A DNA stretch of 64,000 bases from Alphaproteobacteria bacterium (GCA_016124205.1 WGOD01000004.1:8345-72344); one strand, 5' to 3'. Positions 1 to 64,000 are shown, counted from the first letter of the stretch. The notes: generated by a model not told the origin, from the letters alone. Numbers and translations: made by a program.

Positions 1-1
1 T

Positions 2-2212
2 GTGTTCCACCTGCAGCCGACCAGCTTCGCGGGCTGCCGCGCGGCCACGGCCGGCGCACTGTCGGTCGCGGACCTGTGTATCGACGACGGCTCGCTTGAT
101 GCCGATCTGCGCTATGACGGGGCGACCGAGCGTTCGATCATTTCCGATCGCGACCGGTTCAACATGTTCGCCTTCCTGAACCATGATCTGGCGAACGGCG
201 TCCGGCTCTATGGTGAATTCGGTCTGTACTATGCCGAAACCCATTCGACGAACGAGCCGCGCAACGGTATCGGCGCGACCGAGATCTCGATCCCGGCGAA
301 TTATTACTGGAACCCGTTCGGCCCGGTGAATTTCTCGAACGGCGATCCGAACCCGAACCGTCTTCCGGGCTTGACCAATGTTCCGGTCGGCGGTCTTCCG
401 GTCTTCACCGATGGCGGCCGCTACCGCTTCGTGGACGTCGGTTTCCGCGATGTCGATGTGGTGAACTCACAGTGGCGTATCCTGGGCGGTGCGCGCGGCG
501 AGTTCGGTCAGTCGGGCTGGGACTGGGACAGCGCGATCCTCTACAACCGCTCCTATGCCGAAGACACGGCGAACAACTCGGTCTCGCGGACGCTGCTCCA
601 GCAGGCACTGTCGCGTGAGACGGCGAATACCTACAACATCTTCAATGGCGGCGATCCGAACAATCCGACGATCGGCGACGCGACGCCGAACGCACGGGAG
701 TTGATCGAGCCCTTCCTGATCGACGTGGTTCGCAAGAGCACCGCGGAACTGGCCCTCGCCGACTTCCGCGTGTCGAACGGCAACTTCTATTCCATTCCTG
801 GCGGGGATATCGGCGTCGCAGCCGGCCTCGAGACCCGCTACGAAGCCTATGATGAAGATCGCGATGCGCGTCTCGACGGCACGATCACCTTCACCGACAC
901 GGTGACGGGCGAAGTCAGCCAGACGGACGTCTACGGCACCAGCCCGACCCCGGACTCCTCCGGCTCGCGCAATGTGACGTCGGGCTTCGTGGAATTCTCC
1001 GTGCCGCTGGTCAGCCCGGACATGAATATCCCGCTGATCCACACGCTCGATATGCAAATCGCGACCCGATACGAGCACTATTCCGACTTCGGCGGCAGCG
1101 GTCTCAACCCACGTATTGCGACGGCCTGGACCCCGGTCGAGGGGATCATGTTCCGCGGTGCGTATTCGGAAGGCTTCCGGGCGCCGAACCTGCTCGTGGT
1201 CAACGAGGGCGTCGATCGCTCGAACGGCCGCGAAGACAGCTATTTCTGTGAAGCGGGCGTGCGTAATGGCACCTTCGCCAACTTCGCAGCGTGTACCGGC
1301 TTCTCTGTCGGCCGGACGGAGCGCCGCTCCGTGGCCGACGATATCGGTCCGGAAGACGATGTCTCGATCACCTACGGTATCGTTCTGGAGCCGAACTGGT
1401 TCACTGGTCCGGCGAGCTTCCTGAACAATCTGACCATCACCGTCGACCGCTGGGAGATCCAGCGCCGCGGCGTGGTCGGCGTGTTCGGTGCGGAGAACCA
1501 CATCAGCCTCGACTACCTCCTGCGCATGCAGGGGTCGTCGAACCCGAACGTGGTTCGCGCCAACCCGACCCAGGACCAGATCAACTACTTCACCGCGGCG
1601 GGTCTCGATCCGGCCGGTGACATCCTCTTCATCCGCGATACCTACGACAACAACGAGGATATCGACGTCGAGGGCATCGACTATGGCGTCTACTTCAGCT
1701 TCGAATCCGACCGCTTCGGCGAATTCGACATCAGCGCCAATGCCTCCTATCTCGACACCTACTTCATCGCCCTGTCACCGGGCGCCCAGCAGATCCGGGA
1801 TGGCGTCAACAACGGCATCATCGCCAATGAGATCACGGTCTCGCAGGAAGGCGACATCATCCGTCAGGACGGTCAGCCGGAATGGAATGTCCAGACGACG
1901 CTCACTTGGCGTCATGACAGCGGCTGGGGTGCGGGTGGCCTGATCAGCCACATCAGCGACTTCATCGATACCGGTGCCGGTCTCGACCCGAACGGCGATC
2001 CGTTCATCGTCGAGGAATTCACCACAATGAATGCCTATGTCGAATACGAGTTCAATCGGGCCGGTGCGCTGAATGACCTGCGTGTCCGGGTCGGTTCGAA
2101 CAACATCTTCGATCAGGATCCGCCGCTTGCCGACGAGACCAATGGCTATGATGCCGCTTACCACAGCATCCGCGGCCGCCAGATCTACGTCGATATCCGC
2201 AAGATCTTCTGA
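2..2212 (+). CDS. TonB-dependent receptor, C-terminal beta-barrel part (5' truncated by window)
   Basis: Barrel motifs RYEHYSDFG, SEGFRAPNL, NNIFDQDPP; ends in the outer-membrane signature YVDIRKIF. Confidence 0.9.
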   Translation: MFHLQPTSFAGCRAATAGALSVADLCIDDGSLDADLRYDGATERSIISDRDRFNMFAFLNHDLANGVRLYGEFGLYYAETHSTNEPRNGIGATEISIPANYYWNPFGPVNFSNGDPNPNRLPGLTNVPVGGLPVFTDGGRYRFVDVGFRDVDVVNSQWRILGGARGEFGQSGWDWDSAILYNRSYAEDTANNSVSRTLLQQALSRETANTYNIFNGGDPNNPTIGDATPNARELIEPFLIDVVRKSTAELALADFRVSNGNFYSIPGGDIGVAAGLETRYEAYDEDRDARLDGTITFTDTVTGEVSQTDVYGTSPTPDSSGSRNVTSGFVEFSVPLVSPDMNIPLIHTLDMQIATRYEHYSDFGGSGLNPRIATAWTPVEGIMFRGAYSEGFRAPNLLVVNEGVDRSNGREDSYFCEAGVRNGTFANFAACTGFSVGRTERRSVADDIGPEDDVSITYGIVLEPNWFTGPASFLNNLTITVDRWEIQRRGVVGVFGAENHISLDYLLRMQGSSNPNVVRANPTQDQINYFTAAGLDPAGDILFIRDTYDNNEDIDVEGIDYGVYFSFESDRFGEFDISANASYLDTYFIALSPGAQQIRDGVNNGIIANEITVSQEGDIIRQDGQPEWNVQTTLTWRHDSGWGAGGLISHISDFIDTGAGLDPNGDPFIVEEFTTMNAYVEYEFNRAGALNDLRVRVGSNNIFDQDPPLADETNGYDAAYHSIRGRQIYVDIRKIF

Positions 2213-2224
2213 TCAGTGGTTCAA

Positions 2225-2250
2225 GGGACGCCGGTGAAAGCCGGCGTCCC
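2225..2250 (+). terminator. Intergenic hairpin (attenuator or mRNA stabiliser) after the TBDR
   Basis: GGGACGCCGG-TGAAAG-CCGGCGTCCC perfect 10-bp stem, no U-tract. Confidence 0.5.
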
Positions 2251-2259
2251 GATACCCTC

Positions 2260-3126
2260 ATGTTCCGCTTCATCACAGTCATTCTGGCTGCCGCGCTCCT
2301 TCCCTGGGGGACGGCATTCGCCGATGGATTGCGTACCGGCCGCTTCGTGCTCTCGGACTGGTCCGGACCGCCCATCACAATTCACTTCGTCGAACCCGAT
2401 TCCGATGCCTTGGCCGATGCGCCGGTCGTCATCGTCATGCACGGCGTCAATCGCAATGCCGACGACTACGCCGACAACTGGCGCGACCTTGTCGAAGAGC
2501 ACGGCTTCCGTGTTTATGCGCCGGAATTCTCCGACGCCGATTTCCCGGGTGCCGCGATGTACAATCTCGGCGGGATCGGGACGGACGGCCCCTATGCCTA
2601 CTCGGCGATCGAGCCGCTTTTCTCCGAGATCATGGAGCGCGGCGGATCAGCCGAGGGCTATTACCTGTTCAGCCATTCGGCGGGAGCGCAATTCGTGCAT
2701 CGCGCCGTCCTGTTCGAAGATCTGCCGCGTCTGATCATGGCCTTCTCCGCCAATGCCGGCTGGTACACGCTTCCCGATGCCGAGACCGACTGGCCGTACG
2801 GGCTAAACGGCGCCTCCGTCGATGACGCGGCGGTCGGCCGATGGCTCGGGCAGCCACTCGTCGTCCTTCTGGGCGACCAGGACACCGACCGGCGTGATCC
2901 GAATCTCCGGCGCACCACCGAAGCCATGGCACAGGGCGAACACCGCTATGCACGGGGAGCCTTCTTCATGCGAACGGCGCGGGACCGGGCGGTCGAACTC
3001 GGCGTGCCCTTTGCCTGGACCGCCTATAACGTGCCGGGCGTCGCGCATGACAATGCTGGCATGGCGCAGGCGGCGGCCTTGCTGATCGCGCTCGATGCGG
3101 AAGCGGCCAATGGCGGCGAAGACTAA
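2260..3126 (+). CDS. Secreted alpha/beta hydrolase, poly(aspartic acid) hydrolase PahZ1/LpqC-like
   Basis: Signal peptide; MHGVNRNA oxyanion region; nucleophile elbow SHSAGAQFVHR; ANAGWYTLP; LLGDQD; C-terminal GVAHDN. Confidence 0.7.
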   Translation: MFRFITVILAAALLPWGTAFADGLRTGRFVLSDWSGPPITIHFVEPDSDALADAPVVIVMHGVNRNADDYADNWRDLVEEHGFRVYAPEFSDADFPGAAMYNLGGIGTDGPYAYSAIEPLFSEIMERGGSAEGYYLFSHSAGAQFVHRAVLFEDLPRLIMAFSANAGWYTLPDAETDWPYGLNGASVDDAAVGRWLGQPLVVLLGDQDTDRRDPNLRRTTEAMAQGEHRYARGAFFMRTARDRAVELGVPFAWTAYNVPGVAHDNAGMAQAAALLIALDAEAANGGED

Positions 3127-3185
3127 CCTTCCGGCCTGCCTTCACGGGCTTTCATGAACCGACAGACACAGAACTGGCGAACGCA

Positions 3186-4646
3186 ATGACCGCACGAGAG
3201 GAAACCGGACCCGCGCTCTATCAGCGGATTGGCCTCTTTCTTGGACCGGTGGCCGCCCTCATCATCGGTTTCGGATTTGCGCCGGAAGGCTTGCCGCGCG
3301 AGGCCATCATTGTGGCCGCCATCGGCGTGTGGATGGCGATCTGGTGGGCGACGGAAGCGATTCCCGTTGCCGTCACGGCCTTTCTGCCGCTGGTCGCTCT
3401 TCCCTTGCTCGATGTCGTATCGACACGCGACATCGCGGCGCCTTACGCCCACCCGATCGTCTGGCTCTTCTTCGGGGGATTCGTCGTCGCACTGGCGATC
3501 GAGCGATGCGGCCTGCATCGCCGTATCGCGCTCGGCGTCTTTGCCATGGCCGGTGCCGACGCACGCGCGCTGGTCGCCGGCTTCATGTTGGCGGCGGCCT
3601 TCGTCAGCATGTGGATTTCCAACACATCGACGACGCTGATGCTGCTGCCGATCGCGATGTCGGTGGTGACCGTGATCCGCGAAACCATGCCGACGCTGGC
3701 ACCGCGCCAACATGCCAATTTCGGCGTCTCACTTCTGCTCGGCCTTGCCTATGGCGCGACGCTGGGCGGGCTGGCGACCCTCGTCGGTACGCCGCCCAAT
3801 GCCTTCATGGCCGGGTTCATGTCGGACAATTATGGTGTCGAGATCGATTTCGCGCGCTGGATGCTGGTCGGCCTGCCGGTCTCGCTCGTTCTTCTGCCGA
3901 TCGCGTGGCTCGTGCTGACCCGCTTCGTCTTTCCGATCAACTTCAAGGCTTCCGACGAGGCGATGAGCCATATCCACTCGATGCGGGCCGGCCTCGGCCG
4001 AATGAGCAAGGCGGAATTCCGCACGACGCTTCTCTTCGCCTTCCTCGTATTCGGCTGGCTCTCGCGCGGCTGGCTGGAATCGCGGCTGCCGTTCGGCGAG
4101 ATCACCGATACCGGAGTTGCCATGGCCGCCGCGGTTGCGGCTTTCCTGATTCCGTCGGGCAAGAAAGGGCAGGCGTTGATGACCTGGGACGCCGTCACCA
4201 AACTGCCCTGGGGCGTGCTCGTCCTGTTCGGTGGCGGTCTGGCTCTGGCGGCGGCCGTTTCCTCGTCCGGCCTGGCGCTCTGGCTCGGGCAGCAGCTGGT
4301 CGCGGTCGGTGCCGTCAACGCCATCCTGCTCATCGTGGTGGCGACGGCCCTCGTGATCTTCATCACCGAACTGACCAGCAACCTGGCCACGACGGCGACC
4401 TTCCTGCCGGTGATCGCCGCGATCGGGGTGGAGACCGGGCAGGACCCGCTGGTCTACGTGATTCCGGTGACGCTGGCGGCGAGCTGCGCCTTCATGCTGC
4501 CGGTGGCGACGCCGCCGAATGCCGTCGTGTTCAGCTCCGGGCTCGTCGCGATCCCCGACATGGTGCGCGCCGGTCTGGCGCTCAACATCATCGCGGTTGT
4601 CGTGCTCAGCGTGATTGCCCTGTTCGTCGCCCCGCTCGTTTTCTGA
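3186..4646 (+). CDS. DASS/SLC13 family Na+-coupled dicarboxylate/anion symporter
   Basis: SMWISNTSTT, TLVGTPPNA, ITELTSNLAT, FMLPVATPPNA motifs; highly hydrophobic. Confidence 0.92.
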   Translation: MTAREETGPALYQRIGLFLGPVAALIIGFGFAPEGLPREAIIVAAIGVWMAIWWATEAIPVAVTAFLPLVALPLLDVVSTRDIAAPYAHPIVWLFFGGFVVALAIERCGLHRRIALGVFAMAGADARALVAGFMLAAAFVSMWISNTSTTLMLLPIAMSVVTVIRETMPTLAPRQHANFGVSLLLGLAYGATLGGLATLVGTPPNAFMAGFMSDNYGVEIDFARWMLVGLPVSLVLLPIAWLVLTRFVFPINFKASDEAMSHIHSMRAGLGRMSKAEFRTTLLFAFLVFGWLSRGWLESRLPFGEITDTGVAMAAAVAAFLIPSGKKGQALMTWDAVTKLPWGVLVLFGGGLALAAAVSSSGLALWLGQQLVAVGAVNAILLIVVATALVIFITELTSNLATTATFLPVIAAIGVETGQDPLVYVIPVTLAASCAFMLPVATPPNAVVFSSGLVAIPDMVRAGLALNIIAVVVLSVIALFVAPLVF

Positions 4647-4777
4647 AGGCTCACCGAAGACAACATTCGTGCGAGAATGCTGCGCCTTCTTAGAGTGCGG
4701 AGCGTGCAGCATTTTCGGTCACCGAAACGGGCGGCGTTGCAAGGAATCCTCAGTCTTCGATCCCTGAACTGAATGTC

Positions 4778-4813
4778 ACTTGCATTGAAGAACCTACTTG
4801 CATAAGAATACTC
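4778..4813 (+). promoter_or_regulatory. Two tandem copies of the island 18-bp operator-like motif
   Basis: ACTTGCATTGAAGAACCT (4778-4795) and ACTTGCATAAGAATACTC (4796-4813), upstream of the TBDR start at 4884. Confidence 0.65.
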
Positions 4814-4883
4814 GTTAAGGCGCAGCCCATATCAGATCGGGCCCATCGGGACCCGGCATCGCGCCGTAACGGGGAGAGACACT

Positions 4884-7193
4884 GTGAAAAAGCTTATGCA
4901 AGGGACCGCGCTTGCGCTCGTTATGTGCGCGGCGGGCAATTCAGGCGCGTTCGCGCAAGAGGATGATCCGGCTGCTCAGAGCCAGGGTGGCCTCGACGTC
5001 ATCACCATCACGTCGCAACGCCGCGAGACCACGGTTCAGGATGCCGGTCTCGCCGTGACGGCGATCAGCGGCGAAAACCTCGAGAACGATCGCATCATGT
5101 CGTTCGAGGATCTCGCCGACAGTGTGACCTCCCTGTCGTTCACGGCGCTGTCGCCGCTCGACCAGGAATTCAACATTCGCGGCATCACCAATACGCGTCT
5201 CGACTCGCCCTCGGCTGACCAGTCGGTCGGCATCTTTGTCGATGATGTCTATGTCGGCCGGTCCGGCCTCTTCAACTTCGACATGTACGATATCGAACGT
5301 GTTGAAGTGGTACGCGGTCCGCAAGGCGTGCTGCTCGGCCGGAACGTTGTCGGCGGCGCGATCAGCATCTACACGGCTGCCCCCTCCTTCGACCAGGGCG
5401 GGTCGATGGCGATCTCGATCGGCAATTACGACGAGGTTGTTGCCCGGGGTCATATCACCGGCCAGCTTGGCAATTCTGATTTCGCCGGCCGTCTGTCCTT
5501 CCAGACGCATCACCGCGGCGGGTACAATCACGATATTCTGCACGACCGCGAACTCGACGATCTCCGTTCAATTCAGGCGCGTGCCCAACTGCTCTATGCG
5601 CCGGAGGACTCCAATCTTTCTGCCCGCTTCGTGCTCGATTACACGGACGATGAGTCGAACGGCTTCCACTCGGTTGCGATCAACGGTCCCGATCCGGCCA
5701 CGCAAGGTCCGTGGAGCGCGGCGCGCGATGCGATCGGTGTCATTCGCGGGCGTCCGCTCGATATTCGGGAAAGCCTGCCGGAACATCCGCTCTATGCTGG
5801 CGATACCGCAGAAACCCCGCAGGGCCTTCAGCGTGAAGCCTGGGGCGCAATGCTGCGGATCGACTACGATTACGACTTCGCCACGCTGACGGCGATCACT
5901 GGCTACCGTCAGGGTCAGGCCTTCAACCTCTACGACCAGACCGGCATGGGTCCGAACAACGGCTATGGCGTGATCTCGCCGACGCTGTTCCGCTTCCCGG
6001 TCAACGAGATGGAAGACATCACCCAGTTCAGCCAGGAAATCCGGCTGGTCTCGACGGGAGATGGTCCGCTCGACTGGATCGTCGGTGGCTACTACCAGAG
6101 TGACGACGTCTCCAAGTTTGACCGCTTCTGGGCGGAAGTGCCGCTCCCGGTGCTGCGTACGCTCTCGGGTGAATCGCACTGGGACAACAATGCGGAAACG
6201 ACGTCTTATGCGCTGTTCGCGCAGGCCGGTTACCAGTTCAATGAGATCTTCCGGCTGATCGGCGGTATCCGCTACACCAGCGACGACAAGAGCGGTGTGG
6301 TGACTGGTATCGCCGTCGAGGGCGGCGACCAGTTCAACCCGACCGACCTCGTTGCGCTGACGCCGCTGGCTGCGACCTATCTTGAAGGCGACAGCTTTAC
6401 CACGGCCTATGGCCGCGACTGGAGCGAGGTCACCCCGCAGGTTACGCTGGAAATCACCCCGCGCGACAACCTGTTGTTCTACGCGACATGGTCGCGTGGC
6501 TACAAAGGCGGTGGCTTCGAGGACGACCCGGCCAATCCGGCCGCAGCCCAGGCCGGCTACGACCCGGAAACGGTCACCAATATCGAGATCGGTGCGAAGA
6601 TCGACTTCTTCGACAACCGGGCGCGCCTGAACGTGGCGGCCTTCTCGATGGACTATCAGGATCTGCAGGTGACGCAGACCGATGATGGCTGCCTTTGTAA
6701 CATCACCGACAACGCCGCCGACGCCGAGATCCGCGGTATCGAGGCCGAGTTCCAGTTCGCACCGACCGACCGCATTTTCGTGTGGGCCGGCGCGACCTTC
6801 CTCGACACCGAGTATATCGACTTCATCGACTCCACCGGTCTCGATGCCTCGGGCAACCAGCTGCAGCGGACGCCGGAGATGCAGTACAATATCGGCGGCG
6901 AGCTGACGCTCGATGCCTTCGGCTGGGCCAATGCGCTGGCGATCCGCGCGAACTACACCTACCAGGGCGAAATGTACTGGGCGCCTGACAACGCCCAGAC
7001 CGAGGACGGCTACGGCCTTCTCTCCGGCCGCGTCTCGTTGACGCCACCGAACGCGCCCTGGAGCATTTCGGTGTGGGGCCGCAATCTGACCGACGAGGTC
7101 TACCGGACGAACATCATCGCCTTCTTCGGCGACGAAGTGTCCCGTCTCGGTGCGCCGCGGACGTTCGGGGTCGAACTCGCGACCGACTTCTGA
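4884..7193 (+). CDS. TonB-dependent receptor
   Basis: GTG start with GGGGAG RBS; signal peptide; TonB-box-like DVITITSQRR; plug motif ERVEVVRGPQGVLLGRN; terminal Phe. Confidence 0.95.
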   Translation: MKKLMQGTALALVMCAAGNSGAFAQEDDPAAQSQGGLDVITITSQRRETTVQDAGLAVTAISGENLENDRIMSFEDLADSVTSLSFTALSPLDQEFNIRGITNTRLDSPSADQSVGIFVDDVYVGRSGLFNFDMYDIERVEVVRGPQGVLLGRNVVGGAISIYTAAPSFDQGGSMAISIGNYDEVVARGHITGQLGNSDFAGRLSFQTHHRGGYNHDILHDRELDDLRSIQARAQLLYAPEDSNLSARFVLDYTDDESNGFHSVAINGPDPATQGPWSAARDAIGVIRGRPLDIRESLPEHPLYAGDTAETPQGLQREAWGAMLRIDYDYDFATLTAITGYRQGQAFNLYDQTGMGPNNGYGVISPTLFRFPVNEMEDITQFSQEIRLVSTGDGPLDWIVGGYYQSDDVSKFDRFWAEVPLPVLRTLSGESHWDNNAETTSYALFAQAGYQFNEIFRLIGGIRYTSDDKSGVVTGIAVEGGDQFNPTDLVALTPLAATYLEGDSFTTAYGRDWSEVTPQVTLEITPRDNLLFYATWSRGYKGGGFEDDPANPAAAQAGYDPETVTNIEIGAKIDFFDNRARLNVAAFSMDYQDLQVTQTDDGCLCNITDNAADAEIRGIEAEFQFAPTDRIFVWAGATFLDTEYIDFIDSTGLDASGNQLQRTPEMQYNIGGELTLDAFGWANALAIRANYTYQGEMYWAPDNAQTEDGYGLLSGRVSLTPPNAPWSISVWGRNLTDEVYRTNIIAFFGDEVSRLGAPRTFGVELATDF

Positions 7194-7201
7194 TCATGCG
7201 A

Positions 7202-7281
7202 AAGGGCCGCGGCGGGTTCCGCGGCCCCTTCAACCCTCCTGGTACTGGCCGGCCCGCCCATGGCGCGCCGGCCGATTTTTT
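7202..7281. terminator. Two hairpins between convergent genes (probable terminators)
   Basis: AAGGGCCGCGG...CCGCGGCCCCTT (7202-7230) and GGCCGGC...GCCGGCC followed by TTTTTT (7247-7281). Confidence 0.6.
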
Positions 7282-7282
7282 G

Positions 7283-8023
7283 TCAGCTGCCGAGGCGCGC
7301 TGCCATCGATGCCTTGAGCCCGCCGGGATCGCGCGCCAGGGCCGCGCGCACGGCGATCGCATGGGGATCGGTGTCGTGCTCATCGACCTTGTTCGCCATC
7401 GCCCACAGTCCGGTCTTGCCGATGTCGCGCGGCTGAGATTTGCGGATATGCGTCACATGCGCGGCCATGCGTGTGTCCACCGAGCCGACGATCAGTGCCG
7501 TGACGTGAATGCCGAGCGGAGCGAGTTCGGCGCGCAGGCAGTCCGAAGCGGCGCGCGCAGCGAATTTCGACGGGCTGTAGCCGCCCATGTCCGGCACGCC
7601 GACAATTCCGCCCGCGGACAGGACATTGATCACGCCGCCCCCGCCATTCTTCTCCATGATCGGGCCAAAGGCGCGGACCATGTTGAGGACGCCGAAGAAA
7701 TTGACCTCCATCTCGCGGCGGCAGGCGTCGGGGTCGTCGGTCTTGTAGAGGCGCTGCATCTCGAACGCGCCGGCATTGTTCACGACGAGCGTCACGTCGT
7801 CCGCCAGCGCAGCGGCGGCGTTGACCGTGTCCGGCTTCGTCACATCCAGTTCAACGCCGACCAACCGGTCCGGATCGCGCGTGGCGATCTCGTCTGCGTC
7901 AGATTTGTTGCGCGCGCCGACATAGACCCGGCGAGCGCCCTGATCGAGCAATTCCTCGACGAAGCCGAGGCCGATGCCCCGATTGCCGCCCGTAACGATG
8001 GCGGTACACCCTTCGATCTTCAT
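7283..8023 (-). CDS. Short-chain dehydrogenase/reductase
   Basis: True start MKIEGCTAIVTGGNRGIG at 8023 (ATGA overlap with upstream gene); NNAG; YSPSK catalytic motif. Confidence 0.9.
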   Translation of the reverse strand: MKIEGCTAIVTGGNRGIGLGFVEELLDQGARRVYVGARNKSDADEIATRDPDRLVGVELDVTKPDTVNAAAALADDVTLVVNNAGAFEMQRLYKTDDPDACRREMEVNFFGVLNMVRAFGPIMEKNGGGGVINVLSAGGIVGVPDMGGYSPSKFAARAASDCLRAELAPLGIHVTALIVGSVDTRMAAHVTHIRKSQPRDIGKTGLWAMANKVDEHDTDPHAIAVRAALARDPGGLKASMAARLGS

Positions 8024-8568
8024 GACCGTTCCCAGCCTCCCGTGTAGATGATGTCGTGCGGCTTCTTGGCGCCGCGAACCAGCTTCGACGGGTCGGGCGC
8101 GATGCCGCCCCGTCCCCAGGTTTCGCGCAACGGCATTTCGTGGTTCCACTCCCACGCTAGGCGACGTTGCGCGATGCCCCATCGACCGTCCCGCCGCTCG
8201 AAGCGATCGACGACGCGCGCCATGGTCAGGCTGTCGAAGGCGTCGCCATCCTCCGGTTCGCGGCGCGAGAAGGTGAGGATGTAGCTCTCGACCCGGGCCA
8301 CATCGCCATCGAGCTCGATCAGGATGTTGGTCGTCGCATGGGTCATGCGCGGCGCATTCGGCAACACCTTTCGCAACATGGCGACATAGTCCGAGGCCGG
8401 GCCCAGGAAGGTGCCGCCATGGTCCTCGGTCGCATCGTCGTGATAGGCGGCGGCAATGAGGTCGGCATCGCCCCGATCCGCCCCACGGCAATAACGTACG
8501 AGAATTTCCGTGATCGCCTGCTTGTCGATCACGGCCTGAAGGGCTGCGGTATCGAGCGTGTCGGCCAT
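8020..8568 (-). CDS. NTF2/SnoaL_4-like protein (LinA/BaiE-like)
   Basis: IDKQAITEILVRYCRGADRGD, YHDDATEDHG, THATTN, DRFERRDGRWGIAQR. Confidence 0.85.
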   Translation of the reverse strand: MADTLDTAALQAVIDKQAITEILVRYCRGADRGDADLIAAAYHDDATEDHGGTFLGPASDYVAMLRKVLPNAPRMTHATTNILIELDGDVARVESYILTFSRREPEDGDAFDSLTMARVVDRFERRDGRWGIAQRRLAWEWNHEMPLRETWGRGGIAPDPSKLVRGAKKPHDIIYTGGWERS

Positions 8569-8591
8569 GTCGGCCTCCTTGTTGTCGTTGT

Positions 8592-9035
8592 TCAGGACGC
8601 GCTGAGCACGGGTTTGCGGTCGAGCAGGGGCAGGGCGTAGTCGGGCAGCGCCTCACCTGTCGCGCCGCGGTCGGCGACGCCGCGATCGAAATAGTCGCGC
8701 CAGGCGGAAATCCTTTCGCCCTCGAACTCAAGGATGCCCATATAGGGGACCGAGACATGGTGCCCGTCGGCTGTGTCGAACGAGTCCACGCCTTCCACGA
8801 ACAGGGCGTTGCCGGCTTCCGCCATCCGGAAGATGCGCCAGTTCGGATTGCGGACCTTGGCCTTGTAAGCGGTCAGGAATTCGCGTGCGCCGGCATGGCC
8901 GACTTTCGGCGGCTGCGTGATGGCGGAGTAGTGCCAGACCACGTCTTCGGTCAGATGCTCCAGCACGGCGTCGATATCCTGATCCTTGCACCAGACGTCG
9001 ATCACGGATTGCAGGATTTCGGCTTTGCTTTTCAT
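8592..9035 (-). CDS. Limonene-1,2-epoxide hydrolase-like / SnoaL family protein
   Basis: Start MKSKAEIL at 9035; FVEGVD; ISAWRDYFD. Confidence 0.8.
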   Translation of the reverse strand: MKSKAEILQSVIDVWCKDQDIDAVLEHLTEDVVWHYSAITQPPKVGHAGAREFLTAYKAKVRNPNWRIFRMAEAGNALFVEGVDSFDTADGHHVSVPYMGILEFEGERISAWRDYFDRGVADRGATGEALPDYALPLLDRKPVLSAS

Positions 9036-9048
9036 GACGGCCTCCGGG

Positions 9049-10101
9049 TCAGGCGCTGGCGCGCCAATGGGTGAAAGTGGGTGTCGAGGCGACACCGGGC
9101 GCGGCGGCCACAACATGCGGAATGGTGTTCAGCACGGCTCCGGCGACGCCCTGCATTTCCGGCGAGGCGCGCTCGCCGGACTGTTCGGTATCGACCAGGC
9201 CGAAGGTCATTTCCACGCCGGGGCGGCCTGCGATCTTCAGCGACCAGAGCCCGGCCTCGGTCTCCTCCGGAGCGGGAGGCTCCATCGTCCAGGACACGCC
9301 GAGATCGACGCGCGTCTCCCCGCTGGTTTCGCCGATCCAGCGCCAATCAACCCGGGCGGTTCCACCGGGCTCGATGCGGCCGGCGCGGATATCAAGCGCG
9401 TCCTTCGCCGGACGCAGCGCGTGTGCCGTTCGGATCGTATCGAATGTCCAGCCGAGCCGGTCGCCGATATTCGCGACGACTTCGGCAAACAGGGCGTTCA
9501 TGGTCTGCGCCGGCAGGAAGTCGGGGGCGTTCGGATCGATCTTCCCGGCGGGCGTGCCGAAGCCGATCACGTCGAATACGTATTCGGGACTTTTCACTTC
9601 GCGGCAATCGACCAGTTCGTGGATCGTGATCCGGTCGACGCGCGTGCATACGCTGGTGGCCAGTACGGCCAACCGCTCGGCGCAAAATCCGGGATTGAGG
9701 CCGGCCCCCATGAAGGTCGTGCCGCCCTCGCGACCGGCGGCCTCGAAGGCAGCACGGCGGGCGTCGGGCCAGTGCGGCGGGTGGGTACCACCATTGATCG
9801 AGATGACATTCTTCCCCGATCGAAGCAGCCGGCAGATGTCCGCATCATGCCGCTCGAAAGGCGGATCGAGACGTGCCGCGTGGATGACCACGTCGGCGTC
9901 CAGCGCGAGGATTTCGTCGATGTCGCGGGTTGCCGTCACACCCACCGGATCGCGGCGCGCAATCTCGCCGGCATCACGGCCGGCCTTGCGGTCGCCATAG
10001 ACGTAGAGCCCGGCCAATTCCATGTCCGGATGGTCGATGACCGCCTGAAGGCAGGTGCGGCCCATGGCGCCCGTGGCCCATTGGATAACGCGGTAGGTCA
10101 T
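9049..10101 (-). CDS. Dihydrodipicolinate-reductase-like / NAD(P)H-dependent amine dehydrogenase family oxidoreductase
   Basis: YRVIQWATGAMG Rossmann start; KAGRDAGE; GAGLNPGF; NTIPHVVAAAPG. Confidence 0.8.
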   Translation of the reverse strand: MTYRVIQWATGAMGRTCLQAVIDHPDMELAGLYVYGDRKAGRDAGEIARRDPVGVTATRDIDEILALDADVVIHAARLDPPFERHDADICRLLRSGKNVISINGGTHPPHWPDARRAAFEAAGREGGTTFMGAGLNPGFCAERLAVLATSVCTRVDRITIHELVDCREVKSPEYVFDVIGFGTPAGKIDPNAPDFLPAQTMNALFAEVVANIGDRLGWTFDTIRTAHALRPAKDALDIRAGRIEPGGTARVDWRWIGETSGETRVDLGVSWTMEPPAPEETEAGLWSLKIAGRPGVEMTFGLVDTEQSGERASPEMQGVAGAVLNTIPHVVAAAPGVASTPTFTHWRASA

Positions 10102-11018
10102 CTGGACTGGCTCTTCAGGTGATCCCGGAGATCACCGAACAGATCCGCGAAGGCCGCTTCGGCGCCGGAAAAGCCGCGCGCGGTTGCCAAGCCGGACTGT
10201 CCCGCTGCGAAGGCTTCGAAGTCATCGATTTGCTGCGGCATTGCTGCACCTCCGGTCTCGACGGTTTCGACCCGGCGCAGCCATCCGCCCCCCCCGATCC
10301 AGACCTCGCCCGTGCGGTCATGGTGCGGACTGACCAGCCAGGACGCGGCCGGTGCGATCCGGTCCGGTGCCAGGAGGGCGTCAGGATTGTCGGGATCGTC
10401 CGCGCCGGTCATGCGCGTCGCGGCATAGGGGCAAAGCACGTTGAAGGTGATGCCCTTGCCGCGCCATTCATCCGCCAAGGTGAAGGCAAAGGCGTTGAGC
10501 GCCCCCTTGGACGCGGCGTAGTGGGCGCGGCCCTTCACCCCGTAGAGCCCCGCCGAGGACGAGATGAAGAGCACACGTCCCGAGCCAGTGGCCGAAAGCC
10601 TTTCAAGGCACGACGCGACGATCTGGGCGTTGGCGAAGAAGTTGGTCTCCATCACCTGGCGGACTTCGGCGAGCGTTCCGCCCGAAAAGCGGACGGCCTC
10701 GCCGGCAGTGCCGGCGTTCAGAACCAGCGTGTCGACATGGCCGAAGGCATCGACGGCTGCCTCAGCCATCCGTGTGCCCGCCTCGGGGTCGGTTACGTCA
10801 GAGTGTTCCGCGATGGCCTGACCGCCGGACGTGCGGATGCTTTCGGCCACCGTTTCGGCCTCGTCGGATGCCCCCGGGCGAATGCGATTGTTGACGACAA
10901 CGGCGGCGCCATGCTGTGCGAGCGATCTTGCGAAGGCAGCGCCCAGACCCTTGCCGGCCCCCGTGATGATGGCGACCCGGCCCTCAAGGGCTTTGTGACC
11001 GTGGGAGTTCTTGTCCAT
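10098..11018 (-). CDS. SDR, MFE-2/3-hydroxyacyl-CoA dehydrogenase-like
   Basis: ITGAGKGLG, VVVNN, SSSAGLYG, YAASK, PYAATRMT. Confidence 0.85.
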   Translation of the reverse strand: MDKNSHGHKALEGRVAIITGAGKGLGAAFARSLAQHGAAVVVNNRIRPGASDEAETVAESIRTSGGQAIAEHSDVTDPEAGTRMAEAAVDAFGHVDTLVLNAGTAGEAVRFSGGTLAEVRQVMETNFFANAQIVASCLERLSATGSGRVLFISSSAGLYGVKGRAHYAASKGALNAFAFTLADEWRGKGITFNVLCPYAATRMTGADDPDNPDALLAPDRIAPAASWLVSPHHDRTGEVWIGGGGWLRRVETVETGGAAMPQQIDDFEAFAAGQSGLATARGFSGAEAAFADLFGDLRDHLKSQSR

Positions 11019-11037
11019 GGCCCGAAATTACGGGCCT

Positions 11038-11055
11038 TGGTTTCCTAATGCAAGC
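11038..11055 (-). promoter_or_regulatory. Island 18-bp motif overlapping a putative -35 hexamer
   Basis: Minus strand GCTTGCATTAGGAAACCA; TTGCAT-N17-TAATTT-N6-ATG(11018). Confidence 0.65.
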
Positions 11056-11083
11056 GACAACTCGGTGGCGCGCAAAGCCGCGT

Positions 11084-12058
11084 TCAGGCGTCCGCCGACT
11101 GTCGCTCGCCGGCCTGGGCCGGATCGGTCAGCCCGTGCACTTCGAACTGCACGTCTTCCGGCGACAACGGTTCATGGCAATGCGAACAGACGACCTCGGC
11201 CTTCAGGCTGTTGCCGCACGGCTTGTGCTCGAGAATGAGCGGCGGGCCCTCCGGCGCGACATAGTATTTGTCGCCCCACTGCAGCAGCATCAGCAGGATG
11301 GGATAGTAGTCGATCGCTTTTTCGGTGAGTCGGTAGTCATGCCGCGGCGGGCGGTCCGAATACTGGTGCAATTCCAGCATGTCGATCTCGCACAGCCAGG
11401 TCAGGCGTTCGGACAGGACATTGGTCGCAATCGCCGTGTCCTCGCAGATCTCGTCGAAACGGCGAAGCCCGGTAAAGATCGATCGCAGCACAAGGCTGGC
11501 CCACCGATCGCCGGTAATCTGGGCAACATGGTCGTGCAGGATGGATGTGCCCTGGCGATTGGTCGCGTTGTCGCGCTGGCGCCGGCGGCGGGAATAGGTC
11601 GGTGCCATCCAGCCGATGCCCGGTCCTTCGCTCCAGTTCATGTCCTTGGCGCGGATTTCCTCGCCACAGTCCGAACAGGCCGGCATGGGTTCGAAGGTAT
11701 GACCGCACGTCGTATGACGCAGCGTGACGGTCAGCTTGTCCTTCTCGGGGGCCCAGCGCTGTTCCCAGCGCAGCATCATGAGGGCTGACCAGTAGAGATC
11801 CCGGCCCTTCTCGGTCAGCTGGTATTCGAAACGGCGCGGTGCTTCGCTGTAGGGCCGAAGTTCAAGCACGCCCGAGGCGACAAGCTTCTTGAGCCGGTTG
11901 CTCAGCAGGGGCTTCAGAAGCCCGGTCCGGGAGCGGATTTCCTCGAACCGCCGGGCGCCGAGCCAGCTGGCTTCGAGAATGAGCAGGGTCGATGTGTCGC
12001 CGACGACCTCAAGGGCGCGCCAGATCGAACATGTTCGAATGAATTTCTGTTCCGACAT
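11084..12058 (-). CDS. Tandem (two-domain) HxlR/DUF24 winged-helix transcriptional regulator
   Basis: Two homologous halves (CSIWRALEVVGD...LSNRLKKL...EYQLTEKG and QITGDRW...LSERLTWL...DYRLTEKA), each followed by HxxC...CxxC. Confidence 0.9.
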   Translation of the reverse strand: MSEQKFIRTCSIWRALEVVGDTSTLLILEASWLGARRFEEIRSRTGLLKPLLSNRLKKLVASGVLELRPYSEAPRRFEYQLTEKGRDLYWSALMMLRWEQRWAPEKDKLTVTLRHTTCGHTFEPMPACSDCGEEIRAKDMNWSEGPGIGWMAPTYSRRRRQRDNATNRQGTSILHDHVAQITGDRWASLVLRSIFTGLRRFDEICEDTAIATNVLSERLTWLCEIDMLELHQYSDRPPRHDYRLTEKAIDYYPILLMLLQWGDKYYVAPEGPPLILEHKPCGNSLKAEVVCSHCHEPLSPEDVQFEVHGLTDPAQAGERQSADA

Positions 12059-12108
12059 CGTTTGCCCGAGCCCGCTTGCGCCAGGGGAATGGCCCCCGCA
12101 GCACGCTC

Positions 12109-12126
12109 GCTTTCAAATGCGTACCA
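12109..12126 (+). promoter_or_regulatory. Island 18-bp motif upstream of the regulator (possible autoregulation)
   Basis: GCTTTCAAATGCGTACCA, 50 bp upstream of the ATG at 12058. Confidence 0.55.
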
Positions 12127-12195
12127 ACTCCTAAGTACGTGGCATGGTGACCGGATTCAAGCGCAAGCGGGGCTGCGCGACGTTGTGACGCCGAT

Positions 12196-13539
12196 CTAGT
12201 GAACCTGTTCGCGTGCTGCGTAACGTGCCGACAGGAAGAAGAGCAGGGCGGCAATCGCAAACGCGAAGGGCGAAACCCAGGCGATTGCATAGCGAATGCC
12301 GTCTCCTCCGGGGAAGAAGGTGTCGCCTACCAGGGCGGTGGCCGTCGGACCGGCGCCGAGACCGATCAGGTTCACGATGAAGAGGTAGATGGCGGAGACG
12401 GTGGCGCGCATACGGTTCGGCGTCAGCTGCTGCAGCGCGCTCGCTGCTGCGCCGATCGGCACGGCCGCCGAGGCAAAGAAGATGACAAAGGCGGCTGCGG
12501 CCATCCAGGGTGAAGAGACAAGCGGAAAGATCACAGCGAAGACGGTCCCGACGATTGCAGCAAATCCGCAGAACGCCAGACGGCCCTGAGGCAGTCCGCC
12601 GCCGATGCGGTCGGTGAGGGCACCCCCGCCGACAAGGCCTATCAGGCCGCCGAGGATCAGCGCGCCGCCCGCGAGATTGCCTGCCCCTGAAAGGTCGAAA
12701 CCGTGCACACGGATCAGCAGGACCGGAAGCCAGGAGACCGCCGCAAAAACTGCGAAATTCACCATGGCGACAGCGAAGCAGAGGCCGAGAACCGATCCGG
12801 CCTTCCTGAAGGTGAACTCGATCACGGCGGAGATCGAAGCGATATCGCGGCCACCCGGTGCGGAAGCGCCGCGCCGGACGGGTTCAGGCATCAGCATGAT
12901 CAGTCCGGCGACAAGAAGTCCCGGAAGGCCGACGATGAAGAAGGTTGCCTGCCACGCGCGCAATTCGCCGAGGATCGGCAGGGTGACGGATCCGGATTCG
13001 GAAATCAGACGGATAACGGCCGCACCGATCAGGAAGGCCAGGCCGGCCCCGGCCGCGGAGCCAAGACCGTAGATGCCCATGGCGAGGCCGAGACGGCGTT
13101 TCGGGAACAGGTCGGGAATGATCGAATAGGCGGCGGGAGACAGTGTGGCCTCGCCCACCCCGACACCCATCCGGGCCAGAAACAGATGCCAGTATTGCGT
13201 GGCCATGCCGCATACCGCGGTCATGAAGCTCCAGAGCGCCACACCGCCAGCGATGATCGGGAGGCGGGCCGACCGGTCGATCATCCGTCCGATGGGCAGG
13301 CCGACGATCGTGTAGAAGAGGGCGAAGGCGAAACCCTGAAGCAGGCTCACCTGTGTATCGGACAGGCCGAGATCGGCCTTCAAGGGTTCGACCAGAAGGC
13401 CGATGATCATCCGGTCGATGAAGGACAGGATGTAGGCCAGGAAAAGGACGGCCACCATGGCCCACGCCAAGGCAGGCGGCGGATAGGCTTCTTCCTCGGC
13501 AGGGTTTGCCGGGGCGCCGGCGGCCGTCGTCTCGCTCAT
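12196..13539 (-). CDS. MFS transporter, spinster-like
   Basis: LSFIDRMIIGLLVEPLKADLGLSD, GRMIDRS, RMGVGVGEATLSP. Confidence 0.92.
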   Translation of the reverse strand: MSETTAAGAPANPAEEEAYPPPALAWAMVAVLFLAYILSFIDRMIIGLLVEPLKADLGLSDTQVSLLQGFAFALFYTIVGLPIGRMIDRSARLPIIAGGVALWSFMTAVCGMATQYWHLFLARMGVGVGEATLSPAAYSIIPDLFPKRRLGLAMGIYGLGSAAGAGLAFLIGAAVIRLISESGSVTLPILGELRAWQATFFIVGLPGLLVAGLIMLMPEPVRRGASAPGGRDIASISAVIEFTFRKAGSVLGLCFAVAMVNFAVFAAVSWLPVLLIRVHGFDLSGAGNLAGGALILGGLIGLVGGGALTDRIGGGLPQGRLAFCGFAAIVGTVFAVIFPLVSSPWMAAAAFVIFFASAAVPIGAAASALQQLTPNRMRATVSAIYLFIVNLIGLGAGPTATALVGDTFFPGGDGIRYAIAWVSPFAFAIAALLFFLSARYAAREQVH

Positions 13540-14012
13540 CGGGCTTCGCTGTCGAAGTCCGAGGACAGGCCCATGGCCTCAAGCAGTTCGGCACGGTCGT
13601 AGTATTCGCGCCACTCGGTGATCAGGCCGTCGTCATTGACCTCGATGACGCCCACGACCGGAACGGAACCGGCGTGACCGTTGAACACGAATTCGTCGGT
13701 CCGTTCGATGAAGACGACGTCGTCGACGACACCGATGTGATGGATGTTCAGCGTGATCTCGGAAATGCCTTCGGCGATGTGGCCGATACGGTTTCCGATC
13801 GCTTCGCGGCCGATGATCGGCTCCACCATCATCGAATGGAGCGAGCCATCCTCGGCGAACAGGTTCGTGACGCGGTCCCAGTCCTGGGTGTTCCAGGCGT
13901 CGACCATGTCCATCACCACAGCAACCCGGGGATCGTCCGCGGCTTCGTGATGGTCGGCCAACGCGGCAGGCGCAAGCATTGCCGCGGTTGCGGCGGCCAG
14001 TATCAGTCGCAT
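13536..14012 (-). CDS. Exported limonene-1,2-epoxide hydrolase family protein
   Basis: Signal peptide MRLILAAATAAMLAPAALA; FIERTDEF; ITEWREYYD. Confidence 0.85.
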   Translation of the reverse strand: MRLILAAATAAMLAPAALADHHEAADDPRVAVVMDMVDAWNTQDWDRVTNLFAEDGSLHSMMVEPIIGREAIGNRIGHIAEGISEITLNIHHIGVVDDVVFIERTDEFVFNGHAGSVPVVGVIEVNDDGLITEWREYYDRAELLEAMGLSSDFDSEAR

Positions 14013-14025
14013 GTTACTCTCCCGT

Positions 14026-14043
14026 CAGTTTTGTTTTGCAAGT
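14026..14043 (-). promoter_or_regulatory. Island 18-bp motif
   Basis: Minus strand ACTTGCAAAACAAAACTG, just upstream of the RBS and ATG at 14012. Confidence 0.55.
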
Positions 14044-14094
14044 CATAAGAACCGGTCGCAAACCGCCCGTCAAGCGAAAGCGGACCGGAGCCAT

Positions 14095-14502
14095 CTAGAG
14101 CAGGGGAAGCACCCAGTCAGGCGGTGGCTTGCCCTGCTGCGCGTCGGCAATTGCTGCGCTGTCGACATGGTCCCGCCAGCGCCAGATCAGACCGTCGCGA
14201 AACTCGAACACCCCGGCATAGGGAGTACGGATACGAACGCCGTCCGCGTTCACATAGTCGTCGACGCCTTCGACGAAAAGCAGGTCTCCGGACTCGGCCT
14301 GGCGGTGGATCCTCCAGGCGATCTCGGTCTGGCCTGATCCGAACTTCTCCAGAAATTTCCTGACTTTATCTCGCCCTTCAAGGGGGCGCGAGCCGACGTG
14401 ATAGTGATACACGACATCGGGGTGGAGCTTGCCGAGAATGGTCTCCACATCGCCGCGCTTCCACGCTGCGATGATCGCACGGACGGTATCGATATGCGCC
14501 AT
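14095..14502 (-). CDS. LEH/SnoaL-like protein
   Basis: Start MAHIDTVRAII at 14502; FVEGVDDY; IWRWRDHVD; paralogue of 8592-9035. Confidence 0.8.
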   Translation of the reverse strand: MAHIDTVRAIIAAWKRGDVETILGKLHPDVVYHYHVGSRPLEGRDKVRKFLEKFGSGQTEIAWRIHRQAESGDLLFVEGVDDYVNADGVRIRTPYAGVFEFRDGLIWRWRDHVDSAAIADAQQGKPPPDWVLPLL

Positions 14503-14545
14503 GTTCCAGCTCCCGGCTTGCCAGGATGCCGAGTCTAGGCCGGGA

Positions 14546-14563
14546 TGGTTCGTTTCAGCAAGC
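14546..14563 (-). promoter_or_regulatory. Island 18-bp motif
   Basis: Minus strand GCTTGCTGAAACGAACCA upstream of 14502. Confidence 0.5.
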
Positions 14564-14600
14564 CACTCTTGGTGATGGCCGTCCCGGAGGGCGATTGCCA

Positions 14601-14656
14601 TTGACTTTGCCAAAGCCCCGGCAATAGCTTTCAGAGAAAATTGCATAAGATTACCG
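14601..14656 (+). promoter_or_regulatory. Putative sigma70 promoter followed by the island 18-bp motif
   Basis: TTGACT-N18-TAGCTT (14601-14630), then AATTGCATAAGATTACCG (14639-14656), 12 bp before the ATG at 14669. Confidence 0.55.
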
Positions 14657-14668
14657 AGGTACGATTTT

Positions 14669-16471
14669 ATGGCCGCCTACCGCGAGGTTGCCTTTCCCCC
14701 TGTCGATCTGGAGGTCGAACACCGTCCGGACGGGACGCTGGTCCTGACGCCGCGCGACCCCTTGCGGATTATCCATCGTACGGTGCCGGAAGGCCTGGCA
14801 CACCAGGCCGGCCAGCAGGGCGACAAGACTCATCTGGCCGAAAGACCCGCTCCGGGTGCGCCTTGGCGCAGCGTGACCTTTGCCGAGACCAAGGCGATGG
14901 CCGACGCGGTCTCTCAATTCCTGATCGATCAGGGCATCGCGCCCGGCCGGCCGGTGATGATCGTTTCAGGCAATTCCATCGCCCACGCCGTGATGCGCTA
15001 CGGCGCGATGGGGGCGGGGGTGCCGGTCTGCCCGGTCAGCGCCAATTACGCGCTTCTGGGAGCCGGAGGCGGGTTCGAGCGGCTTCGCTATGTGGCCGAG
15101 ATGGTCAATCCGGCGGTGATTTTCGCCGAGGACGCCGCCTATGCGCCGGCCGTGAAGGCCGTTGCCCCACCGGACGCCATCGTGATCACGCGGTCGCCGG
15201 ACGCATTCGGCCGGTCCGCTCACAACTTCGATACCGTCGTGAAGACGCCTGCCGGAGCTGAAGTCGCGAAGCGGATCGCGGCGATCGATATCGACGCGCC
15301 GACCGCCTACATGCTGACCTCCGGTTCGACCGGGAAGCCGAAGGCCGTCATCCATACCCAGCGGATGATCTCCGCCAATCTGCATCAGGGCTGGCAGGTC
15401 CTGGGCAAGGCGGCAGGCTGGGACGACGTGTTGCTGGAATGGCTGCCGTGGAGCCATGTCTCCGGCGCGTTCTCGTCTATGGCGGCGGCGATTTTCGGTG
15501 GCACCTTCTACATCGACGGGGGCAAGCCGCTGCCGGGTCTGTTCGATCAGACGATCGAGAATCTTCGCGAAATTCCGCTGAAGTATTTCACGAACGTTCC
15601 GGCCGGTTACGCGATGCTGGCGGACGCGCTGGAGACGGATGCGGTTCTCCGCAAGACCTTCTTCGAGAAGCTTCAGTTGATGCTCTATGGCGGGGCGGGT
15701 CTGCCCCAGCCGGTTTTCGACCGGATCCAGTCGCTCGCCGAGGCTGAAACCGGCCACCACATCTTCATGACGACGGGCTATGGCGCGACCGAGACGACGT
15801 CGGGCTGCATGTCGATCTATTTCCACTCAGAGAAAGTCGGAATCGGCCTGCCCATGCCGGGCTTGTCGGTAAAGCTCATCCCGCTCGATGGCGACCGCTA
15901 CGAAGTGCGGATGAAGGGCGAGATGGTCACGCCCGGCTATCTCGGCCGGCCAGATCTCGAGGACAAGATCCGCGACGAGGATGGCTTCTATCGTATTGGC
16001 GACACCGCGAGCTTCCACGATCCGGATGACATCAATCAGGGACTCGCCTTTGCCGGGCGGCTGGCCGAGGAATTCAAGCTCGATACCGGTACCTTCGTGC
16101 GCGGCGGAAACGTGCGCAACGAGCTGGTCCGCGTGTGCGCGCCCTGGCTGGCAGACGCCGTGATCTGCGGGGAAAACCTGCCCTACGTCGCCATCCTCGC
16201 CTGGCCGTCGCCCAAGGCGCTGGCTGACGGCCGGGACCCGGCGGCGCTGCTCGCCGAGAAGATCGCCGCATACAATGCCGGTTGCGCGGGTTCGAGTGAA
16301 CGCGTGCGCCGGTTCGCCATCCTGACCGACCCACCGAATGCCGAACGGCATGAAGTGTCGGACAAGGGAAGCATCAACCAGGAAGCCGCAAGACGAAATC
16401 GCCGCGCCGATGTGGAACGGCTCTTTGCCGAACCGCCGGGTGAAGGCGTGGTCGTCTGCGCGCCGAACTGA
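14669..16471 (+). CDS. Feruloyl-CoA synthetase-like acyl-CoA ligase
   Basis: [59 protein letters not shown]: typical of the Fcs subfamily. Confidence 0.85.
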   Translation: MAAYREVAFPPVDLEVEHRPDGTLVLTPRDPLRIIHRTVPEGLAHQAGQQGDKTHLAERPAPGAPWRSVTFAETKAMADAVSQFLIDQGIAPGRPVMIVSGNSIAHAVMRYGAMGAGVPVCPVSANYALLGAGGGFERLRYVAEMVNPAVIFAEDAAYAPAVKAVAPPDAIVITRSPDAFGRSAHNFDTVVKTPAGAEVAKRIAAIDIDAPTAYMLTSGSTGKPKAVIHTQRMISANLHQGWQVLGKAAGWDDVLLEWLPWSHVSGAFSSMAAAIFGGTFYIDGGKPLPGLFDQTIENLREIPLKYFTNVPAGYAMLADALETDAVLRKTFFEKLQLMLYGGAGLPQPVFDRIQSLAEAETGHHIFMTTGYGATETTSGCMSIYFHSEKVGIGLPMPGLSVKLIPLDGDRYEVRMKGEMVTPGYLGRPDLEDKIRDEDGFYRIGDTASFHDPDDINQGLAFAGRLAEEFKLDTGTFVRGGNVRNELVRVCAPWLADAVICGENLPYVAILAWPSPKALADGRDPAALLAEKIAAYNAGCAGSSERVRRFAILTDPPNAERHEVSDKGSINQEAARRNRRADVERLFAEPPGEGVVVCAPN

Positions 16472-16498
16472 CCGGCGCGCCGGGGAGGGGAAGAGAAG

Positions 16499-17308
16499 AT
16501 GCCTGAATTCGCGAGCGTTCTCGCCATCAATTTCGCGGTCCTCATGGCCTGCATGCTGACTCTCTGGCTGATCTCGATCGCCCTCAAGGATGTCAGCTTC
16601 ATCGACAGCTTCTGGGCGGCGGGCTTCGTCATCGTCGCGGCGGTGACCTACGCGATCACGCCGGGCGGCGACGCGGAGCGGCGCATGCTGCTGTTGGCAA
16701 TCACCGCGGTCTGGGGCGTGCGTCTGGCCGGCTACCTCTTGTGGCGCTGGCGCAAGGAGGGGGCGGACAAGCGCTATGTCGCCCTGCTGTCCAAGGCGAA
16801 AGGCAATGTGCATGTGCACAGCCTGACCAAGGTGTTCCTGCTGCAGGGCGTGCTGCTCTGGGTCGTCTCCCTGCCGGTTCAGCTGGGACAGATTCCGGCC
16901 ACGCCCGCCGGGGTCGGTATCATCGGCTGGGTGGGTGCCGCGCTCTGCATCATCGGCATCTTCTTCGAATCCGTCGGCGACTGGCAGATGGCACGCTTCA
17001 AGGGCGACCCGGCCAATGCCGGAAAGGTCATGGACAAGGGGCTGTGGCGCTATACGCGGCACCCGAATTATTTCGGCGATGCCTGTGTCTGGTGGGGGCT
17101 CTACCTGATCGCGGCTGAGACCATGCTCGGCCTGTTCGCCCTGCCGGGACCCGTGGTGATCACCTTCCTCCTGCTGACCTGGAGCGGAGCCGGTTTGCTG
17201 GAGCGCCGCCTGAAGCGCTCGCGGCCCGAATACGAAGACTATATCCGCCGCACGAGCGGCTTCATCCCGATGCCGCCGCGCCAGTCGCGCCCGGCCAATG
17301 ACGCCTGA
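16499..17308 (+). CDS. DUF1295 (steroid 5-alpha-reductase-like) membrane protein
   Basis: DVSFIDSFW, WGVRLAGYL, DKRY, GLWRYTRHPNYFGD, YIRRTSGFIP. Confidence 0.9.
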   Translation: MPEFASVLAINFAVLMACMLTLWLISIALKDVSFIDSFWAAGFVIVAAVTYAITPGGDAERRMLLLAITAVWGVRLAGYLLWRWRKEGADKRYVALLSKAKGNVHVHSLTKVFLLQGVLLWVVSLPVQLGQIPATPAGVGIIGWVGAALCIIGIFFESVGDWQMARFKGDPANAGKVMDKGLWRYTRHPNYFGDACVWWGLYLIAAETMLGLFALPGPVVITFLLLTWSGAGLLERRLKRSRPEYEDYIRRTSGFIPMPPRQSRPANDA

Positions 17309-17325
17309 ACGGGGAGGGACACATC

Positions 17326-18807
17326 ATGCCCATCGAAAAGGTGAATACGGTTCCGCACCTGCCACCCCTCAGCGACCATCCGTATACGACGGGTGCCTGG
17401 ACGCCGGTGTTCGACGAATACAATGCCGATGACGGTCTGGACGTGATCGGCGAGATTCCGACCGACATTGACGGCGTCTATGTCCGCAACAGCGAAAATC
17501 CCGCCTTCGGGTCGATCGGGCTCTATCACCCCTTCGACGGGGACGGGATGATCCACATCATGTCTTTCCGTGACGGGAAGGCGAGCTATCGCAACCGTTT
17601 CGTGCGGACCAAGGGTCTGATGGCGGAGATCGAGGCGGGCCGTCCGCTGTGGGCCGGGATTGCCGGCAATCCCGCGGAGTCCACCCGTCCGGGCTGGGGC
17701 GCGCACGAACGGATCAAGGATGCATCCTCGACCGATGTCGTCGTGCATGCCGGGCAGATCCTGTCGACCTTCTACCAGTGCGGCGAAGGCTACCGGCTCG
17801 ACCCGTACACGCTCGACCAGTTCGGGACGGAGGGTTGGGTGCCGCTCGACGGCATTTCCGCCCACCCGAAGGTGGACGAGGCGACGGGCGAGCTGTTGTT
17901 CTTCAACTACTCCACCCATGCGCCCTACATGCATTACGGCGTCGTCGGGCCGGACAACCGGCTGAAGCACTACATCCCGGTCGAGCTGCCGGGGCCACGC
18001 CTGCCGCACGACATGGCGTTCACGAAGAACTATTCGATCATTGCGGACCTGCCGCTGTTCTGGGACCCGAAAGTCCTGGCGATGGGGCGTCATGCGGCGC
18101 GCTTCTATCCCGACATTCCGACCCGGTTCGCGATCATCCCGCGCTATGGCTCGCCGGACGAGATCCGCTGGTTCGAGGCCGACCCGACCTATGTGCTGCA
18201 CTGGATGAATGCATGGGAGGAGGGCGACGAGATCGTCCTCGACGGATATTTCCAGGAAGACCCGGCACCGCGTCCGCTCCAGAACCAGTACAACGATCCG
18301 CAGCTCGGTCAGTTGATGGCCTATCTCGACGAGGCGTCGTTCAAGCCGAAGCTGCACCGCTGGCGGTTCAACCTGAAGACCGGCGAGACGAAGGAAAGCC
18401 ACCTCGACGACCGGCTGCTCGAATTCGGCAGCTTCAATCAGCAATATGCCGGTCAGAAGACGCGTTACCTCTATTCCACCTACACCGAGCCGGGCTGGTT
18501 CCTGTTCAACGGGCTGGTGAAGCACGATTTCGAGACCGGCAAATCGCAAAAGCTGGATCTCGGCGAAGGCCGCTATGGCAGCGAAACGCCGTTTGCGCCG
18601 CGTATCGGGGCGAAGGACGAGGATGACGGCTATCTCGTCAGCTTCGTGATCGACATGAAGGAGAACCGGTCCGAATGCGTCCTCATCGACGCGAAGGATA
18701 TCGAGGCCGGACCGGTCTGCCGGATCATCCTGCCGCACCGGATTTCCAGCGGCACGCATGCCACCTGGGCCGATGGCCCGACCATCCGCGCAGCGCAGGC
18801 CGCCTGA
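17326..18807 (+). CDS. Carotenoid cleavage oxygenase / lignostilbene dioxygenase family protein 1
   Basis: YHPFDGDGM; four Fe-binding His in ISAHPK, LPHDMAF, VLHWMNAWE, SGTHATW; EDDGYL. Confidence 0.92.
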   Translation: MPIEKVNTVPHLPPLSDHPYTTGAWTPVFDEYNADDGLDVIGEIPTDIDGVYVRNSENPAFGSIGLYHPFDGDGMIHIMSFRDGKASYRNRFVRTKGLMAEIEAGRPLWAGIAGNPAESTRPGWGAHERIKDASSTDVVVHAGQILSTFYQCGEGYRLDPYTLDQFGTEGWVPLDGISAHPKVDEATGELLFFNYSTHAPYMHYGVVGPDNRLKHYIPVELPGPRLPHDMAFTKNYSIIADLPLFWDPKVLAMGRHAARFYPDIPTRFAIIPRYGSPDEIRWFEADPTYVLHWMNAWEEGDEIVLDGYFQEDPAPRPLQNQYNDPQLGQLMAYLDEASFKPKLHRWRFNLKTGETKESHLDDRLLEFGSFNQQYAGQKTRYLYSTYTEPGWFLFNGLVKHDFETGKSQKLDLGEGRYGSETPFAPRIGAKDEDDGYLVSFVIDMKENRSECVLIDAKDIEAGPVCRIILPHRISSGTHATWADGPTIRAAQAA

Positions 18808-18815
18808 AGGAGAGG

Positions 18816-19349
18816 ATGATGACCGGAAACACGCTCGAAACCCTGATCGCTAAGCAGGACATCCGCGACATTCTTTCCCGATATGCGCGCGGGGTGGACC
18901 GTGCCGACGGACCGCTTCTGGCCTCCTGCTATCATGCTGACGCCATCGAGGAGCACGGCAACACGTATAACGGGCCGGCCATTGCGTATGCGCACGGCGC
19001 CGCCGAGCGGATGATGAAGATGAAGCATCCGATGGCGCACTATGTCTGCAACAGCCACTTCGAGTTCGAGGGCGAGACAACCTGTTTCGTCGAGAGCTAT
19101 GTGCTGACCTTTGCCCGGTTCGAGAATGACAAAGGCGAGCCCTATGACACGCTGACCGGCGGACGCCTGTTCGACAAGTTCGAGAAGCGCGACGGGGTCT
19201 GGAAGATCGCGCACCGCAAGATGACGCTCGACTGGAACCGCGACATGCCGGCTAGCGAGACCTGGTGTCTGGGCCTGTTCAAGCCCGACGATCCCAAGCT
19301 GCATATCGGCACGCGCGGCACCGCCGACCTGACCTATTCCCGGTTCTGA
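18816..19349 (+). CDS. NTF2/SnoaL_4-like protein (LinA/BaiE-like)
   Basis: Start at 18816 or 18819 after the AGGAGAGG RBS; YARGVDRAD, YHADAIEEHG, MAHYVCN, DKFEKRDGVWKIAHR. Confidence 0.85.
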   Translation: MMTGNTLETLIAKQDIRDILSRYARGVDRADGPLLASCYHADAIEEHGNTYNGPAIAYAHGAAERMMKMKHPMAHYVCNSHFEFEGETTCFVESYVLTFARFENDKGEPYDTLTGGRLFDKFEKRDGVWKIAHRKMTLDWNRDMPASETWCLGLFKPDDPKLHIGTRGTADLTYSRF

Positions 19350-19350
19350 G

Positions 19351-20277
19351 ATGAATGCGGCGGCGCTCCTGAAGGTCGTGAATTTCTACGGCCGGTTCAC
19401 GCCGTCCTTCACCGCGATCGGCTATCGCGCGCGGGGCCTGCCGGGACGGCCGCGCTATCCCGGCCTGGCCGGAAAGCGCATCGTGATCTCCGGTGCAAGT
19501 GCCGGGATCGGGGCCTCCATGGCACAGGCCGCGGCGGAGAATGGCGCCGAGGTCATTGCGATCGGCCGCAACCGGGAAGCGCTCGACGACCTGATCGCCC
19601 AGTGTACGGGGCCGGGGCGGATCGAGGCGGAGATCTGCGATCTGTCATTGGTGGCGGAGACGCGCGCGCTGGCCGAGCGGCTCTGCGCGCGCGGCAGTAT
19701 CGATGCGCTGGTGAACAATGTCGGCATTCTCGACCACCGCTATTCGGAGACGAATGAGGGCGTCGCCCGCATGTATGCGGTCAACATTCTCAACCCCTTC
19801 ATCCTGACCGAGGCGCTGATTGCCTGCGAAGCCCTCAAGCCCGGGTCGACGCTCGTCAACATGGCGTCGGGCGGGCTCTACAATGCGCCGCAGAACCTCC
19901 TCTACATGAAGCAGAAGCCGGAGGGCTTCAGCGGCGTGGCCGGCTATGCGACGCACAAGCGGGCGCAGATCGTCCTGACGAATGACTGGGCGGCGCGGGG
20001 GTTTGCCGCCTACACGATGCATCCCGGCTGGGTCGACACGCCGGGTGTCCAGCGCAGCCTGCCGAAGTTCCGGAAGATCCTGCACCCGATCCTCCGCAAT
20101 GGCGCACAGGGCGCAGATACCGCCCTCTGGCTGATGGAAGGCCGGCCTGCCCCAGTGGACGGGGCGCTGTGGTTTGATCGCAAGCCGCGTTCGGCACATG
20201 CCTATGCCCGCACGCGCCAGCCAATGGCCAGCGACGCAGACGTCATCGCGATGCTGAAGGCAGACGCGGGGCTCTAG
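19351..20277 (+). CDS. SDR, DHRS12/retinol-dehydrogenase-like
   Basis: ISGASAGIG, VNNVG, MASGGLY, YATHK, MHPGWVDTPG. Confidence 0.88.
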   Translation: MNAAALLKVVNFYGRFTPSFTAIGYRARGLPGRPRYPGLAGKRIVISGASAGIGASMAQAAAENGAEVIAIGRNREALDDLIAQCTGPGRIEAEICDLSLVAETRALAERLCARGSIDALVNNVGILDHRYSETNEGVARMYAVNILNPFILTEALIACEALKPGSTLVNMASGGLYNAPQNLLYMKQKPEGFSGVAGYATHKRAQIVLTNDWAARGFAAYTMHPGWVDTPGVQRSLPKFRKILHPILRNGAQGADTALWLMEGRPAPVDGALWFDRKPRSAHAYARTRQPMASDADVIAMLKADAGL

Positions 20278-21476
20278 ACCCGCTCGATCACGATCGCCGA
20301 GCCGACCCCCGAGCCGCCATGCGCGACGGCCAGACCGGTCGTGCCGCCCTGACGTTCGAGACCGGCGAGCAGGGTCGAGATCAGAATAGCCCCCGATGCG
20401 CCCATGGGGTGGCCCATCGCCAGATGTCCTCCCTCCGGATTCACCTTGTCGATATCCGGACTGTAGTCGCGCTCGAACTTCACGGGCGTGGCCGCAAAGG
20501 CCTCCATGAACTCGATACGGTCGAAATCGCCGAGCGCCATTCCGGCGCGGTCCAGCACTTTGTCGAGCGCAGCAAAGCCGGCGGTCAGCTGCAGCACCGG
20601 ATCGGCGGTCGCTTCAGCCAGCGCCCTGACGCGCGCGCGGGGTTTCAGCCCGGCAGCCTCGCCTGCCGCTTTCGAACCCAGCAGGACGAGACTCGCCCCG
20701 TCGCAGGTGGGCGGACAGTTCGCGACCGAGTGCAGGTGCCGGATCTCTTTCAGCTCCGGGCGGGCGTTCAGCATCACCTTGTCGAACCCCTTGGCGCCGA
20801 GTTCGCCGAAGGCCGGCTCCATTGCGGCGAGAGCTTCCGCGGTCGTGCCCGGGCGGACGCACTCGTCACGGTCGAGCGCGATGCTGCCGTCTGCGCGTTT
20901 CGCGGCGACGATTTCGGTGCGCTCGTACTCCATCGCGGCCGCCGCGCGCTGGTGCGAGCGGGCGGTCACGGCGTCGAGATCAGCCTTGGTGAAACCTTCC
21001 ATCGTGGCCATCAGGTCGGCGGAAAGGACGACGGGCACATAGCGCAGATTCCGCGCGGTTTCTGGGTCGTCATAATAAAAGGCGTGGTCGCCCATGAAGG
21101 CGACGCGCGACATCATCTCGACCCCGCCCGCGAGGCGCAGTCGATCGTCGCCGAAACCGGATGCTTCGTGCGCGGACAGGCCGACGGCAGTCATGCCGGA
21201 AACGCAGTAATTGTTGATCGTCAGGGTGCGGACGGCCTCGGGCAGACCGGCGTGAAGCCGGCTGACCAGGGCGAGGTGCCCGCCCTGCGCACCGATCTGA
21301 CCGACGCAGCCGAGCGTCAAGGCTGCGGCGCGGTCGATGGCCTCAGGCGAGGTGCGGGATTTCAGCGCGTCGACAAGCTGGCGCACCAATTCGTGGGGCG
21401 TGAACTCGGCGAGCCCGCCGGTGTCCTTCGACTTGCCGCGGGGCGTGCGCACCGCGTCGTAGAGATAGATGTCCAT
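20274..21476 (-). CDS. Acetyl-CoA C-acyltransferase (thiolase) with atypical active site
   Basis: DAVRTPRGK, NNYCVSG, GGVEMMSR, GHPMGASG; MEAF instead of NEAF and AHGGSG instead of CxGGG. Confidence 0.85.
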   Translation of the reverse strand: MDIYLYDAVRTPRGKSKDTGGLAEFTPHELVRQLVDALKSRTSPEAIDRAAALTLGCVGQIGAQGGHLALVSRLHAGLPEAVRTLTINNYCVSGMTAVGLSAHEASGFGDDRLRLAGGVEMMSRVAFMGDHAFYYDDPETARNLRYVPVVLSADLMATMEGFTKADLDAVTARSHQRAAAAMEYERTEIVAAKRADGSIALDRDECVRPGTTAEALAAMEPAFGELGAKGFDKVMLNARPELKEIRHLHSVANCPPTCDGASLVLLGSKAAGEAAGLKPRARVRALAEATADPVLQLTAGFAALDKVLDRAGMALGDFDRIEFMEAFAATPVKFERDYSPDIDKVNPEGGHLAMGHPMGASGAILISTLLAGLERQGGTTGLAVAHGGSGVGSAIVIERV

Positions 21477-21482
21477 GCGCAA

Positions 21483-22751
21483 TCAGGTCCCGATCACGAG
21501 GCAGGCGCTGGCCGTGGTCGATCCGCCGACATTGTAGGTCGCGGCGGTCTTCGCACCCCCGACCTGATAGTCGCCCGCCTTGCCGGTGGTCTGACGTGCG
21601 GCATCGAGCGCCATGCGAACGCCCGTCGCGCCGACCGGATGGCCAAGCCCGATCAGCCCGCCGGATGGGTTGAACGGCAGCGACCCGTCCATGCCGATCA
21701 CGCCTTCCTCGACCGGCTTCCAGGCTTCGCCCGGCGCCGCGAGGCCGAAATGTTCGATGGCCATGTATTCGGTGATCGAGAAACAGTCGTGGGTCTCGAC
21801 GAGGTCGAGGTCCTGCGGCCCGGCAATCCCGGCGCGGGCATAGGCGTCGGTGATCGCTTTTCGCACCCACGGGAACATGTAGCCGTCCTTGCCTCGGCTC
21901 TCGGCCAGCTTGGCTTCGAACAGGAGGGGTGCCGTGGTGTGACCCCAGCCCTTGATGCGCGGAATGTCCGCGAGGTCGATCCCGCGCGCCGCAGCGTATT
22001 CGCGGGCGACGGTTTCCGAGGCGAGGAAGATCACGGCCGCACCATCCGTGACCTGGCCGCAATCGCTCTTGCGCATCCGGCCTTCGATCACCGGGTTGGT
22101 CTCATCGTCTTGCACGAAGCTGTTCTCGCCGAACTGCCAGCTGCGGGTCTGGGCATTGGGATTCCGCTTTGCGTTGGCGAAATTGGTACGGGAAATTTCG
22201 GCGAGATGTTCCGGATCGAGCCCGTAACGGCGGTCGTATTCCTCGGCGGTGTCGGAGAACATGCGCGGCCAGAGATAGCGCGCACCGAGCGCTTCCCGAC
22301 CGGCCCACGCCGCACTGCCGAGATGTTCGGCAGCGGTCTGGCCTGGGACGTTGCGCATCATCTCCACACCGATCACGGCGGCGAGGCCGTAGCGGCCGGA
22401 TTCGATGTCTGCCATGGCCGAGAAGATCGCCATGGATCCCGAGGCGCAGGCCGCTTCGTGGCGGCTGGTCGGCAGGCCGGCGAAGTCCGGATGGGCGTGA
22501 ACCGCCATGCCGCCGAGCAGGCCCTGTCCGCAGAAAAGCTCCGCAGCAAAATTCCCGACATGGATGACGTCGACGTCGGAAGCCTCGATCCGCGCGTCGT
22601 CGAGCGCCGCGGCCGTCGTCTCCGAAATCATGTCGAAGAGGCCCTTGTCGTCGCGGGCCCAGTTGCGCGCGAAATCGCTTTGTGCGCCGCCCAGAATGAA
22701 GACGGGCTCAGCCGATGGTCGGGTGGTGCCGGAGCGCGAATTTCCTGACAT
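21483..22751 (-). CDS. SCP2-type thiolase (acetyl-CoA acetyltransferase)
   Basis: Start MSGNSR at 22751; RHEAACASGS, ETHDCFS, GHPVGATG, YNVGGS. Confidence 0.88.
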   Translation of the reverse strand: MSGNSRSGTTRPSAEPVFILGGAQSDFARNWARDDKGLFDMISETTAAALDDARIEASDVDVIHVGNFAAELFCGQGLLGGMAVHAHPDFAGLPTSRHEAACASGSMAIFSAMADIESGRYGLAAVIGVEMMRNVPGQTAAEHLGSAAWAGREALGARYLWPRMFSDTAEEYDRRYGLDPEHLAEISRTNFANAKRNPNAQTRSWQFGENSFVQDDETNPVIEGRMRKSDCGQVTDGAAVIFLASETVAREYAAARGIDLADIPRIKGWGHTTAPLLFEAKLAESRGKDGYMFPWVRKAITDAYARAGIAGPQDLDLVETHDCFSITEYMAIEHFGLAAPGEAWKPVEEGVIGMDGSLPFNPSGGLIGLGHPVGATGVRMALDAARQTTGKAGDYQVGGAKTAATYNVGGSTTASACLVIGT

Positions 22752-22807
22752 GTTGACCCCTTCCCGAGCCGCGTCGTCGCCGCGGTGCGCGACAGCCATG
22801 CGCACTC

Positions 22808-22825
22808 ACTTTCATTTCGAAACCT
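22808..22825 (+). promoter_or_regulatory. Island 18-bp motif in the divergent promoter region
   Basis: ACTTTCATTTCGAAACCT. Confidence 0.6.
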
Positions 22826-22925
22826 AAGCTAACCCCTTGATGCAGGCAGAACAAGAGGGGGCCAGCCGCTTGGTATCACCTGCGCGCAATCGCGCGCGGA
22901 AGGTCTTGCCGCGCCCCGACCGGGA

Positions 22926-22943
22926 AGGTAGCGTTATGAAAGT
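22926..22943 (-). promoter_or_regulatory. Island 18-bp motif in the divergent promoter region
   Basis: Minus strand ACTTTCATAACGCTACCT, 20 bp before the TTG start at 22964. Confidence 0.6.
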
Positions 22944-22963
22944 TTCTATCGGAGACCGGATAT

Positions 22964-23923
22964 TTGACCGCCAGAGCCCAATTCGATGCCCTGAAATCGC
23001 GCATGCGGCTGCCTGTCGCTGTGGCGCCGATGTTCCTCGTTTCCGGGCCGGACATGGTCCAGAGCGCGCGGCGCGCCGGACTGATGGCGTCTTTTCCGTT
23101 TCCCAATGCGCGCACGATCGAAACGCTGGCGGAGTGGATGTCGCTGGTGTGCGCGCCACAGCCGGATCTGGCGCCCTTCGCAGCCAACATGGTCACGCAT
23201 TCCAGCTATGCCCGTTTCGATGCGGAGCTCGATCTTGTTGCGCAGCACAAGCCGGATGTCGTGATCACGGCGCTGGGCGGTCCGCGCCGCGTGGTCGAGA
23301 CCGTGCATACCTATGGCGGTCTGGTCTTCGCCGATGTGAACAGCGTGCCCTTCGCGCGTAAGGCGGTCGATCAGGGCGCCGATGGCCTGGTCCTCGTCGC
23401 GTCGGGGGCGGGCGGCCATACCGGACCGATGTCGCCCTTTGCCTTCGTCTCCGCCGTCCGCCGCTTCTTCGACGGGCCGGTCATTCTGGGGGGCGGGATC
23501 AGCGACGGTCGCGGAATCCGCGCGGCGGAAGTGCTGGGCGCGGACCTCGCCTATATGGGCACGCGCTTCATCGCCGCTGACGACAGCCTCGCCAGTGCCG
23601 ACTACCGGCAGATGGTGGTGGCTGCCGAGTTCGAAGACCTGGTCATGTCGAACGAACTGACCGGAGCGAATGCCTATTATCTCAAGGCCAGCCTTGAGCG
23701 CATGGGCGTCGGCGGCAAGGGCCGGTCCGACGGCCCGGATTTCTCCGACAGCGAAAACCAGGTGAAAGCCTGGCGCGATGTCTGGTCGGCGGGGCATGGC
23801 GTCGGTTCGGTGACCGGTATCGAGCCAATGGACGCGATCGTGGCTGCGCTGGAAACCGAGTATCGTGCGGCCTGCGCGACGCCTGCTCACGCCGTGGCCG
23901 CGCAGCGGTCCGCTGCACAATAA
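22964..23923 (+). CDS. Nitronate monooxygenase / FabK-like FMN-dependent oxidoreductase
   Basis: VAPMFLVS, GAGGHTG, GGGISDG, GADLAYMGTRF, WSAGHGVG; TTG start with GGAG RBS. Confidence 0.9.
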   Translation: MTARAQFDALKSRMRLPVAVAPMFLVSGPDMVQSARRAGLMASFPFPNARTIETLAEWMSLVCAPQPDLAPFAANMVTHSSYARFDAELDLVAQHKPDVVITALGGPRRVVETVHTYGGLVFADVNSVPFARKAVDQGADGLVLVASGAGGHTGPMSPFAFVSAVRRFFDGPVILGGGISDGRGIRAAEVLGADLAYMGTRFIAADDSLASADYRQMVVAAEFEDLVMSNELTGANAYYLKASLERMGVGGKGRSDGPDFSDSENQVKAWRDVWSAGHGVGSVTGIEPMDAIVAALETEYRAACATPAHAVAAQRSAAQ

Positions 23924-23946
23924 TCCGTATCAGAAAGGGTTCGCCG

Positions 23947-25386
23947 ATGACGATCTTCCAGAGCGATTTCGAAAAAGGACTGGCCGAACTCAACCAGTTC
24001 AATCCCTATCTGAAAGGCGTCTATGCGCCGGTCCGGGATGAGGTCACCGCACTGGAACTCGAGGTCGAGGGCGAAATCCCGGACGATCTCTGGGGCAGCT
24101 ATGTTCGCAACGGACCCAATCCGATGACGCCGCCGGAGGGAATGCATCACTGGTTCGACGGTGATGGCATGCTGCACGCCATCCATTTCGAGAACGGCAA
24201 GGCGGAGTACCGCAACCGCTATATCCGGACCGCCGACCACGAGGCGGAGAAGGCCGGCCGGCTCGATGCCGGCGGTATCCTTCTGCCCGCGCATCGGGGC
24301 CGGACGCCGACAACCTACAAGGACACGGCCAATACCGACGTGGTCTTCCACAACGGGTCCCTGCTGGCGCTCTGGTATGTGAGCGGCCAGCCGGTCCGCG
24401 TCGATACACGCACGCTGGAGACGGTACGCACCGAAACCTTCTCCGGCGCGCTGCCGAAGAATGTCTCGGCGCACTCCAAGACGGATGCGAAGACCGGCGA
24501 ATTCCTGTTCTTCGACTATGACCTCTACAAGCCGGTGATGTCCGCGGGTGTCGTGTCGAAGGACAATGAGCTGAGCTGGTTCCGCGAAATCGACCTGCCC
24601 GGTCCGCGCCTGCCCCACGATATGGCGATCACCGAGAACTACATGATCCTGATGGACCTGCCGGTCGTGTTCACAGAGGCGGGACTGCGCAACGGCATGT
24701 GGCAGATCCACCAGCCGAAGGATCTTCCGGCCCGGTTCGCGGTGATCCGCCGCGACGGCACCGGTCCGGTGCGCTGGTTCGAAACCGATCCCTGCTACAT
24801 CTATCACGGCATCAATGCCTGGGAGGAGGGCGACGAGATCGTCTTCTGCGCCTGCAAGATGGTGCCCAACGGCCTGCCGCCGAACCGCGAATTCGGTCCC
24901 TATGCGCCGATGGCGGCGGTGCTGGCGCTTCAGGCGGAGCTGCATCGCTGGCGCTTCAACCTCTCGACCGGCGAAACGAAGGTCGAGCATCTCGACGACC
25001 GGCGGACGGAGTTCCCCGTCGTCAATCTCGACGAGATAGGTTACCGCACCCGCTATTCCTACAATGTCACCATTCCGAACACGGACACTCAGGTGTTCGA
25101 CGGCATGGTGAAATACGATCTCGAGACCGGGCAGGGCGTCGGTCATCGCTTCCCTGAGGGAGTCTTCGGATCGGAGCCGGCCTTTGCCCCGCGTATCGGA
25201 GCGAGCGGCGAGGACGATGGCTATGTCATCACTTTCGTGACGGACGCGCGGGAGGGCCGCTCGGAAGCGCTGATCCTCGACGCGAAGGATTTCGGCGGAA
25301 AGCCGCTCGCCCGGATCAAGCTGCCGCAGCGCGTCCCGGCAGGCTTCCACGGAACCTGGGCACCCGGCGGGGAGATCGCCGCCTGA
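23947..25386 (+). CDS. Carotenoid cleavage oxygenase family protein 2
   Basis: YVRNGPNP, HWFDGDGMLH; four His in VSAHSK, LPHDMAI, IYHGINAWE, AGFHGTW. Confidence 0.92.
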   Translation: MTIFQSDFEKGLAELNQFNPYLKGVYAPVRDEVTALELEVEGEIPDDLWGSYVRNGPNPMTPPEGMHHWFDGDGMLHAIHFENGKAEYRNRYIRTADHEAEKAGRLDAGGILLPAHRGRTPTTYKDTANTDVVFHNGSLLALWYVSGQPVRVDTRTLETVRTETFSGALPKNVSAHSKTDAKTGEFLFFDYDLYKPVMSAGVVSKDNELSWFREIDLPGPRLPHDMAITENYMILMDLPVVFTEAGLRNGMWQIHQPKDLPARFAVIRRDGTGPVRWFETDPCYIYHGINAWEEGDEIVFCACKMVPNGLPPNREFGPYAPMAAVLALQAELHRWRFNLSTGETKVEHLDDRRTEFPVVNLDEIGYRTRYSYNVTIPNTDTQVFDGMVKYDLETGQGVGHRFPEGVFGSEPAFAPRIGASGEDDGYVITFVTDAREGRSEALILDAKDFGGKPLARIKLPQRVPAGFHGTWAPGGEIAA

Positions 25387-25451
25387 CATCGCGAGTATCC
25401 AGAACAAGCAACGAATAATCAGGCCGGACAGCCGGCGCAGGGGAGACAGGC

Positions 25452-27122
25452 ATGGGCAAGGACAGCCGCGAGGAACGGCACAGGCGCTATCGCAAACTCG
25501 GCTGGTGGGACGACCGGACCTTTCACGCCGTCGTCGATGCGGCAGCGAAGCGCGCGCCGGACCGCGAAGCGGTAATCGATCCGCCCGATTGCGAAGCCCT
25601 GGTCGGGCGGGCGCAGTCGCGGCTCACCTATGCCGGTCTCGTCAATGCCTCGAACAATCTGGCTGCGCAGCTGTCGAAGGCCGGGATCGGCCATGGCGAC
25701 AGTGTTCTGGTACAGCTGCCGAACACGGCCGAACTGCCCGTCGTCTATCTTGCCCTGTCGCGTCTGGGGGCCATCATCAGCCCCGTACCGATGCAGTATG
25801 GCCGTCACGAGATCCGCCACACCTCGCACGAATTGCCGGCCAAGGCCTTCATCGGAGTCAGCGAATTCAAGGGCGCGGATGCCGCCCCGAGCGTTGCCGG
25901 GTCTTTGCCCGAAAACTGTCTGCGGTTTGCCTATGGCCGTGCGAAGTCGGGCTTCACCGCGCTGGGGATCAATCCCGGCCGGCCTGAGCGCACCGTCAAG
26001 GCAAAAGGGAAGGCTGAGGATCTGTTCACGATCTGCTGGACGTCGGGAACGACGGGAACGCCGAAGGGCGTGCCGCGGACCCACCAGCATTGGTTCGCCC
26101 AGGTTCTGGCGGTTCAGGACGCCGTGCCGCTTCCTGAGGGCGCGGTGATGCTCAACCCCTTCCCGATGACCAACATGGCGTCGCTGTCGGGCTTCATGTT
26201 CTACTGGCCGCAGATTGCGTCGACCCTGGTGCTGCACCACCCGTTCGACCTGCCGGTCTTCCTGAAACAGATGAGCGAGGAGAAGGTCGCCTACACGATC
26301 GCGCCGCCTGCGGTTCTGAACATCTTCCTGAAGACCGAGGCACTGCACGCGGCCACGGATTTGTCGGCAGCGAAATACATCGCCTCGGGCAGTGCGCCGC
26401 TCGACCCGTGGATGGTGAAGGGTTTCAAGGACAAGTTCGGTATCGAGATCATCAATTTCTTCGGTTCGAACGAGGGGATCGGCCTGTGCGGCGGGCCAAA
26501 CGAAGTCCCGGATTCCGAACAGCGCGCGACGCTGTTTCCGCGGTTCGGTCGGCCGGAGTTCAAGTGGAACAACCGCTTCGCCGAACGCTTCGAGACCAAG
26601 CTCGTCGACTGGGAAAAGGATGACGAGGAAATCCTCGAACCGGGCCGGACGGGCGAGGTGCTGATCCGCGGACCGAACGTGTTCGAGGGCTATCTGAACG
26701 ATGCCGGAACCGATGTGTTCGACGCCGACGGCTATTTCCGGACCGGCGATCTGTTCGAAATTGCGGGTGAGGGCGATCTGAAGGCCTTCTACCGCTTCAA
26801 GGGCCGCCGAAAGGAACTGATCATCCGGGGCGGGATGAACATTTCCCCGGAGGAACTCGACGGCATTCTCACCGCTCATCCGGCTATCGCGGAAGCGGCG
26901 GTCTGCGGCTATCCCGACGAGACAATGGGCGAGAAGGTCTGCCTCTTCGCCGTATTGAAGCCCGGCGCGTCGCTGACGCTCGACGATGTGAAAGCCTTCC
27001 TCGAGGCGGAAGGCGTGGCGAAATTCAAATGGCCGGAGCGGCTGGAGATCATTGATGCCCTGCCGCGCAATCCGCTGAACAAGGTGGTTCGCGACGACCT
27101 GAAGAAACGCCTGGAGGCCTGA
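25452..27122 (+). CDS. Class I adenylate-forming acyl-CoA ligase
   Basis: WTSGTTGTPKGV, FGSNEG, YFRTGD, IIRGGMNISPEE, PRNPLNK. Confidence 0.9.
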   Translation: MGKDSREERHRRYRKLGWWDDRTFHAVVDAAAKRAPDREAVIDPPDCEALVGRAQSRLTYAGLVNASNNLAAQLSKAGIGHGDSVLVQLPNTAELPVVYLALSRLGAIISPVPMQYGRHEIRHTSHELPAKAFIGVSEFKGADAAPSVAGSLPENCLRFAYGRAKSGFTALGINPGRPERTVKAKGKAEDLFTICWTSGTTGTPKGVPRTHQHWFAQVLAVQDAVPLPEGAVMLNPFPMTNMASLSGFMFYWPQIASTLVLHHPFDLPVFLKQMSEEKVAYTIAPPAVLNIFLKTEALHAATDLSAAKYIASGSAPLDPWMVKGFKDKFGIEIINFFGSNEGIGLCGGPNEVPDSEQRATLFPRFGRPEFKWNNRFAERFETKLVDWEKDDEEILEPGRTGEVLIRGPNVFEGYLNDAGTDVFDADGYFRTGDLFEIAGEGDLKAFYRFKGRRKELIIRGGMNISPEELDGILTAHPAIAEAAVCGYPDETMGEKVCLFAVLKPGASLTLDDVKAFLEAEGVAKFKWPERLEIIDALPRNPLNKVVRDDLKKRLEA

Positions 27123-28363
27123 TGACCCGCCTCGCGATCGCCGGAATCTCGATGACGGCGATGGGCAAGCAGCCCGCCCGCAGCGTCGCCGAGATGACCG
27201 CCGAGGCGGTGACCGGCGCGCTGCGCGATGCGGGTGTCGGCGCGGACCGGATCGAAGCGGCCTGGTTCGCCAATACGCGTCAGCCGATCCTTGAAGGGCA
27301 GAACACGATCAGGGGCCAGATCGCGCTGAAGGCTGCGGGCATCCACTCTATCCCGATCGCCAATGTCGAGAATGCCTGTGCCAGTGGCTCGACAGCGCTG
27401 TGGCAGGCGGCAGCGCATATCCGGGCCGGACTGGCGAGCTGTGTCCTGGTCGCCGGGGCGGAGAAGATGTTCTTCCCAGACCGGCCGGAGGCGGTTGCGA
27501 AGGCTTTTCTCGGTGGCACCGACATTTCACGGATCGACGAGATCGAGGCGGCCATCGGCGGTCTGGCGGCCGACATCATCCCCGCGGGCTGCGAGACGCC
27601 GGCGGACACGCGTAGCTTCTTCATGGACAGCTATGCCGCGCTCGCCCGGCTGCACATGAAAACCTTCGGTACGACGCAGCGCCAGATCGCGATGGCGGCG
27701 GCGAAGAATCACGACCACTCGGTCCACAATCCGCTGGCGCAATACCGCACGCCGATGAGTGTCGAGGCGGTGCTGGCCGACAAGCCGATCGTGTGGCCGT
27801 TTACCCGGTCCATGTGTGCGCCAATCAGCGACGGGGCGGCGGCACTGGTGCTGATGGCGGAAAACGCCCTGCCTTCGGAGGCAAGGGCGCGGGCGGTCGG
27901 CCTGCGCGGCATTGCGCTGGTCAGCACGGGCCCGCGCGCGCCGGACGACTACGCCAACCATATCGGAGCGCGCGCGGCCCGGGCGGCGTACGAGATGGCC
28001 GGCATATCCCCAGGCGATATCGATCTGGCCGAAGTGCATGACGCCACGGCCTGGGCGGAGATTCAGCAGATCGAGAATCTAGGCCTCTGCGGAATCGGCG
28101 AGGGCGGGGCGTGGACCGAGAGGGGCGAGACCCGGATCGGCGGCCGCACCCCGGTCAACCCGTCGGGCGGGCTCGTGTCCAAGGGGCATCCGGTCGGGGC
28201 CACGGGAATCGCGCAGCTTTACGAGCTGTGTCTGCATCTGCGCGGCGAGGCCGGGACGCGCCAGGTCGAGGGCGCGCGGATCGCGGCCGCGGAGAATGGC
28301 GGGGGCTTTCTCGATATCGAGGAGGCGGCGACCACGGTGACCGTGCTGGAGCGGCCGGCCTGA
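27122..28363 (+). CDS. SCP2-like thiolase family protein
   Basis: VENACASGS, CAPISDGAAA, AEVHDATA, GHPVGATG, ENGGG. Confidence 0.88.
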   Translation: MTRLAIAGISMTAMGKQPARSVAEMTAEAVTGALRDAGVGADRIEAAWFANTRQPILEGQNTIRGQIALKAAGIHSIPIANVENACASGSTALWQAAAHIRAGLASCVLVAGAEKMFFPDRPEAVAKAFLGGTDISRIDEIEAAIGGLAADIIPAGCETPADTRSFFMDSYAALARLHMKTFGTTQRQIAMAAAKNHDHSVHNPLAQYRTPMSVEAVLADKPIVWPFTRSMCAPISDGAAALVLMAENALPSEARARAVGLRGIALVSTGPRAPDDYANHIGARAARAAYEMAGISPGDIDLAEVHDATAWAEIQQIENLGLCGIGEGGAWTERGETRIGGRTPVNPSGGLVSKGHPVGATGIAQLYELCLHLRGEAGTRQVEGARIAAAENGGGFLDIEEAATTVTVLERPA

Positions 28364-29829
28364 TGCTGCCCATCAACCGGTTTCTGCGCCGCGCCGATGC
28401 CGAACCGGAGCGGCCCGCCCTGCGCGATGATCTCGGGATTGAACTGACCCATGGCGAACTGGCCGCGCGGGCCCGCGCGGTCGCGGCCGCACTGATCGAA
28501 ACGCTCGGCGAAGAGCCGCGTCTCGTCGCGCTCGCCGCGCGCAATCACGCCGCCCATGTCATCGCCATGTTCGGCATCTTCATCGCGGGACATGCCTGGC
28601 TTCCGGTCAATCCGCGCGCCGCGCGAACACTCAATGATCGCGTCAATGAGCGGCTCAGGCCGGACCTTCTCATCCTCGACGAGGCGGTGGGCGATTGCGT
28701 CACGCCGCTCGACCTGACCTGGCGTTTCGACGGGCGCGATCCGGACCCCCTACCGGCGGGCACCTTGCCACAGGACGGGTTTCCGGAGCGGTCGCTCGAC
28801 GACACGATGTCCGTGAAGCTCACCGGCGGGACGACGGGCGAACCCAAGGCGGTGGCTCAGACCCACCAGGTCATTGCGACCGTGATGGATGATCTGACAT
28901 CGGTTTTCGGGATCGGGCGGACGGATGTGAACCTCGCCGTCGCCCCGCTGTCGCACGGGGCCTTTCATTTCCTTCTGCCGGTGCTCGCGGCGGGCGGGCG
29001 GCACGAAATCGTGTCGCGGTCCGATCCGGACAGCTTGCTCGATCTGATGGCGGAGCGGGGCGTCAGCCTCGCCTTCATGCCGCCGACCCTGATCGTCAAG
29101 CTGATGGAGCGCGATGGTGCCCGGCCCGAACGCTTTCCGCGTCTGCGGCAGCTCATCTACAGCGCCGCCCCGATGCCGCCGGCGCAGATCGCGCGGGCGC
29201 AAGCCGCCTTCGGTCCTCGGATCGGCGTGATGTACGGACAGGTCGAGGCCCCCATGGCCATCGCGGCGATGTCGGCGGAGGACCTCGCCGAGAGCGGTCA
29301 CGCCGAAAGCTGCGGCCGTCCCTGTCCCTCGACCGAGGTGAGGATCGACAAGCCCGATGCCGACGGGATCGGGGAAATCCTCGCGCGGGGGCCGTTGACG
29401 ATCCGCGCCTATCTGACTGGCGAACCCTCACCGCTGGACGAGGAGGGATGGCTGCATACGGGTGATCTCGGGCGGCTTGGCGAAGATGGCCATCTCTTCA
29501 TCCGGGGCCGCGCGCGGGACGTGCTGATCACGGGCGGGTTCAACGTCTATCCGGCGCAGGTCGAACAGGCACTTCTGCAGGTCGCGGGGATCAGCGAAGC
29601 CTGCGTCTTCGGCGTATCCGATCCCTATTGGGGTGACCGGATCGAAGCCGCCGTCGTGACATCGGGCGAGGTGGCTGACGACGCGATGGCCCGCGCCGTG
29701 CGCGAGGCGATCGGCGTGGCCGCCGTGCCGAAGCGGTTTCACCGCGCCGAGGCCCTGCCGCGCAATGCGGTCGGCAAAGTCGTTCGCCGGGATGTCGCGG
29801 CGCTGTTCAGCGGGCCGGGCGGGGCGTGA
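28363..29829 (+). CDS. Class I adenylate-forming acyl-CoA ligase
   Basis: Start MLPINRF (TGATG overlap at 28361-28365); TGGTTGEPK, YGQVEA, WLHTGDLG, ITGGFNVYP, PRNAVGK. Confidence 0.88.
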   Translation: MLPINRFLRRADAEPERPALRDDLGIELTHGELAARARAVAAALIETLGEEPRLVALAARNHAAHVIAMFGIFIAGHAWLPVNPRAARTLNDRVNERLRPDLLILDEAVGDCVTPLDLTWRFDGRDPDPLPAGTLPQDGFPERSLDDTMSVKLTGGTTGEPKAVAQTHQVIATVMDDLTSVFGIGRTDVNLAVAPLSHGAFHFLLPVLAAGGRHEIVSRSDPDSLLDLMAERGVSLAFMPPTLIVKLMERDGARPERFPRLRQLIYSAAPMPPAQIARAQAAFGPRIGVMYGQVEAPMAIAAMSAEDLAESGHAESCGRPCPSTEVRIDKPDADGIGEILARGPLTIRAYLTGEPSPLDEEGWLHTGDLGRLGEDGHLFIRGRARDVLITGGFNVYPAQVEQALLQVAGISEACVFGVSDPYWGDRIEAAVVTSGEVADDAMARAVREAIGVAAVPKRFHRAEALPRNAVGKVVRRDVAALFSGPGGA

Positions 29830-30253
29830 GCATCATCGAGGCCGTGCCGCGGGCGTGGACCGTGCCGTCGGGCGACCGGATCACGCATTCCGCGACACCC
29901 ATCTTGCGGCCGCGATGGACGATTTCAGCTTCCGCGATCAGGCGATCAATCCCCGCGGGCGCGGCGCGGACATAGCGCACCTGGATATCGGTCGTCGCGA
30001 ACTGCTCGTCGGCTCCGATCATCGTCATCATCGCGCAGCCGGTGACCGCATCGACAAGCCCGGCCATCGCGCCGCCATGCACCCCGCCCATCAGATTGGC
30101 GTGCTCCGGCGTGATGGCGCATTCCAGTTCGGCGCGGCCTTCGGAGAAGGACAGGATGCGGAAGCCGAGCAGCTTGGCGAAACCGGGCGCGTGGCCCTGA
30201 TCGCGCCAGCGGGTGAGGATGTCGGTTCCGCTGCCCTCCAGTTCGCCGCTCAT
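29807..30253 (-). CDS. PaaI family hotdog thioesterase
   Basis: Start MSGELEG at 30253 (ATGA overlap); HANLMGGVHGGAMAGLVDA, ATTDIQVRYVR, HRGRK. Confidence 0.88.
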   Translation of the reverse strand: MSGELEGSGTDILTRWRDQGHAPGFAKLLGFRILSFSEGRAELECAITPEHANLMGGVHGGAMAGLVDAVTGCAMMTMIGADEQFATTDIQVRYVRAAPAGIDRLIAEAEIVHRGRKMGVAECVIRSPDGTVHARGTASMMLTPRPAR

Positions 30254-31956
30254 GCCGCGTCTCCCGCCGGCACAGGCTCGCGGAATTGGACAATGCGGAA
30301 TCGGTTCGCAACGAAGGCCAGGTCGGCAAGACAGGCATTCCCGGCCGGGTTCAGCCCCGTGACGTGATAGTCGCTGTAGGCTGCCGCGAAATTGATCGGC
30401 ATGCGGCCGTCCATGTTGATCCAGAGCGAAGCCCCGGCATCGGTGAAGGCGTCCTGCGCCCGGTCGATGAAGTCCGGGTCGGCGGAATAGAGGTAGGACG
30501 AGATCGCCCCCCGCGTGGCTGCAAGCTGTGCCGCGCGTTCCAGCGCCGTGTCGCGGTCCGGTTCCCGGATCAGGAAGCAGACCGGTGCGAAGACTTCCTC
30601 GCCATAGAGATCGATTGCCTCGGCCGGCACTTCGACGACCAGCGGTGTCGCCGTCCGGGCTTCGGGAAAGTCGGGGTGGTCGTAAGGGTGGCTGTCGAGC
30701 CAGACGCGCCCGCCCGCCTTCGTCACTGCCTCCCGCACGCGGTCGATATGTCTGAGGGATTCCTCGGCCTGGATGGCGGCGCACAGCCCCGCCGCGACCT
30801 TCGGATTGCTGCCGCGCGACCGGATGGCCTCGACCAGTTGAGTGGCGACCTCGTCGAACTTCATATCCCCATCAGGACCGCTGATTCCGCTTTCCGGGAT
30901 GTGAAGATTTTGCGGGCTGGTACACATCTGGGCCGAGAAGCCGCACAGCCCGTTTGCAAGGCCGGCAATGGCGCCGTCGGTATCGCGGAAGCCGTCGATC
31001 ACGACGCCGTTGCAGCCCGCGGTCTCGGTGTAGACGAGGCGGTCGGCGCAATTTTCCTCGATCCAGCGGCCGAAGCGCTGGCTGCCCGTATAGTCGATGA
31101 TCGCGCAGTCGGGGTGTTTCAGCAGGTCGATCGTCACCGGCGCTTCGCGCGTGTCGGCGGCCATCAGGACCATGTTCGGGTCGAGACCTGCTTCGGTCAG
31201 CACCTCGCGCATGCGCTTCACCGCCATTGCCACGGGCAGGATGCCGTTGGGATGGGGTTTCACGATGGCCGGATTGCCGGTCATCAGATTGGCGAAGATG
31301 GCGGGATAGGCATTCCACATCGGGAAGGTCGCGCAGCACACGACCACGGCCACACCGCGGCCGCGCGTGCGGTAGGTCTTGTTTAGCCGGACATCGCCGC
31401 CGCGGCCGAAATTCTTCTCCCACTGCGCCTGGCCGGGCACGTCCTTCAGCGCCTTGTAGGCATAGGCGAGGGCCTCGATGCCGCGGTCGAGCGCGTTGGG
31501 TCCGCTTCCCGAGAACGCCATGAGATAGGCCTGCCCGGCGGTGTGCATGGTGGCGTGCGCGTTCGCAAAGGCCTGCTCTTCCATCGCGAAGGCGATCTCG
31601 AAACAGATCCCGGCGCGCTCTTCCGGTGTCAGGCGGGACCAGGACCGCATGGCCGCCTTCGCGGCGGCGAACAAGGCGTCGGGATCGCTTTTCGGGTAGT
31701 CGATGCCGAGGCGTTTTTGTGTGTAGGGCGAGACTTCGTGTCCGGTCCGGCCGATCGTGCCGGGCTGATCGAGTTCGAAGGGTTTGCCGAGCAAGGCGTC
31801 GAAACGGGCCTTGCCCTCGGCGGGCTTTTCCTCGCCATGAATCTTGCTGCTCGGTGATTCCCGGAACGGGCTCCACTGGTGGCGCGTAGCGCATGCCTCC
31901 AAAGCGGCGTCGAGATGTTTCCGGTGGCGTTCGTAGAGCGCAGCGGGCGTTGCCAT
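30250..31956 (-). CDS. paaN: PaaN-type aldehyde dehydrogenase family protein
   Basis: MHTAGQAYLMAF, GPNALDRGIEA, CATFPMWN, IVKPHP, YTETAG, SAQMCTSPQN, FAAAYSDYHVTGLNPAGNA. Confidence 0.85.
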   Translation of the reverse strand: MATPAALYERHRKHLDAALEACATRHQWSPFRESPSSKIHGEEKPAEGKARFDALLGKPFELDQPGTIGRTGHEVSPYTQKRLGIDYPKSDPDALFAAAKAAMRSWSRLTPEERAGICFEIAFAMEEQAFANAHATMHTAGQAYLMAFSGSGPNALDRGIEALAYAYKALKDVPGQAQWEKNFGRGGDVRLNKTYRTRGRGVAVVVCCATFPMWNAYPAIFANLMTGNPAIVKPHPNGILPVAMAVKRMREVLTEAGLDPNMVLMAADTREAPVTIDLLKHPDCAIIDYTGSQRFGRWIEENCADRLVYTETAGCNGVVIDGFRDTDGAIAGLANGLCGFSAQMCTSPQNLHIPESGISGPDGDMKFDEVATQLVEAIRSRGSNPKVAAGLCAAIQAEESLRHIDRVREAVTKAGGRVWLDSHPYDHPDFPEARTATPLVVEVPAEAIDLYGEEVFAPVCFLIREPDRDTALERAAQLAATRGAISSYLYSADPDFIDRAQDAFTDAGASLWINMDGRMPINFAAAYSDYHVTGLNPAGNACLADLAFVANRFRIVQFREPVPAGDAA

Positions 31957-31974
31957 GAAAGCGAGATTCCTCGT

Positions 31975-31992
31975 CGGTTTCCTATTGCAAGC
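31975..31992 (-). promoter_or_regulatory. Island 18-bp motif upstream of paaN
   Basis: Minus strand GCTTGCAATAGGAAACCG; 16/18 identical to the copy at 11038-11055. Confidence 0.7.
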
Positions 31993-32048
31993 AAGCTAGC
32001 GAACCCGTCCCTACAAAGGCAAGCCGCCGCGCGCGTTCGAGCCGGATT

Positions 32049-32060
32049 CGACCAATGTCG
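32049..32060. promoter_or_regulatory. CrbR/ErdR-type box (GAC-N4-GTC)
   Basis: CGAC-CAAT-GTCG inverted repeat ~85 bp upstream of the DUF4212-SSS operon. Confidence 0.6.
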
Positions 32061-32144
32061 GGGTGACGCCATCCCGGCGCGCTTGGCATGGTGCGTCATC
32101 CGGCACTGACATTCGGGCCGGCAATGACAAACGGGGAGGCCAAC

Positions 32145-32459
32145 ATGGCGGAGGCACCGGAGAACGGGGAGGGGGGCGCCCAAGGCGCGCACGACATCTC
32201 CGAAACATCATTCAAGGCGTACTGGCGGGAGAATCTGACCCTGATGGGCGTTCTTCTGGCCATCTGGTTCCTGGTGTCGTTCGGCGCCGGAATCCTGTTC
32301 CGCGATTTTCTCGACCAGTTCTCGATCGGCAGCGCGCCGCTGGGATTCTGGTTCGCCCAGCAGGGCAGCATCTACGTCTTCGTCATTCTGATCTTCGTCT
32401 ACTCCGCGCTGATGCACCGCATCGAGCGCAAGTATGACGTCGACGACGACCAGGGCTGA
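32145..32459 (+). CDS. DUF4212 small subunit of solute:Na+ symporter
   Basis: GGGGAGG RBS; YWRENL, WFLVSFGAGILF, PLGFWFAQQGSIYVF. Confidence 0.9.
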   Translation: MAEAPENGEGGAQGAHDISETSFKAYWRENLTLMGVLLAIWFLVSFGAGILFRDFLDQFSIGSAPLGFWFAQQGSIYVFVILIFVYSALMHRIERKYDVDDDQG

Positions 32460-32470
32460 GGGAGGTTCCA

Positions 32471-34420
32471 ATGGACATCATGGGTATTTCGCCGACCCTG
32501 TTCTGGACGGCACTTTTCGTCATCACGACCTTCGGGGTCTATATCGGCATCGCGGTCTGGGCGCGGGCCGCCTCGACCGATGACTTCTACGTGGCCGGGC
32601 ACGACGTGCATCCGGTCTTTAACGGCATGGCCACCGCCGCGGACTGGATGAGTGCGGCGTCCTTCATGTCGATGGCCGGGATCATCGCGTTCTCCGGCTA
32701 TGACGGCTCGGTCTATCTGATGGGCTGGACCGGCGGCTATGTGCTGCTGGCGCTCCTGCTCGCGCCCTATCTCCGGAAATTCGGCAAGTTCACCGTGCCG
32801 GACTTCGTGGGCGACCGCTATTACAGCCAGGCCGCGCGCATCGTCGCGGTGATCTGCGCGCTCTTCATCTCCTTCACCTATATCGCGGGGCAGATGCGGG
32901 GCGTCGGGATCGCCTTCTCGAACTTCCTGCACGTGCCGATCGAGGCGGGCGTCATCGTCGGGGCGATCATCGTCCTGTTCTATGCCGTGCTCGGCGGGAT
33001 GAAGGGGATCACCTACACGCAGGTCGCGCAGTATTGCGTCCTGATCTTCGCCTTCATGGTTCCGGCCATCTTCCTGTCGCTGCAGATCACCGGTTCGCCG
33101 ATCCCGCAGCTGGGTTTCATCGGCAATGCGCAGGACGGTACGCCGTTGTTGCAGTCGCTCGACACAACGCTCACCGAGCTCGGGTTCAGCGCCTATACCG
33201 ACGGGTCCAAGGCGATGATCGACGTGTTCGCCATCGCGCTTGCGCTGATGGTCGGCACGGCGGGCCTGCCGCACGTCATCATCCGCTTCTTCACCGTTCC
33301 GAAGGCATCGGATGCGCGCAAATCGGCCGGATGGGCGCTGATCTTCATCGCCATTCTCTACACCACTGCCCCGGCGGTCGCGATCTTTGCCCGCTCGAAC
33401 TTCATCGACACGGTCAATGAAAGCCGCTGGTCGGTGGAGGCCGCCAACGATCCGGCGGCCCGCGCGGATCTGGGCGAGGGCGATACGCCGGCCTGGTTCT
33501 ACAACTGGCGGGATACCGGCCTTCTGAACGCCGAAGACCGCAATGGCGACGGCCTGATCCAGTACCGTGCCGATCCGGCCGAAAACGAGGTGACGCAGCT
33601 CGACCGCGACATCTTCGTGCTGGCCAATCCGGAAATCGGCGGCCTGCCGGCCTGGGTGATCGGTCTCGTCGTTGCGGGTGGTCTTGCCGCAGCGCTCTCG
33701 ACTGCGGCCGGTCTCCTGATGGTGATCTCGTCCGCCGTCTCCCACGATCTGTGCCGCAAGGTGTTGTTCAAGGGGATGAGCGATACGCAGGAGCTGCTGG
33801 TGGCCCGGATCGCGGCGGTCGCCGCGGTGCTGGTCGCCATCTATGCGGGGATCAATCCGCCGGGCTTCGTGGCGGCAGTCGTGGCCTTCGCCTTCGGACT
33901 GGCCGCGGCGAGCTTCTTCCCGGCCATCTTCCTCGGTATCTTCTGGAAGCGGATGAACAAGCAGGGTGCGATCGCGGGCATGGCCACCGGCCTCGTCGTG
34001 ACGGCACTCTACATCGTTCACTTCAAGATCGGCTTCTCGCCCGCGGTGATGGGTGTGTGTGCCCTCTTGGCCGCCATCGCCTTCGTCGTCCTGATCTTCG
34101 GAACGAAGGGCGAGGTCGGCGGGACCGGTCGTCTGCTGCTGACCGTCGTGGCCGCCGGCCTGGGCGTGACCGCTCTGCTCGGCCTGCTCGGTGTCCTGCC
34201 CGGCTTCGACATGGGGACCGCCGACCAGTGGTTCCTCGGCATCTCGCCGGAAGGCTTCGGGTCGGTCGGCATGGCCCTGTCCTTCGTGATCTCGATCGCC
34301 GTATCGGTGATGACACCGGCCCCGCCCCGCGAGGTCCAGGATATGGTCGAGGAAATCCGCATCCCTTCCGCCAAGGCCCATGTCGGTCACGCACCGGCCA
34401 ATCCGGCACCGGCGGAATAA
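32471..34420 (+). CDS. actP: Sodium:solute symporter, ActP-like acetate/monocarboxylate permease
   Basis: NGMATAADWMSAASF, APYLRKFGKFTVPDF, GTAGLPHVIIRFFTVP, GISPEG; linked to acs and crbSR. Confidence 0.85.
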   Translation: MDIMGISPTLFWTALFVITTFGVYIGIAVWARAASTDDFYVAGHDVHPVFNGMATAADWMSAASFMSMAGIIAFSGYDGSVYLMGWTGGYVLLALLLAPYLRKFGKFTVPDFVGDRYYSQAARIVAVICALFISFTYIAGQMRGVGIAFSNFLHVPIEAGVIVGAIIVLFYAVLGGMKGITYTQVAQYCVLIFAFMVPAIFLSLQITGSPIPQLGFIGNAQDGTPLLQSLDTTLTELGFSAYTDGSKAMIDVFAIALALMVGTAGLPHVIIRFFTVPKASDARKSAGWALIFIAILYTTAPAVAIFARSNFIDTVNESRWSVEAANDPAARADLGEGDTPAWFYNWRDTGLLNAEDRNGDGLIQYRADPAENEVTQLDRDIFVLANPEIGGLPAWVIGLVVAGGLAAALSTAAGLLMVISSAVSHDLCRKVLFKGMSDTQELLVARIAAVAAVLVAIYAGINPPGFVAAVVAFAFGLAAASFFPAIFLGIFWKRMNKQGAIAGMATGLVVTALYIVHFKIGFSPAVMGVCALLAAIAFVVLIFGTKGEVGGTGRLLLTVVAAGLGVTALLGLLGVLPGFDMGTADQWFLGISPEGFGSVGMALSFVISIAVSVMTPAPPREVQDMVEEIRIPSAKAHVGHAPANPAPAE

Positions 34421-34443
34421 GCAGAACTCCTTCCGCAACCTGC

Positions 34444-34478
34444 ACGGCGGAGCCTCCGGGCTCCGCCGTCCTTCTTTC
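34444..34478 (+). terminator. Rho-independent terminator
   Basis: ACGGCGGAGCC-TCCG-GGCTCCGCCGT followed by CCTTCTTTC. Confidence 0.7.
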
Positions 34479-34538
34479 AGGCTTCCCATGCGCGGCGGAC
34501 CTGCCTAGCGTTCACCAGAGACGGAGCGGATTTCTCGC

Positions 34539-37500
34539 GTGCTGGCACCGATCTGGACCCTGTTCGCCCTGGCGGCCTATGTCGCACTTCTGTTCGCGAT
34601 CGCCGCGCGCGGCGACCGTTTGCCGGCTGCGTCTGAGACACGGCGGCGGCTGATCTACGTGCTCGGGATCGGCGTCTATTGCACCAGCTGGACCTTTTTC
34701 GGGGCGGTCGGGGAAACTGCGCGAAATGGCTGGGATTATCTTCCGATCTATCTCGGCCCGGCGCTGGTCTTCATCGTCCTGTTTCCGGTCATCCGCCGCA
34801 TGGTCCGGCTGGGCCGGTCGCAGGAAAGCGCCTCGATCGCCGACTTCCTCGCCGCCCGCTTCGGCAAGTCGCCGGGCATCGCAGCGCTGGCGGCCGGCAT
34901 TCTCGTGCTCGCCGCCCTGCCCTATATGGCGCTGCAGCTCCGCTCGGCGGAAAGTGCGCTCTCGCTCATCACGACCGTGCCGGACGGGCTTGATGTCGCC
35001 GGTCTCGTGGCGCTCGCCTTCGCGGTGTTCGCCATCCTGTTCGGGGCGCGGAAGGCCGACAGCTCGGTTGCCAATCCCGGGCTCTCTCTCGCGATCGCGG
35101 TGGAATCGGTCGTCAAGCTGACCGCCATGGTCGCGATTGGTGTGATGGCGCTCATCGTCCTTGGAAACCCGGACACACCCGCGACAACCAGCGTGCCGCT
35201 GGCGCAGCAACCCCTCGATCTGCGCTTCCTCACCCTCACCGTCCTGGCCGGGCTCGCCGCGCTCTGCCTGCCGCGGCAATTCCACATGTTGGTGGTGGAG
35301 AACCGCAATCCTGGCGACGTCCGGGCGGCGCGGTTCGGATTTCCGCTCTACCTCGTCGGCGTGGCGCTCGCCGCCCCGCCGATCGCCATGGCCGGGGCCG
35401 CGCTCCTGCCTGGAACCAATCCCGACAATTACATTCTCGCCCTGCCGGTCGAGCTCGGTGCGGGACCACTGGCGCTGCTCGCCCTGTTCGGTGGGTTCTC
35501 CGCCGCTGCCGGCATGATCACGATCACGACGCTCGCCGTCTCGATCATGATCGTGAATGACTGGCTGGGTCCGTTCGTGTTGCGGCGGTCTGCGACGGCT
35601 TCCGGGGACGGTCTGGCGCAGCGCCTTCTGACATGGCGGCGTGCGGTCATCGTCGGGCTGCTGGCCGCGGCCTGGCTATTCGACCGGAGTTTCGCCGGAC
35701 CCTCCGGACTGGCCTCGATCGGGCTTGTGTCATTCGCTGCGGCTGCACAGCTCGCGCCCAGCCTGTTGCTGGGTCTTTACTGGCGGCGTGCCAACCGGCA
35801 CGGCGCCTATGCCGGGATGATCGCCGGGACGATCGGATGGCTCGTCCTGATCTTCCTGCCCTCCTATACGAATGTGCACCCGCTGCCCGAAACCGGGGCG
35901 GATCCGTTCTCGGTCTCGGTCCTCATCACGCTGGCGTTCAACACGCTGGCCTTCATCGTGGCGACGGCCTTTTCGCGCACCGGGCTGGTCGACCGGTTGC
36001 AGGCCGAAGTCTTCACGCGTCCCGCGGAGACTCGCACAAGCGACGGCGAGGGGGTCACCGGAGCGCGTGTCGCCGACATTCTGACCCTGTTCGATCGGGT
36101 GCTGGGCCGTGAAGCCGGAACGGACGCCGCGGACGAGCTGTCCCGGCAGCTGGGCCGAAAGCTCTCCCCGACGGAACCGGCAAGTGCCGCGATGACCGCG
36201 CTGGCCGAGACCCGCCTCGCGCGGGCCGTCGGGTCTGCTTCTGCGCGGCTTTTGATGCGGCGTGTGGTGAAAGGCGCGGTGGTCGCGCCCGGCGAGGTAA
36301 TCGCGCTGATCGACGAAACGGCGGCAAAGATCCGGACGTCGGAGGACGCACGCGAGCAGACCGAGAAATCCGCCCGCTTCTACACCGATCACGTCCCTGC
36401 GCTCCTGTCCTATGCCGACAAGTCGCTTCGGCTGATCTTCGCCAACCAGCCCTATCTCGACTTCTTTGGTATCGACCGGTCGAATATCTCCAAGCCGATG
36501 TCCGACTACATGACCGCCGAGGAACTGGCGGCGCGGCGGCCCTATATGGACCGCGCGCTGGCCGGGCAGCGTCAGGAGTTCGACGTGATCCGGCGCGATC
36601 CGCGCGGGCGCAAGCGGGTCTGGCAGCTTGTCTACCAGCCGCGCGTGGAAGACGGCGAGGTGCTGGGCTTCTACGGCGTCTACCAGGACGTGACGGCCCG
36701 CCGGGAGGCTGAGGCCGGGTTGAAGCGGGCCTATGAGACGCTCGAGGAAAAGGTCGCCGAGCGCACCGCGGAACTTCAGGCCGCGCAGGCCCAGGCCGAG
36801 GCCGCGACCCAGTCGAAAACGCGCTTTCTTGCCGCCGCCAGCCACGACCTGTTGCAGCCCTTGTCTGCGGCGAGGCTTCTCGTGTCGTCACTCGACCAAG
36901 ACCTTGCCGCCTCGCCGCAATCGACCCGCGACCTCGTCGCCCGGATCGACCGGTCGATCGAGAATGCCGACCAGCTTCTGCGCGCCCTTCTCGATATCTC
37001 CCGTCTTGATGCGAGCGGGGTCCAGCCGGACATCAGCGAGTTCTCGCTGCAGCCGCTGATCGAGGACCTGGTTTCGCAATTCCAGCCCAAGGCCGAGGCG
37101 AAGGGCATCATGGTGCGCTATGTCGCGACCCGCACCGCGACGCGCACCGATCGCGGCCTGCTGGCCAGCATGGTCCAGAATCTACTGGCCAATGCCGTGC
37201 GCTACACGGAGACGGGCCGGATCCTGATCGGAGTCCGACGGCGCGGCAGCCAGCTCTGTCTTCAGGTCCACGATACCGGTCCCGGCATGACGCAGGACCT
37301 TCAGGACAAGATGTTCAAAGAGTTCGAACGCGGTCCGCGCCGGGGAAATGCCGACCGGGGGCTGGGTCTTGGCCTCGCCATCGTCGACCGGATCGGCCGG
37401 CAGCTGGACATCGCGATCCGCGTCCGCTCGGAGCCCGGTAGCGGCAGCTGTTTCGAACTGATCCTGCCGCGTGCGAATGCCCGTACCGAACCGCGCCGCC

Positions 37501-37901
37501 GGCGACCGACCTCTTCGGCGGCGCTCGAAGGCCTCTACATCCTGCATGTCGACAACGAACCGGAACTGCTCGACGCGGGACTGTCCCTTCTGGGCCGCTG
37601 GGGCTGTCACGCCCTGGGGGCGCTCGACGAGGCACAGGCGCTTGCGGCCGATTTCGGACCGCAGGGGCCGGATATCGTCATTCTCGACTATCACCTGGAA
37701 GACGGTGCGCTTGGTCCAGATGTCTATCGTGCCCTGACCGCGCATTATGGCCGGCGCATTCCCGGCTTGCTGGTGACCGCCGACCGCAGCAGCGAGCCGG
37801 AAGAAGCGGCCCGTGAATTCGGGCTCACCCTTCTGCGCAAGCCGGTCGCGCCGGCCGCGTTGCGCGCAGCGCTCGCCGCGATGAAGCGGCAATTGCGCTA
37901 G
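34539..37901 (+). CDS. crbS: CrbS/MxtR-like hybrid sensor kinase (SLC5-like TM domain, STAC, PAS, HisKA, HATPase, REC)
   Basis: GVYCTSWTFFGAVG, LPRQFH, AAASHDLLQPL, QNLLANAVRYT, DTGPG, GLGLGLAIV, C-terminal receiver DYHL. Confidence 0.85.
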   Translation: MLAPIWTLFALAAYVALLFAIAARGDRLPAASETRRRLIYVLGIGVYCTSWTFFGAVGETARNGWDYLPIYLGPALVFIVLFPVIRRMVRLGRSQESASIADFLAARFGKSPGIAALAAGILVLAALPYMALQLRSAESALSLITTVPDGLDVAGLVALAFAVFAILFGARKADSSVANPGLSLAIAVESVVKLTAMVAIGVMALIVLGNPDTPATTSVPLAQQPLDLRFLTLTVLAGLAALCLPRQFHMLVVENRNPGDVRAARFGFPLYLVGVALAAPPIAMAGAALLPGTNPDNYILALPVELGAGPLALLALFGGFSAAAGMITITTLAVSIMIVNDWLGPFVLRRSATASGDGLAQRLLTWRRAVIVGLLAAAWLFDRSFAGPSGLASIGLVSFAAAAQLAPSLLLGLYWRRANRHGAYAGMIAGTIGWLVLIFLPSYTNVHPLPETGADPFSVSVLITLAFNTLAFIVATAFSRTGLVDRLQAEVFTRPAETRTSDGEGVTGARVADILTLFDRVLGREAGTDAADELSRQLGRKLSPTEPASAAMTALAETRLARAVGSASARLLMRRVVKGAVVAPGEVIALIDETAAKIRTSEDAREQTEKSARFYTDHVPALLSYADKSLRLIFANQPYLDFFGIDRSNISKPMSDYMTAEELAARRPYMDRALAGQRQEFDVIRRDPRGRKRVWQLVYQPRVEDGEVLGFYGVYQDVTARREAEAGLKRAYETLEEKVAERTAELQAAQAQAEAATQSKTRFLAAASHDLLQPLSAARLLVSSLDQDLAASPQSTRDLVARIDRSIENADQLLRALLDISRLDASGVQPDISEFSLQPLIEDLVSQFQPKAEAKGIMVRYVATRTATRTDRGLLASMVQNLLANAVRYTETGRILIGVRRRGSQLCLQVHDTGPGMTQDLQDKMFKEFERGPRRGNADRGLGLGLAIVDRIGRQLDIAIRVRSEPGSGSCFELILPRANARTEPRRRRPTSSAALEGLYILHVDNEPELLDAGLSLLGRWGCHALGALDEAQALAADFGPQGPDIVILDYHLEDGALGPDVYRALTAHYGRRIPGLLVTADRSSEPEEAAREFGLTLLRKPVAPAALRAALAAMKRQLR

Positions 37902-38536
37902 GCGGACTTCGGCGGTTCGATTTCGAGCGCCTGCGCGACCAGCGAGGCCTGGGTGCGGTTGATCACGCCGAGCTTGCGGAAGACGGCGGTGATGTGCGCC
38001 TTCACCGTGGCCTCGGTGATGTCCATCTCAAAGGCGATCTGCTTGTTCAGCTGCCCGGCGGCGACGCCTCGCAGTACACGCATCTGCGCCGGAGTCAGGC
38101 TGGCCAGTCGCTGGGCCTGTTCGGCTGCTTCGTCGGTGATGTCGTCACCGGTTTCCGGAGCCCAGATTTCGCCGTCGCGGACCGCGCCGAGCGCCATGCA
38201 AAGCGTGTCGAGGGATGCGGTCTTCGGGATGAAGCCGGCGGCCCCGAACTCCAGCGCCCGTGCGGCCGCGCCGCCGCTCTGGCTTGCCGAGATGACGACC
38301 ACCGGCATGCCGGGATGAGACTGGCGCAATTCGATCAGGCCGGAAAACCCGCTCGAGTCCGACATGTGCAGATCGAGGCAGACCAGATCAACCGATTGGT
38401 CCGCAAGCCGGTCGCGGGCTTCCGACAGGCTTTCCGCCTCGACGATCTCGGCGCCCGGCGCCACACGCCGTACGGCCTCGATCAGTGCCGCCCGGAACAG
38501 GGGGTGGTCATCGGCCAGGAGGATGGTTTCGCGCAT
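37898..38536 (-). CDS. crbR: LuxR/NarL family response regulator (CrbR/ErdR-like)
   Basis: LADDHPLFR, LDLHM, GFIPK, LTPAQ...NKQIAFEMDITEATVKAH. Confidence 0.85.
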   Translation of the reverse strand: MRETILLADDHPLFRAALIEAVRRVAPGAEIVEAESLSEARDRLADQSVDLVCLDLHMSDSSGFSGLIELRQSHPGMPVVVISASQSGGAAARALEFGAAGFIPKTASLDTLCMALGAVRDGEIWAPETGDDITDEAAEQAQRLASLTPAQMRVLRGVAAGQLNKQIAFEMDITEATVKAHITAVFRKLGVINRTQASLVAQALEIEPPKSA

Positions 38537-38554
38537 TTGCCCTTCCTTCGGCGG

Positions 38555-38630
38555 AGACTTTAGCGCCTTCGGGCGATTCCGGTATCCGCCTAAAGTCTAA
38601 TGCCAAACCGGCCTGTTTCCGACCAAAGCC
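38555..38630. promoter_or_regulatory. Degenerate CrbR-type boxes between crbR and dcaP-acs
   Basis: Inverted pair AGACTTTAG (38555-38563) / CTAAAGTCT (38590-38598); GCC-TAAA-GTC and GAC-CAAA-GCC (38621-38630) are each one mismatch from GAC-N4-GTC. Confidence 0.5.
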
Positions 38631-38703
38631 GAATACCCCGGAACCCCGTCGCCCGGAATACTCCCTGCCGATAACCGACACATGCGACGGGGGAGGACAT
38701 CCG

Positions 38704-40071
38704 ATGGCAGGTGCGCAGACTTTCAGGACGTTTCTGATTTCCACGATTGCGGCGGGCGCGCTCTGCGCGCCGGCCTTTGCCGATGACGCGTCGACGGCCG
38801 CGCTTGAGGCGCGGATCGCCGAAATGGAGGCAATGCTCGCTGAATTGAGAGCCGAGATTGATGCCACCCGACAGGCCAATACCGCGATGACGGACCGGGT
38901 CAGCGAGCTGGAGGCACGTCCTGTTGCCGCTCCTGCTGCGGCTCTGCCTGAAGTGACGGCGGCCGCGAGCCCCGCCGGGAATGGCTTCATGGCCGGCGAC
39001 ACGCGGGTCAGCTATGGCGGTTTCATCGATATCGACGCCCATGTCACCGACCTGTCCGATGGCGATATCGCGCCGACCTCGATCGCGCGCGACTTCTACA
39101 TTCCCGGGGCCATCCCCGTTGGAGGCACGGGCGATGGTGAGCCTGACACGGACTTCACCGCGCAGGGTTCGCGCTTCTTCTTCACCACCTCGACGCCGAC
39201 CGATTTCGGCAATGTCACCAGCCGACTCGAGTTCGACTTCCTGGGGTCGCCGGGCGGCGACGAGCGGGTGTCCAACTCCTACAATCCGCGCCTGCGGGTG
39301 GGCTGGGTCCAGCTCGGCGACTGGCGCTTCGGACAGGACTGGTCGACCTTCCAGAACACCGCCGCCATTCCCGAGAGCGCCAGCTTCCTGGTCGCGTCCG
39401 ACGGCATGATATTCGTGCGGCAGGCACAGGTCCGCTACACGCGCGGCGATTTCCAGTTCGCGCTGGAAAACGCCGACTCGACCGTCACGCCTGCAGCCGG
39501 CACGGGCCGGATCGATGCCGGCGACGGGGCGATGCCCGACGTGGTCGCGCGCTACAACTTCACCGGCGATTTCGGCAACATCTCGCTGTCCGCGGTGGGC
39601 CGCAATCTGGCGCTCGAAATGCCCGGCGTCGACGGCAATGCCTTCGGCTGGGGCCTCGCCGCACAGGGACGGATCAATGTCGGAGACAGCTCCGACATCC
39701 GCTTCAGCCTTGCCGGCGGCGAAGGGCTCGGGCGCTATATCGGGCTCAACGCCGTCAATGGCGCGATCGTCAACGCCTCGGGCGATCTTGAAGCCATCCC
39801 GGTGTGGGGCGGGCTCGTTGCCCTGCGTCACGACATCGGGGGCGGCCGCCGGTTCAATCTAGGCTATTCGCGCCTCGAGGCCGACAACGACATGACGCTC
39901 AGCGCACCGACCGCGACGCGCCGGGTCCACTCCGCCTTCGCCAACTACATGGTCACGATCGGGGGCGGCGTCACGCTGGGTGCCGAAATCCTGCTTGGTG
40001 AGCGCGTCCTGGAGAACGGCGAGAGCGGCTCAATCACGCGCGCCACCTTCTCGACCAAGTACAGCTTCTGA
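38704..40071 (+). CDS. DcaP family trimeric outer-membrane porin
   Basis: GGAGG RBS; signal peptide; N-terminal coiled coil; [23 protein letters not shown]; ends KYSF. Confidence 0.85.
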
Positions 40072-40097
40072 CACATCCGATGAATGGAGATCCCGCC

Positions 40098-42065
<1,968 letters not shown>

Positions 42066-42238
42066 CCTAGTCCCTCGGGCTAGTCCGCCTCCCTCCGTCC
42101 CGCCTTGCGAAGCGGCGCGATGGGGGGCGGGCCAGCCTGCAGAAGGCCCCGCCCCAGCCTTGCCGCCCCTGCCGACATGGCCTAATCGGAAGGCAGGGAC
42201 GCCGGTCGCCTGTCGCGACCGGCCTGCAGGGGTTTTTC

Positions 42239-44482
42239 ATGCGTATTGCAATCGTGTCGTTTCTGGTCGCGGTGTCGGCGGGCTGTGCGCTCGCGCAGGA
42301 ACCGCAGAGTGAAGTTCTTGCGGGCGAGGTCACAGCCTCTCAGCCGCAGGTCGATTTTCCGTTCGAGCTTGAAGCCGGCGATGTCGTCACGCTGACGACG
42401 ATGTCGGATGAGAATTTCGATACCATCCTGACCCTGACCGGTCCGAATGGGGCGCGTCTGGCGCAGAATGACGACATGCCGTCCGGCGAAAGCCTGCAGT
42501 CGCAGATCGTCTACGTCGCCACGGTTGGCGGGCGCTACACCGCCGCGGTCACCGGCTATGGCAACGGGATCGGTTCGTTCGAACTGGAAATCCTCTACGG
42601 CATCGATTTCGGCCTGTCCGACGACGCACGTACGATCATGGAAGATGTCGTGACGATCGACCCGTCGCGGCCGACCCGCAATTTCACGGTTGATCTGGCC
42701 GAGGACGACATCTTCGTCGCGTCGACCTTCGCGCTGACCGAAAATCTCGACACGACGCTGGCGCTGCTCGACGCCGGTGGCAACACGCTCGCTGAAAACG
42801 ACGACCGCGGCGACGGCACGCTCAATTCGCACCTGATCTTCCAGGCGTCGGAAGCCGGCCGCTATCAGGTCGCGCTCAGCAGCTGGTCGGGTGAAGGCCA
42901 GGGCGACGCCATCCTGTCGCTGGCGATCGACCCGAATGCGGACGTCCCGTTCGACTTCAGCTCGATCGAGGGCGAACGGATCGCGGTCTATTCCGACTTT
43001 CTCGGCGCCGATCCGGAATCGCTCGAATATCCGGTGCAGCTCGCTGAGGGCCAGACGCTCTACGTCATGGCCGATACGGTCGATGGCGATCTCGACCCGG
43101 TGATCCGCCTTGTCGGTCCGGACGGTTTCCCGGTCGCACTCAATGACGACCGCGGCGATGGTTCGCTGAACTCCGCCTTTGCCTATACAGCCCCGCAAGC
43201 CGGCACCTACATGCTGGAAATCACCCGCTACCAGGGCGGTGAATCGAGCGGCACGTTCGAACTGGTGCTGATGTCGGTCGACGCTTCGGTCGTCGATACG
43301 CTGCAGGCCCTGCTCGACAATTCCATCCAGCTCAGCGGCGACGTCCAGTCGATCCGCACGGAAGACTTCATCGTCTACTACACGCTCGAGGGCGAGGACG
43401 CCTCGTCGCTGGAATATGCGGAATCGGTGGGTGTCGCGCTTCAGGAAATGCTCGATATCCAGGTCAGCCGTATGGGCTGGGCCGAGCCGATCCGCGACGA
43501 CGAGGGCCTTTACCGGGCCTATATCGGCGATGCCGGTGGTTCGCTCGGTTTCACGCGCCCCGCGCAGATGGTGTTCGACAACCCGAACACGCCCGACGTT
43601 CGCGAAATGGCGGCGGCCCGGGCGATCTTCCTGATCGAGAACGACTTCGCCGGTCTGGGCAAGGCGGCGACCCCGCACAGCCTGATGCGGGCGACGGCGA
43701 CCCACGAATTCGCGCACGTCATCCAGTATGCCTATGACGCCGAGGAAGCGCTCGACTGGCTCTACGAATCCACCGCCTCGTGGATCGAGGTTGCCACGGT
43801 CGGCGCCGACCAGGATGCGACCGACTACGTCTCCAGCGATTATGACTCGCCGGAGCGTTGCTGGACGACCAGCGAGAGCGGTCACAACTACTCGCAGTGG
43901 ACGCTGCTGCAGTCGATGGCGGACGTCTATGGCGAAGACCTGATCGTCCGGATCTGGGAAAACACGGTCGAGATGGACGGGTTCGAAACCGTCGCCGCGG
44001 CGCTGCGCGAGGAAGGCACGACCATTCCGGAAGTCATCGGCCGCTGGCGGGCCCAGAACCTCGCGCTCGATTACGAGCTGGCTCCGCTGTTCAACTCCAC
44101 CGTGGCGCTGCAGCGCACGTTGTCCGAGACCGGTCCCTGGCGTTCGAAGGGTGGTCTGGAACAGCTCGGCGCGAACTATTTCACGGTCGATCTCGATGGC
44201 CGCTTCACCGTCTCGCTCGATGCCGAGGCCGGAGTCGAAGTCGTCGCCCTCGGCTTGCGCGACGGCGAGATGCATGTCGTTCCGCTCGGCCAGTCCGGTG
44301 CGATCGATACGGCCGGCTGGGATTATCTCGGCCTGATGGTGTTCAACGCCAACATGCCGGAAGAACCCGGCGCGTGTTCGGGTGTCGGCTACACGCTCGA
44401 CATCCAGCCGTCGAACGCGGCGATGGCCCGGGCGGCCTACCGCTTCGATGGCCGGCATTTCACCGCGCCGGGACAAGAGTAA
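42239..44482 (+). CDS. Secreted protein with three N-terminal PPC-like domains and a C-terminal HExxH zinc-peptidase-like domain
   Basis: Signal peptide; three DTxLxL...NDD repeats; ATHEFAHVIQYAY...WLYESTASW. Confidence 0.75.
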   Translation: MRIAIVSFLVAVSAGCALAQEPQSEVLAGEVTASQPQVDFPFELEAGDVVTLTTMSDENFDTILTLTGPNGARLAQNDDMPSGESLQSQIVYVATVGGRYTAAVTGYGNGIGSFELEILYGIDFGLSDDARTIMEDVVTIDPSRPTRNFTVDLAEDDIFVASTFALTENLDTTLALLDAGGNTLAENDDRGDGTLNSHLIFQASEAGRYQVALSSWSGEGQGDAILSLAIDPNADVPFDFSSIEGERIAVYSDFLGADPESLEYPVQLAEGQTLYVMADTVDGDLDPVIRLVGPDGFPVALNDDRGDGSLNSAFAYTAPQAGTYMLEITRYQGGESSGTFELVLMSVDASVVDTLQALLDNSIQLSGDVQSIRTEDFIVYYTLEGEDASSLEYAESVGVALQEMLDIQVSRMGWAEPIRDDEGLYRAYIGDAGGSLGFTRPAQMVFDNPNTPDVREMAAARAIFLIENDFAGLGKAATPHSLMRATATHEFAHVIQYAYDAEEALDWLYESTASWIEVATVGADQDATDYVSSDYDSPERCWTTSESGHNYSQWTLLQSMADVYGEDLIVRIWENTVEMDGFETVAAALREEGTTIPEVIGRWRAQNLALDYELAPLFNSTVALQRTLSETGPWRSKGGLEQLGANYFTVDLDGRFTVSLDAEAGVEVVALGLRDGEMHVVPLGQSGAIDTAGWDYLGLMVFNANMPEEPGACSGVGYTLDIQPSNAAMARAAYRFDGRHFTAPGQE

Positions 44483-44497
44483 ACAGTCCGCAGGTTT

Positions 44498-44524
44498 CGG
44501 GGCCGGATCACGCGTCCGGCCCCG
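44498..44524 (+). terminator. Hairpin/terminator
   Basis: CGGGGCCGGA-TCACGCG-TCCGGCCCCG. Confidence 0.55.
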
Positions 44525-44639
44525 TCTCCTCCCCCGACCTGCGACATGCGCGGCGTATTGCCCCACTCTGTGTGGGGTCTCTTGAAAGCCGCACTAAAAC
44601 TGTGGGATTGAACCTGCAGGACATTCGTCGGGGGACTCT

Positions 44640-46295
44640 ATGACGAACATCGCATTTCCAGCACCGCGAAAGGGGGGCGCCGAAGGCTTCCTGATCGCGC
44701 TCATCCTGATCGGGGTCTTCTTCTGGTCGCTCTATGCGGTTGCCCGGGGCGGCGATCCGCTGATGGAGCAGCAGGGCTGGCTGATCATGGCCGGTTCGCT
44801 GATCGGCCTCATCATGCTCGTCGGGGCCTTTTCCAATGGCGGCCCGGTCAATGACGAGTCGCAATACGCCGAAGGCGTGATCAAGGCCGGTACGATCGCC
44901 ACCATGTTCTGGGGCATCGCCGGTTTTCTGGTCGGCGTGATTATCGCGCTCCAGCTGGCGTTTCCGAACCTGTTCTACTTTGCCGATTTCGGCTTTCTGA
45001 ACTTCGGGCGCCTGCGGCCGCTGCACACCTCGGCGGTGATCTTCGCCTTTGGCGGCAATGCGCTGATCGCGACGTCCTTCTATGTCGTGCAGCGGACCTG
45101 CCGGACGCGGATCGCCGGAGGCCTTTGGCCCTGGTTCGTGTTCTGGGGCTACCAGTTCTTCATCGTCATCGCGGCGACCGGCTATCTGCTCGGCATCACG
45201 CAGGGCAAGGAATACGCCGAGCCGGAATGGTATGCGGATATCTGGCTGACGCTGGTCTGGGTGGTCTATCTCCTGGTCTTCCTCGGCACGCTGTGGAAGC
45301 GGAAAGAGAAGCACATCTACGTCGCCAACTGGTTCTACCTCGCCTTCATCGTGACCATCGCGATGCTGCACGTGGTGAACAATCTGGCGGTGCCGGTGAA
45401 CTTCTTCGGCGCCTGGTCCTACCCGGTGATGTCGGGCGTGCAGGGCGCGCTGACCCAGTGGTGGTATGGCCACAACGCGGTCGGCTTCTTCCTGACCGCC
45501 GGCTTCTTGGCGATCATGTACTACTTCATCCCGAAGCGCGCCGAACGGCCGGTCTATTCCTACCGCCTGTCGATCGTGCACTTCTGGTCGCTGATCTTCA
45601 TCTACATCTGGGCCGGTCCGCACCACCTGCACTACACGGCGCTGCCGGAATGGGCGCAGACGCTGGGCATGACTTTCTCCGTCATGCTGTGGATGCCCAG
45701 CTGGGGCGGCATGATCAACGGCCTGATGACGCTGTCGGGCGCGTGGGACAAGCTGCGTACCGATCCGGTCATCCGCATGATGGTGCTGTCGGTCGCCTTC
45801 TACGGCATGTCGACCTTCGAAGGTCCGGTGATGAGCGTGCGCGCCGTCAACGCACTGTCGCACTACACCGACTGGACGATCGGCCACGTGCACTCCGGCG
45901 CGCTGGGCTGGGTCGGCTTCATCACCTTCGGTGCGGTCTACTGCCTCGTTCCCTGGCTGTGGAAGCGCAAGGGCATGTGGTCGAAGGCGCTGATCGAGTG
46001 GCATTTCTGGCTCGCGACGATCGGCATCCTTTTCTACATCGCGGCGATGTGGCCGTCGGGGATCACACAGGGCCTGATGTGGCGCGCCTACAATGATCTC
46101 GGCTTCCTCGAATACTCCTTCGTGGAAACGGTCGAGGCCATGCATCCCTACTACATCATCCGGGCGTTCGGCGGCTTACTCTTCCTCTTGGGTGCCTTGC
46201 TGATGGCCTACAATGTCTACCGCACCATCAGGGGCGGGGTCGAAGAGACGGAGGACCGGGTCAATCCGCAATCCTCCCTCATTGCAGCCGAATAG
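44640..46295 (+). CDS. ccoN: cbb3-type cytochrome c oxidase subunit I
   Basis: [47 protein letters not shown]. Confidence 0.98.
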
Positions 46296-46307
46296 GAGGC
46301 CTGAGCC

Positions 46308-47066
46308 ATGTCGCAGAAAAAAGGCTTCTTCCAGGGCATTCACGCCAAGTTCCTCGAGCGGAACAGCCTGATCCTTACCGTGGCCATCCTGGTCGTGGTG
46401 TCGATCGGGGGCGTGATCGAAATCGCGCCGCTCTTCTACCTCAACTCGACGATCGAAGAGGTCGAGGGCGTGCGCCCCTACACCCCGCTAGAACTGGCCG
46501 GCCGGCAGATCTATGTCCGCGAGGGCTGCTATAACTGCCACTCGCAGATGATCCGTCCGCTGCGCGACGAGGTGGAGCGCTACGGGCACTACTCGCTGGC
46601 GGCCGAGAGCATGTATGACCGGCCCTTCCAGTGGGGGTCCAAACGGACCGGTCCGGACCTGGCCCGCGTCGGCGGCAAGTATTCCGACGAGTGGCACCGC
46701 GACCACCTGATCAACCCGCAGTCGGTCGTGCCGGAATCGGTGATGCCGCCCTACGCATTCCTGGCGGATGCGGCACTCGATTACGGCCAGATTGAAGGGC
46801 ATCTGCGCACGAACCGCCTGTTCGGCGTGCCCTATACCGACGAGATGATCGCCAATGCCGAGACCGATCTCGAGGCTCAGGTCGATCCCTTCTCATCCGG
46901 TTATGACGATCTGATCGCGCGCTATCCGGGGGCCCAGATCCGTGACTTCGACGGCAATCCCGACGAGCTCACGGAACTCGATGCCCTGATCGCCTACCTG
47001 CAGGTGCTTGGAACCATGGTCGATTTCTCGACCTATGAGGCCGAAGCGCCGGAAAACCAGCGATAG
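46308..47066 (+). CDS. ccoO: cbb3-type cytochrome c oxidase subunit II
   Basis: [29 protein letters not shown]. Confidence 0.98.
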
Positions 47067-47075
47067 GAGGACGAC

Positions 47076-47267
47076 ATGTACGAAGCGCTTTCGCAATTCG
47101 CACAGACCTGGGGGCTTCTCCTCTTCGTTCTCCTGTTCGCCGGTGTGCTGGTCTACGCGCTGTGGCCCGGCAACCGCGAACGCTTCAACCAGGCGGCCCA
47201 GATGCCGCTCGACGATGCCGAAGGACCCGAAGGCTTCGATACCGGGAAGGGCCGGAACCATGGCTGA
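47076..47267 (+). CDS. ccoQ: cbb3-type cytochrome c oxidase subunit IV
   Basis: Small single-TM ORF with GGAGG RBS between ccoO and ccoP; YALWP...AAQMPLDD. Confidence 0.9.
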   Translation: MYEALSQFAQTWGLLLFVLLFAGVLVYALWPGNRERFNQAAQMPLDDAEGPEGFDTGKGRNHG

Positions 47268-48174
47268 GCACAATCACAAGGACGAAGTGACCGGCGTCGA
47301 CACGACGGGTCACGAATGGGACGGGATCCGCGAGCTGGACAATCCGCTTCCGCGCTGGTGGCTGTGGATCTTCTACGCCTGCGTGGCGTGGTCGGTGGTC
47401 TACATGATCTTCATGCCGGCCCTGCCGGCCCCGCCGGGCTTCGAAGGCTTCACGCGCGGCCTGACGGGCAATTCCGAACGGGCGAATGTGGCGCAGCAGA
47501 TGGCCGACCTTCAGGCCTCGCGCAGCACCAATTTCGACCGGCTGCAGAATGCGGACTTCCAGGCGATCGAGAACGATCCGGAACTCTTCCGTTTCGCGAT
47601 CGCCGCGGGCCGGTCGGCCTTTGGCGACAATTGCGCCACCTGCCACGGCAGTGGCGGCGGCGGTGCGGTCGGATATCCCAACCTCAATGACGATATCTGG
47701 CTGTGGGGCGGTACGTTCGACGATATCCGCTACACGCTGCATGTCGGCATCCGGTCGGACCATCCCGACACCCGCTTCTCGCAGATGCCCGCCTTCGGCC
47801 GCGACGAACTTCTGAGCCAGGCCGAGATCCGCGACGTGACGCAGTATGTGCTGCAACTTTCGGGGCAGAGCTTCGACGCGGCCGCGGCTGATCGCGGTGC
47901 GGCGACCTTCCAGAACCAGTGTGTGTCCTGTCACATGGAAGACGGCACCGGCGACCAGGCGCAGGGTGCGCCCGACCTGACCGACCGGGACTGGCTCTAT
48001 GGTGGCAGCGCGGATCAGATCGAGGCCACGATCCACCGCGGTCCCTACGGCGTGATGCCGAGCTGGGAAGGCCGTCTGAGCGAGCCGATGATCACCGCGC
48101 TGGCGACCTATGTGTACTCGCTGGGCGGCGGTCAGGAAGCCGGCGGAGACGAGATGGGAGCTGGCGGGCAATAG
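47260..48174 (+). CDS. ccoP: cbb3-type cytochrome c oxidase subunit III
   Basis: Start MAEHNHK; TTGHEWDGIRELDNPLPRWW; two haem motifs CATCH and CVSCH. Confidence 0.97.
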   Translation: MAEHNHKDEVTGVDTTGHEWDGIRELDNPLPRWWLWIFYACVAWSVVYMIFMPALPAPPGFEGFTRGLTGNSERANVAQQMADLQASRSTNFDRLQNADFQAIENDPELFRFAIAAGRSAFGDNCATCHGSGGGGAVGYPNLNDDIWLWGGTFDDIRYTLHVGIRSDHPDTRFSQMPAFGRDELLSQAEIRDVTQYVLQLSGQSFDAAAADRGAATFQNQCVSCHMEDGTGDQAQGAPDLTDRDWLYGGSADQIEATIHRGPYGVMPSWEGRLSEPMITALATYVYSLGGGQEAGGDEMGAGGQ

Positions 48175-48233
48175 CCCGCCAGCGGCCCTTTTGCCGCATC
48201 GACATTCGGGCTGAAAAAGCGTCCCTAGAGACC

Positions 48234-49712
48234 ATGGTCCAGATCCTCCCCAAGGCGGCCGCACCGGGCATCGAGCAACACGATGCCGAGGCGGTGAACG
48301 ATGCCGCCAACCGCAAGCTCTACAAGAAGCGCGAGCCGATCTATCCCAAGCTCGTGCACGGCAAATTCCGGCTCGCGAAATGGGTCTTCATGATCCTCGC
48401 GCTGGGCGCCTACTACCTCATCCCCTTCCTCCGGTGGGATCGGGGTGGCGGCGCGCCGGACCAGGCGGTGCTGGTCGATTTCGAGGGGCGGCGTTTCTAC
48501 TTCTTCTGGATCGAGATCTGGCCGCAGGAGATCTATTTCGTCACCGGCCTGTTGATCCTCGGGGCGCTGGCGATGTTCCTCGTCACCGCGCTGTTTGGCC
48601 GGGTGTGGTGCGGCTATGCCTGCCCGCAGACCGTCTGGACCGACCTCTTCATCGCCGTGGAACGCCTGTTCGAGGGCGACCGGAATGCGCGGATCAAGCT
48701 CGACCGTTCGAAGTGGAGCTTCGACAAGGCCTGGCGGAAGATCGGCAAGCATGCGGTCTGGCTGGTCATCGCCGGGGCAACGGGCGGGGCGTGGATTCTC
48801 TATTTCCACGATGCGTTCGACGTGCTCAGCCACTTCTTCACCGGCGGCTCGCCGATCTCGGCCTATCTCTTCTTCGGCATCCTGACCTTCACGACCTATA
48901 CGCTCGCCGGGACGATGCGCGAGCAGGTCTGCACCTATATGTGCCCGTGGCCGCGCATCCAGGCGGCGATGATCGACAATGACGCGCTGTCGGTCACCTA
49001 TCGCTGGGACCGGGGCGAGCCGCGCGGGCCGCACAAGAAGAATGACAGCTGGGACGGGCGGGGCGACTGCATCGACTGCAAGGCCTGCGTCGCGGCGTGC
49101 CCGATGGGGATCGACATCCGCAACGGCTCGCAGCTGGAATGCATCAATTGCGCGCTGTGCATCGATGCCTGCGACGACATCATGAAGAAGGTCGGGCGTC
49201 CGACCGGGCTCATTGCCTACGACACCGACATCAATATCGAGAAGCGCCAGAAGGGTGAAAAGCCCAGCTTCCGCTTCGTGCGGCCGCGGACGATCGTCTA
49301 TGCCGTGACGCTGGCGCTGGTCGCGGCGGTCATGCTGGTCGCGCTGGGGTCGCGCTCGACGATGGACCTCAACGTCCTGCGCGACCGGAATCCGAATTTC
49401 GTCACGTTGTCAGATGGTTCCGTGCGCAACAGCTATACGGTCAAGATCATCAACAAGACCCATGAGCCGCACCAGTACCGCATCTCGATCGAGGGCGACC
49501 CGGCGCTCCATGCCTGGCTTCTGGGGCAGGAAGACGGCGACCTCGTCGTCACCGTCGAGCCCGACCGGACAACGGATTTCCGCCTGTTCGCCTCCTTGCC
49601 GGAAGAGGCGATCGACCGGGCCAGCGAGCCGCTATTGTTCCGGGTCGAGGACCTTGTCTCGGGCGAGGTCCAGGTGACACGATCGGTCCTGCAGACCGGG
49701 TATGACCGATGA
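48234..49712 (+). CDS. ccoG: Cytochrome c oxidase accessory 4Fe-4S protein CcoG/FixG
   Basis: GRVWCGYACPQTVW, CTYMCPW, CIDCKACVAACP, CINCALCIDAC. Confidence 0.95.
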   Translation: MVQILPKAAAPGIEQHDAEAVNDAANRKLYKKREPIYPKLVHGKFRLAKWVFMILALGAYYLIPFLRWDRGGGAPDQAVLVDFEGRRFYFFWIEIWPQEIYFVTGLLILGALAMFLVTALFGRVWCGYACPQTVWTDLFIAVERLFEGDRNARIKLDRSKWSFDKAWRKIGKHAVWLVIAGATGGAWILYFHDAFDVLSHFFTGGSPISAYLFFGILTFTTYTLAGTMREQVCTYMCPWPRIQAAMIDNDALSVTYRWDRGEPRGPHKKNDSWDGRGDCIDCKACVAACPMGIDIRNGSQLECINCALCIDACDDIMKKVGRPTGLIAYDTDINIEKRQKGEKPSFRFVRPRTIVYAVTLALVAAVMLVALGSRSTMDLNVLRDRNPNFVTLSDGSVRNSYTVKIINKTHEPHQYRISIEGDPALHAWLLGQEDGDLVVTVEPDRTTDFRLFASLPEEAIDRASEPLLFRVEDLVSGEVQVTRSVLQTGYDR

Positions 49713-50170
49713 TCAAGCGCGTCACAGGCTGGCATGTTCTTGCGGTGATCCTCGTCTTCTTCGGGGTCATCATCACGGTCAATGTCATCTTCATCATCCA
49801 GGCGACGCGCACCTTCCGCGGCGAGGACGAACCGCGCTCCTATGTCCAGGGTCTCGACTACAATTCGACCCTCGCCGCGCGCGCCGAACAGGCCGCCCTC
49901 GGCTGGACGGCGACCACGGAGGTCGAAGACGGCCAGGTCGTGATCCGGGTCCTCGATGCTGACGGTCATCCGATCGACGGGCTCGACATGAGCGGCACGC
50001 TGCGCCATCCCGCGGACACGTCGCGCGACCAGGAACTGGCGTTCGAACCCCGGGCAGAGGGGCGCTATGTCGCGGCCCTGCCGGAAGGGATTCGCGGCCG
50101 ATGGCATCTGCGGGCATGGCGTGAGGGCGAGCCGCCCTTTACCCTGCAGTCCGAACTATGGCTGCAATAG
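49709..50170 (+). CDS. ccoH: FixH/CcoH protein
   Basis: TGWHVL...FFGVIITVN, SYVQGLDYN, ALGW; position in the ccoGHIS operon. Confidence 0.88.
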   Translation: MIKRVTGWHVLAVILVFFGVIITVNVIFIIQATRTFRGEDEPRSYVQGLDYNSTLAARAEQAALGWTATTEVEDGQVVIRVLDADGHPIDGLDMSGTLRHPADTSRDQELAFEPRAEGRYVAALPEGIRGRWHLRAWREGEPPFTLQSELWLQ

Positions 50171-52338
50171 ACCCCACATACACCACCTCGACCGATGCCG
50201 ATCCGACGGCCTTCGTGCGCGAGCGCGACGGGCATCGCGAGATCGACCTTCTGGTGAAGGGCGTACATTGCGCGGGCTGTATCGCGCGCGTCGAAGGCGG
50301 GATGACGGAGATGCCGGGCGTACGGCATGCGCGGCTGAACCTGTCGACCGGGCGGCTGGCGCTGAGCTGGGACGGCGAGAAATCGAAGGCGCGGGACTAT
50401 GTCCGGCGCCTGGCCGAGATCGGCTATCCCGCCACGCCCTACGCGCCGGAAGACAGCACTTCGGCGCAGGACGAGGAAGAGAAGCGTCTTCTGAAATGCA
50501 TGGCGGTGGCCGGATTCGCGACCGCGAATGTCATGCTGTTCTCCATCCCGGTCTGGTTCGGCCAGGGCGAGATGGACGAAGGCACGAAAGGGCTGATGCA
50601 CTGGCTGTCGGCGCTGATCGTGCTGCCGGCCGTGGCCTATGCCGGCCGTCCCTTCTTCGAGTCCGCCTTCCGGGCCCTGCGGTCGCGCCGGACCAATATG
50701 GACGTGCCGATCACTCTTGGCGTGACGCTCGCCTGCGGGCTCAGCATCTACGAGACCGTATGGGGGTCCGGCCACGTCTATTTCGACGCGGCGGCGATGC
50801 TGCTCTTTTTCCTGCTGATCGGACGTTTCCTCGACAGCCGGCTGCGGGCCCGCGCCGGCGCGGCGGCGCGGCGTCTCGCCTCGATGCAGGCGGCGACCGC
50901 GAACCGGATGGATGCGAACGGTCATGTCGAAGCCATCCCGGCGCGCGATGTGAAGCCGGGCGACCGGCTCCTGATCGCGGCGGGCGAGAAAGTGCCCGTC
51001 GATGCCGTGGTGGCAGAGGGGGAAAGCGCGCTCGATACCGCGCTGGTCACCGGCGAGACCGTGCCCCGCGACGCCGCGCCCGGCGAGAAAATCTTCTCCG
51101 GCATGGTCAATCTTTCCGCGCCGCTGATCGCCGTGGCCGAGGCCCGGCGAGAGGACTCGCTGCTGGCGGAAATCACGCGTCTCGTCGAAGCGGGCGAACA
51201 GGGTCGGTCGCGTTATGTCCGCCTCGCGGACCGGGCCGCGAAGCTCTACGTCCCGATGGTCCATACGCTGGCGGCGTCATCGGCGATCGGCTGGCTGATT
51301 TTCGGGGCCGAGGCCTATACCGCCATCATCATCGCCGTATCGGTGTTGATCATCACCTGTCCCTGCGCACTCGCCCTCGCCGTTCCGGCGGTCCAGGTGG
51401 TGGCGACGGGCCGGCTCTACCGGTCCGGCGTGCTGGTGAAGTCGGGCGATGCGCTCGAACGCCTGTCGGAAGCCGATCTCGCCGTCTTCGACAAGACCGG
51501 CACGCTGACGATCGGCAAGCCGCAGCTGGTCAACCGGGACGCGGTCGGCGAAGCGAATTTCCAGCTCGCCGCCAAGCTCGCCCGGACCAGCCGTCATCCG
51601 CTGTCGCGCGCCGTCGCGGACCTCGCGGGCATGGGCGATGTCGCCTCGAACGTCAGCGAGACGCCGGGCGGCGGCCTTGAAGCCATGGTCGTGGGCAAGC
51701 GCGTGCGCTTCGGCTCTGCGGCCTGGCTCGGTCTCGAAACCGGCCCCGACGGCGCGTCGGAAGCCTGGCTCTCGGTCGAGGGCGAGGACCCGGTCCGCTT
51801 CGCCTTCGCAGATGCGCTGCGCCCCGATGCGGCGGAGACCGTCTCGCGACTGCGCGCGCTCGGGCTCGAACCGGTGCTTTTGTCGGGCGACCGCGAAGGC
51901 GCGGTGAGGGAGGTCGCCGAAACGCTCGGCATTGCGCACTGGCGCGCCGGTCTGAAGCCGCAGGAAAAGATCGACGATATCGAGGGTTTCAAGGCGCGCG
52001 GCCACAAGGCGATGATGGTCGGCGACGGGATCAATGACGCCCCGGCGCTGGCCTCGGCGCATGTCTCCGTCTCACCAGCCGCTGCTGCCGACATCTCGCA
52101 AGCTGCCGCCGATCTCGTGCTTCAGGGAGAGGGGCTGTCGGCGATCCCGGACGCCATCGTCGTGGCCCGCGCCGCGCGCCGTCGCGTGCTGGAGAATTTC
52201 GGCCTGACCATTCTTTACAACTGTATCGCCGTCCCACTCGCCGTCTTCGGTTTCGTGACGCCGCTGGTCGCAGCCATCGCGATGTCCGGTTCGTCGATGG
52301 TGGTGACGCTGAACGCGCTCAGACTGGCCCGCAAATGA
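50158..52338 (+). CDS. ccoI: Cu-translocating P1B-type ATPase CcoI/FixI
   Basis: HCAGC metal-binding domain, TGET, ITCPCAL, DKTGT, HPLS, GDGINDAP. Confidence 0.95.
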   Translation: MAAIDPTYTTSTDADPTAFVRERDGHREIDLLVKGVHCAGCIARVEGGMTEMPGVRHARLNLSTGRLALSWDGEKSKARDYVRRLAEIGYPATPYAPEDSTSAQDEEEKRLLKCMAVAGFATANVMLFSIPVWFGQGEMDEGTKGLMHWLSALIVLPAVAYAGRPFFESAFRALRSRRTNMDVPITLGVTLACGLSIYETVWGSGHVYFDAAAMLLFFLLIGRFLDSRLRARAGAAARRLASMQAATANRMDANGHVEAIPARDVKPGDRLLIAAGEKVPVDAVVAEGESALDTALVTGETVPRDAAPGEKIFSGMVNLSAPLIAVAEARREDSLLAEITRLVEAGEQGRSRYVRLADRAAKLYVPMVHTLAASSAIGWLIFGAEAYTAIIIAVSVLIITCPCALALAVPAVQVVATGRLYRSGVLVKSGDALERLSEADLAVFDKTGTLTIGKPQLVNRDAVGEANFQLAAKLARTSRHPLSRAVADLAGMGDVASNVSETPGGGLEAMVVGKRVRFGSAAWLGLETGPDGASEAWLSVEGEDPVRFAFADALRPDAAETVSRLRALGLEPVLLSGDREGAVREVAETLGIAHWRAGLKPQEKIDDIEGFKARGHKAMMVGDGINDAPALASAHVSVSPAAAADISQAAADLVLQGEGLSAIPDAIVVARAARRRVLENFGLTILYNCIAVPLAVFGFVTPLVAAIAMSGSSMVVTLNALRLARK

Positions 52339-52526
52339 CCGTTATCCTGCTGCTGATCCCCGCTGCGCTGTTGCTGGCCCTGTTCGGGCTAGGCGCTTTT
52401 TTCTGGACCGTGAAGTCCGGTCAGTACGAGGACATGGACGGTGCGGCGCAACGCATCCTTCTGGACGACGACGCGCCGCTTCCCGACCGCACCGATGCCG
52501 ATCAGGACGGGAAGAGGTCCCGATAG
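52335..52526 (+). CDS. ccoS: cbb3 oxidase maturation protein CcoS/FixS
   Basis: LLIP...FFWTVKSGQYEDMDGAAQRIL. Confidence 0.92.
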   Translation: MTVILLLIPAALLLALFGLGAFFWTVKSGQYEDMDGAAQRILLDDDAPLPDRTDADQDGKRSR

Positions 52527-53251
52527 GCCCGGAAGCTGGCATGCCCCAGCCAGGGGAAGATGATCGCCAGCGGCAGGATGAAGAGGGCGATGCCGCCCGC
52601 TGTCATCAGCGCAATCGTGATCGCCCAGCTCAGCGCCAGTATCGGCATCCGCTTCACCGCATCGACACTGGCGATCAGTGCCGTCACGGCATCGACATCG
52701 CGGTCGATCAGCATCGGGAATGAAAAGGCGGAGATCGCGAAAGCCGCAAAGGCGAGCGCCCCGCCGATCACCGTTCCCACCGCGATCATGGTCAGCCCCG
52801 CCGGGTCGGCTAGGGCGAATTGCGTGAAATCCTGCACCGGCATGTAGTTGCCGATCGTGAAGGTGGCATAGAGCGCCCGCGCGATGAGGATCCAGAACAG
52901 GAAGATCACGACGAGGAGGACGCCGAGGAAGGCGACCTGTCCGAACCGGCCCTTCGGAATGTCGCGAACCGCGGTCCAGCTGACTTTCTGGCCGGCGTCT
53001 TCCAGCGCGGAAATCCGGTAGAAGCCCACGGCGAAGGCCGGGGCGACCAGCGCGAAGCCCGCAAGGGCAACCGGGGTGATCGAGCCCAGGCCGAGCGTCC
53101 AGAGACCGGCGGTGATCGCCAATCCTACCACCACGAAGATCAGTCCGTATCCGATGGAATAAAGCGGTGCGGACCAGAGATCGCCCCACCCGGCCTTGAG
53201 CCAGTCCCAGTGCGATGCCGCGTCCACACGCTGCGCTGTCATCGTCGTCAT
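52502..53251 (-). CDS. DUF2189 integral membrane protein
   Basis: WLKAGWGDL, GFALVAP, PMLIDRDVD, PWLGHASFRAYRD. Confidence 0.85.
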   Translation of the reverse strand: MTTMTAQRVDAASHWDWLKAGWGDLWSAPLYSIGYGLIFVVVGLAITAGLWTLGLGSITPVALAGFALVAPAFAVGFYRISALEDAGQKVSWTAVRDIPKGRFGQVAFLGVLLVVIFLFWILIARALYATFTIGNYMPVQDFTQFALADPAGLTMIAVGTVIGGALAFAAFAISAFSFPMLIDRDVDAVTALIASVDAVKRMPILALSWAITIALMTAGGIALFILPLAIIFPWLGHASFRAYRDLFPS

Positions 53252-53346
53252 TTCCGCCTCCCCGCGTCGAAAGACCACATTCTATTTACGGATGATTTCG
53301 TGCAAGGTTCAAGAACCCAAAAGGCCGCAGGGGCAGGGGGCGATTT

Positions 53347-54060
53347 TTGGACCACGGCGCGACCGTTTCGATTCTGACCCATCCCGGTTTCATGGGCGGC
53401 GTGCTGGCGGGTTTCGCCAGCACGCTGCACTGCGCCGTGATGTGCGGCGGGATCGGGTCGGCGTTGATGTTTTCTCTCTCGCCGGGCGGCTCAATGAGGT
53501 CGCGCGCCGGCGCTCTGGCGACAGCTCAGGCGGGCAAGTGGGTGACCTATATCGCGCTCGGTGCGCTGGCCGGTTGGCTCGGCTCGGGCCTGTTGTCCTA
53601 TCTCGAGCCCAGTGCCGCCCAACTGGTCACGCGCTGGCTGGCCGCCGTGACGCTTGTGTGGATCGGATTGTCGATCACCGGCCTGCTCCCCTCGTTTGCT
53701 GCAGCCGACCGGGTCTTCGCACCGGTGACGCGGCGGCTGGTTCAGTCCGCCGGGTTTCGTGCTGCGGGCCGTGCCGCTCCGGCGGTGGCCGGGCTGGTCT
53801 GGGGGCTGATCCCGTGCGGCCTCGTCTATGCCGTGCTGCTGCTGGCGATGAGTGCCGGATCAGCGATGGACGGGGCCGTCGTGATGGCCGGGTTCGGCCT
53901 CGGCGTCATGCCGGGCGTCACCGCGACAGCACTGGGTTTCGGCAGTCTCGCAAAGCTGGGCCAGGCCGCGAAAATCCGCGGCGCTGCGGGCGTCGCGATC
54001 GCGGCGCTCGGCATGGCCAGCGTGGCCTATGCCCCGGCCGTGGCGTGGATCTGCCGCTAG
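53347..54060 (+). CDS. DsbD_2 / TauE-SafE-like membrane protein (cbb3 biogenesis-associated)
   Basis: HCAVMCGG, GLIPCGLVY, MAGFGLG; exact start uncertain. Confidence 0.85.
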   Translation: MDHGATVSILTHPGFMGGVLAGFASTLHCAVMCGGIGSALMFSLSPGGSMRSRAGALATAQAGKWVTYIALGALAGWLGSGLLSYLEPSAAQLVTRWLAAVTLVWIGLSITGLLPSFAAADRVFAPVTRRLVQSAGFRAAGRAAPAVAGLVWGLIPCGLVYAVLLLAMSAGSAMDGAVVMAGFGLGVMPGVTATALGFGSLAKLGQAAKIRGAAGVAIAALGMASVAYAPAVAWICR

Positions 54061-54067
54061 GCGGTGT

Positions 54068-55405
54068 TCAGACCGAGACGGAGTGTTTCGCGTTGCCGGC
54101 CATCAGCCGCTTGTCGAAGGCGGCGGCAACGATACGCGCCAGCGTGCGGTAGACCGGGTTGATCACGACGAGATCGCCGTCGCGCCGGACGATGCCGTCG
54201 GCTTCCAGTTCGGACAGGTCCGGGTTCGGAACGGGCTGTCCGTGCTTGCGGGCGAGCGTGCCGAGATCGGCTTCGAGATCGCACATCAGGCGCTCGATGA
54301 TCTCCGACCGGAAGAGGTCGTCGCCCTCATAGGCGCAGCCGCGGGCCACCGGCAGATCGCCCGCCGCAACCGTCTTTTCCCAAGCGGCGATGTCGGCGGT
54401 GTTCTGGACGTGACCTTGGGGAAGGCGGCCGATGGCCGAAGCCCCGAAGCCGATCAGCGCATCGGCCGCGTCCGTCGTATAGCCCTGGAAATTGCGGTGA
54501 AGGTGACCGGTGCGCTGCCGTTCGGCGAGCGGGTCGCCGGGCCGCGCATAGTGATCGAAACCGATGGCGGCATAGCCCGCCGCGACGAGGCGTTCGGCGA
54601 TCGCCTGGGCCTGCGCGATGCGGGCCTCGGTGCCGGGCAGGTCGCCGGTCTCGATCAGGCGCATATGCCCCTTCATGTGCGGGACATGGGCATAACCGAA
54701 GACGGACAGCCGGTCGGGTTCCAGCTCGAGCACGCGGTCGACGGTCTCGATGCAGCTTTCGAGCGACTGCTTCGGCAGGCCGTAGACCAGGTCGACATTG
54801 ATCGCACTCACGCCATTGCCGCGCAGGCGGTCGGCGCAGGCTTTCGTCACCTCGAAGGACTGAATGCGGTTGATGGCGCGCCGCACGTCCGGGTCGAAGG
54901 TCTGCACGCCGATGCTGGCGCGGTTGAAGCCGGTATCGCCGAGAGCCGCCGCGCGGGCGTCGTCGAGCGTGCGGGGATCGACCTCGATGGCAATTTCGGC
55001 ACCCGGCTGGAGGTCGAAGCGGTCGCGGACGAGGGCCATGATGCGGCGCATGCGGTCGGCCGGAACAAGTGTCGGACTGCCGCCGCCCCAGTGAAGGTGA
55101 TCGACTTTCTGCCGGTGCGGGATGAGCGCGGCGGTGGTGTCGATCTCCATCTCGAGCCGGTCGAGATAGCGGTCGATCGGGCCGTCCTTCAGGCTCGCCC
55201 GCGTGTGGCAACCGCAATACCAGCACAGAACCCGGCAATAGGGCAGGTGGAAGTAGAGCGAGCCGCGATGATCCGGTGTCAGTTCACCCAGCCAGCCGGC
55301 ATAGGTCGCGCCGTCCACGCCCGCATGGAAATGCGGCGCGGTCGGGTAGCTGGTGTAGCGCGGCGTGTTGCGCGCGGCGTATTTCAGGAGCACCGGATCC
55401 GTCAT
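54068..55405 (-). CDS. hemN: Oxygen-independent coproporphyrinogen III oxidase
   Basis: PRYTSYPTAPHF, HLPYCRVLCWYCGC radical-SAM motif, WGGGSP, LHRNFQGYT. Confidence 0.95.
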   Translation of the reverse strand: MTDPVLLKYAARNTPRYTSYPTAPHFHAGVDGATYAGWLGELTPDHRGSLYFHLPYCRVLCWYCGCHTRASLKDGPIDRYLDRLEMEIDTTAALIPHRQKVDHLHWGGGSPTLVPADRMRRIMALVRDRFDLQPGAEIAIEVDPRTLDDARAAALGDTGFNRASIGVQTFDPDVRRAINRIQSFEVTKACADRLRGNGVSAINVDLVYGLPKQSLESCIETVDRVLELEPDRLSVFGYAHVPHMKGHMRLIETGDLPGTEARIAQAQAIAERLVAAGYAAIGFDHYARPGDPLAERQRTGHLHRNFQGYTTDAADALIGFGASAIGRLPQGHVQNTADIAAWEKTVAAGDLPVARGCAYEGDDLFRSEIIERLMCDLEADLGTLARKHGQPVPNPDLSELEADGIVRRDGDLVVINPVYRTLARIVAAAFDKRLMAGNAKHSVSV

Positions 55406-55459
55406 GCGATCTGCCTATACCCGTGAGAAAAGTACGGGAATGCGACAAATGCGACCGGG

Positions 55460-57268
55460 CTATTTCCAGATGGCGGTCATCCCCGCGACGCGCTGCGACG
55501 GGCTGGGCGTCGAACCCGGTTCGGTCGTGGGCGCCGTGCCATCGAGCGCGGCGGCGGCGCAGTCCGGGTCGAGATCGCGGATCGCCTCGAACTGGTGAAG
55601 ATAGACCTTGCCGGTCAATTCGGCCGGGAAGTGCGAGCGCTTCAGCGCGTCCATCACCGGGCCTTTCACCTCGGTCAGGTGCAGTGTCGCGCCGGCATCG
55701 GCGAGGCGGCGATTGATCGCTTCGAGGCTTTCCAGGCCGCTGGCATCGATCCGGTTTACCGCTGGACACATCAGGATGAGGTGCTTGAGGTCGGGGCGGT
55801 TGGCGAGGATCTGCACCACGGTCTCCTCCAGGAAATTCGCCGAGGCGAAATAGAGGCTCTCATCGATGCGGATGGTCAGGATCCGGTCCGGCACGACGAC
55901 CGGATGGCGATTGACGTTGCGGAAATGCTGCGTGCCTGGCACCTGGCCGACAATCGCGAAGTGCGGGCGGCTGGTGTTGTAGAGGTGCAGGAAGAGCGAC
56001 AGGACGACGCCGGTCGTGATGCCCCATTCCACGCCGAAGCTGAGCGTGACCGCGATCGTGCCGCCCATCGCCGCGAAGTCGGTCTTCGAAAAGTGCCAGA
56101 CTTTCACGACCTCTTTCAGGTTCACCAGCGACAGGACGGCGACGATGATGGTCGCGGCGAGAACGGCCTGCGGCAGGTTGAAGAGGAAGGGCGTCAGGAA
56201 AAGCGTGGCGAGCGCGATACCGATGGCGGTGAAGGCGCCGGCCGCTGGTGTCTCCGCGCCGGCATCGAGATTGACCGCCGAACGGGCAAGCCCGCCCGTC
56301 ACGGGATAGCCGGAGGACAGGCCCGACGAAAGGCTGGCCGCGCCGAGCGCGACGAGTTCCTGGTTGGCGTCGATCCTCTGGCGCTTCTTCGCAGCGAGCG
56401 TGCGCCCGACCGAGACCGATTCCACGAAGCCGATGAGGGCGATCAGCGCCGCCGACCCGGCGAGCTGGGCCCAGACATCGGCATCGAAGCGGGGAATGCC
56501 GAGCGCGGGAAGCTCGCGCGGAACCTCACCAAGAATGCGCACGCCCTGGTCGGCGAGGCCGAGCGCAGTGACGGCCACGATGCTGGCAATCACGGCGAAG
56601 ACCGGACCCGCGCGCGAAATCAGCGCGGCGGGGGTTTCGGGCAGGCCGAAACGGACGAGGAGCGGTTTCAGCCCGGACCGTGCCCAGGCAAGGAAGGCGA
56701 GCGAGGCAAGGCCGATGACCAGGGTCGGGATGTTGGTCTGGGGCAGGGCGCGGGCGAGCGAAAAGAGCTGGGCGAAGAGGTTATGCCCCTCTGCCGGAAC
56801 GCCGAGAATATGCTTCAGCTGCGAGGCCGCGATGATCAGTCCCGAGGCGGTGATGAAGCCGGAAACGACCGGGTGGCTGAGGAAGTTGGCGAGGAAGCCC
56901 ATCCGGAAGAGGCCGAAGACGAGCAGCATGCCGCCGGACAGGAAGGCGAGGATCAGCGCAGCCTCGACATAGGCCGGCGAGCCGGGCTCGGCGATGCGGC
57001 TGGCTGCGGCGGCGGTCATCAGCGACAGGATGGCGACCGGACCGACGGCGAGCTGTCGGCTGGTGCCGAACAGGGCGTAGACGATCAGCGGAAGGATGGA
57101 GGCGTAGAGCCCGACCTGCGGCGGCAATCCCGCCAGCATCGCATAGGCAAGCGATTGCGGGATGAGCATGATGGTGACGATCAGCGCGGCGTTGAGATCG
57201 CTGACCAGCGTCTGACCGGTATAGCGGCGGCCCCAGTCGAGGATGGGGAGGTAGCGCGAGAGTTTCAC
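55460..57268 (-). CDS. sulP: SulP family anion permease with STAS domain
   Basis: IPQSLAYAMLAGLPP, GTSRQLAVGP, VTGGLARSAVN, RIDESLYF, IDASG; GTG start at 57268 preferred. Confidence 0.92.
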   Translation of the reverse strand: MKLSRYLPILDWGRRYTGQTLVSDLNAALIVTIMLIPQSLAYAMLAGLPPQVGLYASILPLIVYALFGTSRQLAVGPVAILSLMTAAAASRIAEPGSPAYVEAALILAFLSGGMLLVFGLFRMGFLANFLSHPVVSGFITASGLIIAASQLKHILGVPAEGHNLFAQLFSLARALPQTNIPTLVIGLASLAFLAWARSGLKPLLVRFGLPETPAALISRAGPVFAVIASIVAVTALGLADQGVRILGEVPRELPALGIPRFDADVWAQLAGSAALIALIGFVESVSVGRTLAAKKRQRIDANQELVALGAASLSSGLSSGYPVTGGLARSAVNLDAGAETPAAGAFTAIGIALATLFLTPFLFNLPQAVLAATIIVAVLSLVNLKEVVKVWHFSKTDFAAMGGTIAVTLSFGVEWGITTGVVLSLFLHLYNTSRPHFAIVGQVPGTQHFRNVNRHPVVVPDRILTIRIDESLYFASANFLEETVVQILANRPDLKHLILMCPAVNRIDASGLESLEAINRRLADAGATLHLTEVKGPVMDALKRSHFPAELTGKVYLHQFEAIRDLDPDCAAAALDGTAPTTEPGSTPSPSQRVAGMTAIWK

Positions 57269-57305
57269 CGCTGGTCCATTCCCCTCATGCCCCCGACTCA
57301 CGCGA

Positions 57306-58172
57306 TCATAGCGCGTTGATCGGAAGTTTCATGTAGCGCTGGCCATTGTCCTCCGCGGGCGGCAATTCACCGGCGCGCATGTTGATCTGGACCGAGGGCA
57401 GGATCAGCTTCGGCATCGGTAGGGTGGCATCGCGCGCGGTGCGCATGGCGATGAATTCCTCGCGTGTCGTGCCGGTCTTCACATGCTTGTTCGAGCGCTT
57501 CTGCTCGCCCACCGTGGTTTCCCAGACGAATTCGTCGCGGCCCGGTGCCTTGTAGTCGTGGCACAGGAACATGCGGGTGTCGTCCGGCAGGTCGAACAGG
57601 CGCTGGATGGAGTCGTAGAGCGTGCCGGCATCGCCGCCGGGGAAGTCGCAGCGCGCAGTGCCGAAGTCCGGCATGAAGAGCGTGTCGCCGACAAAGACGG
57701 CGTCGCCGATCACATGGCTCATGCAGGCCGGCGTGTGGCCGGGCGTGAGGAGGGCGCGGCCTTCGAGATTGCCGATCCGGTAGGTCTCGCCATCGGCGAA
57801 GAGGTGGTCGAACTGGCTGCCGTCGGTGTGGAAGGACTGGCCTTCATTGAAGATCTTGCCGAACACGTTCTGGACGACCGGGATGCGGTCGCCGATCGCG
57901 GTCTTGCCGCCGAGCTGGCTGCGGATATAGGGCGCAGCGGTCAGGTGGTCGGCGTGGACATGGGTGTCGATGATCCACACGCAGGTGAAGCCCTGCTCGC
58001 GGACATAGGCGATCAGCATGTCGGCGGAGGCCGTATTGGTGCGGCCGGAGGCCTGATCGAAATCGAGCAGCGAGTCGATCACGGCGCACGCCTTCGTGTC
58101 CGGATCGGACACGACATAGCTGATCGTGTTCGTCGCCTCGTCGAAGAAGCCCTTGACGTCGGGTCGGTTCAT
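57306..58172 (-). CDS. MBL-fold persulfide (sulfur) dioxygenase, Blh/SdoA-like
   Basis: FFDEATNTISY, THVHADHL, TPGHTPAC, GDTLFMPDFGTARCDFPGG, CHDY, LPSVQINMRAG. Confidence 0.85.
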   Translation of the reverse strand: MNRPDVKGFFDEATNTISYVVSDPDTKACAVIDSLLDFDQASGRTNTASADMLIAYVREQGFTCVWIIDTHVHADHLTAAPYIRSQLGGKTAIGDRIPVVQNVFGKIFNEGQSFHTDGSQFDHLFADGETYRIGNLEGRALLTPGHTPACMSHVIGDAVFVGDTLFMPDFGTARCDFPGGDAGTLYDSIQRLFDLPDDTRMFLCHDYKAPGRDEFVWETTVGEQKRSNKHVKTGTTREEFIAMRTARDATLPMPKLILPSVQINMRAGELPPAEDNGQRYMKLPINAL

Positions 58173-58240
58173 GGCGGCCTCGCGTGGCTGCATGCAATGG
58201 GTCACAGGATGGCGGGCGGCGGTCCGGCGTTCAAGCCGCG

Positions 58241-59065
58241 TCAGACGCCTTCGCCGGCGAAGGCCTTCTCGATCACGAATTGCGCCGGGGCGGCGTTCGA
58301 GCCCTCGGTGAAGCCGCGTTCGATCATCATGGCCTTGAGATCACGCAGCATGGCATCGGAGCCGCAGATCATCACCCGGTCGGTCGCCGGGTCGAGCGCG
58401 GGCATGCCCGTCGCCCCGGCCAGTTCGCCATTGGCGATCAGGTCGGTGATGCGGCCGCGCTGGGTCTCGCTGTCGTCGCGCGTGGTCGAGGTGAAGTGGA
58501 TCAGGCGGTCGCCGACCAGCTCCCCGACAAGCGGATCGTTGCGGATCGCGGCGACCAGTTCGCGGCCGTATTCCAGCTCCGCCCCGGTGCGGCAGGTATG
58601 GGTCAGAATGACCGTTCTGAACTTCTCATAGGTCTCCGGCTCGCGGATGACGCTCGCGAAGGGCGCGAGGCCGGTGCCGGTGGAGAAGAGGTAGAGGTGC
58701 TCGCCGGGAATGAGCGCGTCATGGACGAGCGTGCCGGTCGGCTTCTTGCCGAGCAGGACACCGTCGCCGGGCTGGATGTGCTGCAGCTCTGTGGTCAGCT
58801 GACCGCCGGGCGCCTTGATCGAGTAGAATTCCAGCTCCTCGTCCCAGGTCGGGCTGCAGATCGAATAGGCGCGCAGCACCGGCTTGCCGGCGATCATCAG
58901 GCCGATCATCACGAATTCGCCGGCGCGGAAGCGGAAGGACTGCGGCCGTGTGATGCGGAAGGAGAAGAGCGTGTCGGTCCAGTGCTTCACCGACAGGACG
59001 CGCTCGACCGTCGCGGTCTTCGGCGGGACGAAATCGTCATGGAGGATGTTGTCGAACATGGGCAT
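58241..59065 (-). CDS. fpr: Ferredoxin/flavodoxin-NADP+ reductase
   Basis: HWTDTLFSF, GEFVMIGL, RAYSICS, TGTGLAPF, MICGS, VIEKAF. Confidence 0.93.
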   Translation of the reverse strand: MPMFDNILHDDFVPPKTATVERVLSVKHWTDTLFSFRITRPQSFRFRAGEFVMIGLMIAGKPVLRAYSICSPTWDEELEFYSIKAPGGQLTTELQHIQPGDGVLLGKKPTGTLVHDALIPGEHLYLFSTGTGLAPFASVIREPETYEKFRTVILTHTCRTGAELEYGRELVAAIRNDPLVGELVGDRLIHFTSTTRDDSETQRGRITDLIANGELAGATGMPALDPATDRVMICGSDAMLRDLKAMMIERGFTEGSNAAPAQFVIEKAFAGEGV

Positions 59066-59471
59066 TCCGGCGTTCTGGTCGCGGACGGAGCAGGCCGGGC
59101 CGCGAAGGGTCGGCTTTCACGTATTCGTTGCGCGCCGGGTTGGCCAGCCCGCACGGTGCGAAAGCGTCAACGGGTCGCATGACCGCTCGCGTGGCGGCAG
59201 ACAACGGCACGCGCGCAAGCGCACCGGCACGTCCGGCGCGTGCGCGACGCAACAGGCCGGCGCTCACCGGTTTCAGTCGGCGCCTCTCAGGTGCGAAGGC
59301 TTTGTGAATATCGCCTTTGAAACGAAATTTGTTGCAGCGGCGGCGAAGTGTTACCAAACTCCTAACACGCGGGGGATGCACTGAACCGGCCGCTGGTCCG
59401 TTGATCGACCCCTCAAGGCTTGGATGATCCGTTCGGCCAGGACCGGACGCCCATACCCGGGGGGATACATC

Positions 59472-62400
59472 ATGGACCGCATTGGAGCCCGACCGGCGCT
59501 GGGCCGCGCTATTCCCCGTTTATTGCGCCTCCTGGCTTCGGCCGGACTCACAGGGGCGCTGCTGGCGGCAAGCGCCCTGGCCGCGCCAGGCGCGTGGGGG
59601 CAGACCGTCAGGGCTGTTGATACAGAATTTGATGACGGAACAAGGCTGCTGGACGGTGTGTTTTCCGGAACGCCCGTGACGATTTCCGAAAACTCGTTTT
59701 TCTATGCCAATGCCTTTTCCGAGAATGGCATCAACATCTTCTCTGTCGCCAGCGACGGAACGCTAACGCAATCGGGGAGTGTTGCGGACGGTGGTTCGCT
59801 TCGCTTGCTGGGGGCGATTGCCTCGACATCGGTCGTTGTAAACGGCACGACCTATTTGATGGCCGGCGGTTTCAGCGACTCCGGCATCAGCATCTTTTCG
59901 GTCGCATCCGATGGCACGTTGACCAATGTCGATAACGTTGGCGATGACGTGACGTTACAACTTGGCGGATTCTATTCGGTCGATACAGCGGTCGTGAACG
60001 GCACAACCTATCTTTTTGCCGCCGGTTTCAGCGACAATGGCGTAAGCGTCTTCTCTGTTGCCAATGACGGCACGTTGACGAATGTCGACAATGTGACGGA
60101 TTCAGCCAATGCGTCCTATGAGTTGAGCGGCGCCCGGTCTGTTATCGCCGTGGAATCAGGTGGCAATACGTTTATCGTTGTCGCGGGTAGCACGGACGCC
60201 GGCATCAGCGTCTTCTCGGTCGCAAATGACGGAACGCTGACAAATGTTGATAATGAAGCGGATGGCGGTGCGCTGGAGCTGGATGGTGTGCGTACGCTTG
60301 CCACGGCAGTCGTGGGCGGCACACCTTACGTTTTCACGGGCGCAGAGGCTGATGCCGGGATCAGCGTATTCTCGATCGCCAGCGATGGCATGCTGACGAA
60401 TGTCGCCAATGTCGCAGACGACGGAACGTTCAATCTGGCCTCTGTTCTTTCTGTCGCAACGATTGTCGAAGGTGGTGTCACATACCTTGCCGCCAGTTCG
60501 ATCGGAGAAGATGGCATCAGCGTGTTCAGCGTGGCGAGCAACGGTGCGCTGACCAATGTCGCGAATATTTCTGATACGGCAGGAACCGCACTGAACGATC
60601 CCTACAATGTGGTTGGCGCGGTCATTGACGGCTCGAGCCTGCTCTTTGTGAGTGGCAATGCCGACGACGGTGTTTCGGTTTTCAAGGTTGACGCTACCGC
60701 CCCTCGCATTTCCTCCATCGAACGCCACCGCCCTGATGGCAGCCCGGCGCTGAATGGCGGGCGGGTGACATGGCGCGTGACATTCGACGAGGATGTCCAG
60801 AACGTGACCTCGGACGATTTCGGCATTGCCGGGACCACCGGTACGCTGAGCGTCACAACGGTTTCGGCGAGCGTCTACGACGTGGCGGTCTCCGGCGGCG
60901 ACATGGCCGGTCTGAACGGCACGATCACCCTGTCCGTTGCGGGCGGACAGAATATCGAAGATCTGGCCGGCAACGCCCTGACCAACACCGTGCCGACCGG
61001 CGCGAACGAGAATACGTTTGCGCTGCTGAGCGACGCCGAACCGGCGGGCAGCGAATTCCTGGTCAACACGACGACAGCAGCAGCACAGGACGATTCAGAA
61101 GTTGCTGCACTTACGGGCGGGGGCTTCGTCGTTGTCTGGCAGGACTTAAGCACGAGTGGCGGAGATACCAGCGGTTACGCGGTTCGGGGGCAGCGATACA
61201 ATGCCGACGGAACCACAGCAGGCAGCGAGTTTCTCGTCAATACGACAACAACAGGGTCCCAATCTGACCCCAGTATTGCAGCGCTTTCTGACGGCGGATT
61301 TGTCGTCGTCTTCGATGATGATAGCGGAACCGGAGGTGACACTTCAAACACGGCCGTACGCGGCCAGAGGTTTGATGCGAGTGGAAACACTGTAGGAAGT
61401 GAATTTCTTGTCAATACAACCACGTCTAACAACCAGCTCGACCCTGATGTTGCCGGGCTCGTCGGCGGTGGGTTTGTGGTCGCTTTCGGTGATTTCAGTC
61501 GTTCCGGTGGTGATACGTCGGGCTATGCGGTGCGGGCGCAACGTTATGATTCAGATGGCAACGCTGCGGGGTCCGAATTCCTCGTCAATACAACCACCTC
61601 CAGCACTCAGGATGATGTCAGCGTTGCAGGCTTGACCGGTGGTGGCTTTGTCATCGTATTTGACGACAGCAGTGCGACAGGCGGCGATACATCGTTTGGT
61701 GCCGTTCGTGGCCAGCTCTACGATGCCGACGGAAATACGGTCGGCTCGGAATTTCTCGTAAACACGACCACTTCCAATGGTCAGTTGAAGCCGGACGTCG
61801 CCGCACTTCGGGATGGTGGCTTTATCGTGGTTTTCGAAGACTCCAGTGCATCGTCCGGCGACACGTCGGGGATAGCCGTGCGTGGTCAACGGTTTGACGC
61901 CGCAGGAAGTCCTCAGGGCGCGGAATTCCTCGTCAATTCAACAACAAGCGACAATCAGAATGTCGCTGCCGTCACCGGCCTGGCCGGTGGTGGCTTTGTG
62001 GTGGCTTACTCGGATGCGAGTGGGTCTGCTGGCGACACCTCAAGCATCGCCGTCCGTGCCCAGCGATTTGACGATGCTGGGGTGGCTTCTGGAAGTGAAT
62101 TCCTTGTCAATACAACAACAGCGAGTGTCCAGCGGCGCGCAGGGCTTGCCGGACTGGCCGCAGGCGGATTCGTCATCTCGTTTGAGGACAATAGCGCGTC
62201 TAGTGGCGATACGGATAATTATGCTATTCGCGCCCAGCGTTACGACATCGACTCGACCGCCCCCCTCATCGCTTCGATCGAGCGGCAGACCCCGTCCTCC
62301 TCGCCGACGAACGCCGACAGCGTGACCTGGCGGATCCTGTTCACCGAGACGGTGGTGAATGTCGATACGACGGATTTCTCGGTTTCGGGCACCAGCGGAA

Positions 62401-64000
62401 CGGTGACCAATGTCACCAATTCCTCGGGCAATTTCTGGGACGTCACCGTGTCCGGCGGGGACATGGCGAGCCTGGACGGTACCATCACCCTGTCCTTCGC
62501 AGGCGGTCAGGACATCACCGACAGCGCCGGAAATGCGCTGACCAACACGACGCCCTACGGCATTTTCCAGAACACCTATGTGATCGACAACACCGCGCCG
62601 CGCGTTACGCAGATCGAAAGGCGCACCGACGAACTCACCCGTTTCGCGCCGAGATGGACGGTTCGCTTCAACGAGGACGTGTCCAATCTGGGCATCGCCG
62701 ACTTCACGGTCTCCGGCACGACGGGAACGCTCAGCCAGCTTATACTCGCGCCAAGCTTTCTCGACATGGACGTGTCCGGCGGCGATATCGCCAATCTGAA
62801 CGGCACGGTCACACTCTCCTTCACCGGTGGACAGGACATCACCGATCTTGCCGGCAATGCGCTGACCAATCTTGCGCCCACCGGGGTCAATCAGCCTTCA
62901 ACCATCATTGACACCATCGCGCCAACGGTCGTGGTCAATATTGTCGAAGACGATCTCGGTACCGGTGAAACCTCTCTGGTCACCTTCGAGTTTTCCGAGG
63001 GCGTGGTTGAACAAGGGCAAGGACTGTCCGGAACCGGAACCGGCGGAACCGTATCGAACTTCACACAGGTCGATGCAGACAGCTGGACGGCGAATTTCAC
63101 CCTGGCCGACGGCGCGGCCGAGGGGAGGGTTGATATTGATGACACGGTTTATTGGGACTTGGCGGGGAACCTTGGCGTTCCCGGCGGCGATACGGTGCAG
63201 CGGGATGTCACCCCGCCTGTTCTGATGGCGTTTGCGCGCAACACGCCGTTCGGCGAGACCACGGATGCCGACACGCTGGTGTTTGACATCACCTTCAACG
63301 AAAACATGCTGAACGTGTCGGTGGATGATTTTCTTGTTACCGGCACGACGGCAGGCGGGAACCTTGAGGGGTCGGGTGCGGCCTACACGTTGACGCTGTT
63401 GGGCGGCAATCTGGCCGGCTTCAACGGCACGGTCGGTCTGGATCTTGCCCCGGATCATGACATCACCGACGTGGGGGGTATCGCGCTCGGCGCGGGCGAG
63501 CCTTCCCGGGACGAGACCTATACCGTTCTCAATACGGGCCCGCGCATCGCCTCGATCGAGCGGCAATCACCGGCCACGTCCCCGACCATCGCCGACAGTC
63601 TCACCTGGCGGGTGACGTTTGAAAACGACGTCACCTACACGCCCGCCGGGGCTGTCCTGACCAATACGGACAATGTCACGGACGACGCGACGCTCGCCCT
63701 GGACCTGGCGACCTGGGTCACGACCGCCGAGGTCAATGGCACGGACTATGTGTTCGTGATCGGCTATAACGACAGTGGCGTCAGCGTGTTCTCCGCCGCC
63801 AGTGACGGCACGCTGACCCATGTGGAAACCGTGGTCGATGACGGCACGCTGCTGCTGGACGGGGCGTCTTCCGCTGAAACGGCGGTGGTCGCCGGAACCA
63901 CCTATCTGTTCGTTACGGGCATTACCGATAGCGGTGTGAGCGTGTTCTCCGTCGCCAATGACGGCACGCTGACCAATGTCGACAATGTCGCCGATGACGG
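59472..64000 (+). CDS. Large secreted/surface repeat protein (beta-propellers plus Ig-like domains), 3' truncated by window
   Basis: ATG at 59472 after GGGGGGA; signal peptide MDRIGARPALGRAIPRLLRLLASAGLTGALLAASALAAPGAWG; the same frame reads coherent repeats at all points checked up to 64000. Confidence 0.85.
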   Translation, partial: MDRIGARPALGRAIPRLLRLLASAGLTGALLAASALAAPGAWGQTVRAVDTEFDDGTRLLDGVFSGTPVTISENSFFYANAFSENGINIFSVASDGTLTQSGSVADGGSLRLLGAIASTSVVVNGTTYLMAGGFSDSGISIFSVASDGTLTNVDNVGDDVTLQLGGFYSVDTAVVNGTTYLFAAGFSDNGVSVFSVANDGTLTNVDNVTDSANASYELSGARSVIAVESGGNTFIVVAGSTDAGISVFSVANDGTLTNVDNEADGGALELDGVRTLATAVVGGTPYVFTGAEADAGISVFSIASDGMLTNVANVADDGTFNLASVLSVATIVEGGVTYLAASSIGEDGISVFSVASNGALTNVANISDTAGTALNDPYNVVGAVIDGSSLLFVSGNADDGVSVFKVDATAPRISSIERHRPDGSPALNGGRVTWRVTFDEDVQNVTSDDFGIAGTTGTLSVTTVSASVYDVAVSGGDMAGLNGTITLSVAGGQNIEDLAGNALTNTVPTGANENTFALLSDAEPAGSEFLVNTTTAAAQDDSEVAALTGGGFVVVWQDLSTSGGDTSGYAVRGQRYNADGTTAGSEFLVNTTTTGSQSDPSIAALSDGGFVVVFDDDSGTGGDTSNTAVRGQRFDASGNTVGSEFLVNTTTSNNQLDPDVAGLVGGGFVVAFGDFSRSGGDTSGYAVRAQRYDSDGNAAGSEFLVNTTTSSTQDDVSVAGLTGGGFVIVFDDSSATGGDTSFGAVRGQLYDADGNTVGSEFLVNTTTSNGQLKPDVAALRDGGFIVVFEDSSASSGDTSGIAVRGQRFDAAGSPQGAEFLVNSTTSDNQNVAAVTGLAGGGFVVAYSDASGSAGDTSSIAVRAQRFDDAGVASGSEFLVNTTTASVQRRAGLAGLAAGGFVISFEDNSASSGDTDNYAIRAQRYDIDSTAPLIASIERQTPSSSPTNADSVTWRILFTETVVNVDTTDFSVSGTSGTVTNVTNSSGNFWDVTVSGGDMASLDGTITLSFAGGQDITDSAGNALTNTTPYGIFQNTYVIDNTAPRVTQIERRTDELTRFAPRWTVRFNEDVSNLGIADFTVSGTTGTLSQLILAPSFLDMDVSGGDIANLNGTVTLSFTGGQDITDLAGNALTNLAPTGVNQPSTIIDTIAPTVVVNIVEDDLGTGETSLVTFEFSEGVVEQGQGLSGTGTGGTVSNFTQVDADSWTANFTLADGAAEGRVDIDDTVYWDLAGNLGVPGGDTVQRDVTPPVLMAFARNTPFGETTDADTLVFDITFNENMLNVSVDDFLVTGTTAGGNLEGSGAAYTLTLLGGNLAGFNGTVGLDLAPDHDITDVGGIALGAGEPSRDETYTVLNTGPRIASIERQSPATSPTIADSLTWRVTFENDVTYTPAGAVLTNTDNVTDDATLALDLATWVTTAEVNGTDYVFVIGYNDSGVSVFSAASDGTLTHVETVVDDGTLLLDGASSAETAVVAGTTYLFVTGITDSGVSVFSVANDGTLTNVDNVADD
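59601..60689 (+). repeat. Seven ~52-aa coding repeats (probable 7-bladed beta-propeller, type A)
   Basis: Unit LTNVDNVxDxxxLxLxGxxxVxxxxVxGTTYLFxxGxxDxGISVFSVAxDGT. Confidence 0.8.
61047..62249 (+). repeat. Seven 174-nt (58-aa) coding repeats (probable 7-bladed beta-propeller, type B)
   Basis: G(S/A)EFLVN(T/S)TT units start at 61047, 61221, 61395, 61569, 61743, 61917 and 62091. Confidence 0.85.

What the first reader, a model, noticed from the sequence alone, without database searches (positions are those of the whole stretch)
4778..31992. A self-contained ~27 kb catabolic regulon built around two carotenoid-cleavage oxygenases; substrate unknown
Seen: 24 genes covering outer-membrane uptake (TBDR), inner-membrane transport (MFS), two intact CCO-family dioxygenases, three LEH-like and two LinA/BaiE-like NTF2 proteins, three SDRs, a PaaN-type aldehyde dehydrogenase, three CoA ligases, three thiolases, a thioesterase, DUF1295 and NMO-like reductases, and one regulator. 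A shared 18-bp motif precedes each transcription unit, and its outermost copies (4778 and 31992) mark the ends. Known: CCO enzymes cleave C=C bonds of carotenoids, apocarotenoids or stilbenes to aldehydes. Inference: the order cleavage, aldehyde oxidation, CoA activation, thiolysis suggests complete mineralisation of a large conjugated hydrophobic molecule. One candidate is algal epoxy-xanthophylls such as fucoxanthin or violaxanthin, whose 5,6-epoxides would explain the LEH-like proteins; stilbenoids or conjugated lipids are alternatives. I do not recognise this as a described pathway.
Basis: partly seen in the sequence, partly recalled or inferred. Interest (0 to 1): 0.85.

Follow-up and report, generated by a model that had tools for sequence, protein, structure and literature searches.

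The report
Fused two-module alkene-cleaving catabolic regulon
A 27-kb block of 24 intact genes shares one 18-base DNA box and joins two gene sets that occur separately in other bacteria; it likely lets the cell import small unsaturated acids (probably carotenoid breakdown products), cut a carbon-carbon double bond with two untested iron enzymes and burn the pieces, by a route not found in the papers searched.

Summary
Observation confirmed: 24 intact genes (4884-31956) and an 18-bp box before all eight inferred transcription units (one weak). The box travels with the tandem HxlR gene in other genomes (35 of 40 loci with it, 7 of 39 without), so it is very likely its operator. The block is composite. 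A widespread CCO1 module (core: CCO, SCP2-type thiolase, tandem HxlR) is joined to a rarer CCO2 module that sits alone, with its own HxlR, in two other genomes. Both CCOs keep four His but belong to an untested clade: the second-sphere Glu and the stilbene-binding Tyr/Lys are missing and an Asp appears beside the occluding Thr (99 of 99 in-clade sequences). Intact epoxy-xanthophylls are unlikely substrates: LEH-like genes are accessory (10 of 79 loci), two of three lack the catalytic Arg, and the CCOs lack the hydrophobic membrane helix. Best reading: CoA-dependent breakdown of small conjugated, probably carotenoid-derived acids; substrate unproven. The scan found the CCO1 module, the box and the PaaN link before on other DNA. 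New here are the fusion, the CCO2 module and the active-site signature.

The parts
4778..4813 (+). Two adjacent 18-bp boxes (4778, 4796) upstream of the TonB-dependent receptor
4884..7193 (+). TonB-dependent receptor (769 aa)
   Evidence: Pfam PF00593/PF07715
7283..8023 (-). SDR1 (PRK08264-like)
8020..8568 (-). BaiE1, SnoaL_4 NTF2-fold protein (dehydratase-like; activity inferred)
8592..9035 (-). LEH1, LEH-like NTF2 protein with EGVD in place of ERxD (Arg lost)
9049..10101 (-).
10098..11018 (-). SDR2 (best model PRK07791, below cut-off; resemblance to the MFE-2 dehydrogenase domain is recalled)
11038..11055 (-). Box upstream of the SDR2-DapB-LEH1-BaiE1-SDR1 unit
11084..12058 (-). Tandem (double) HxlR regulator, 324 aa, each half followed by CxxC pairs
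   Evidence: Pfam PF01638, two stretches; sequence
12109..12126 (+). Weak box (13.3 bits) upstream of the regulator
12196..13539 (-). MFS transporter
13536..14012 (-). LEH2, LEH-like protein with signal-peptide-like N-terminus; keeps Arg/Asp and has Glu for the second Asp
14026..14043 (-). Box upstream of LEH2-MFS
14095..14502 (-). LEH3, LEH-like protein with Arg replaced by Gly
14639..14656 (+). Box in the divergent LEH3 / Lig1 gap
14669..16471 (+). Lig1, acyl-CoA synthetase (PRK12582-like, 664 bits vs cut-off 777)
16499..17308 (+). DUF1295 membrane protein (steroid 5-alpha-reductase-like; enone reductase inferred)
17326..18807 (+). CCO1, RPE65-family dioxygenase, 493 aa; H180/H228/H292/H478, E366, E420, T136, D137, Y150
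18819..19349 (+). BaiE2, SnoaL_4 protein
19351..20277 (+). SDR3
20274..21482 (-). Thl1, thiolase with nucleophilic Cys and GHP His kept, NEAF changed to MEAF and the C-terminal Cys changed to His
21483..22751 (-). Thl2, SCP2-type thiolase (PRK06289, 636 bits vs cut-off 375; CxS, HDCF, GHP kept)
22808..22943 (.). Two boxes (22808+, 22926-) in the divergent Thl2 / NMO gap, the junction of the two modules
22964..23923 (+). NMO/FabK-like FMN oxidoreductase (closest structures are FabK enoyl-ACP reductases)
23947..25386 (+). CCO2, RPE65-family dioxygenase, 479 aa, separate clade from CCO1, same Asp/Tyr signature
25452..27122 (+). Lig2, acyl-CoA ligase of the conserved core type
27122..28363 (+). 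Thl3, SCP2-like thiolase with HDAT instead of HDCF
28363..29829 (+). Lig3, acyl-CoA ligase
29807..30253 (-). Hotdog thioesterase (4HBT/PaaI-like)
30250..31956 (-). PaaN-type aldehyde dehydrogenase (TIGR02288, 600 bits vs cut-off 579) of a CCO-linked branch
31975..31992 (-). Outermost right box, upstream of PaaN-TE

Best explanation
This is a block of 24 genes sharing one box, likely the operator of its tandem HxlR regulator, likely formed by joining two paralogous modules, and it likely degrades small conjugated carboxylic acids, most probably carotenoid-derived (apocarotenoid or norisoprenoid) acids, by a CoA-dependent route in which an untested clade of CCO would cut a C=C bond. Proposed steps, all inferred from enzyme families: (1) The TonB receptor and MFS import the acid; the exported LEH2 may open an epoxide in the periplasm. 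(2) Lig2 (with Lig1 and Lig3 for variants) makes the CoA ester. (3) The FabK-like flavoenzyme, SDRs, DUF1295 and SnoaL proteins adjust oxidation state and double-bond position. (4) CCO1 or CCO2 cleaves the alkene to a ketone plus an aldehyde, probably on the CoA ester. (5) The PaaN-type enzyme oxidises the semialdehyde. (6) The SCP2-type thiolase removes acetyl- or propionyl-CoA from the branched 3-oxoacyl-CoA, and housekeeping beta-oxidation finishes the job. The two modules probably handle two related substrates or two different double bonds. My separate odds: regulon about 0.9; alkene-cleaving CoA-dependent catabolism about 0.8; carotenoid-derived substrate about 0.45.
For: Shown here: the box precedes every inferred unit and is confined to the block. 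It co-occurs with tandem HxlR in 35 of 40 versus 7 of 39 loci (67 hits vs 7.7 shuffled, and 7 vs 3.7). Among 79 GTDB loci of CCO1 relatives, Thl2 is present in 48, tandem HxlR 40, Thl1 39, Lig2 33, NMO 33, DUF1295 21. Thl2 lies next to the CCO in 8 of 12 actinobacterial loci, 3 of them with tandem HxlR. The CCO2 module stands alone with its own HxlR and boxes in G438 (L125, on a different contig from that genome's CCO1 module) and in G028 (L087). CCO1 and CCO2 form separate 100/100 clades. The closest solved structures are plant CCD1 9,10-dioxygenases by sequence (E 1e-70) and by fold (TM 0.82, with stilbene dioxygenases at 0.84). The PaaN-like protein falls in a CCO-linked branch sister to true paa-cluster PaaN (paa genes seen in 3 of 4 outside loci scanned), and no PaaA/C family was found in 5 of 5 genomes tested. 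The paa dehydrogenase acts on a ring-opened 3-oxoacyl-CoA semialdehyde (PMC9493321, passages). Three plasmid cousins keep HxlR, CoA ligase, NMO, CCO, Thl1, ALDH and SDR; two add a porin and tricarboxylate-type binding protein, one a TonB receptor. This points to small acids. SCP2-type thiolases handling methyl-branched substrates is recalled knowledge.
Against: No substrate, expression or enzyme data. The CCOs score far below the cut-offs of every characterised CCO model hit (229 and 310 vs 675 for the apocarotenoid 13,14-dioxygenase model), and identity to CCD1 is only about 32%, so 'carotenoid-derived' is an extrapolation. The missing second-sphere Glu could mean altered chemistry. CCO1 stands without any cluster gene in 16 of 79 loci, and in 9 of 46 loci with 8 kb or more on each side. 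The module split is not clean: L087 carries Thl1, DUF1295, SDR2, SDR3 and an LEH-like gene beside CCO2. One plasmid cousin has a VanA-like Rieske protein, and sphingomonad loci have tannase/feruloyl-esterase and beta-lactamase-fold neighbours, which fit aromatic esters as well. The box was not found in the Cupriavidus basilensis locus at 12 bits. Related genomes are not independent samples.
Confidence: 0.45

Rival explanations
1. Same regulon and same logic, but the substrate is a non-carotenoid cyclic or conjugated small acid (alicyclic, furan-, indole- or benzofuran-type, or an aryl-polyene/dienoic acid released from an ester), activated as a CoA ester and cleaved by the CCO.
For: Minimal cousins on IS- or integrase-flanked plasmid segments in soil and freshwater Cupriavidus and Sphingopyxis have alpha/beta hydrolases, carboxylate-type binding proteins and, in one case, a Rieske protein. 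Esterase neighbours occur in sphingomonads. The CCO loops are polar. IpdC introduces a ring double bond on a CoA-bound alicyclic acid in steroid catabolism (PMC6678751, passages); its kinship to the NMO family is recalled.
Against: The closest structures by sequence are carotenoid 9,10-dioxygenases and the FDGDG motif is kept. The SCP2-type thiolase is the tightest partner, which suits methyl-branched chains (recalled). No ring-hydroxylating or central aromatic genes are in the block.
Confidence: 0.3
2. One reading: complete mineralisation of intact large epoxy-xanthophylls (fucoxanthin, violaxanthin), with the LEH-like proteins opening 5,6-epoxides.
For: LEH2 keeps the LEH acid-base residues (ERxD in 15 of 15 homologs) and looks exported. 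There is a TonB receptor, and CCD1 is the closest structure by sequence. One algal metagenome holds a relative of this DNA (X9, share 0.33).
Against: LEH-like genes occur in only 10 of 79 loci and in none of the 4 plasmid loci read (annotation). LEH1 and LEH3 have Gly for the Arg. The CCOs have no signal peptide, and the loop matching the hydrophobic helix of CCD1/VP14 is short and polar (mean hydropathy -1.3). A C40 pigment would have to cross the inner membrane through an MFS.
Confidence: 0.1
3. A stilbene or lignin-dimer pathway like the lignostilbene dioxygenase systems of sphingomonads, which also pair CCOs with NTF2-fold lyases (recalled).
For: SnoaL_4 genes lie next to CCO1. Lig1 belongs to a family related to feruloyl-CoA synthetase (recalled). 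The fold match to LsdA and NOV1 is as good as to CCD1 (TM 0.84).
Against: The Tyr and Lys that hold the 4-hydroxyl of stilbenes are replaced in both enzymes (Tyr role in PMC12051055, passages; Lys role recalled). Scores are 176-221 bits against cut-offs of 650-800 for the LSD models.
Confidence: 0.07
4. The two modules are unrelated neighbours that share a regulator only because one HxlR copy was lost after a rearrangement; there is no joint pathway.
For: They occur apart in G438, and the CCO1 module occurs with a single CCO in G440 and G443. CCO2 was within 10 kb of CCO1 in 0 of 79 other loci.
Against: Both modules use the same box type even when apart. The window's CCO1 module lacks the Lig2 and NMO copies it carries elsewhere, and these are supplied by the CCO2 module. 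G020 also has two clade members 9 kb apart.
Confidence: 0.08

Closest known systems
Plant CCD1 carotenoid 9,10(9',10')-dioxygenase (Osmanthus fragrans; PDB 7vud, 9m3e, 9m6z, 9luz)
   Same: Best sequence hit (E about 1e-70) and top Foldseek hit (TM 0.82); seven-bladed propeller, four His, FDGDG motif
   Different: About 32% identity; hydrophobic helix replaced by a short polar loop; second-sphere Glu replaced by Tyr/Trp with Asp after the occluding Thr; embedded in a CoA-dependent catabolic regulon
Lignostilbene dioxygenases (LsdA, NOV1, PbLSD, CAO1)
   Same: Same fold (TM 0.81-0.84), Thr as occluding residue, short loop typical of enzymes for soluble substrates
   Different: Substrate-binding Tyr and Lys absent; far below NCBIfam cut-offs
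Phenylacetyl-CoA (paa) pathway, PaaN/PaaZ dehydrogenase
   Same: PaaN-type ALDH above the TIGR02288 cut-off, hotdog thioesterase, CoA ligase and thiolase logic
   Different: No PaaABCE epoxidase family in 5 of 5 genomes tested; the ALDH forms a separate CCO-linked branch
M. tuberculosis Rv0913c (uncharacterised CCO) and Rv0914c (thiolase)
   Same: An actinobacterial CCO1-Thl2 pair exists in 8 of 12 loci read; Rv0913c is named as a putative CCO with no activity given in the passage read (PMC5133782)
   Different: Orthology to these two genes was not tested here; it rests on recall and on earlier scan notes
HxlR/DUF24 family regulators
   Same: Two PF01638 domains and a pseudo-palindromic box (ACTTGCA-N4-RAWACCW)
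   Different: Two HxlR domains in one chain, controlling a catabolic block; binding not shown

Membership tests
CCO/RPE65 superfamily | Seven-bladed propeller fold and PF03055 above cut-off | tested here: met
   421 and 436 bits vs 27; CCO1 model pLDDT 92.6, TM 0.76-0.84 to solved CCOs
CCO/RPE65 superfamily | Four iron-binding His | tested here: met
   H180, H228, H292, H478 invariant in 49 of 49 aligned rows including CCO2
CCO/RPE65 superfamily | Three second-sphere Glu/Asp | tested here: inconclusive
   E366 and E420 kept. The first Glu position holds Tyr/Trp in 99 of 108 sequences, all of which have Asp137; the 9 with Glu lack it. Whether Asp137 (or E/D154 in the CCO1 clade) takes over could not be checked because the model's atomic contacts are not returned.
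CCO/RPE65 superfamily | Fe(II)- and O2-dependent alkene cleavage | not testable with these tools
   needs enzyme assay
Lignostilbene dioxygenases | Tyr and Lys binding the 4-hydroxyl; family score above cut-off | tested here: not met
Apocarotenoid 13,14-dioxygenase (NF052295) | Family score above 675 bits | tested here: not met
   229 and 310 bits
Membrane-associated carotenoid-cleaving CCDs (CCD1, VP14) | Hydrophobic helical patch at the tunnel entrance | tested here: not met
   segment aligns to gaps or a polar loop; mean hydropathy -1.3 in 85 CCO1-clade and -1.25 in 8 CCO2-clade rows; patch described in PMC5133782, passages
Limonene-1,2-epoxide hydrolases | Asp-Arg-Asp triad (residue roles recalled) | tested here: inconclusive
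   LEH2 keeps Arg and Asp with Glu for the second Asp; LEH1 and LEH3 have Gly for Arg
SCP2-type thiolases | CxS, HDCF and GHP motifs | tested here: met
   Thl2 keeps all three; HDCF in 49 of 50 homologs. Thl3 has HDAT (4 of 4).
Phenylacetate (paa) pathway | PaaABCE epoxidase in the genome and a paa neighbourhood | tested here: not met
   PF05138 in 0 of 5 genomes, control 4 of 14; own genome is 70% complete
Native amine dehydrogenases (Ord/AmDH) | Catalytic Glu in the EEM motif (role recalled) | tested here: not met
   motif aligns to NGG; 96 bits vs cut-off 400
HxlR regulon | Operator box upstream of targets that co-occurs with the regulator | tested here: met
HxlR regulon | Direct binding and co-regulation | not testable with these tools
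   needs EMSA and RNA-seq

The most novel reading that the evidence does not exclude
This CCO clade cleaves a ring double bond of a CoA-bound norisoprenoid acid (the trimethylcyclohexene end ring of carotenoids and abscisic-acid-like compounds). That gives in one step a 3-oxoacyl-CoA or CoA-semialdehyde for the SCP2 thiolase and the PaaN-type dehydrogenase. It would be a ring-opening, CoA-ester-specific activity with a rewired iron second sphere, not among the CCO activities in the review read, and the missing bacterial route for mineralising carotenoid end rings.
Probability: 0.2. Interest if true: 0.85.

Novelty: new variant of a known kind. Interest (0 to 1): 0.58.

Why it matters
Carotenoid breakdown products reach water and soil in bulk. 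The papers read say the bacterial enzymes that degrade such compounds are unknown: for abscisic acid only side-chain products are identified (PMC9599779, discussion; PMC6938937, first part; PMC13619911, passages). This block offers a defined, testable candidate: a regulator with a mapped box, named cultured relatives among the hits (Maricaulis salignorans DSM 16077, Hyphococcus luteus SY-3-19, and plasmids of Cupriavidus necator NH9 and Sphingopyxis granuli RW412), and a large CCO clade with a diagnostic active-site change that has no solved member among the PDB hits. The fused two-module form lets two sister enzymes be compared under one regulator.

Tried and rejected
Complex prediction of CCO1 with Thl2 gave no verdict (score 0.00); it is not used as evidence either way. 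RNA: the one metatranscriptome found (X20, share 0.06) has three short near-identical contigs on Lig1, DUF1295 and CCO1; no silent control was laid, so expression is not shown. Generic repeat and sigma-70/terminator scans did not reveal the box or anything above chance. The rhodopsin search found 0 of 5 genomes but its control also rang nowhere, so it is uninformative. The phytoene/squalene synthase family gave one weak hit in the own genome; pigment synthesis is undecided. GC and GC3 of the block are close to the flanks, so there is no sign of recent foreign origin. A DUF1295/SDR set near the acetate permease in G009 and G007 is not a remnant of this block: no CCO match, and it has an FMO-like gene instead. 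The Asp/Tyr signature could not be read in the plasmid CCOs because my pattern failed. Literature: 10 full-text searches found no paper describing this gene set; most subscription papers are outside the library, and no supplements were opened.

Full report
Setting. The window is contig C4 of a 2.21-Mb, 70%-complete genome. Its CCO1 is 99% identical to that of Hyphobacterium sp. SN044 (L003), so it is likely a Hyphobacterium (Maricaulaceae). GC is 62-69% across the block and close to the flanks.

Genes. I took candidate ORFs, scanned 47 against Pfam and the final 24 against NCBIfam. No crotonase or acyl-CoA dehydrogenase family was found among the 24, so the block needs housekeeping beta-oxidation or unusual substitutes. 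From gene orientation I infer eight transcription units: TBDR; SDR2-DapB-LEH1-BaiE1-SDR1; HxlR; LEH2-MFS; LEH3; Lig1-DUF1295-CCO1-BaiE2-SDR3; Thl2-Thl1; NMO-CCO2-Lig2-Thl3-Lig3. PaaN-TE is a further unit on the minus strand; LEH3 and the Lig1 unit share one divergent gap and one box, so I count them as one regulated promoter region.

The box. A matrix from these seven, run over the whole genome, gave 30 positions above 13 bits. The top eight are in the block, the eighth (22926) being untrained and only just above the best outside site (19.8 vs 19.7). Held-out sites rank within the top 7-13 genome positions. An eight-site matrix gives 10 hits at 11 bits or more in the window: nine in the gaps before the units (the one before HxlR weak, 13.3 bits) and one at 37069 inside a gene (11.4 bits). 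The independent test is in other genomes. In 79 loci (L004-L082), 35 of 40 with a tandem HxlR have a hit at 14 bits or more (67 hits, shuffled mean 7.7), against 7 of 39 without (7 hits, shuffled 3.7). Many of these loci are related sphingomonads, so this is not a formal statistic, but it includes Alpha- and Gammaproteobacteria of 42-67% GC. The box is very likely the operator of the double HxlR; binding is not shown.

Boundaries. In the genus, 1 of 17 other genomes has a CCO1 match. G005, whose flanking transporter is 99% identical, joins window 4646 to about 42159. It lacks the regulon and also the acetate block at 32088-42065, whose permease was found in 8 of 18 genus genomes. So the box delimits the regulon, while the variable segment is 37.5 kb. 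The order is the same in L003 and G006. Run X6, from a study other than the possible source, covers most of 12197-32099.

Conservation. The GTDB scan confirmed at least 569 relatives of CCO1 and returned the best 80. Leaving out the near-identical L003, the 79 loci (up to 10 kb each side, many cut short) contain Thl2 48, tandem HxlR 40, Thl1 39, Lig2 33, NMO 33, a TonB receptor 29, DUF1295 21, PaaN 10, any LEH-like 10, any BaiE-like 6, CCO2 0; CCO1 is alone in 16. For the 46 loci with 8 kb or more on both sides: Thl2 31, HxlR 28, Thl1 25, LEH-like 4, alone 9. Thl2 directly follows CCO1 in 20 of 50 loci that have it. In the phylum of an Ilumatobacter genome (Actinomycetota), 18 of 401 genomes match; of the 12 I fetched, 8 have Thl2 adjacent and 3 also the tandem HxlR. 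In Alphaproteobacteria 12 of 401 genomes, own genome included, match CCO2 at E 1e-90 or better. The family is thus patchy and wide, with a core of CCO, SCP2 thiolase and tandem HxlR.

Two modules. NMO, CCO2, Lig2, Thl3, Lig3, TE and PaaN occur together with their own tandem HxlR and boxes in G438 (L125; 58-79% identity; a different contig from that genome's CCO1 module) and in G028 (L087). G440 and G443 have a single CCO with the CCO1 module. Elsewhere the CCO1 module carries its own more distant Lig2 (41-46%) and NMO (51-58%; 68% in L007); in the window these are present once, in the CCO2 module. A tree of 53 of 108 CCO rows (hand-picked subset) puts CCO1 (31 rows) and CCO2 (7 rows) in separate 100/100 clades inside one 44-row clade (100/99). 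The window therefore looks like a fusion of two old paralogous modules under one regulator. Against a clean split, L087 also carries Thl1, DUF1295, SDR2, SDR3 and an LEH-like gene.

The oxygenases. Both keep four His, two Glu (E366, E420), the occluding Thr and FDGDG; the CCO1 model is confident (pLDDT 92.6). Closest solved relatives are plant CCD1 (E 1e-70, about 32% identity), then VP14, stilbene dioxygenases and ACO. Three differences stand out. First, where CAO1 and PbLSD have Lys-Glu, CCO2 has Trp-Tyr and CCO1 Phe-Tyr, and the residue after the occluding Thr is Asp. Among 108 sequences, 99 have this Asp and no Glu at that position (90 Tyr, 9 Trp), and the 9 with Glu lack the Asp. This is probably one evolutionary event, not 99. 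Three outer-sphere Glu are described as highly conserved in the family (PMC6060882, PMC5133782 and PMC12051055, passages). I infer that Asp137 replaces the lost carboxylate but could not inspect contacts. Second, the stilbene-binding Tyr and Lys are absent, and scores are far below the LSD and apocarotenoid 13,14-dioxygenase cut-offs. Third, the segment matching the hydrophobic helix of CCD1/VP14 is a short polar loop, which argues for soluble substrates.

The partners. Thl2 is a true SCP2-type thiolase. Thl1 keeps its nucleophilic Cys and His but has lost the C-terminal Cys, which 6 of 18 aligned rows retain; its role is unclear. The NMO-like protein is nearer FabK enoyl reductases (E 3e-22) than nitronate monooxygenases (E 2e-11). 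The PaaN-type ALDH passes the TIGR02288 cut-off. Yet 13 CCO-linked rows form a branch apart from 7 rows of genomes with no strong CCO2-query match (SH-aLRT 100, midpoint root), 3 of 4 such loci scanned show paa genes, and none of 5 genomes tested has the PaaA/C family (control 4 of 14). Since the paa enzyme oxidises a ring-opened 3-oxoacyl-CoA semialdehyde (PMC9493321, passages on PaaZ), its recruitment hints that the CCO product is CoA-bound. LEH2 looks exported and keeps the acid-base residues; LEH1 and LEH3 have lost the Arg.

Plasmid cousins. Seven plasmid records match CCO1 at E 1e-80 or better; I read four. Three (S. granuli RW412 pRW412b, C. basilensis pRK1-2, C. necator NH9 pENH92) carry a compact set: a 310-aa HTH regulator (shown to be tandem-HxlR-like in the first two), CoA ligase, NMO, CCO, thiolase, ALDH, SDR, alpha/beta hydrolase and MFS, plus either a porin and tricarboxylate-type binding protein or a TonB receptor, and no NTF2 genes. 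The Polaromonas locus has only the CCO, hydrolases and binding proteins annotated. These CCOs are 46-50% identical to CCO1, so substrates may differ, but the core chemistry evidently works on small acids without the LEH-like genes.

Mechanism. Shown: genes, box, co-occurrence, modular origin, residue changes. Inferred: regulation by HxlR, catabolic direction, step order and substrate. I favour CoA-dependent breakdown of small conjugated carotenoid-derived acids (0.45) over other cyclic or conjugated acids (0.30), intact epoxy-xanthophylls (0.10), stilbenoids (0.07) and an accidental fusion (0.08). The boldest reading is ring cleavage on a CoA ester. Cutting the ring alkene of a cyclohexenyl-acetyl-CoA-type compound yields a 3-oxoacyl-CoA directly, and with a ring C-H also a terminal aldehyde, which would explain the tight CCO-thiolase link and the PaaN-type partner (0.2). 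Against it, characterised CCOs act on conjugated alkenes (PMC12051055, passages), and no data here show CoA binding.

Literature and earlier scan notes. Ten full-text searches found no description of this gene set; subscription papers and supplements were not seen. Read as passages: PMC5133782, PMC12051055, PMC6060882, PMC13619911, PMC9956071 (no mention of 'carotenoid'), PMC9493321, PMC6678751. Read as passages plus discussion: PMC9599779. First part of the text: PMC6938937. The scan had already noted the CCO1 module, the box, the CCO-thiolase pair and the PaaN branch on other genomes. I had found the synteny, the box and the module split before those look-ups; the PaaN tree was run after one of them.

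Verdict. Real, coherent and undescribed in the papers searched, but built from known families, substrate unproven, and partly seen before in this scan. New variant of a known kind; interest 0.58.

Noticed in passing
window 32088-42065: Acetate-scavenging block (DUF4212 and SSF permease, SSF-fused sensor kinase, response regulator, DcaP-like porin, acetyl-CoA synthetase). It is missing together with the regulon in G005; the six other genus genomes with the orthologous flanking transporter, except G006, lack the permease. It has no strong box.
   Followed up: partly
window 2-4646: TonB receptor, exported 288-aa protein without a Pfam hit and a DASS-family transporter form a conserved trio flanking the block; the transporter and the 288-aa gene also lie next to the CCO1 module in L005.
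   Followed up: partly
window 20274-21482: Thl1 lacks the C-terminal catalytic Cys and has MEAF for NEAF in most alphaproteobacterial copies, while six gammaproteobacterial copies keep Cys and NE; it may be a non-canonical acyltransferase or a partner subunit.
   Followed up: partly
L136 (NZ_CP063841.1, about 86600-101200): IS-flanked 11-gene cousin on plasmid pRW412b of the ibuprofen degrader S. granuli RW412, with a VanA-like Rieske protein next to the CCO; not discussed in the RW412 paper passages read.
   Followed up: partly
L137 20795-29415: C. basilensis pRK1-2 has a second CCO unit under a MarR regulator right beside the HxlR unit, another two-CCO arrangement.
   Followed up: no
G000:C1:93293: Best box-like site outside the block (19.7 bits); it may be a remote member of the regulon or chance.
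   Followed up: no
window 42239-44482: 747-aa protein with three PPC domains and DUF6055, just beyond the right edge of the variable segment.
   Followed up: no
window 44640-55405: fixNO...GHI-type cbb3 oxidase genes and a radical SAM gene; ordinary.
   Followed up: no
L021 5020-6534; L085 5526-6896: Tannase/feruloyl-esterase (6 loci) and beta-lactamase-fold (14 loci) proteins recur near the CCO1 loci, mostly in sphingomonads, hinting at an ester-bound substrate.
   Followed up: partly
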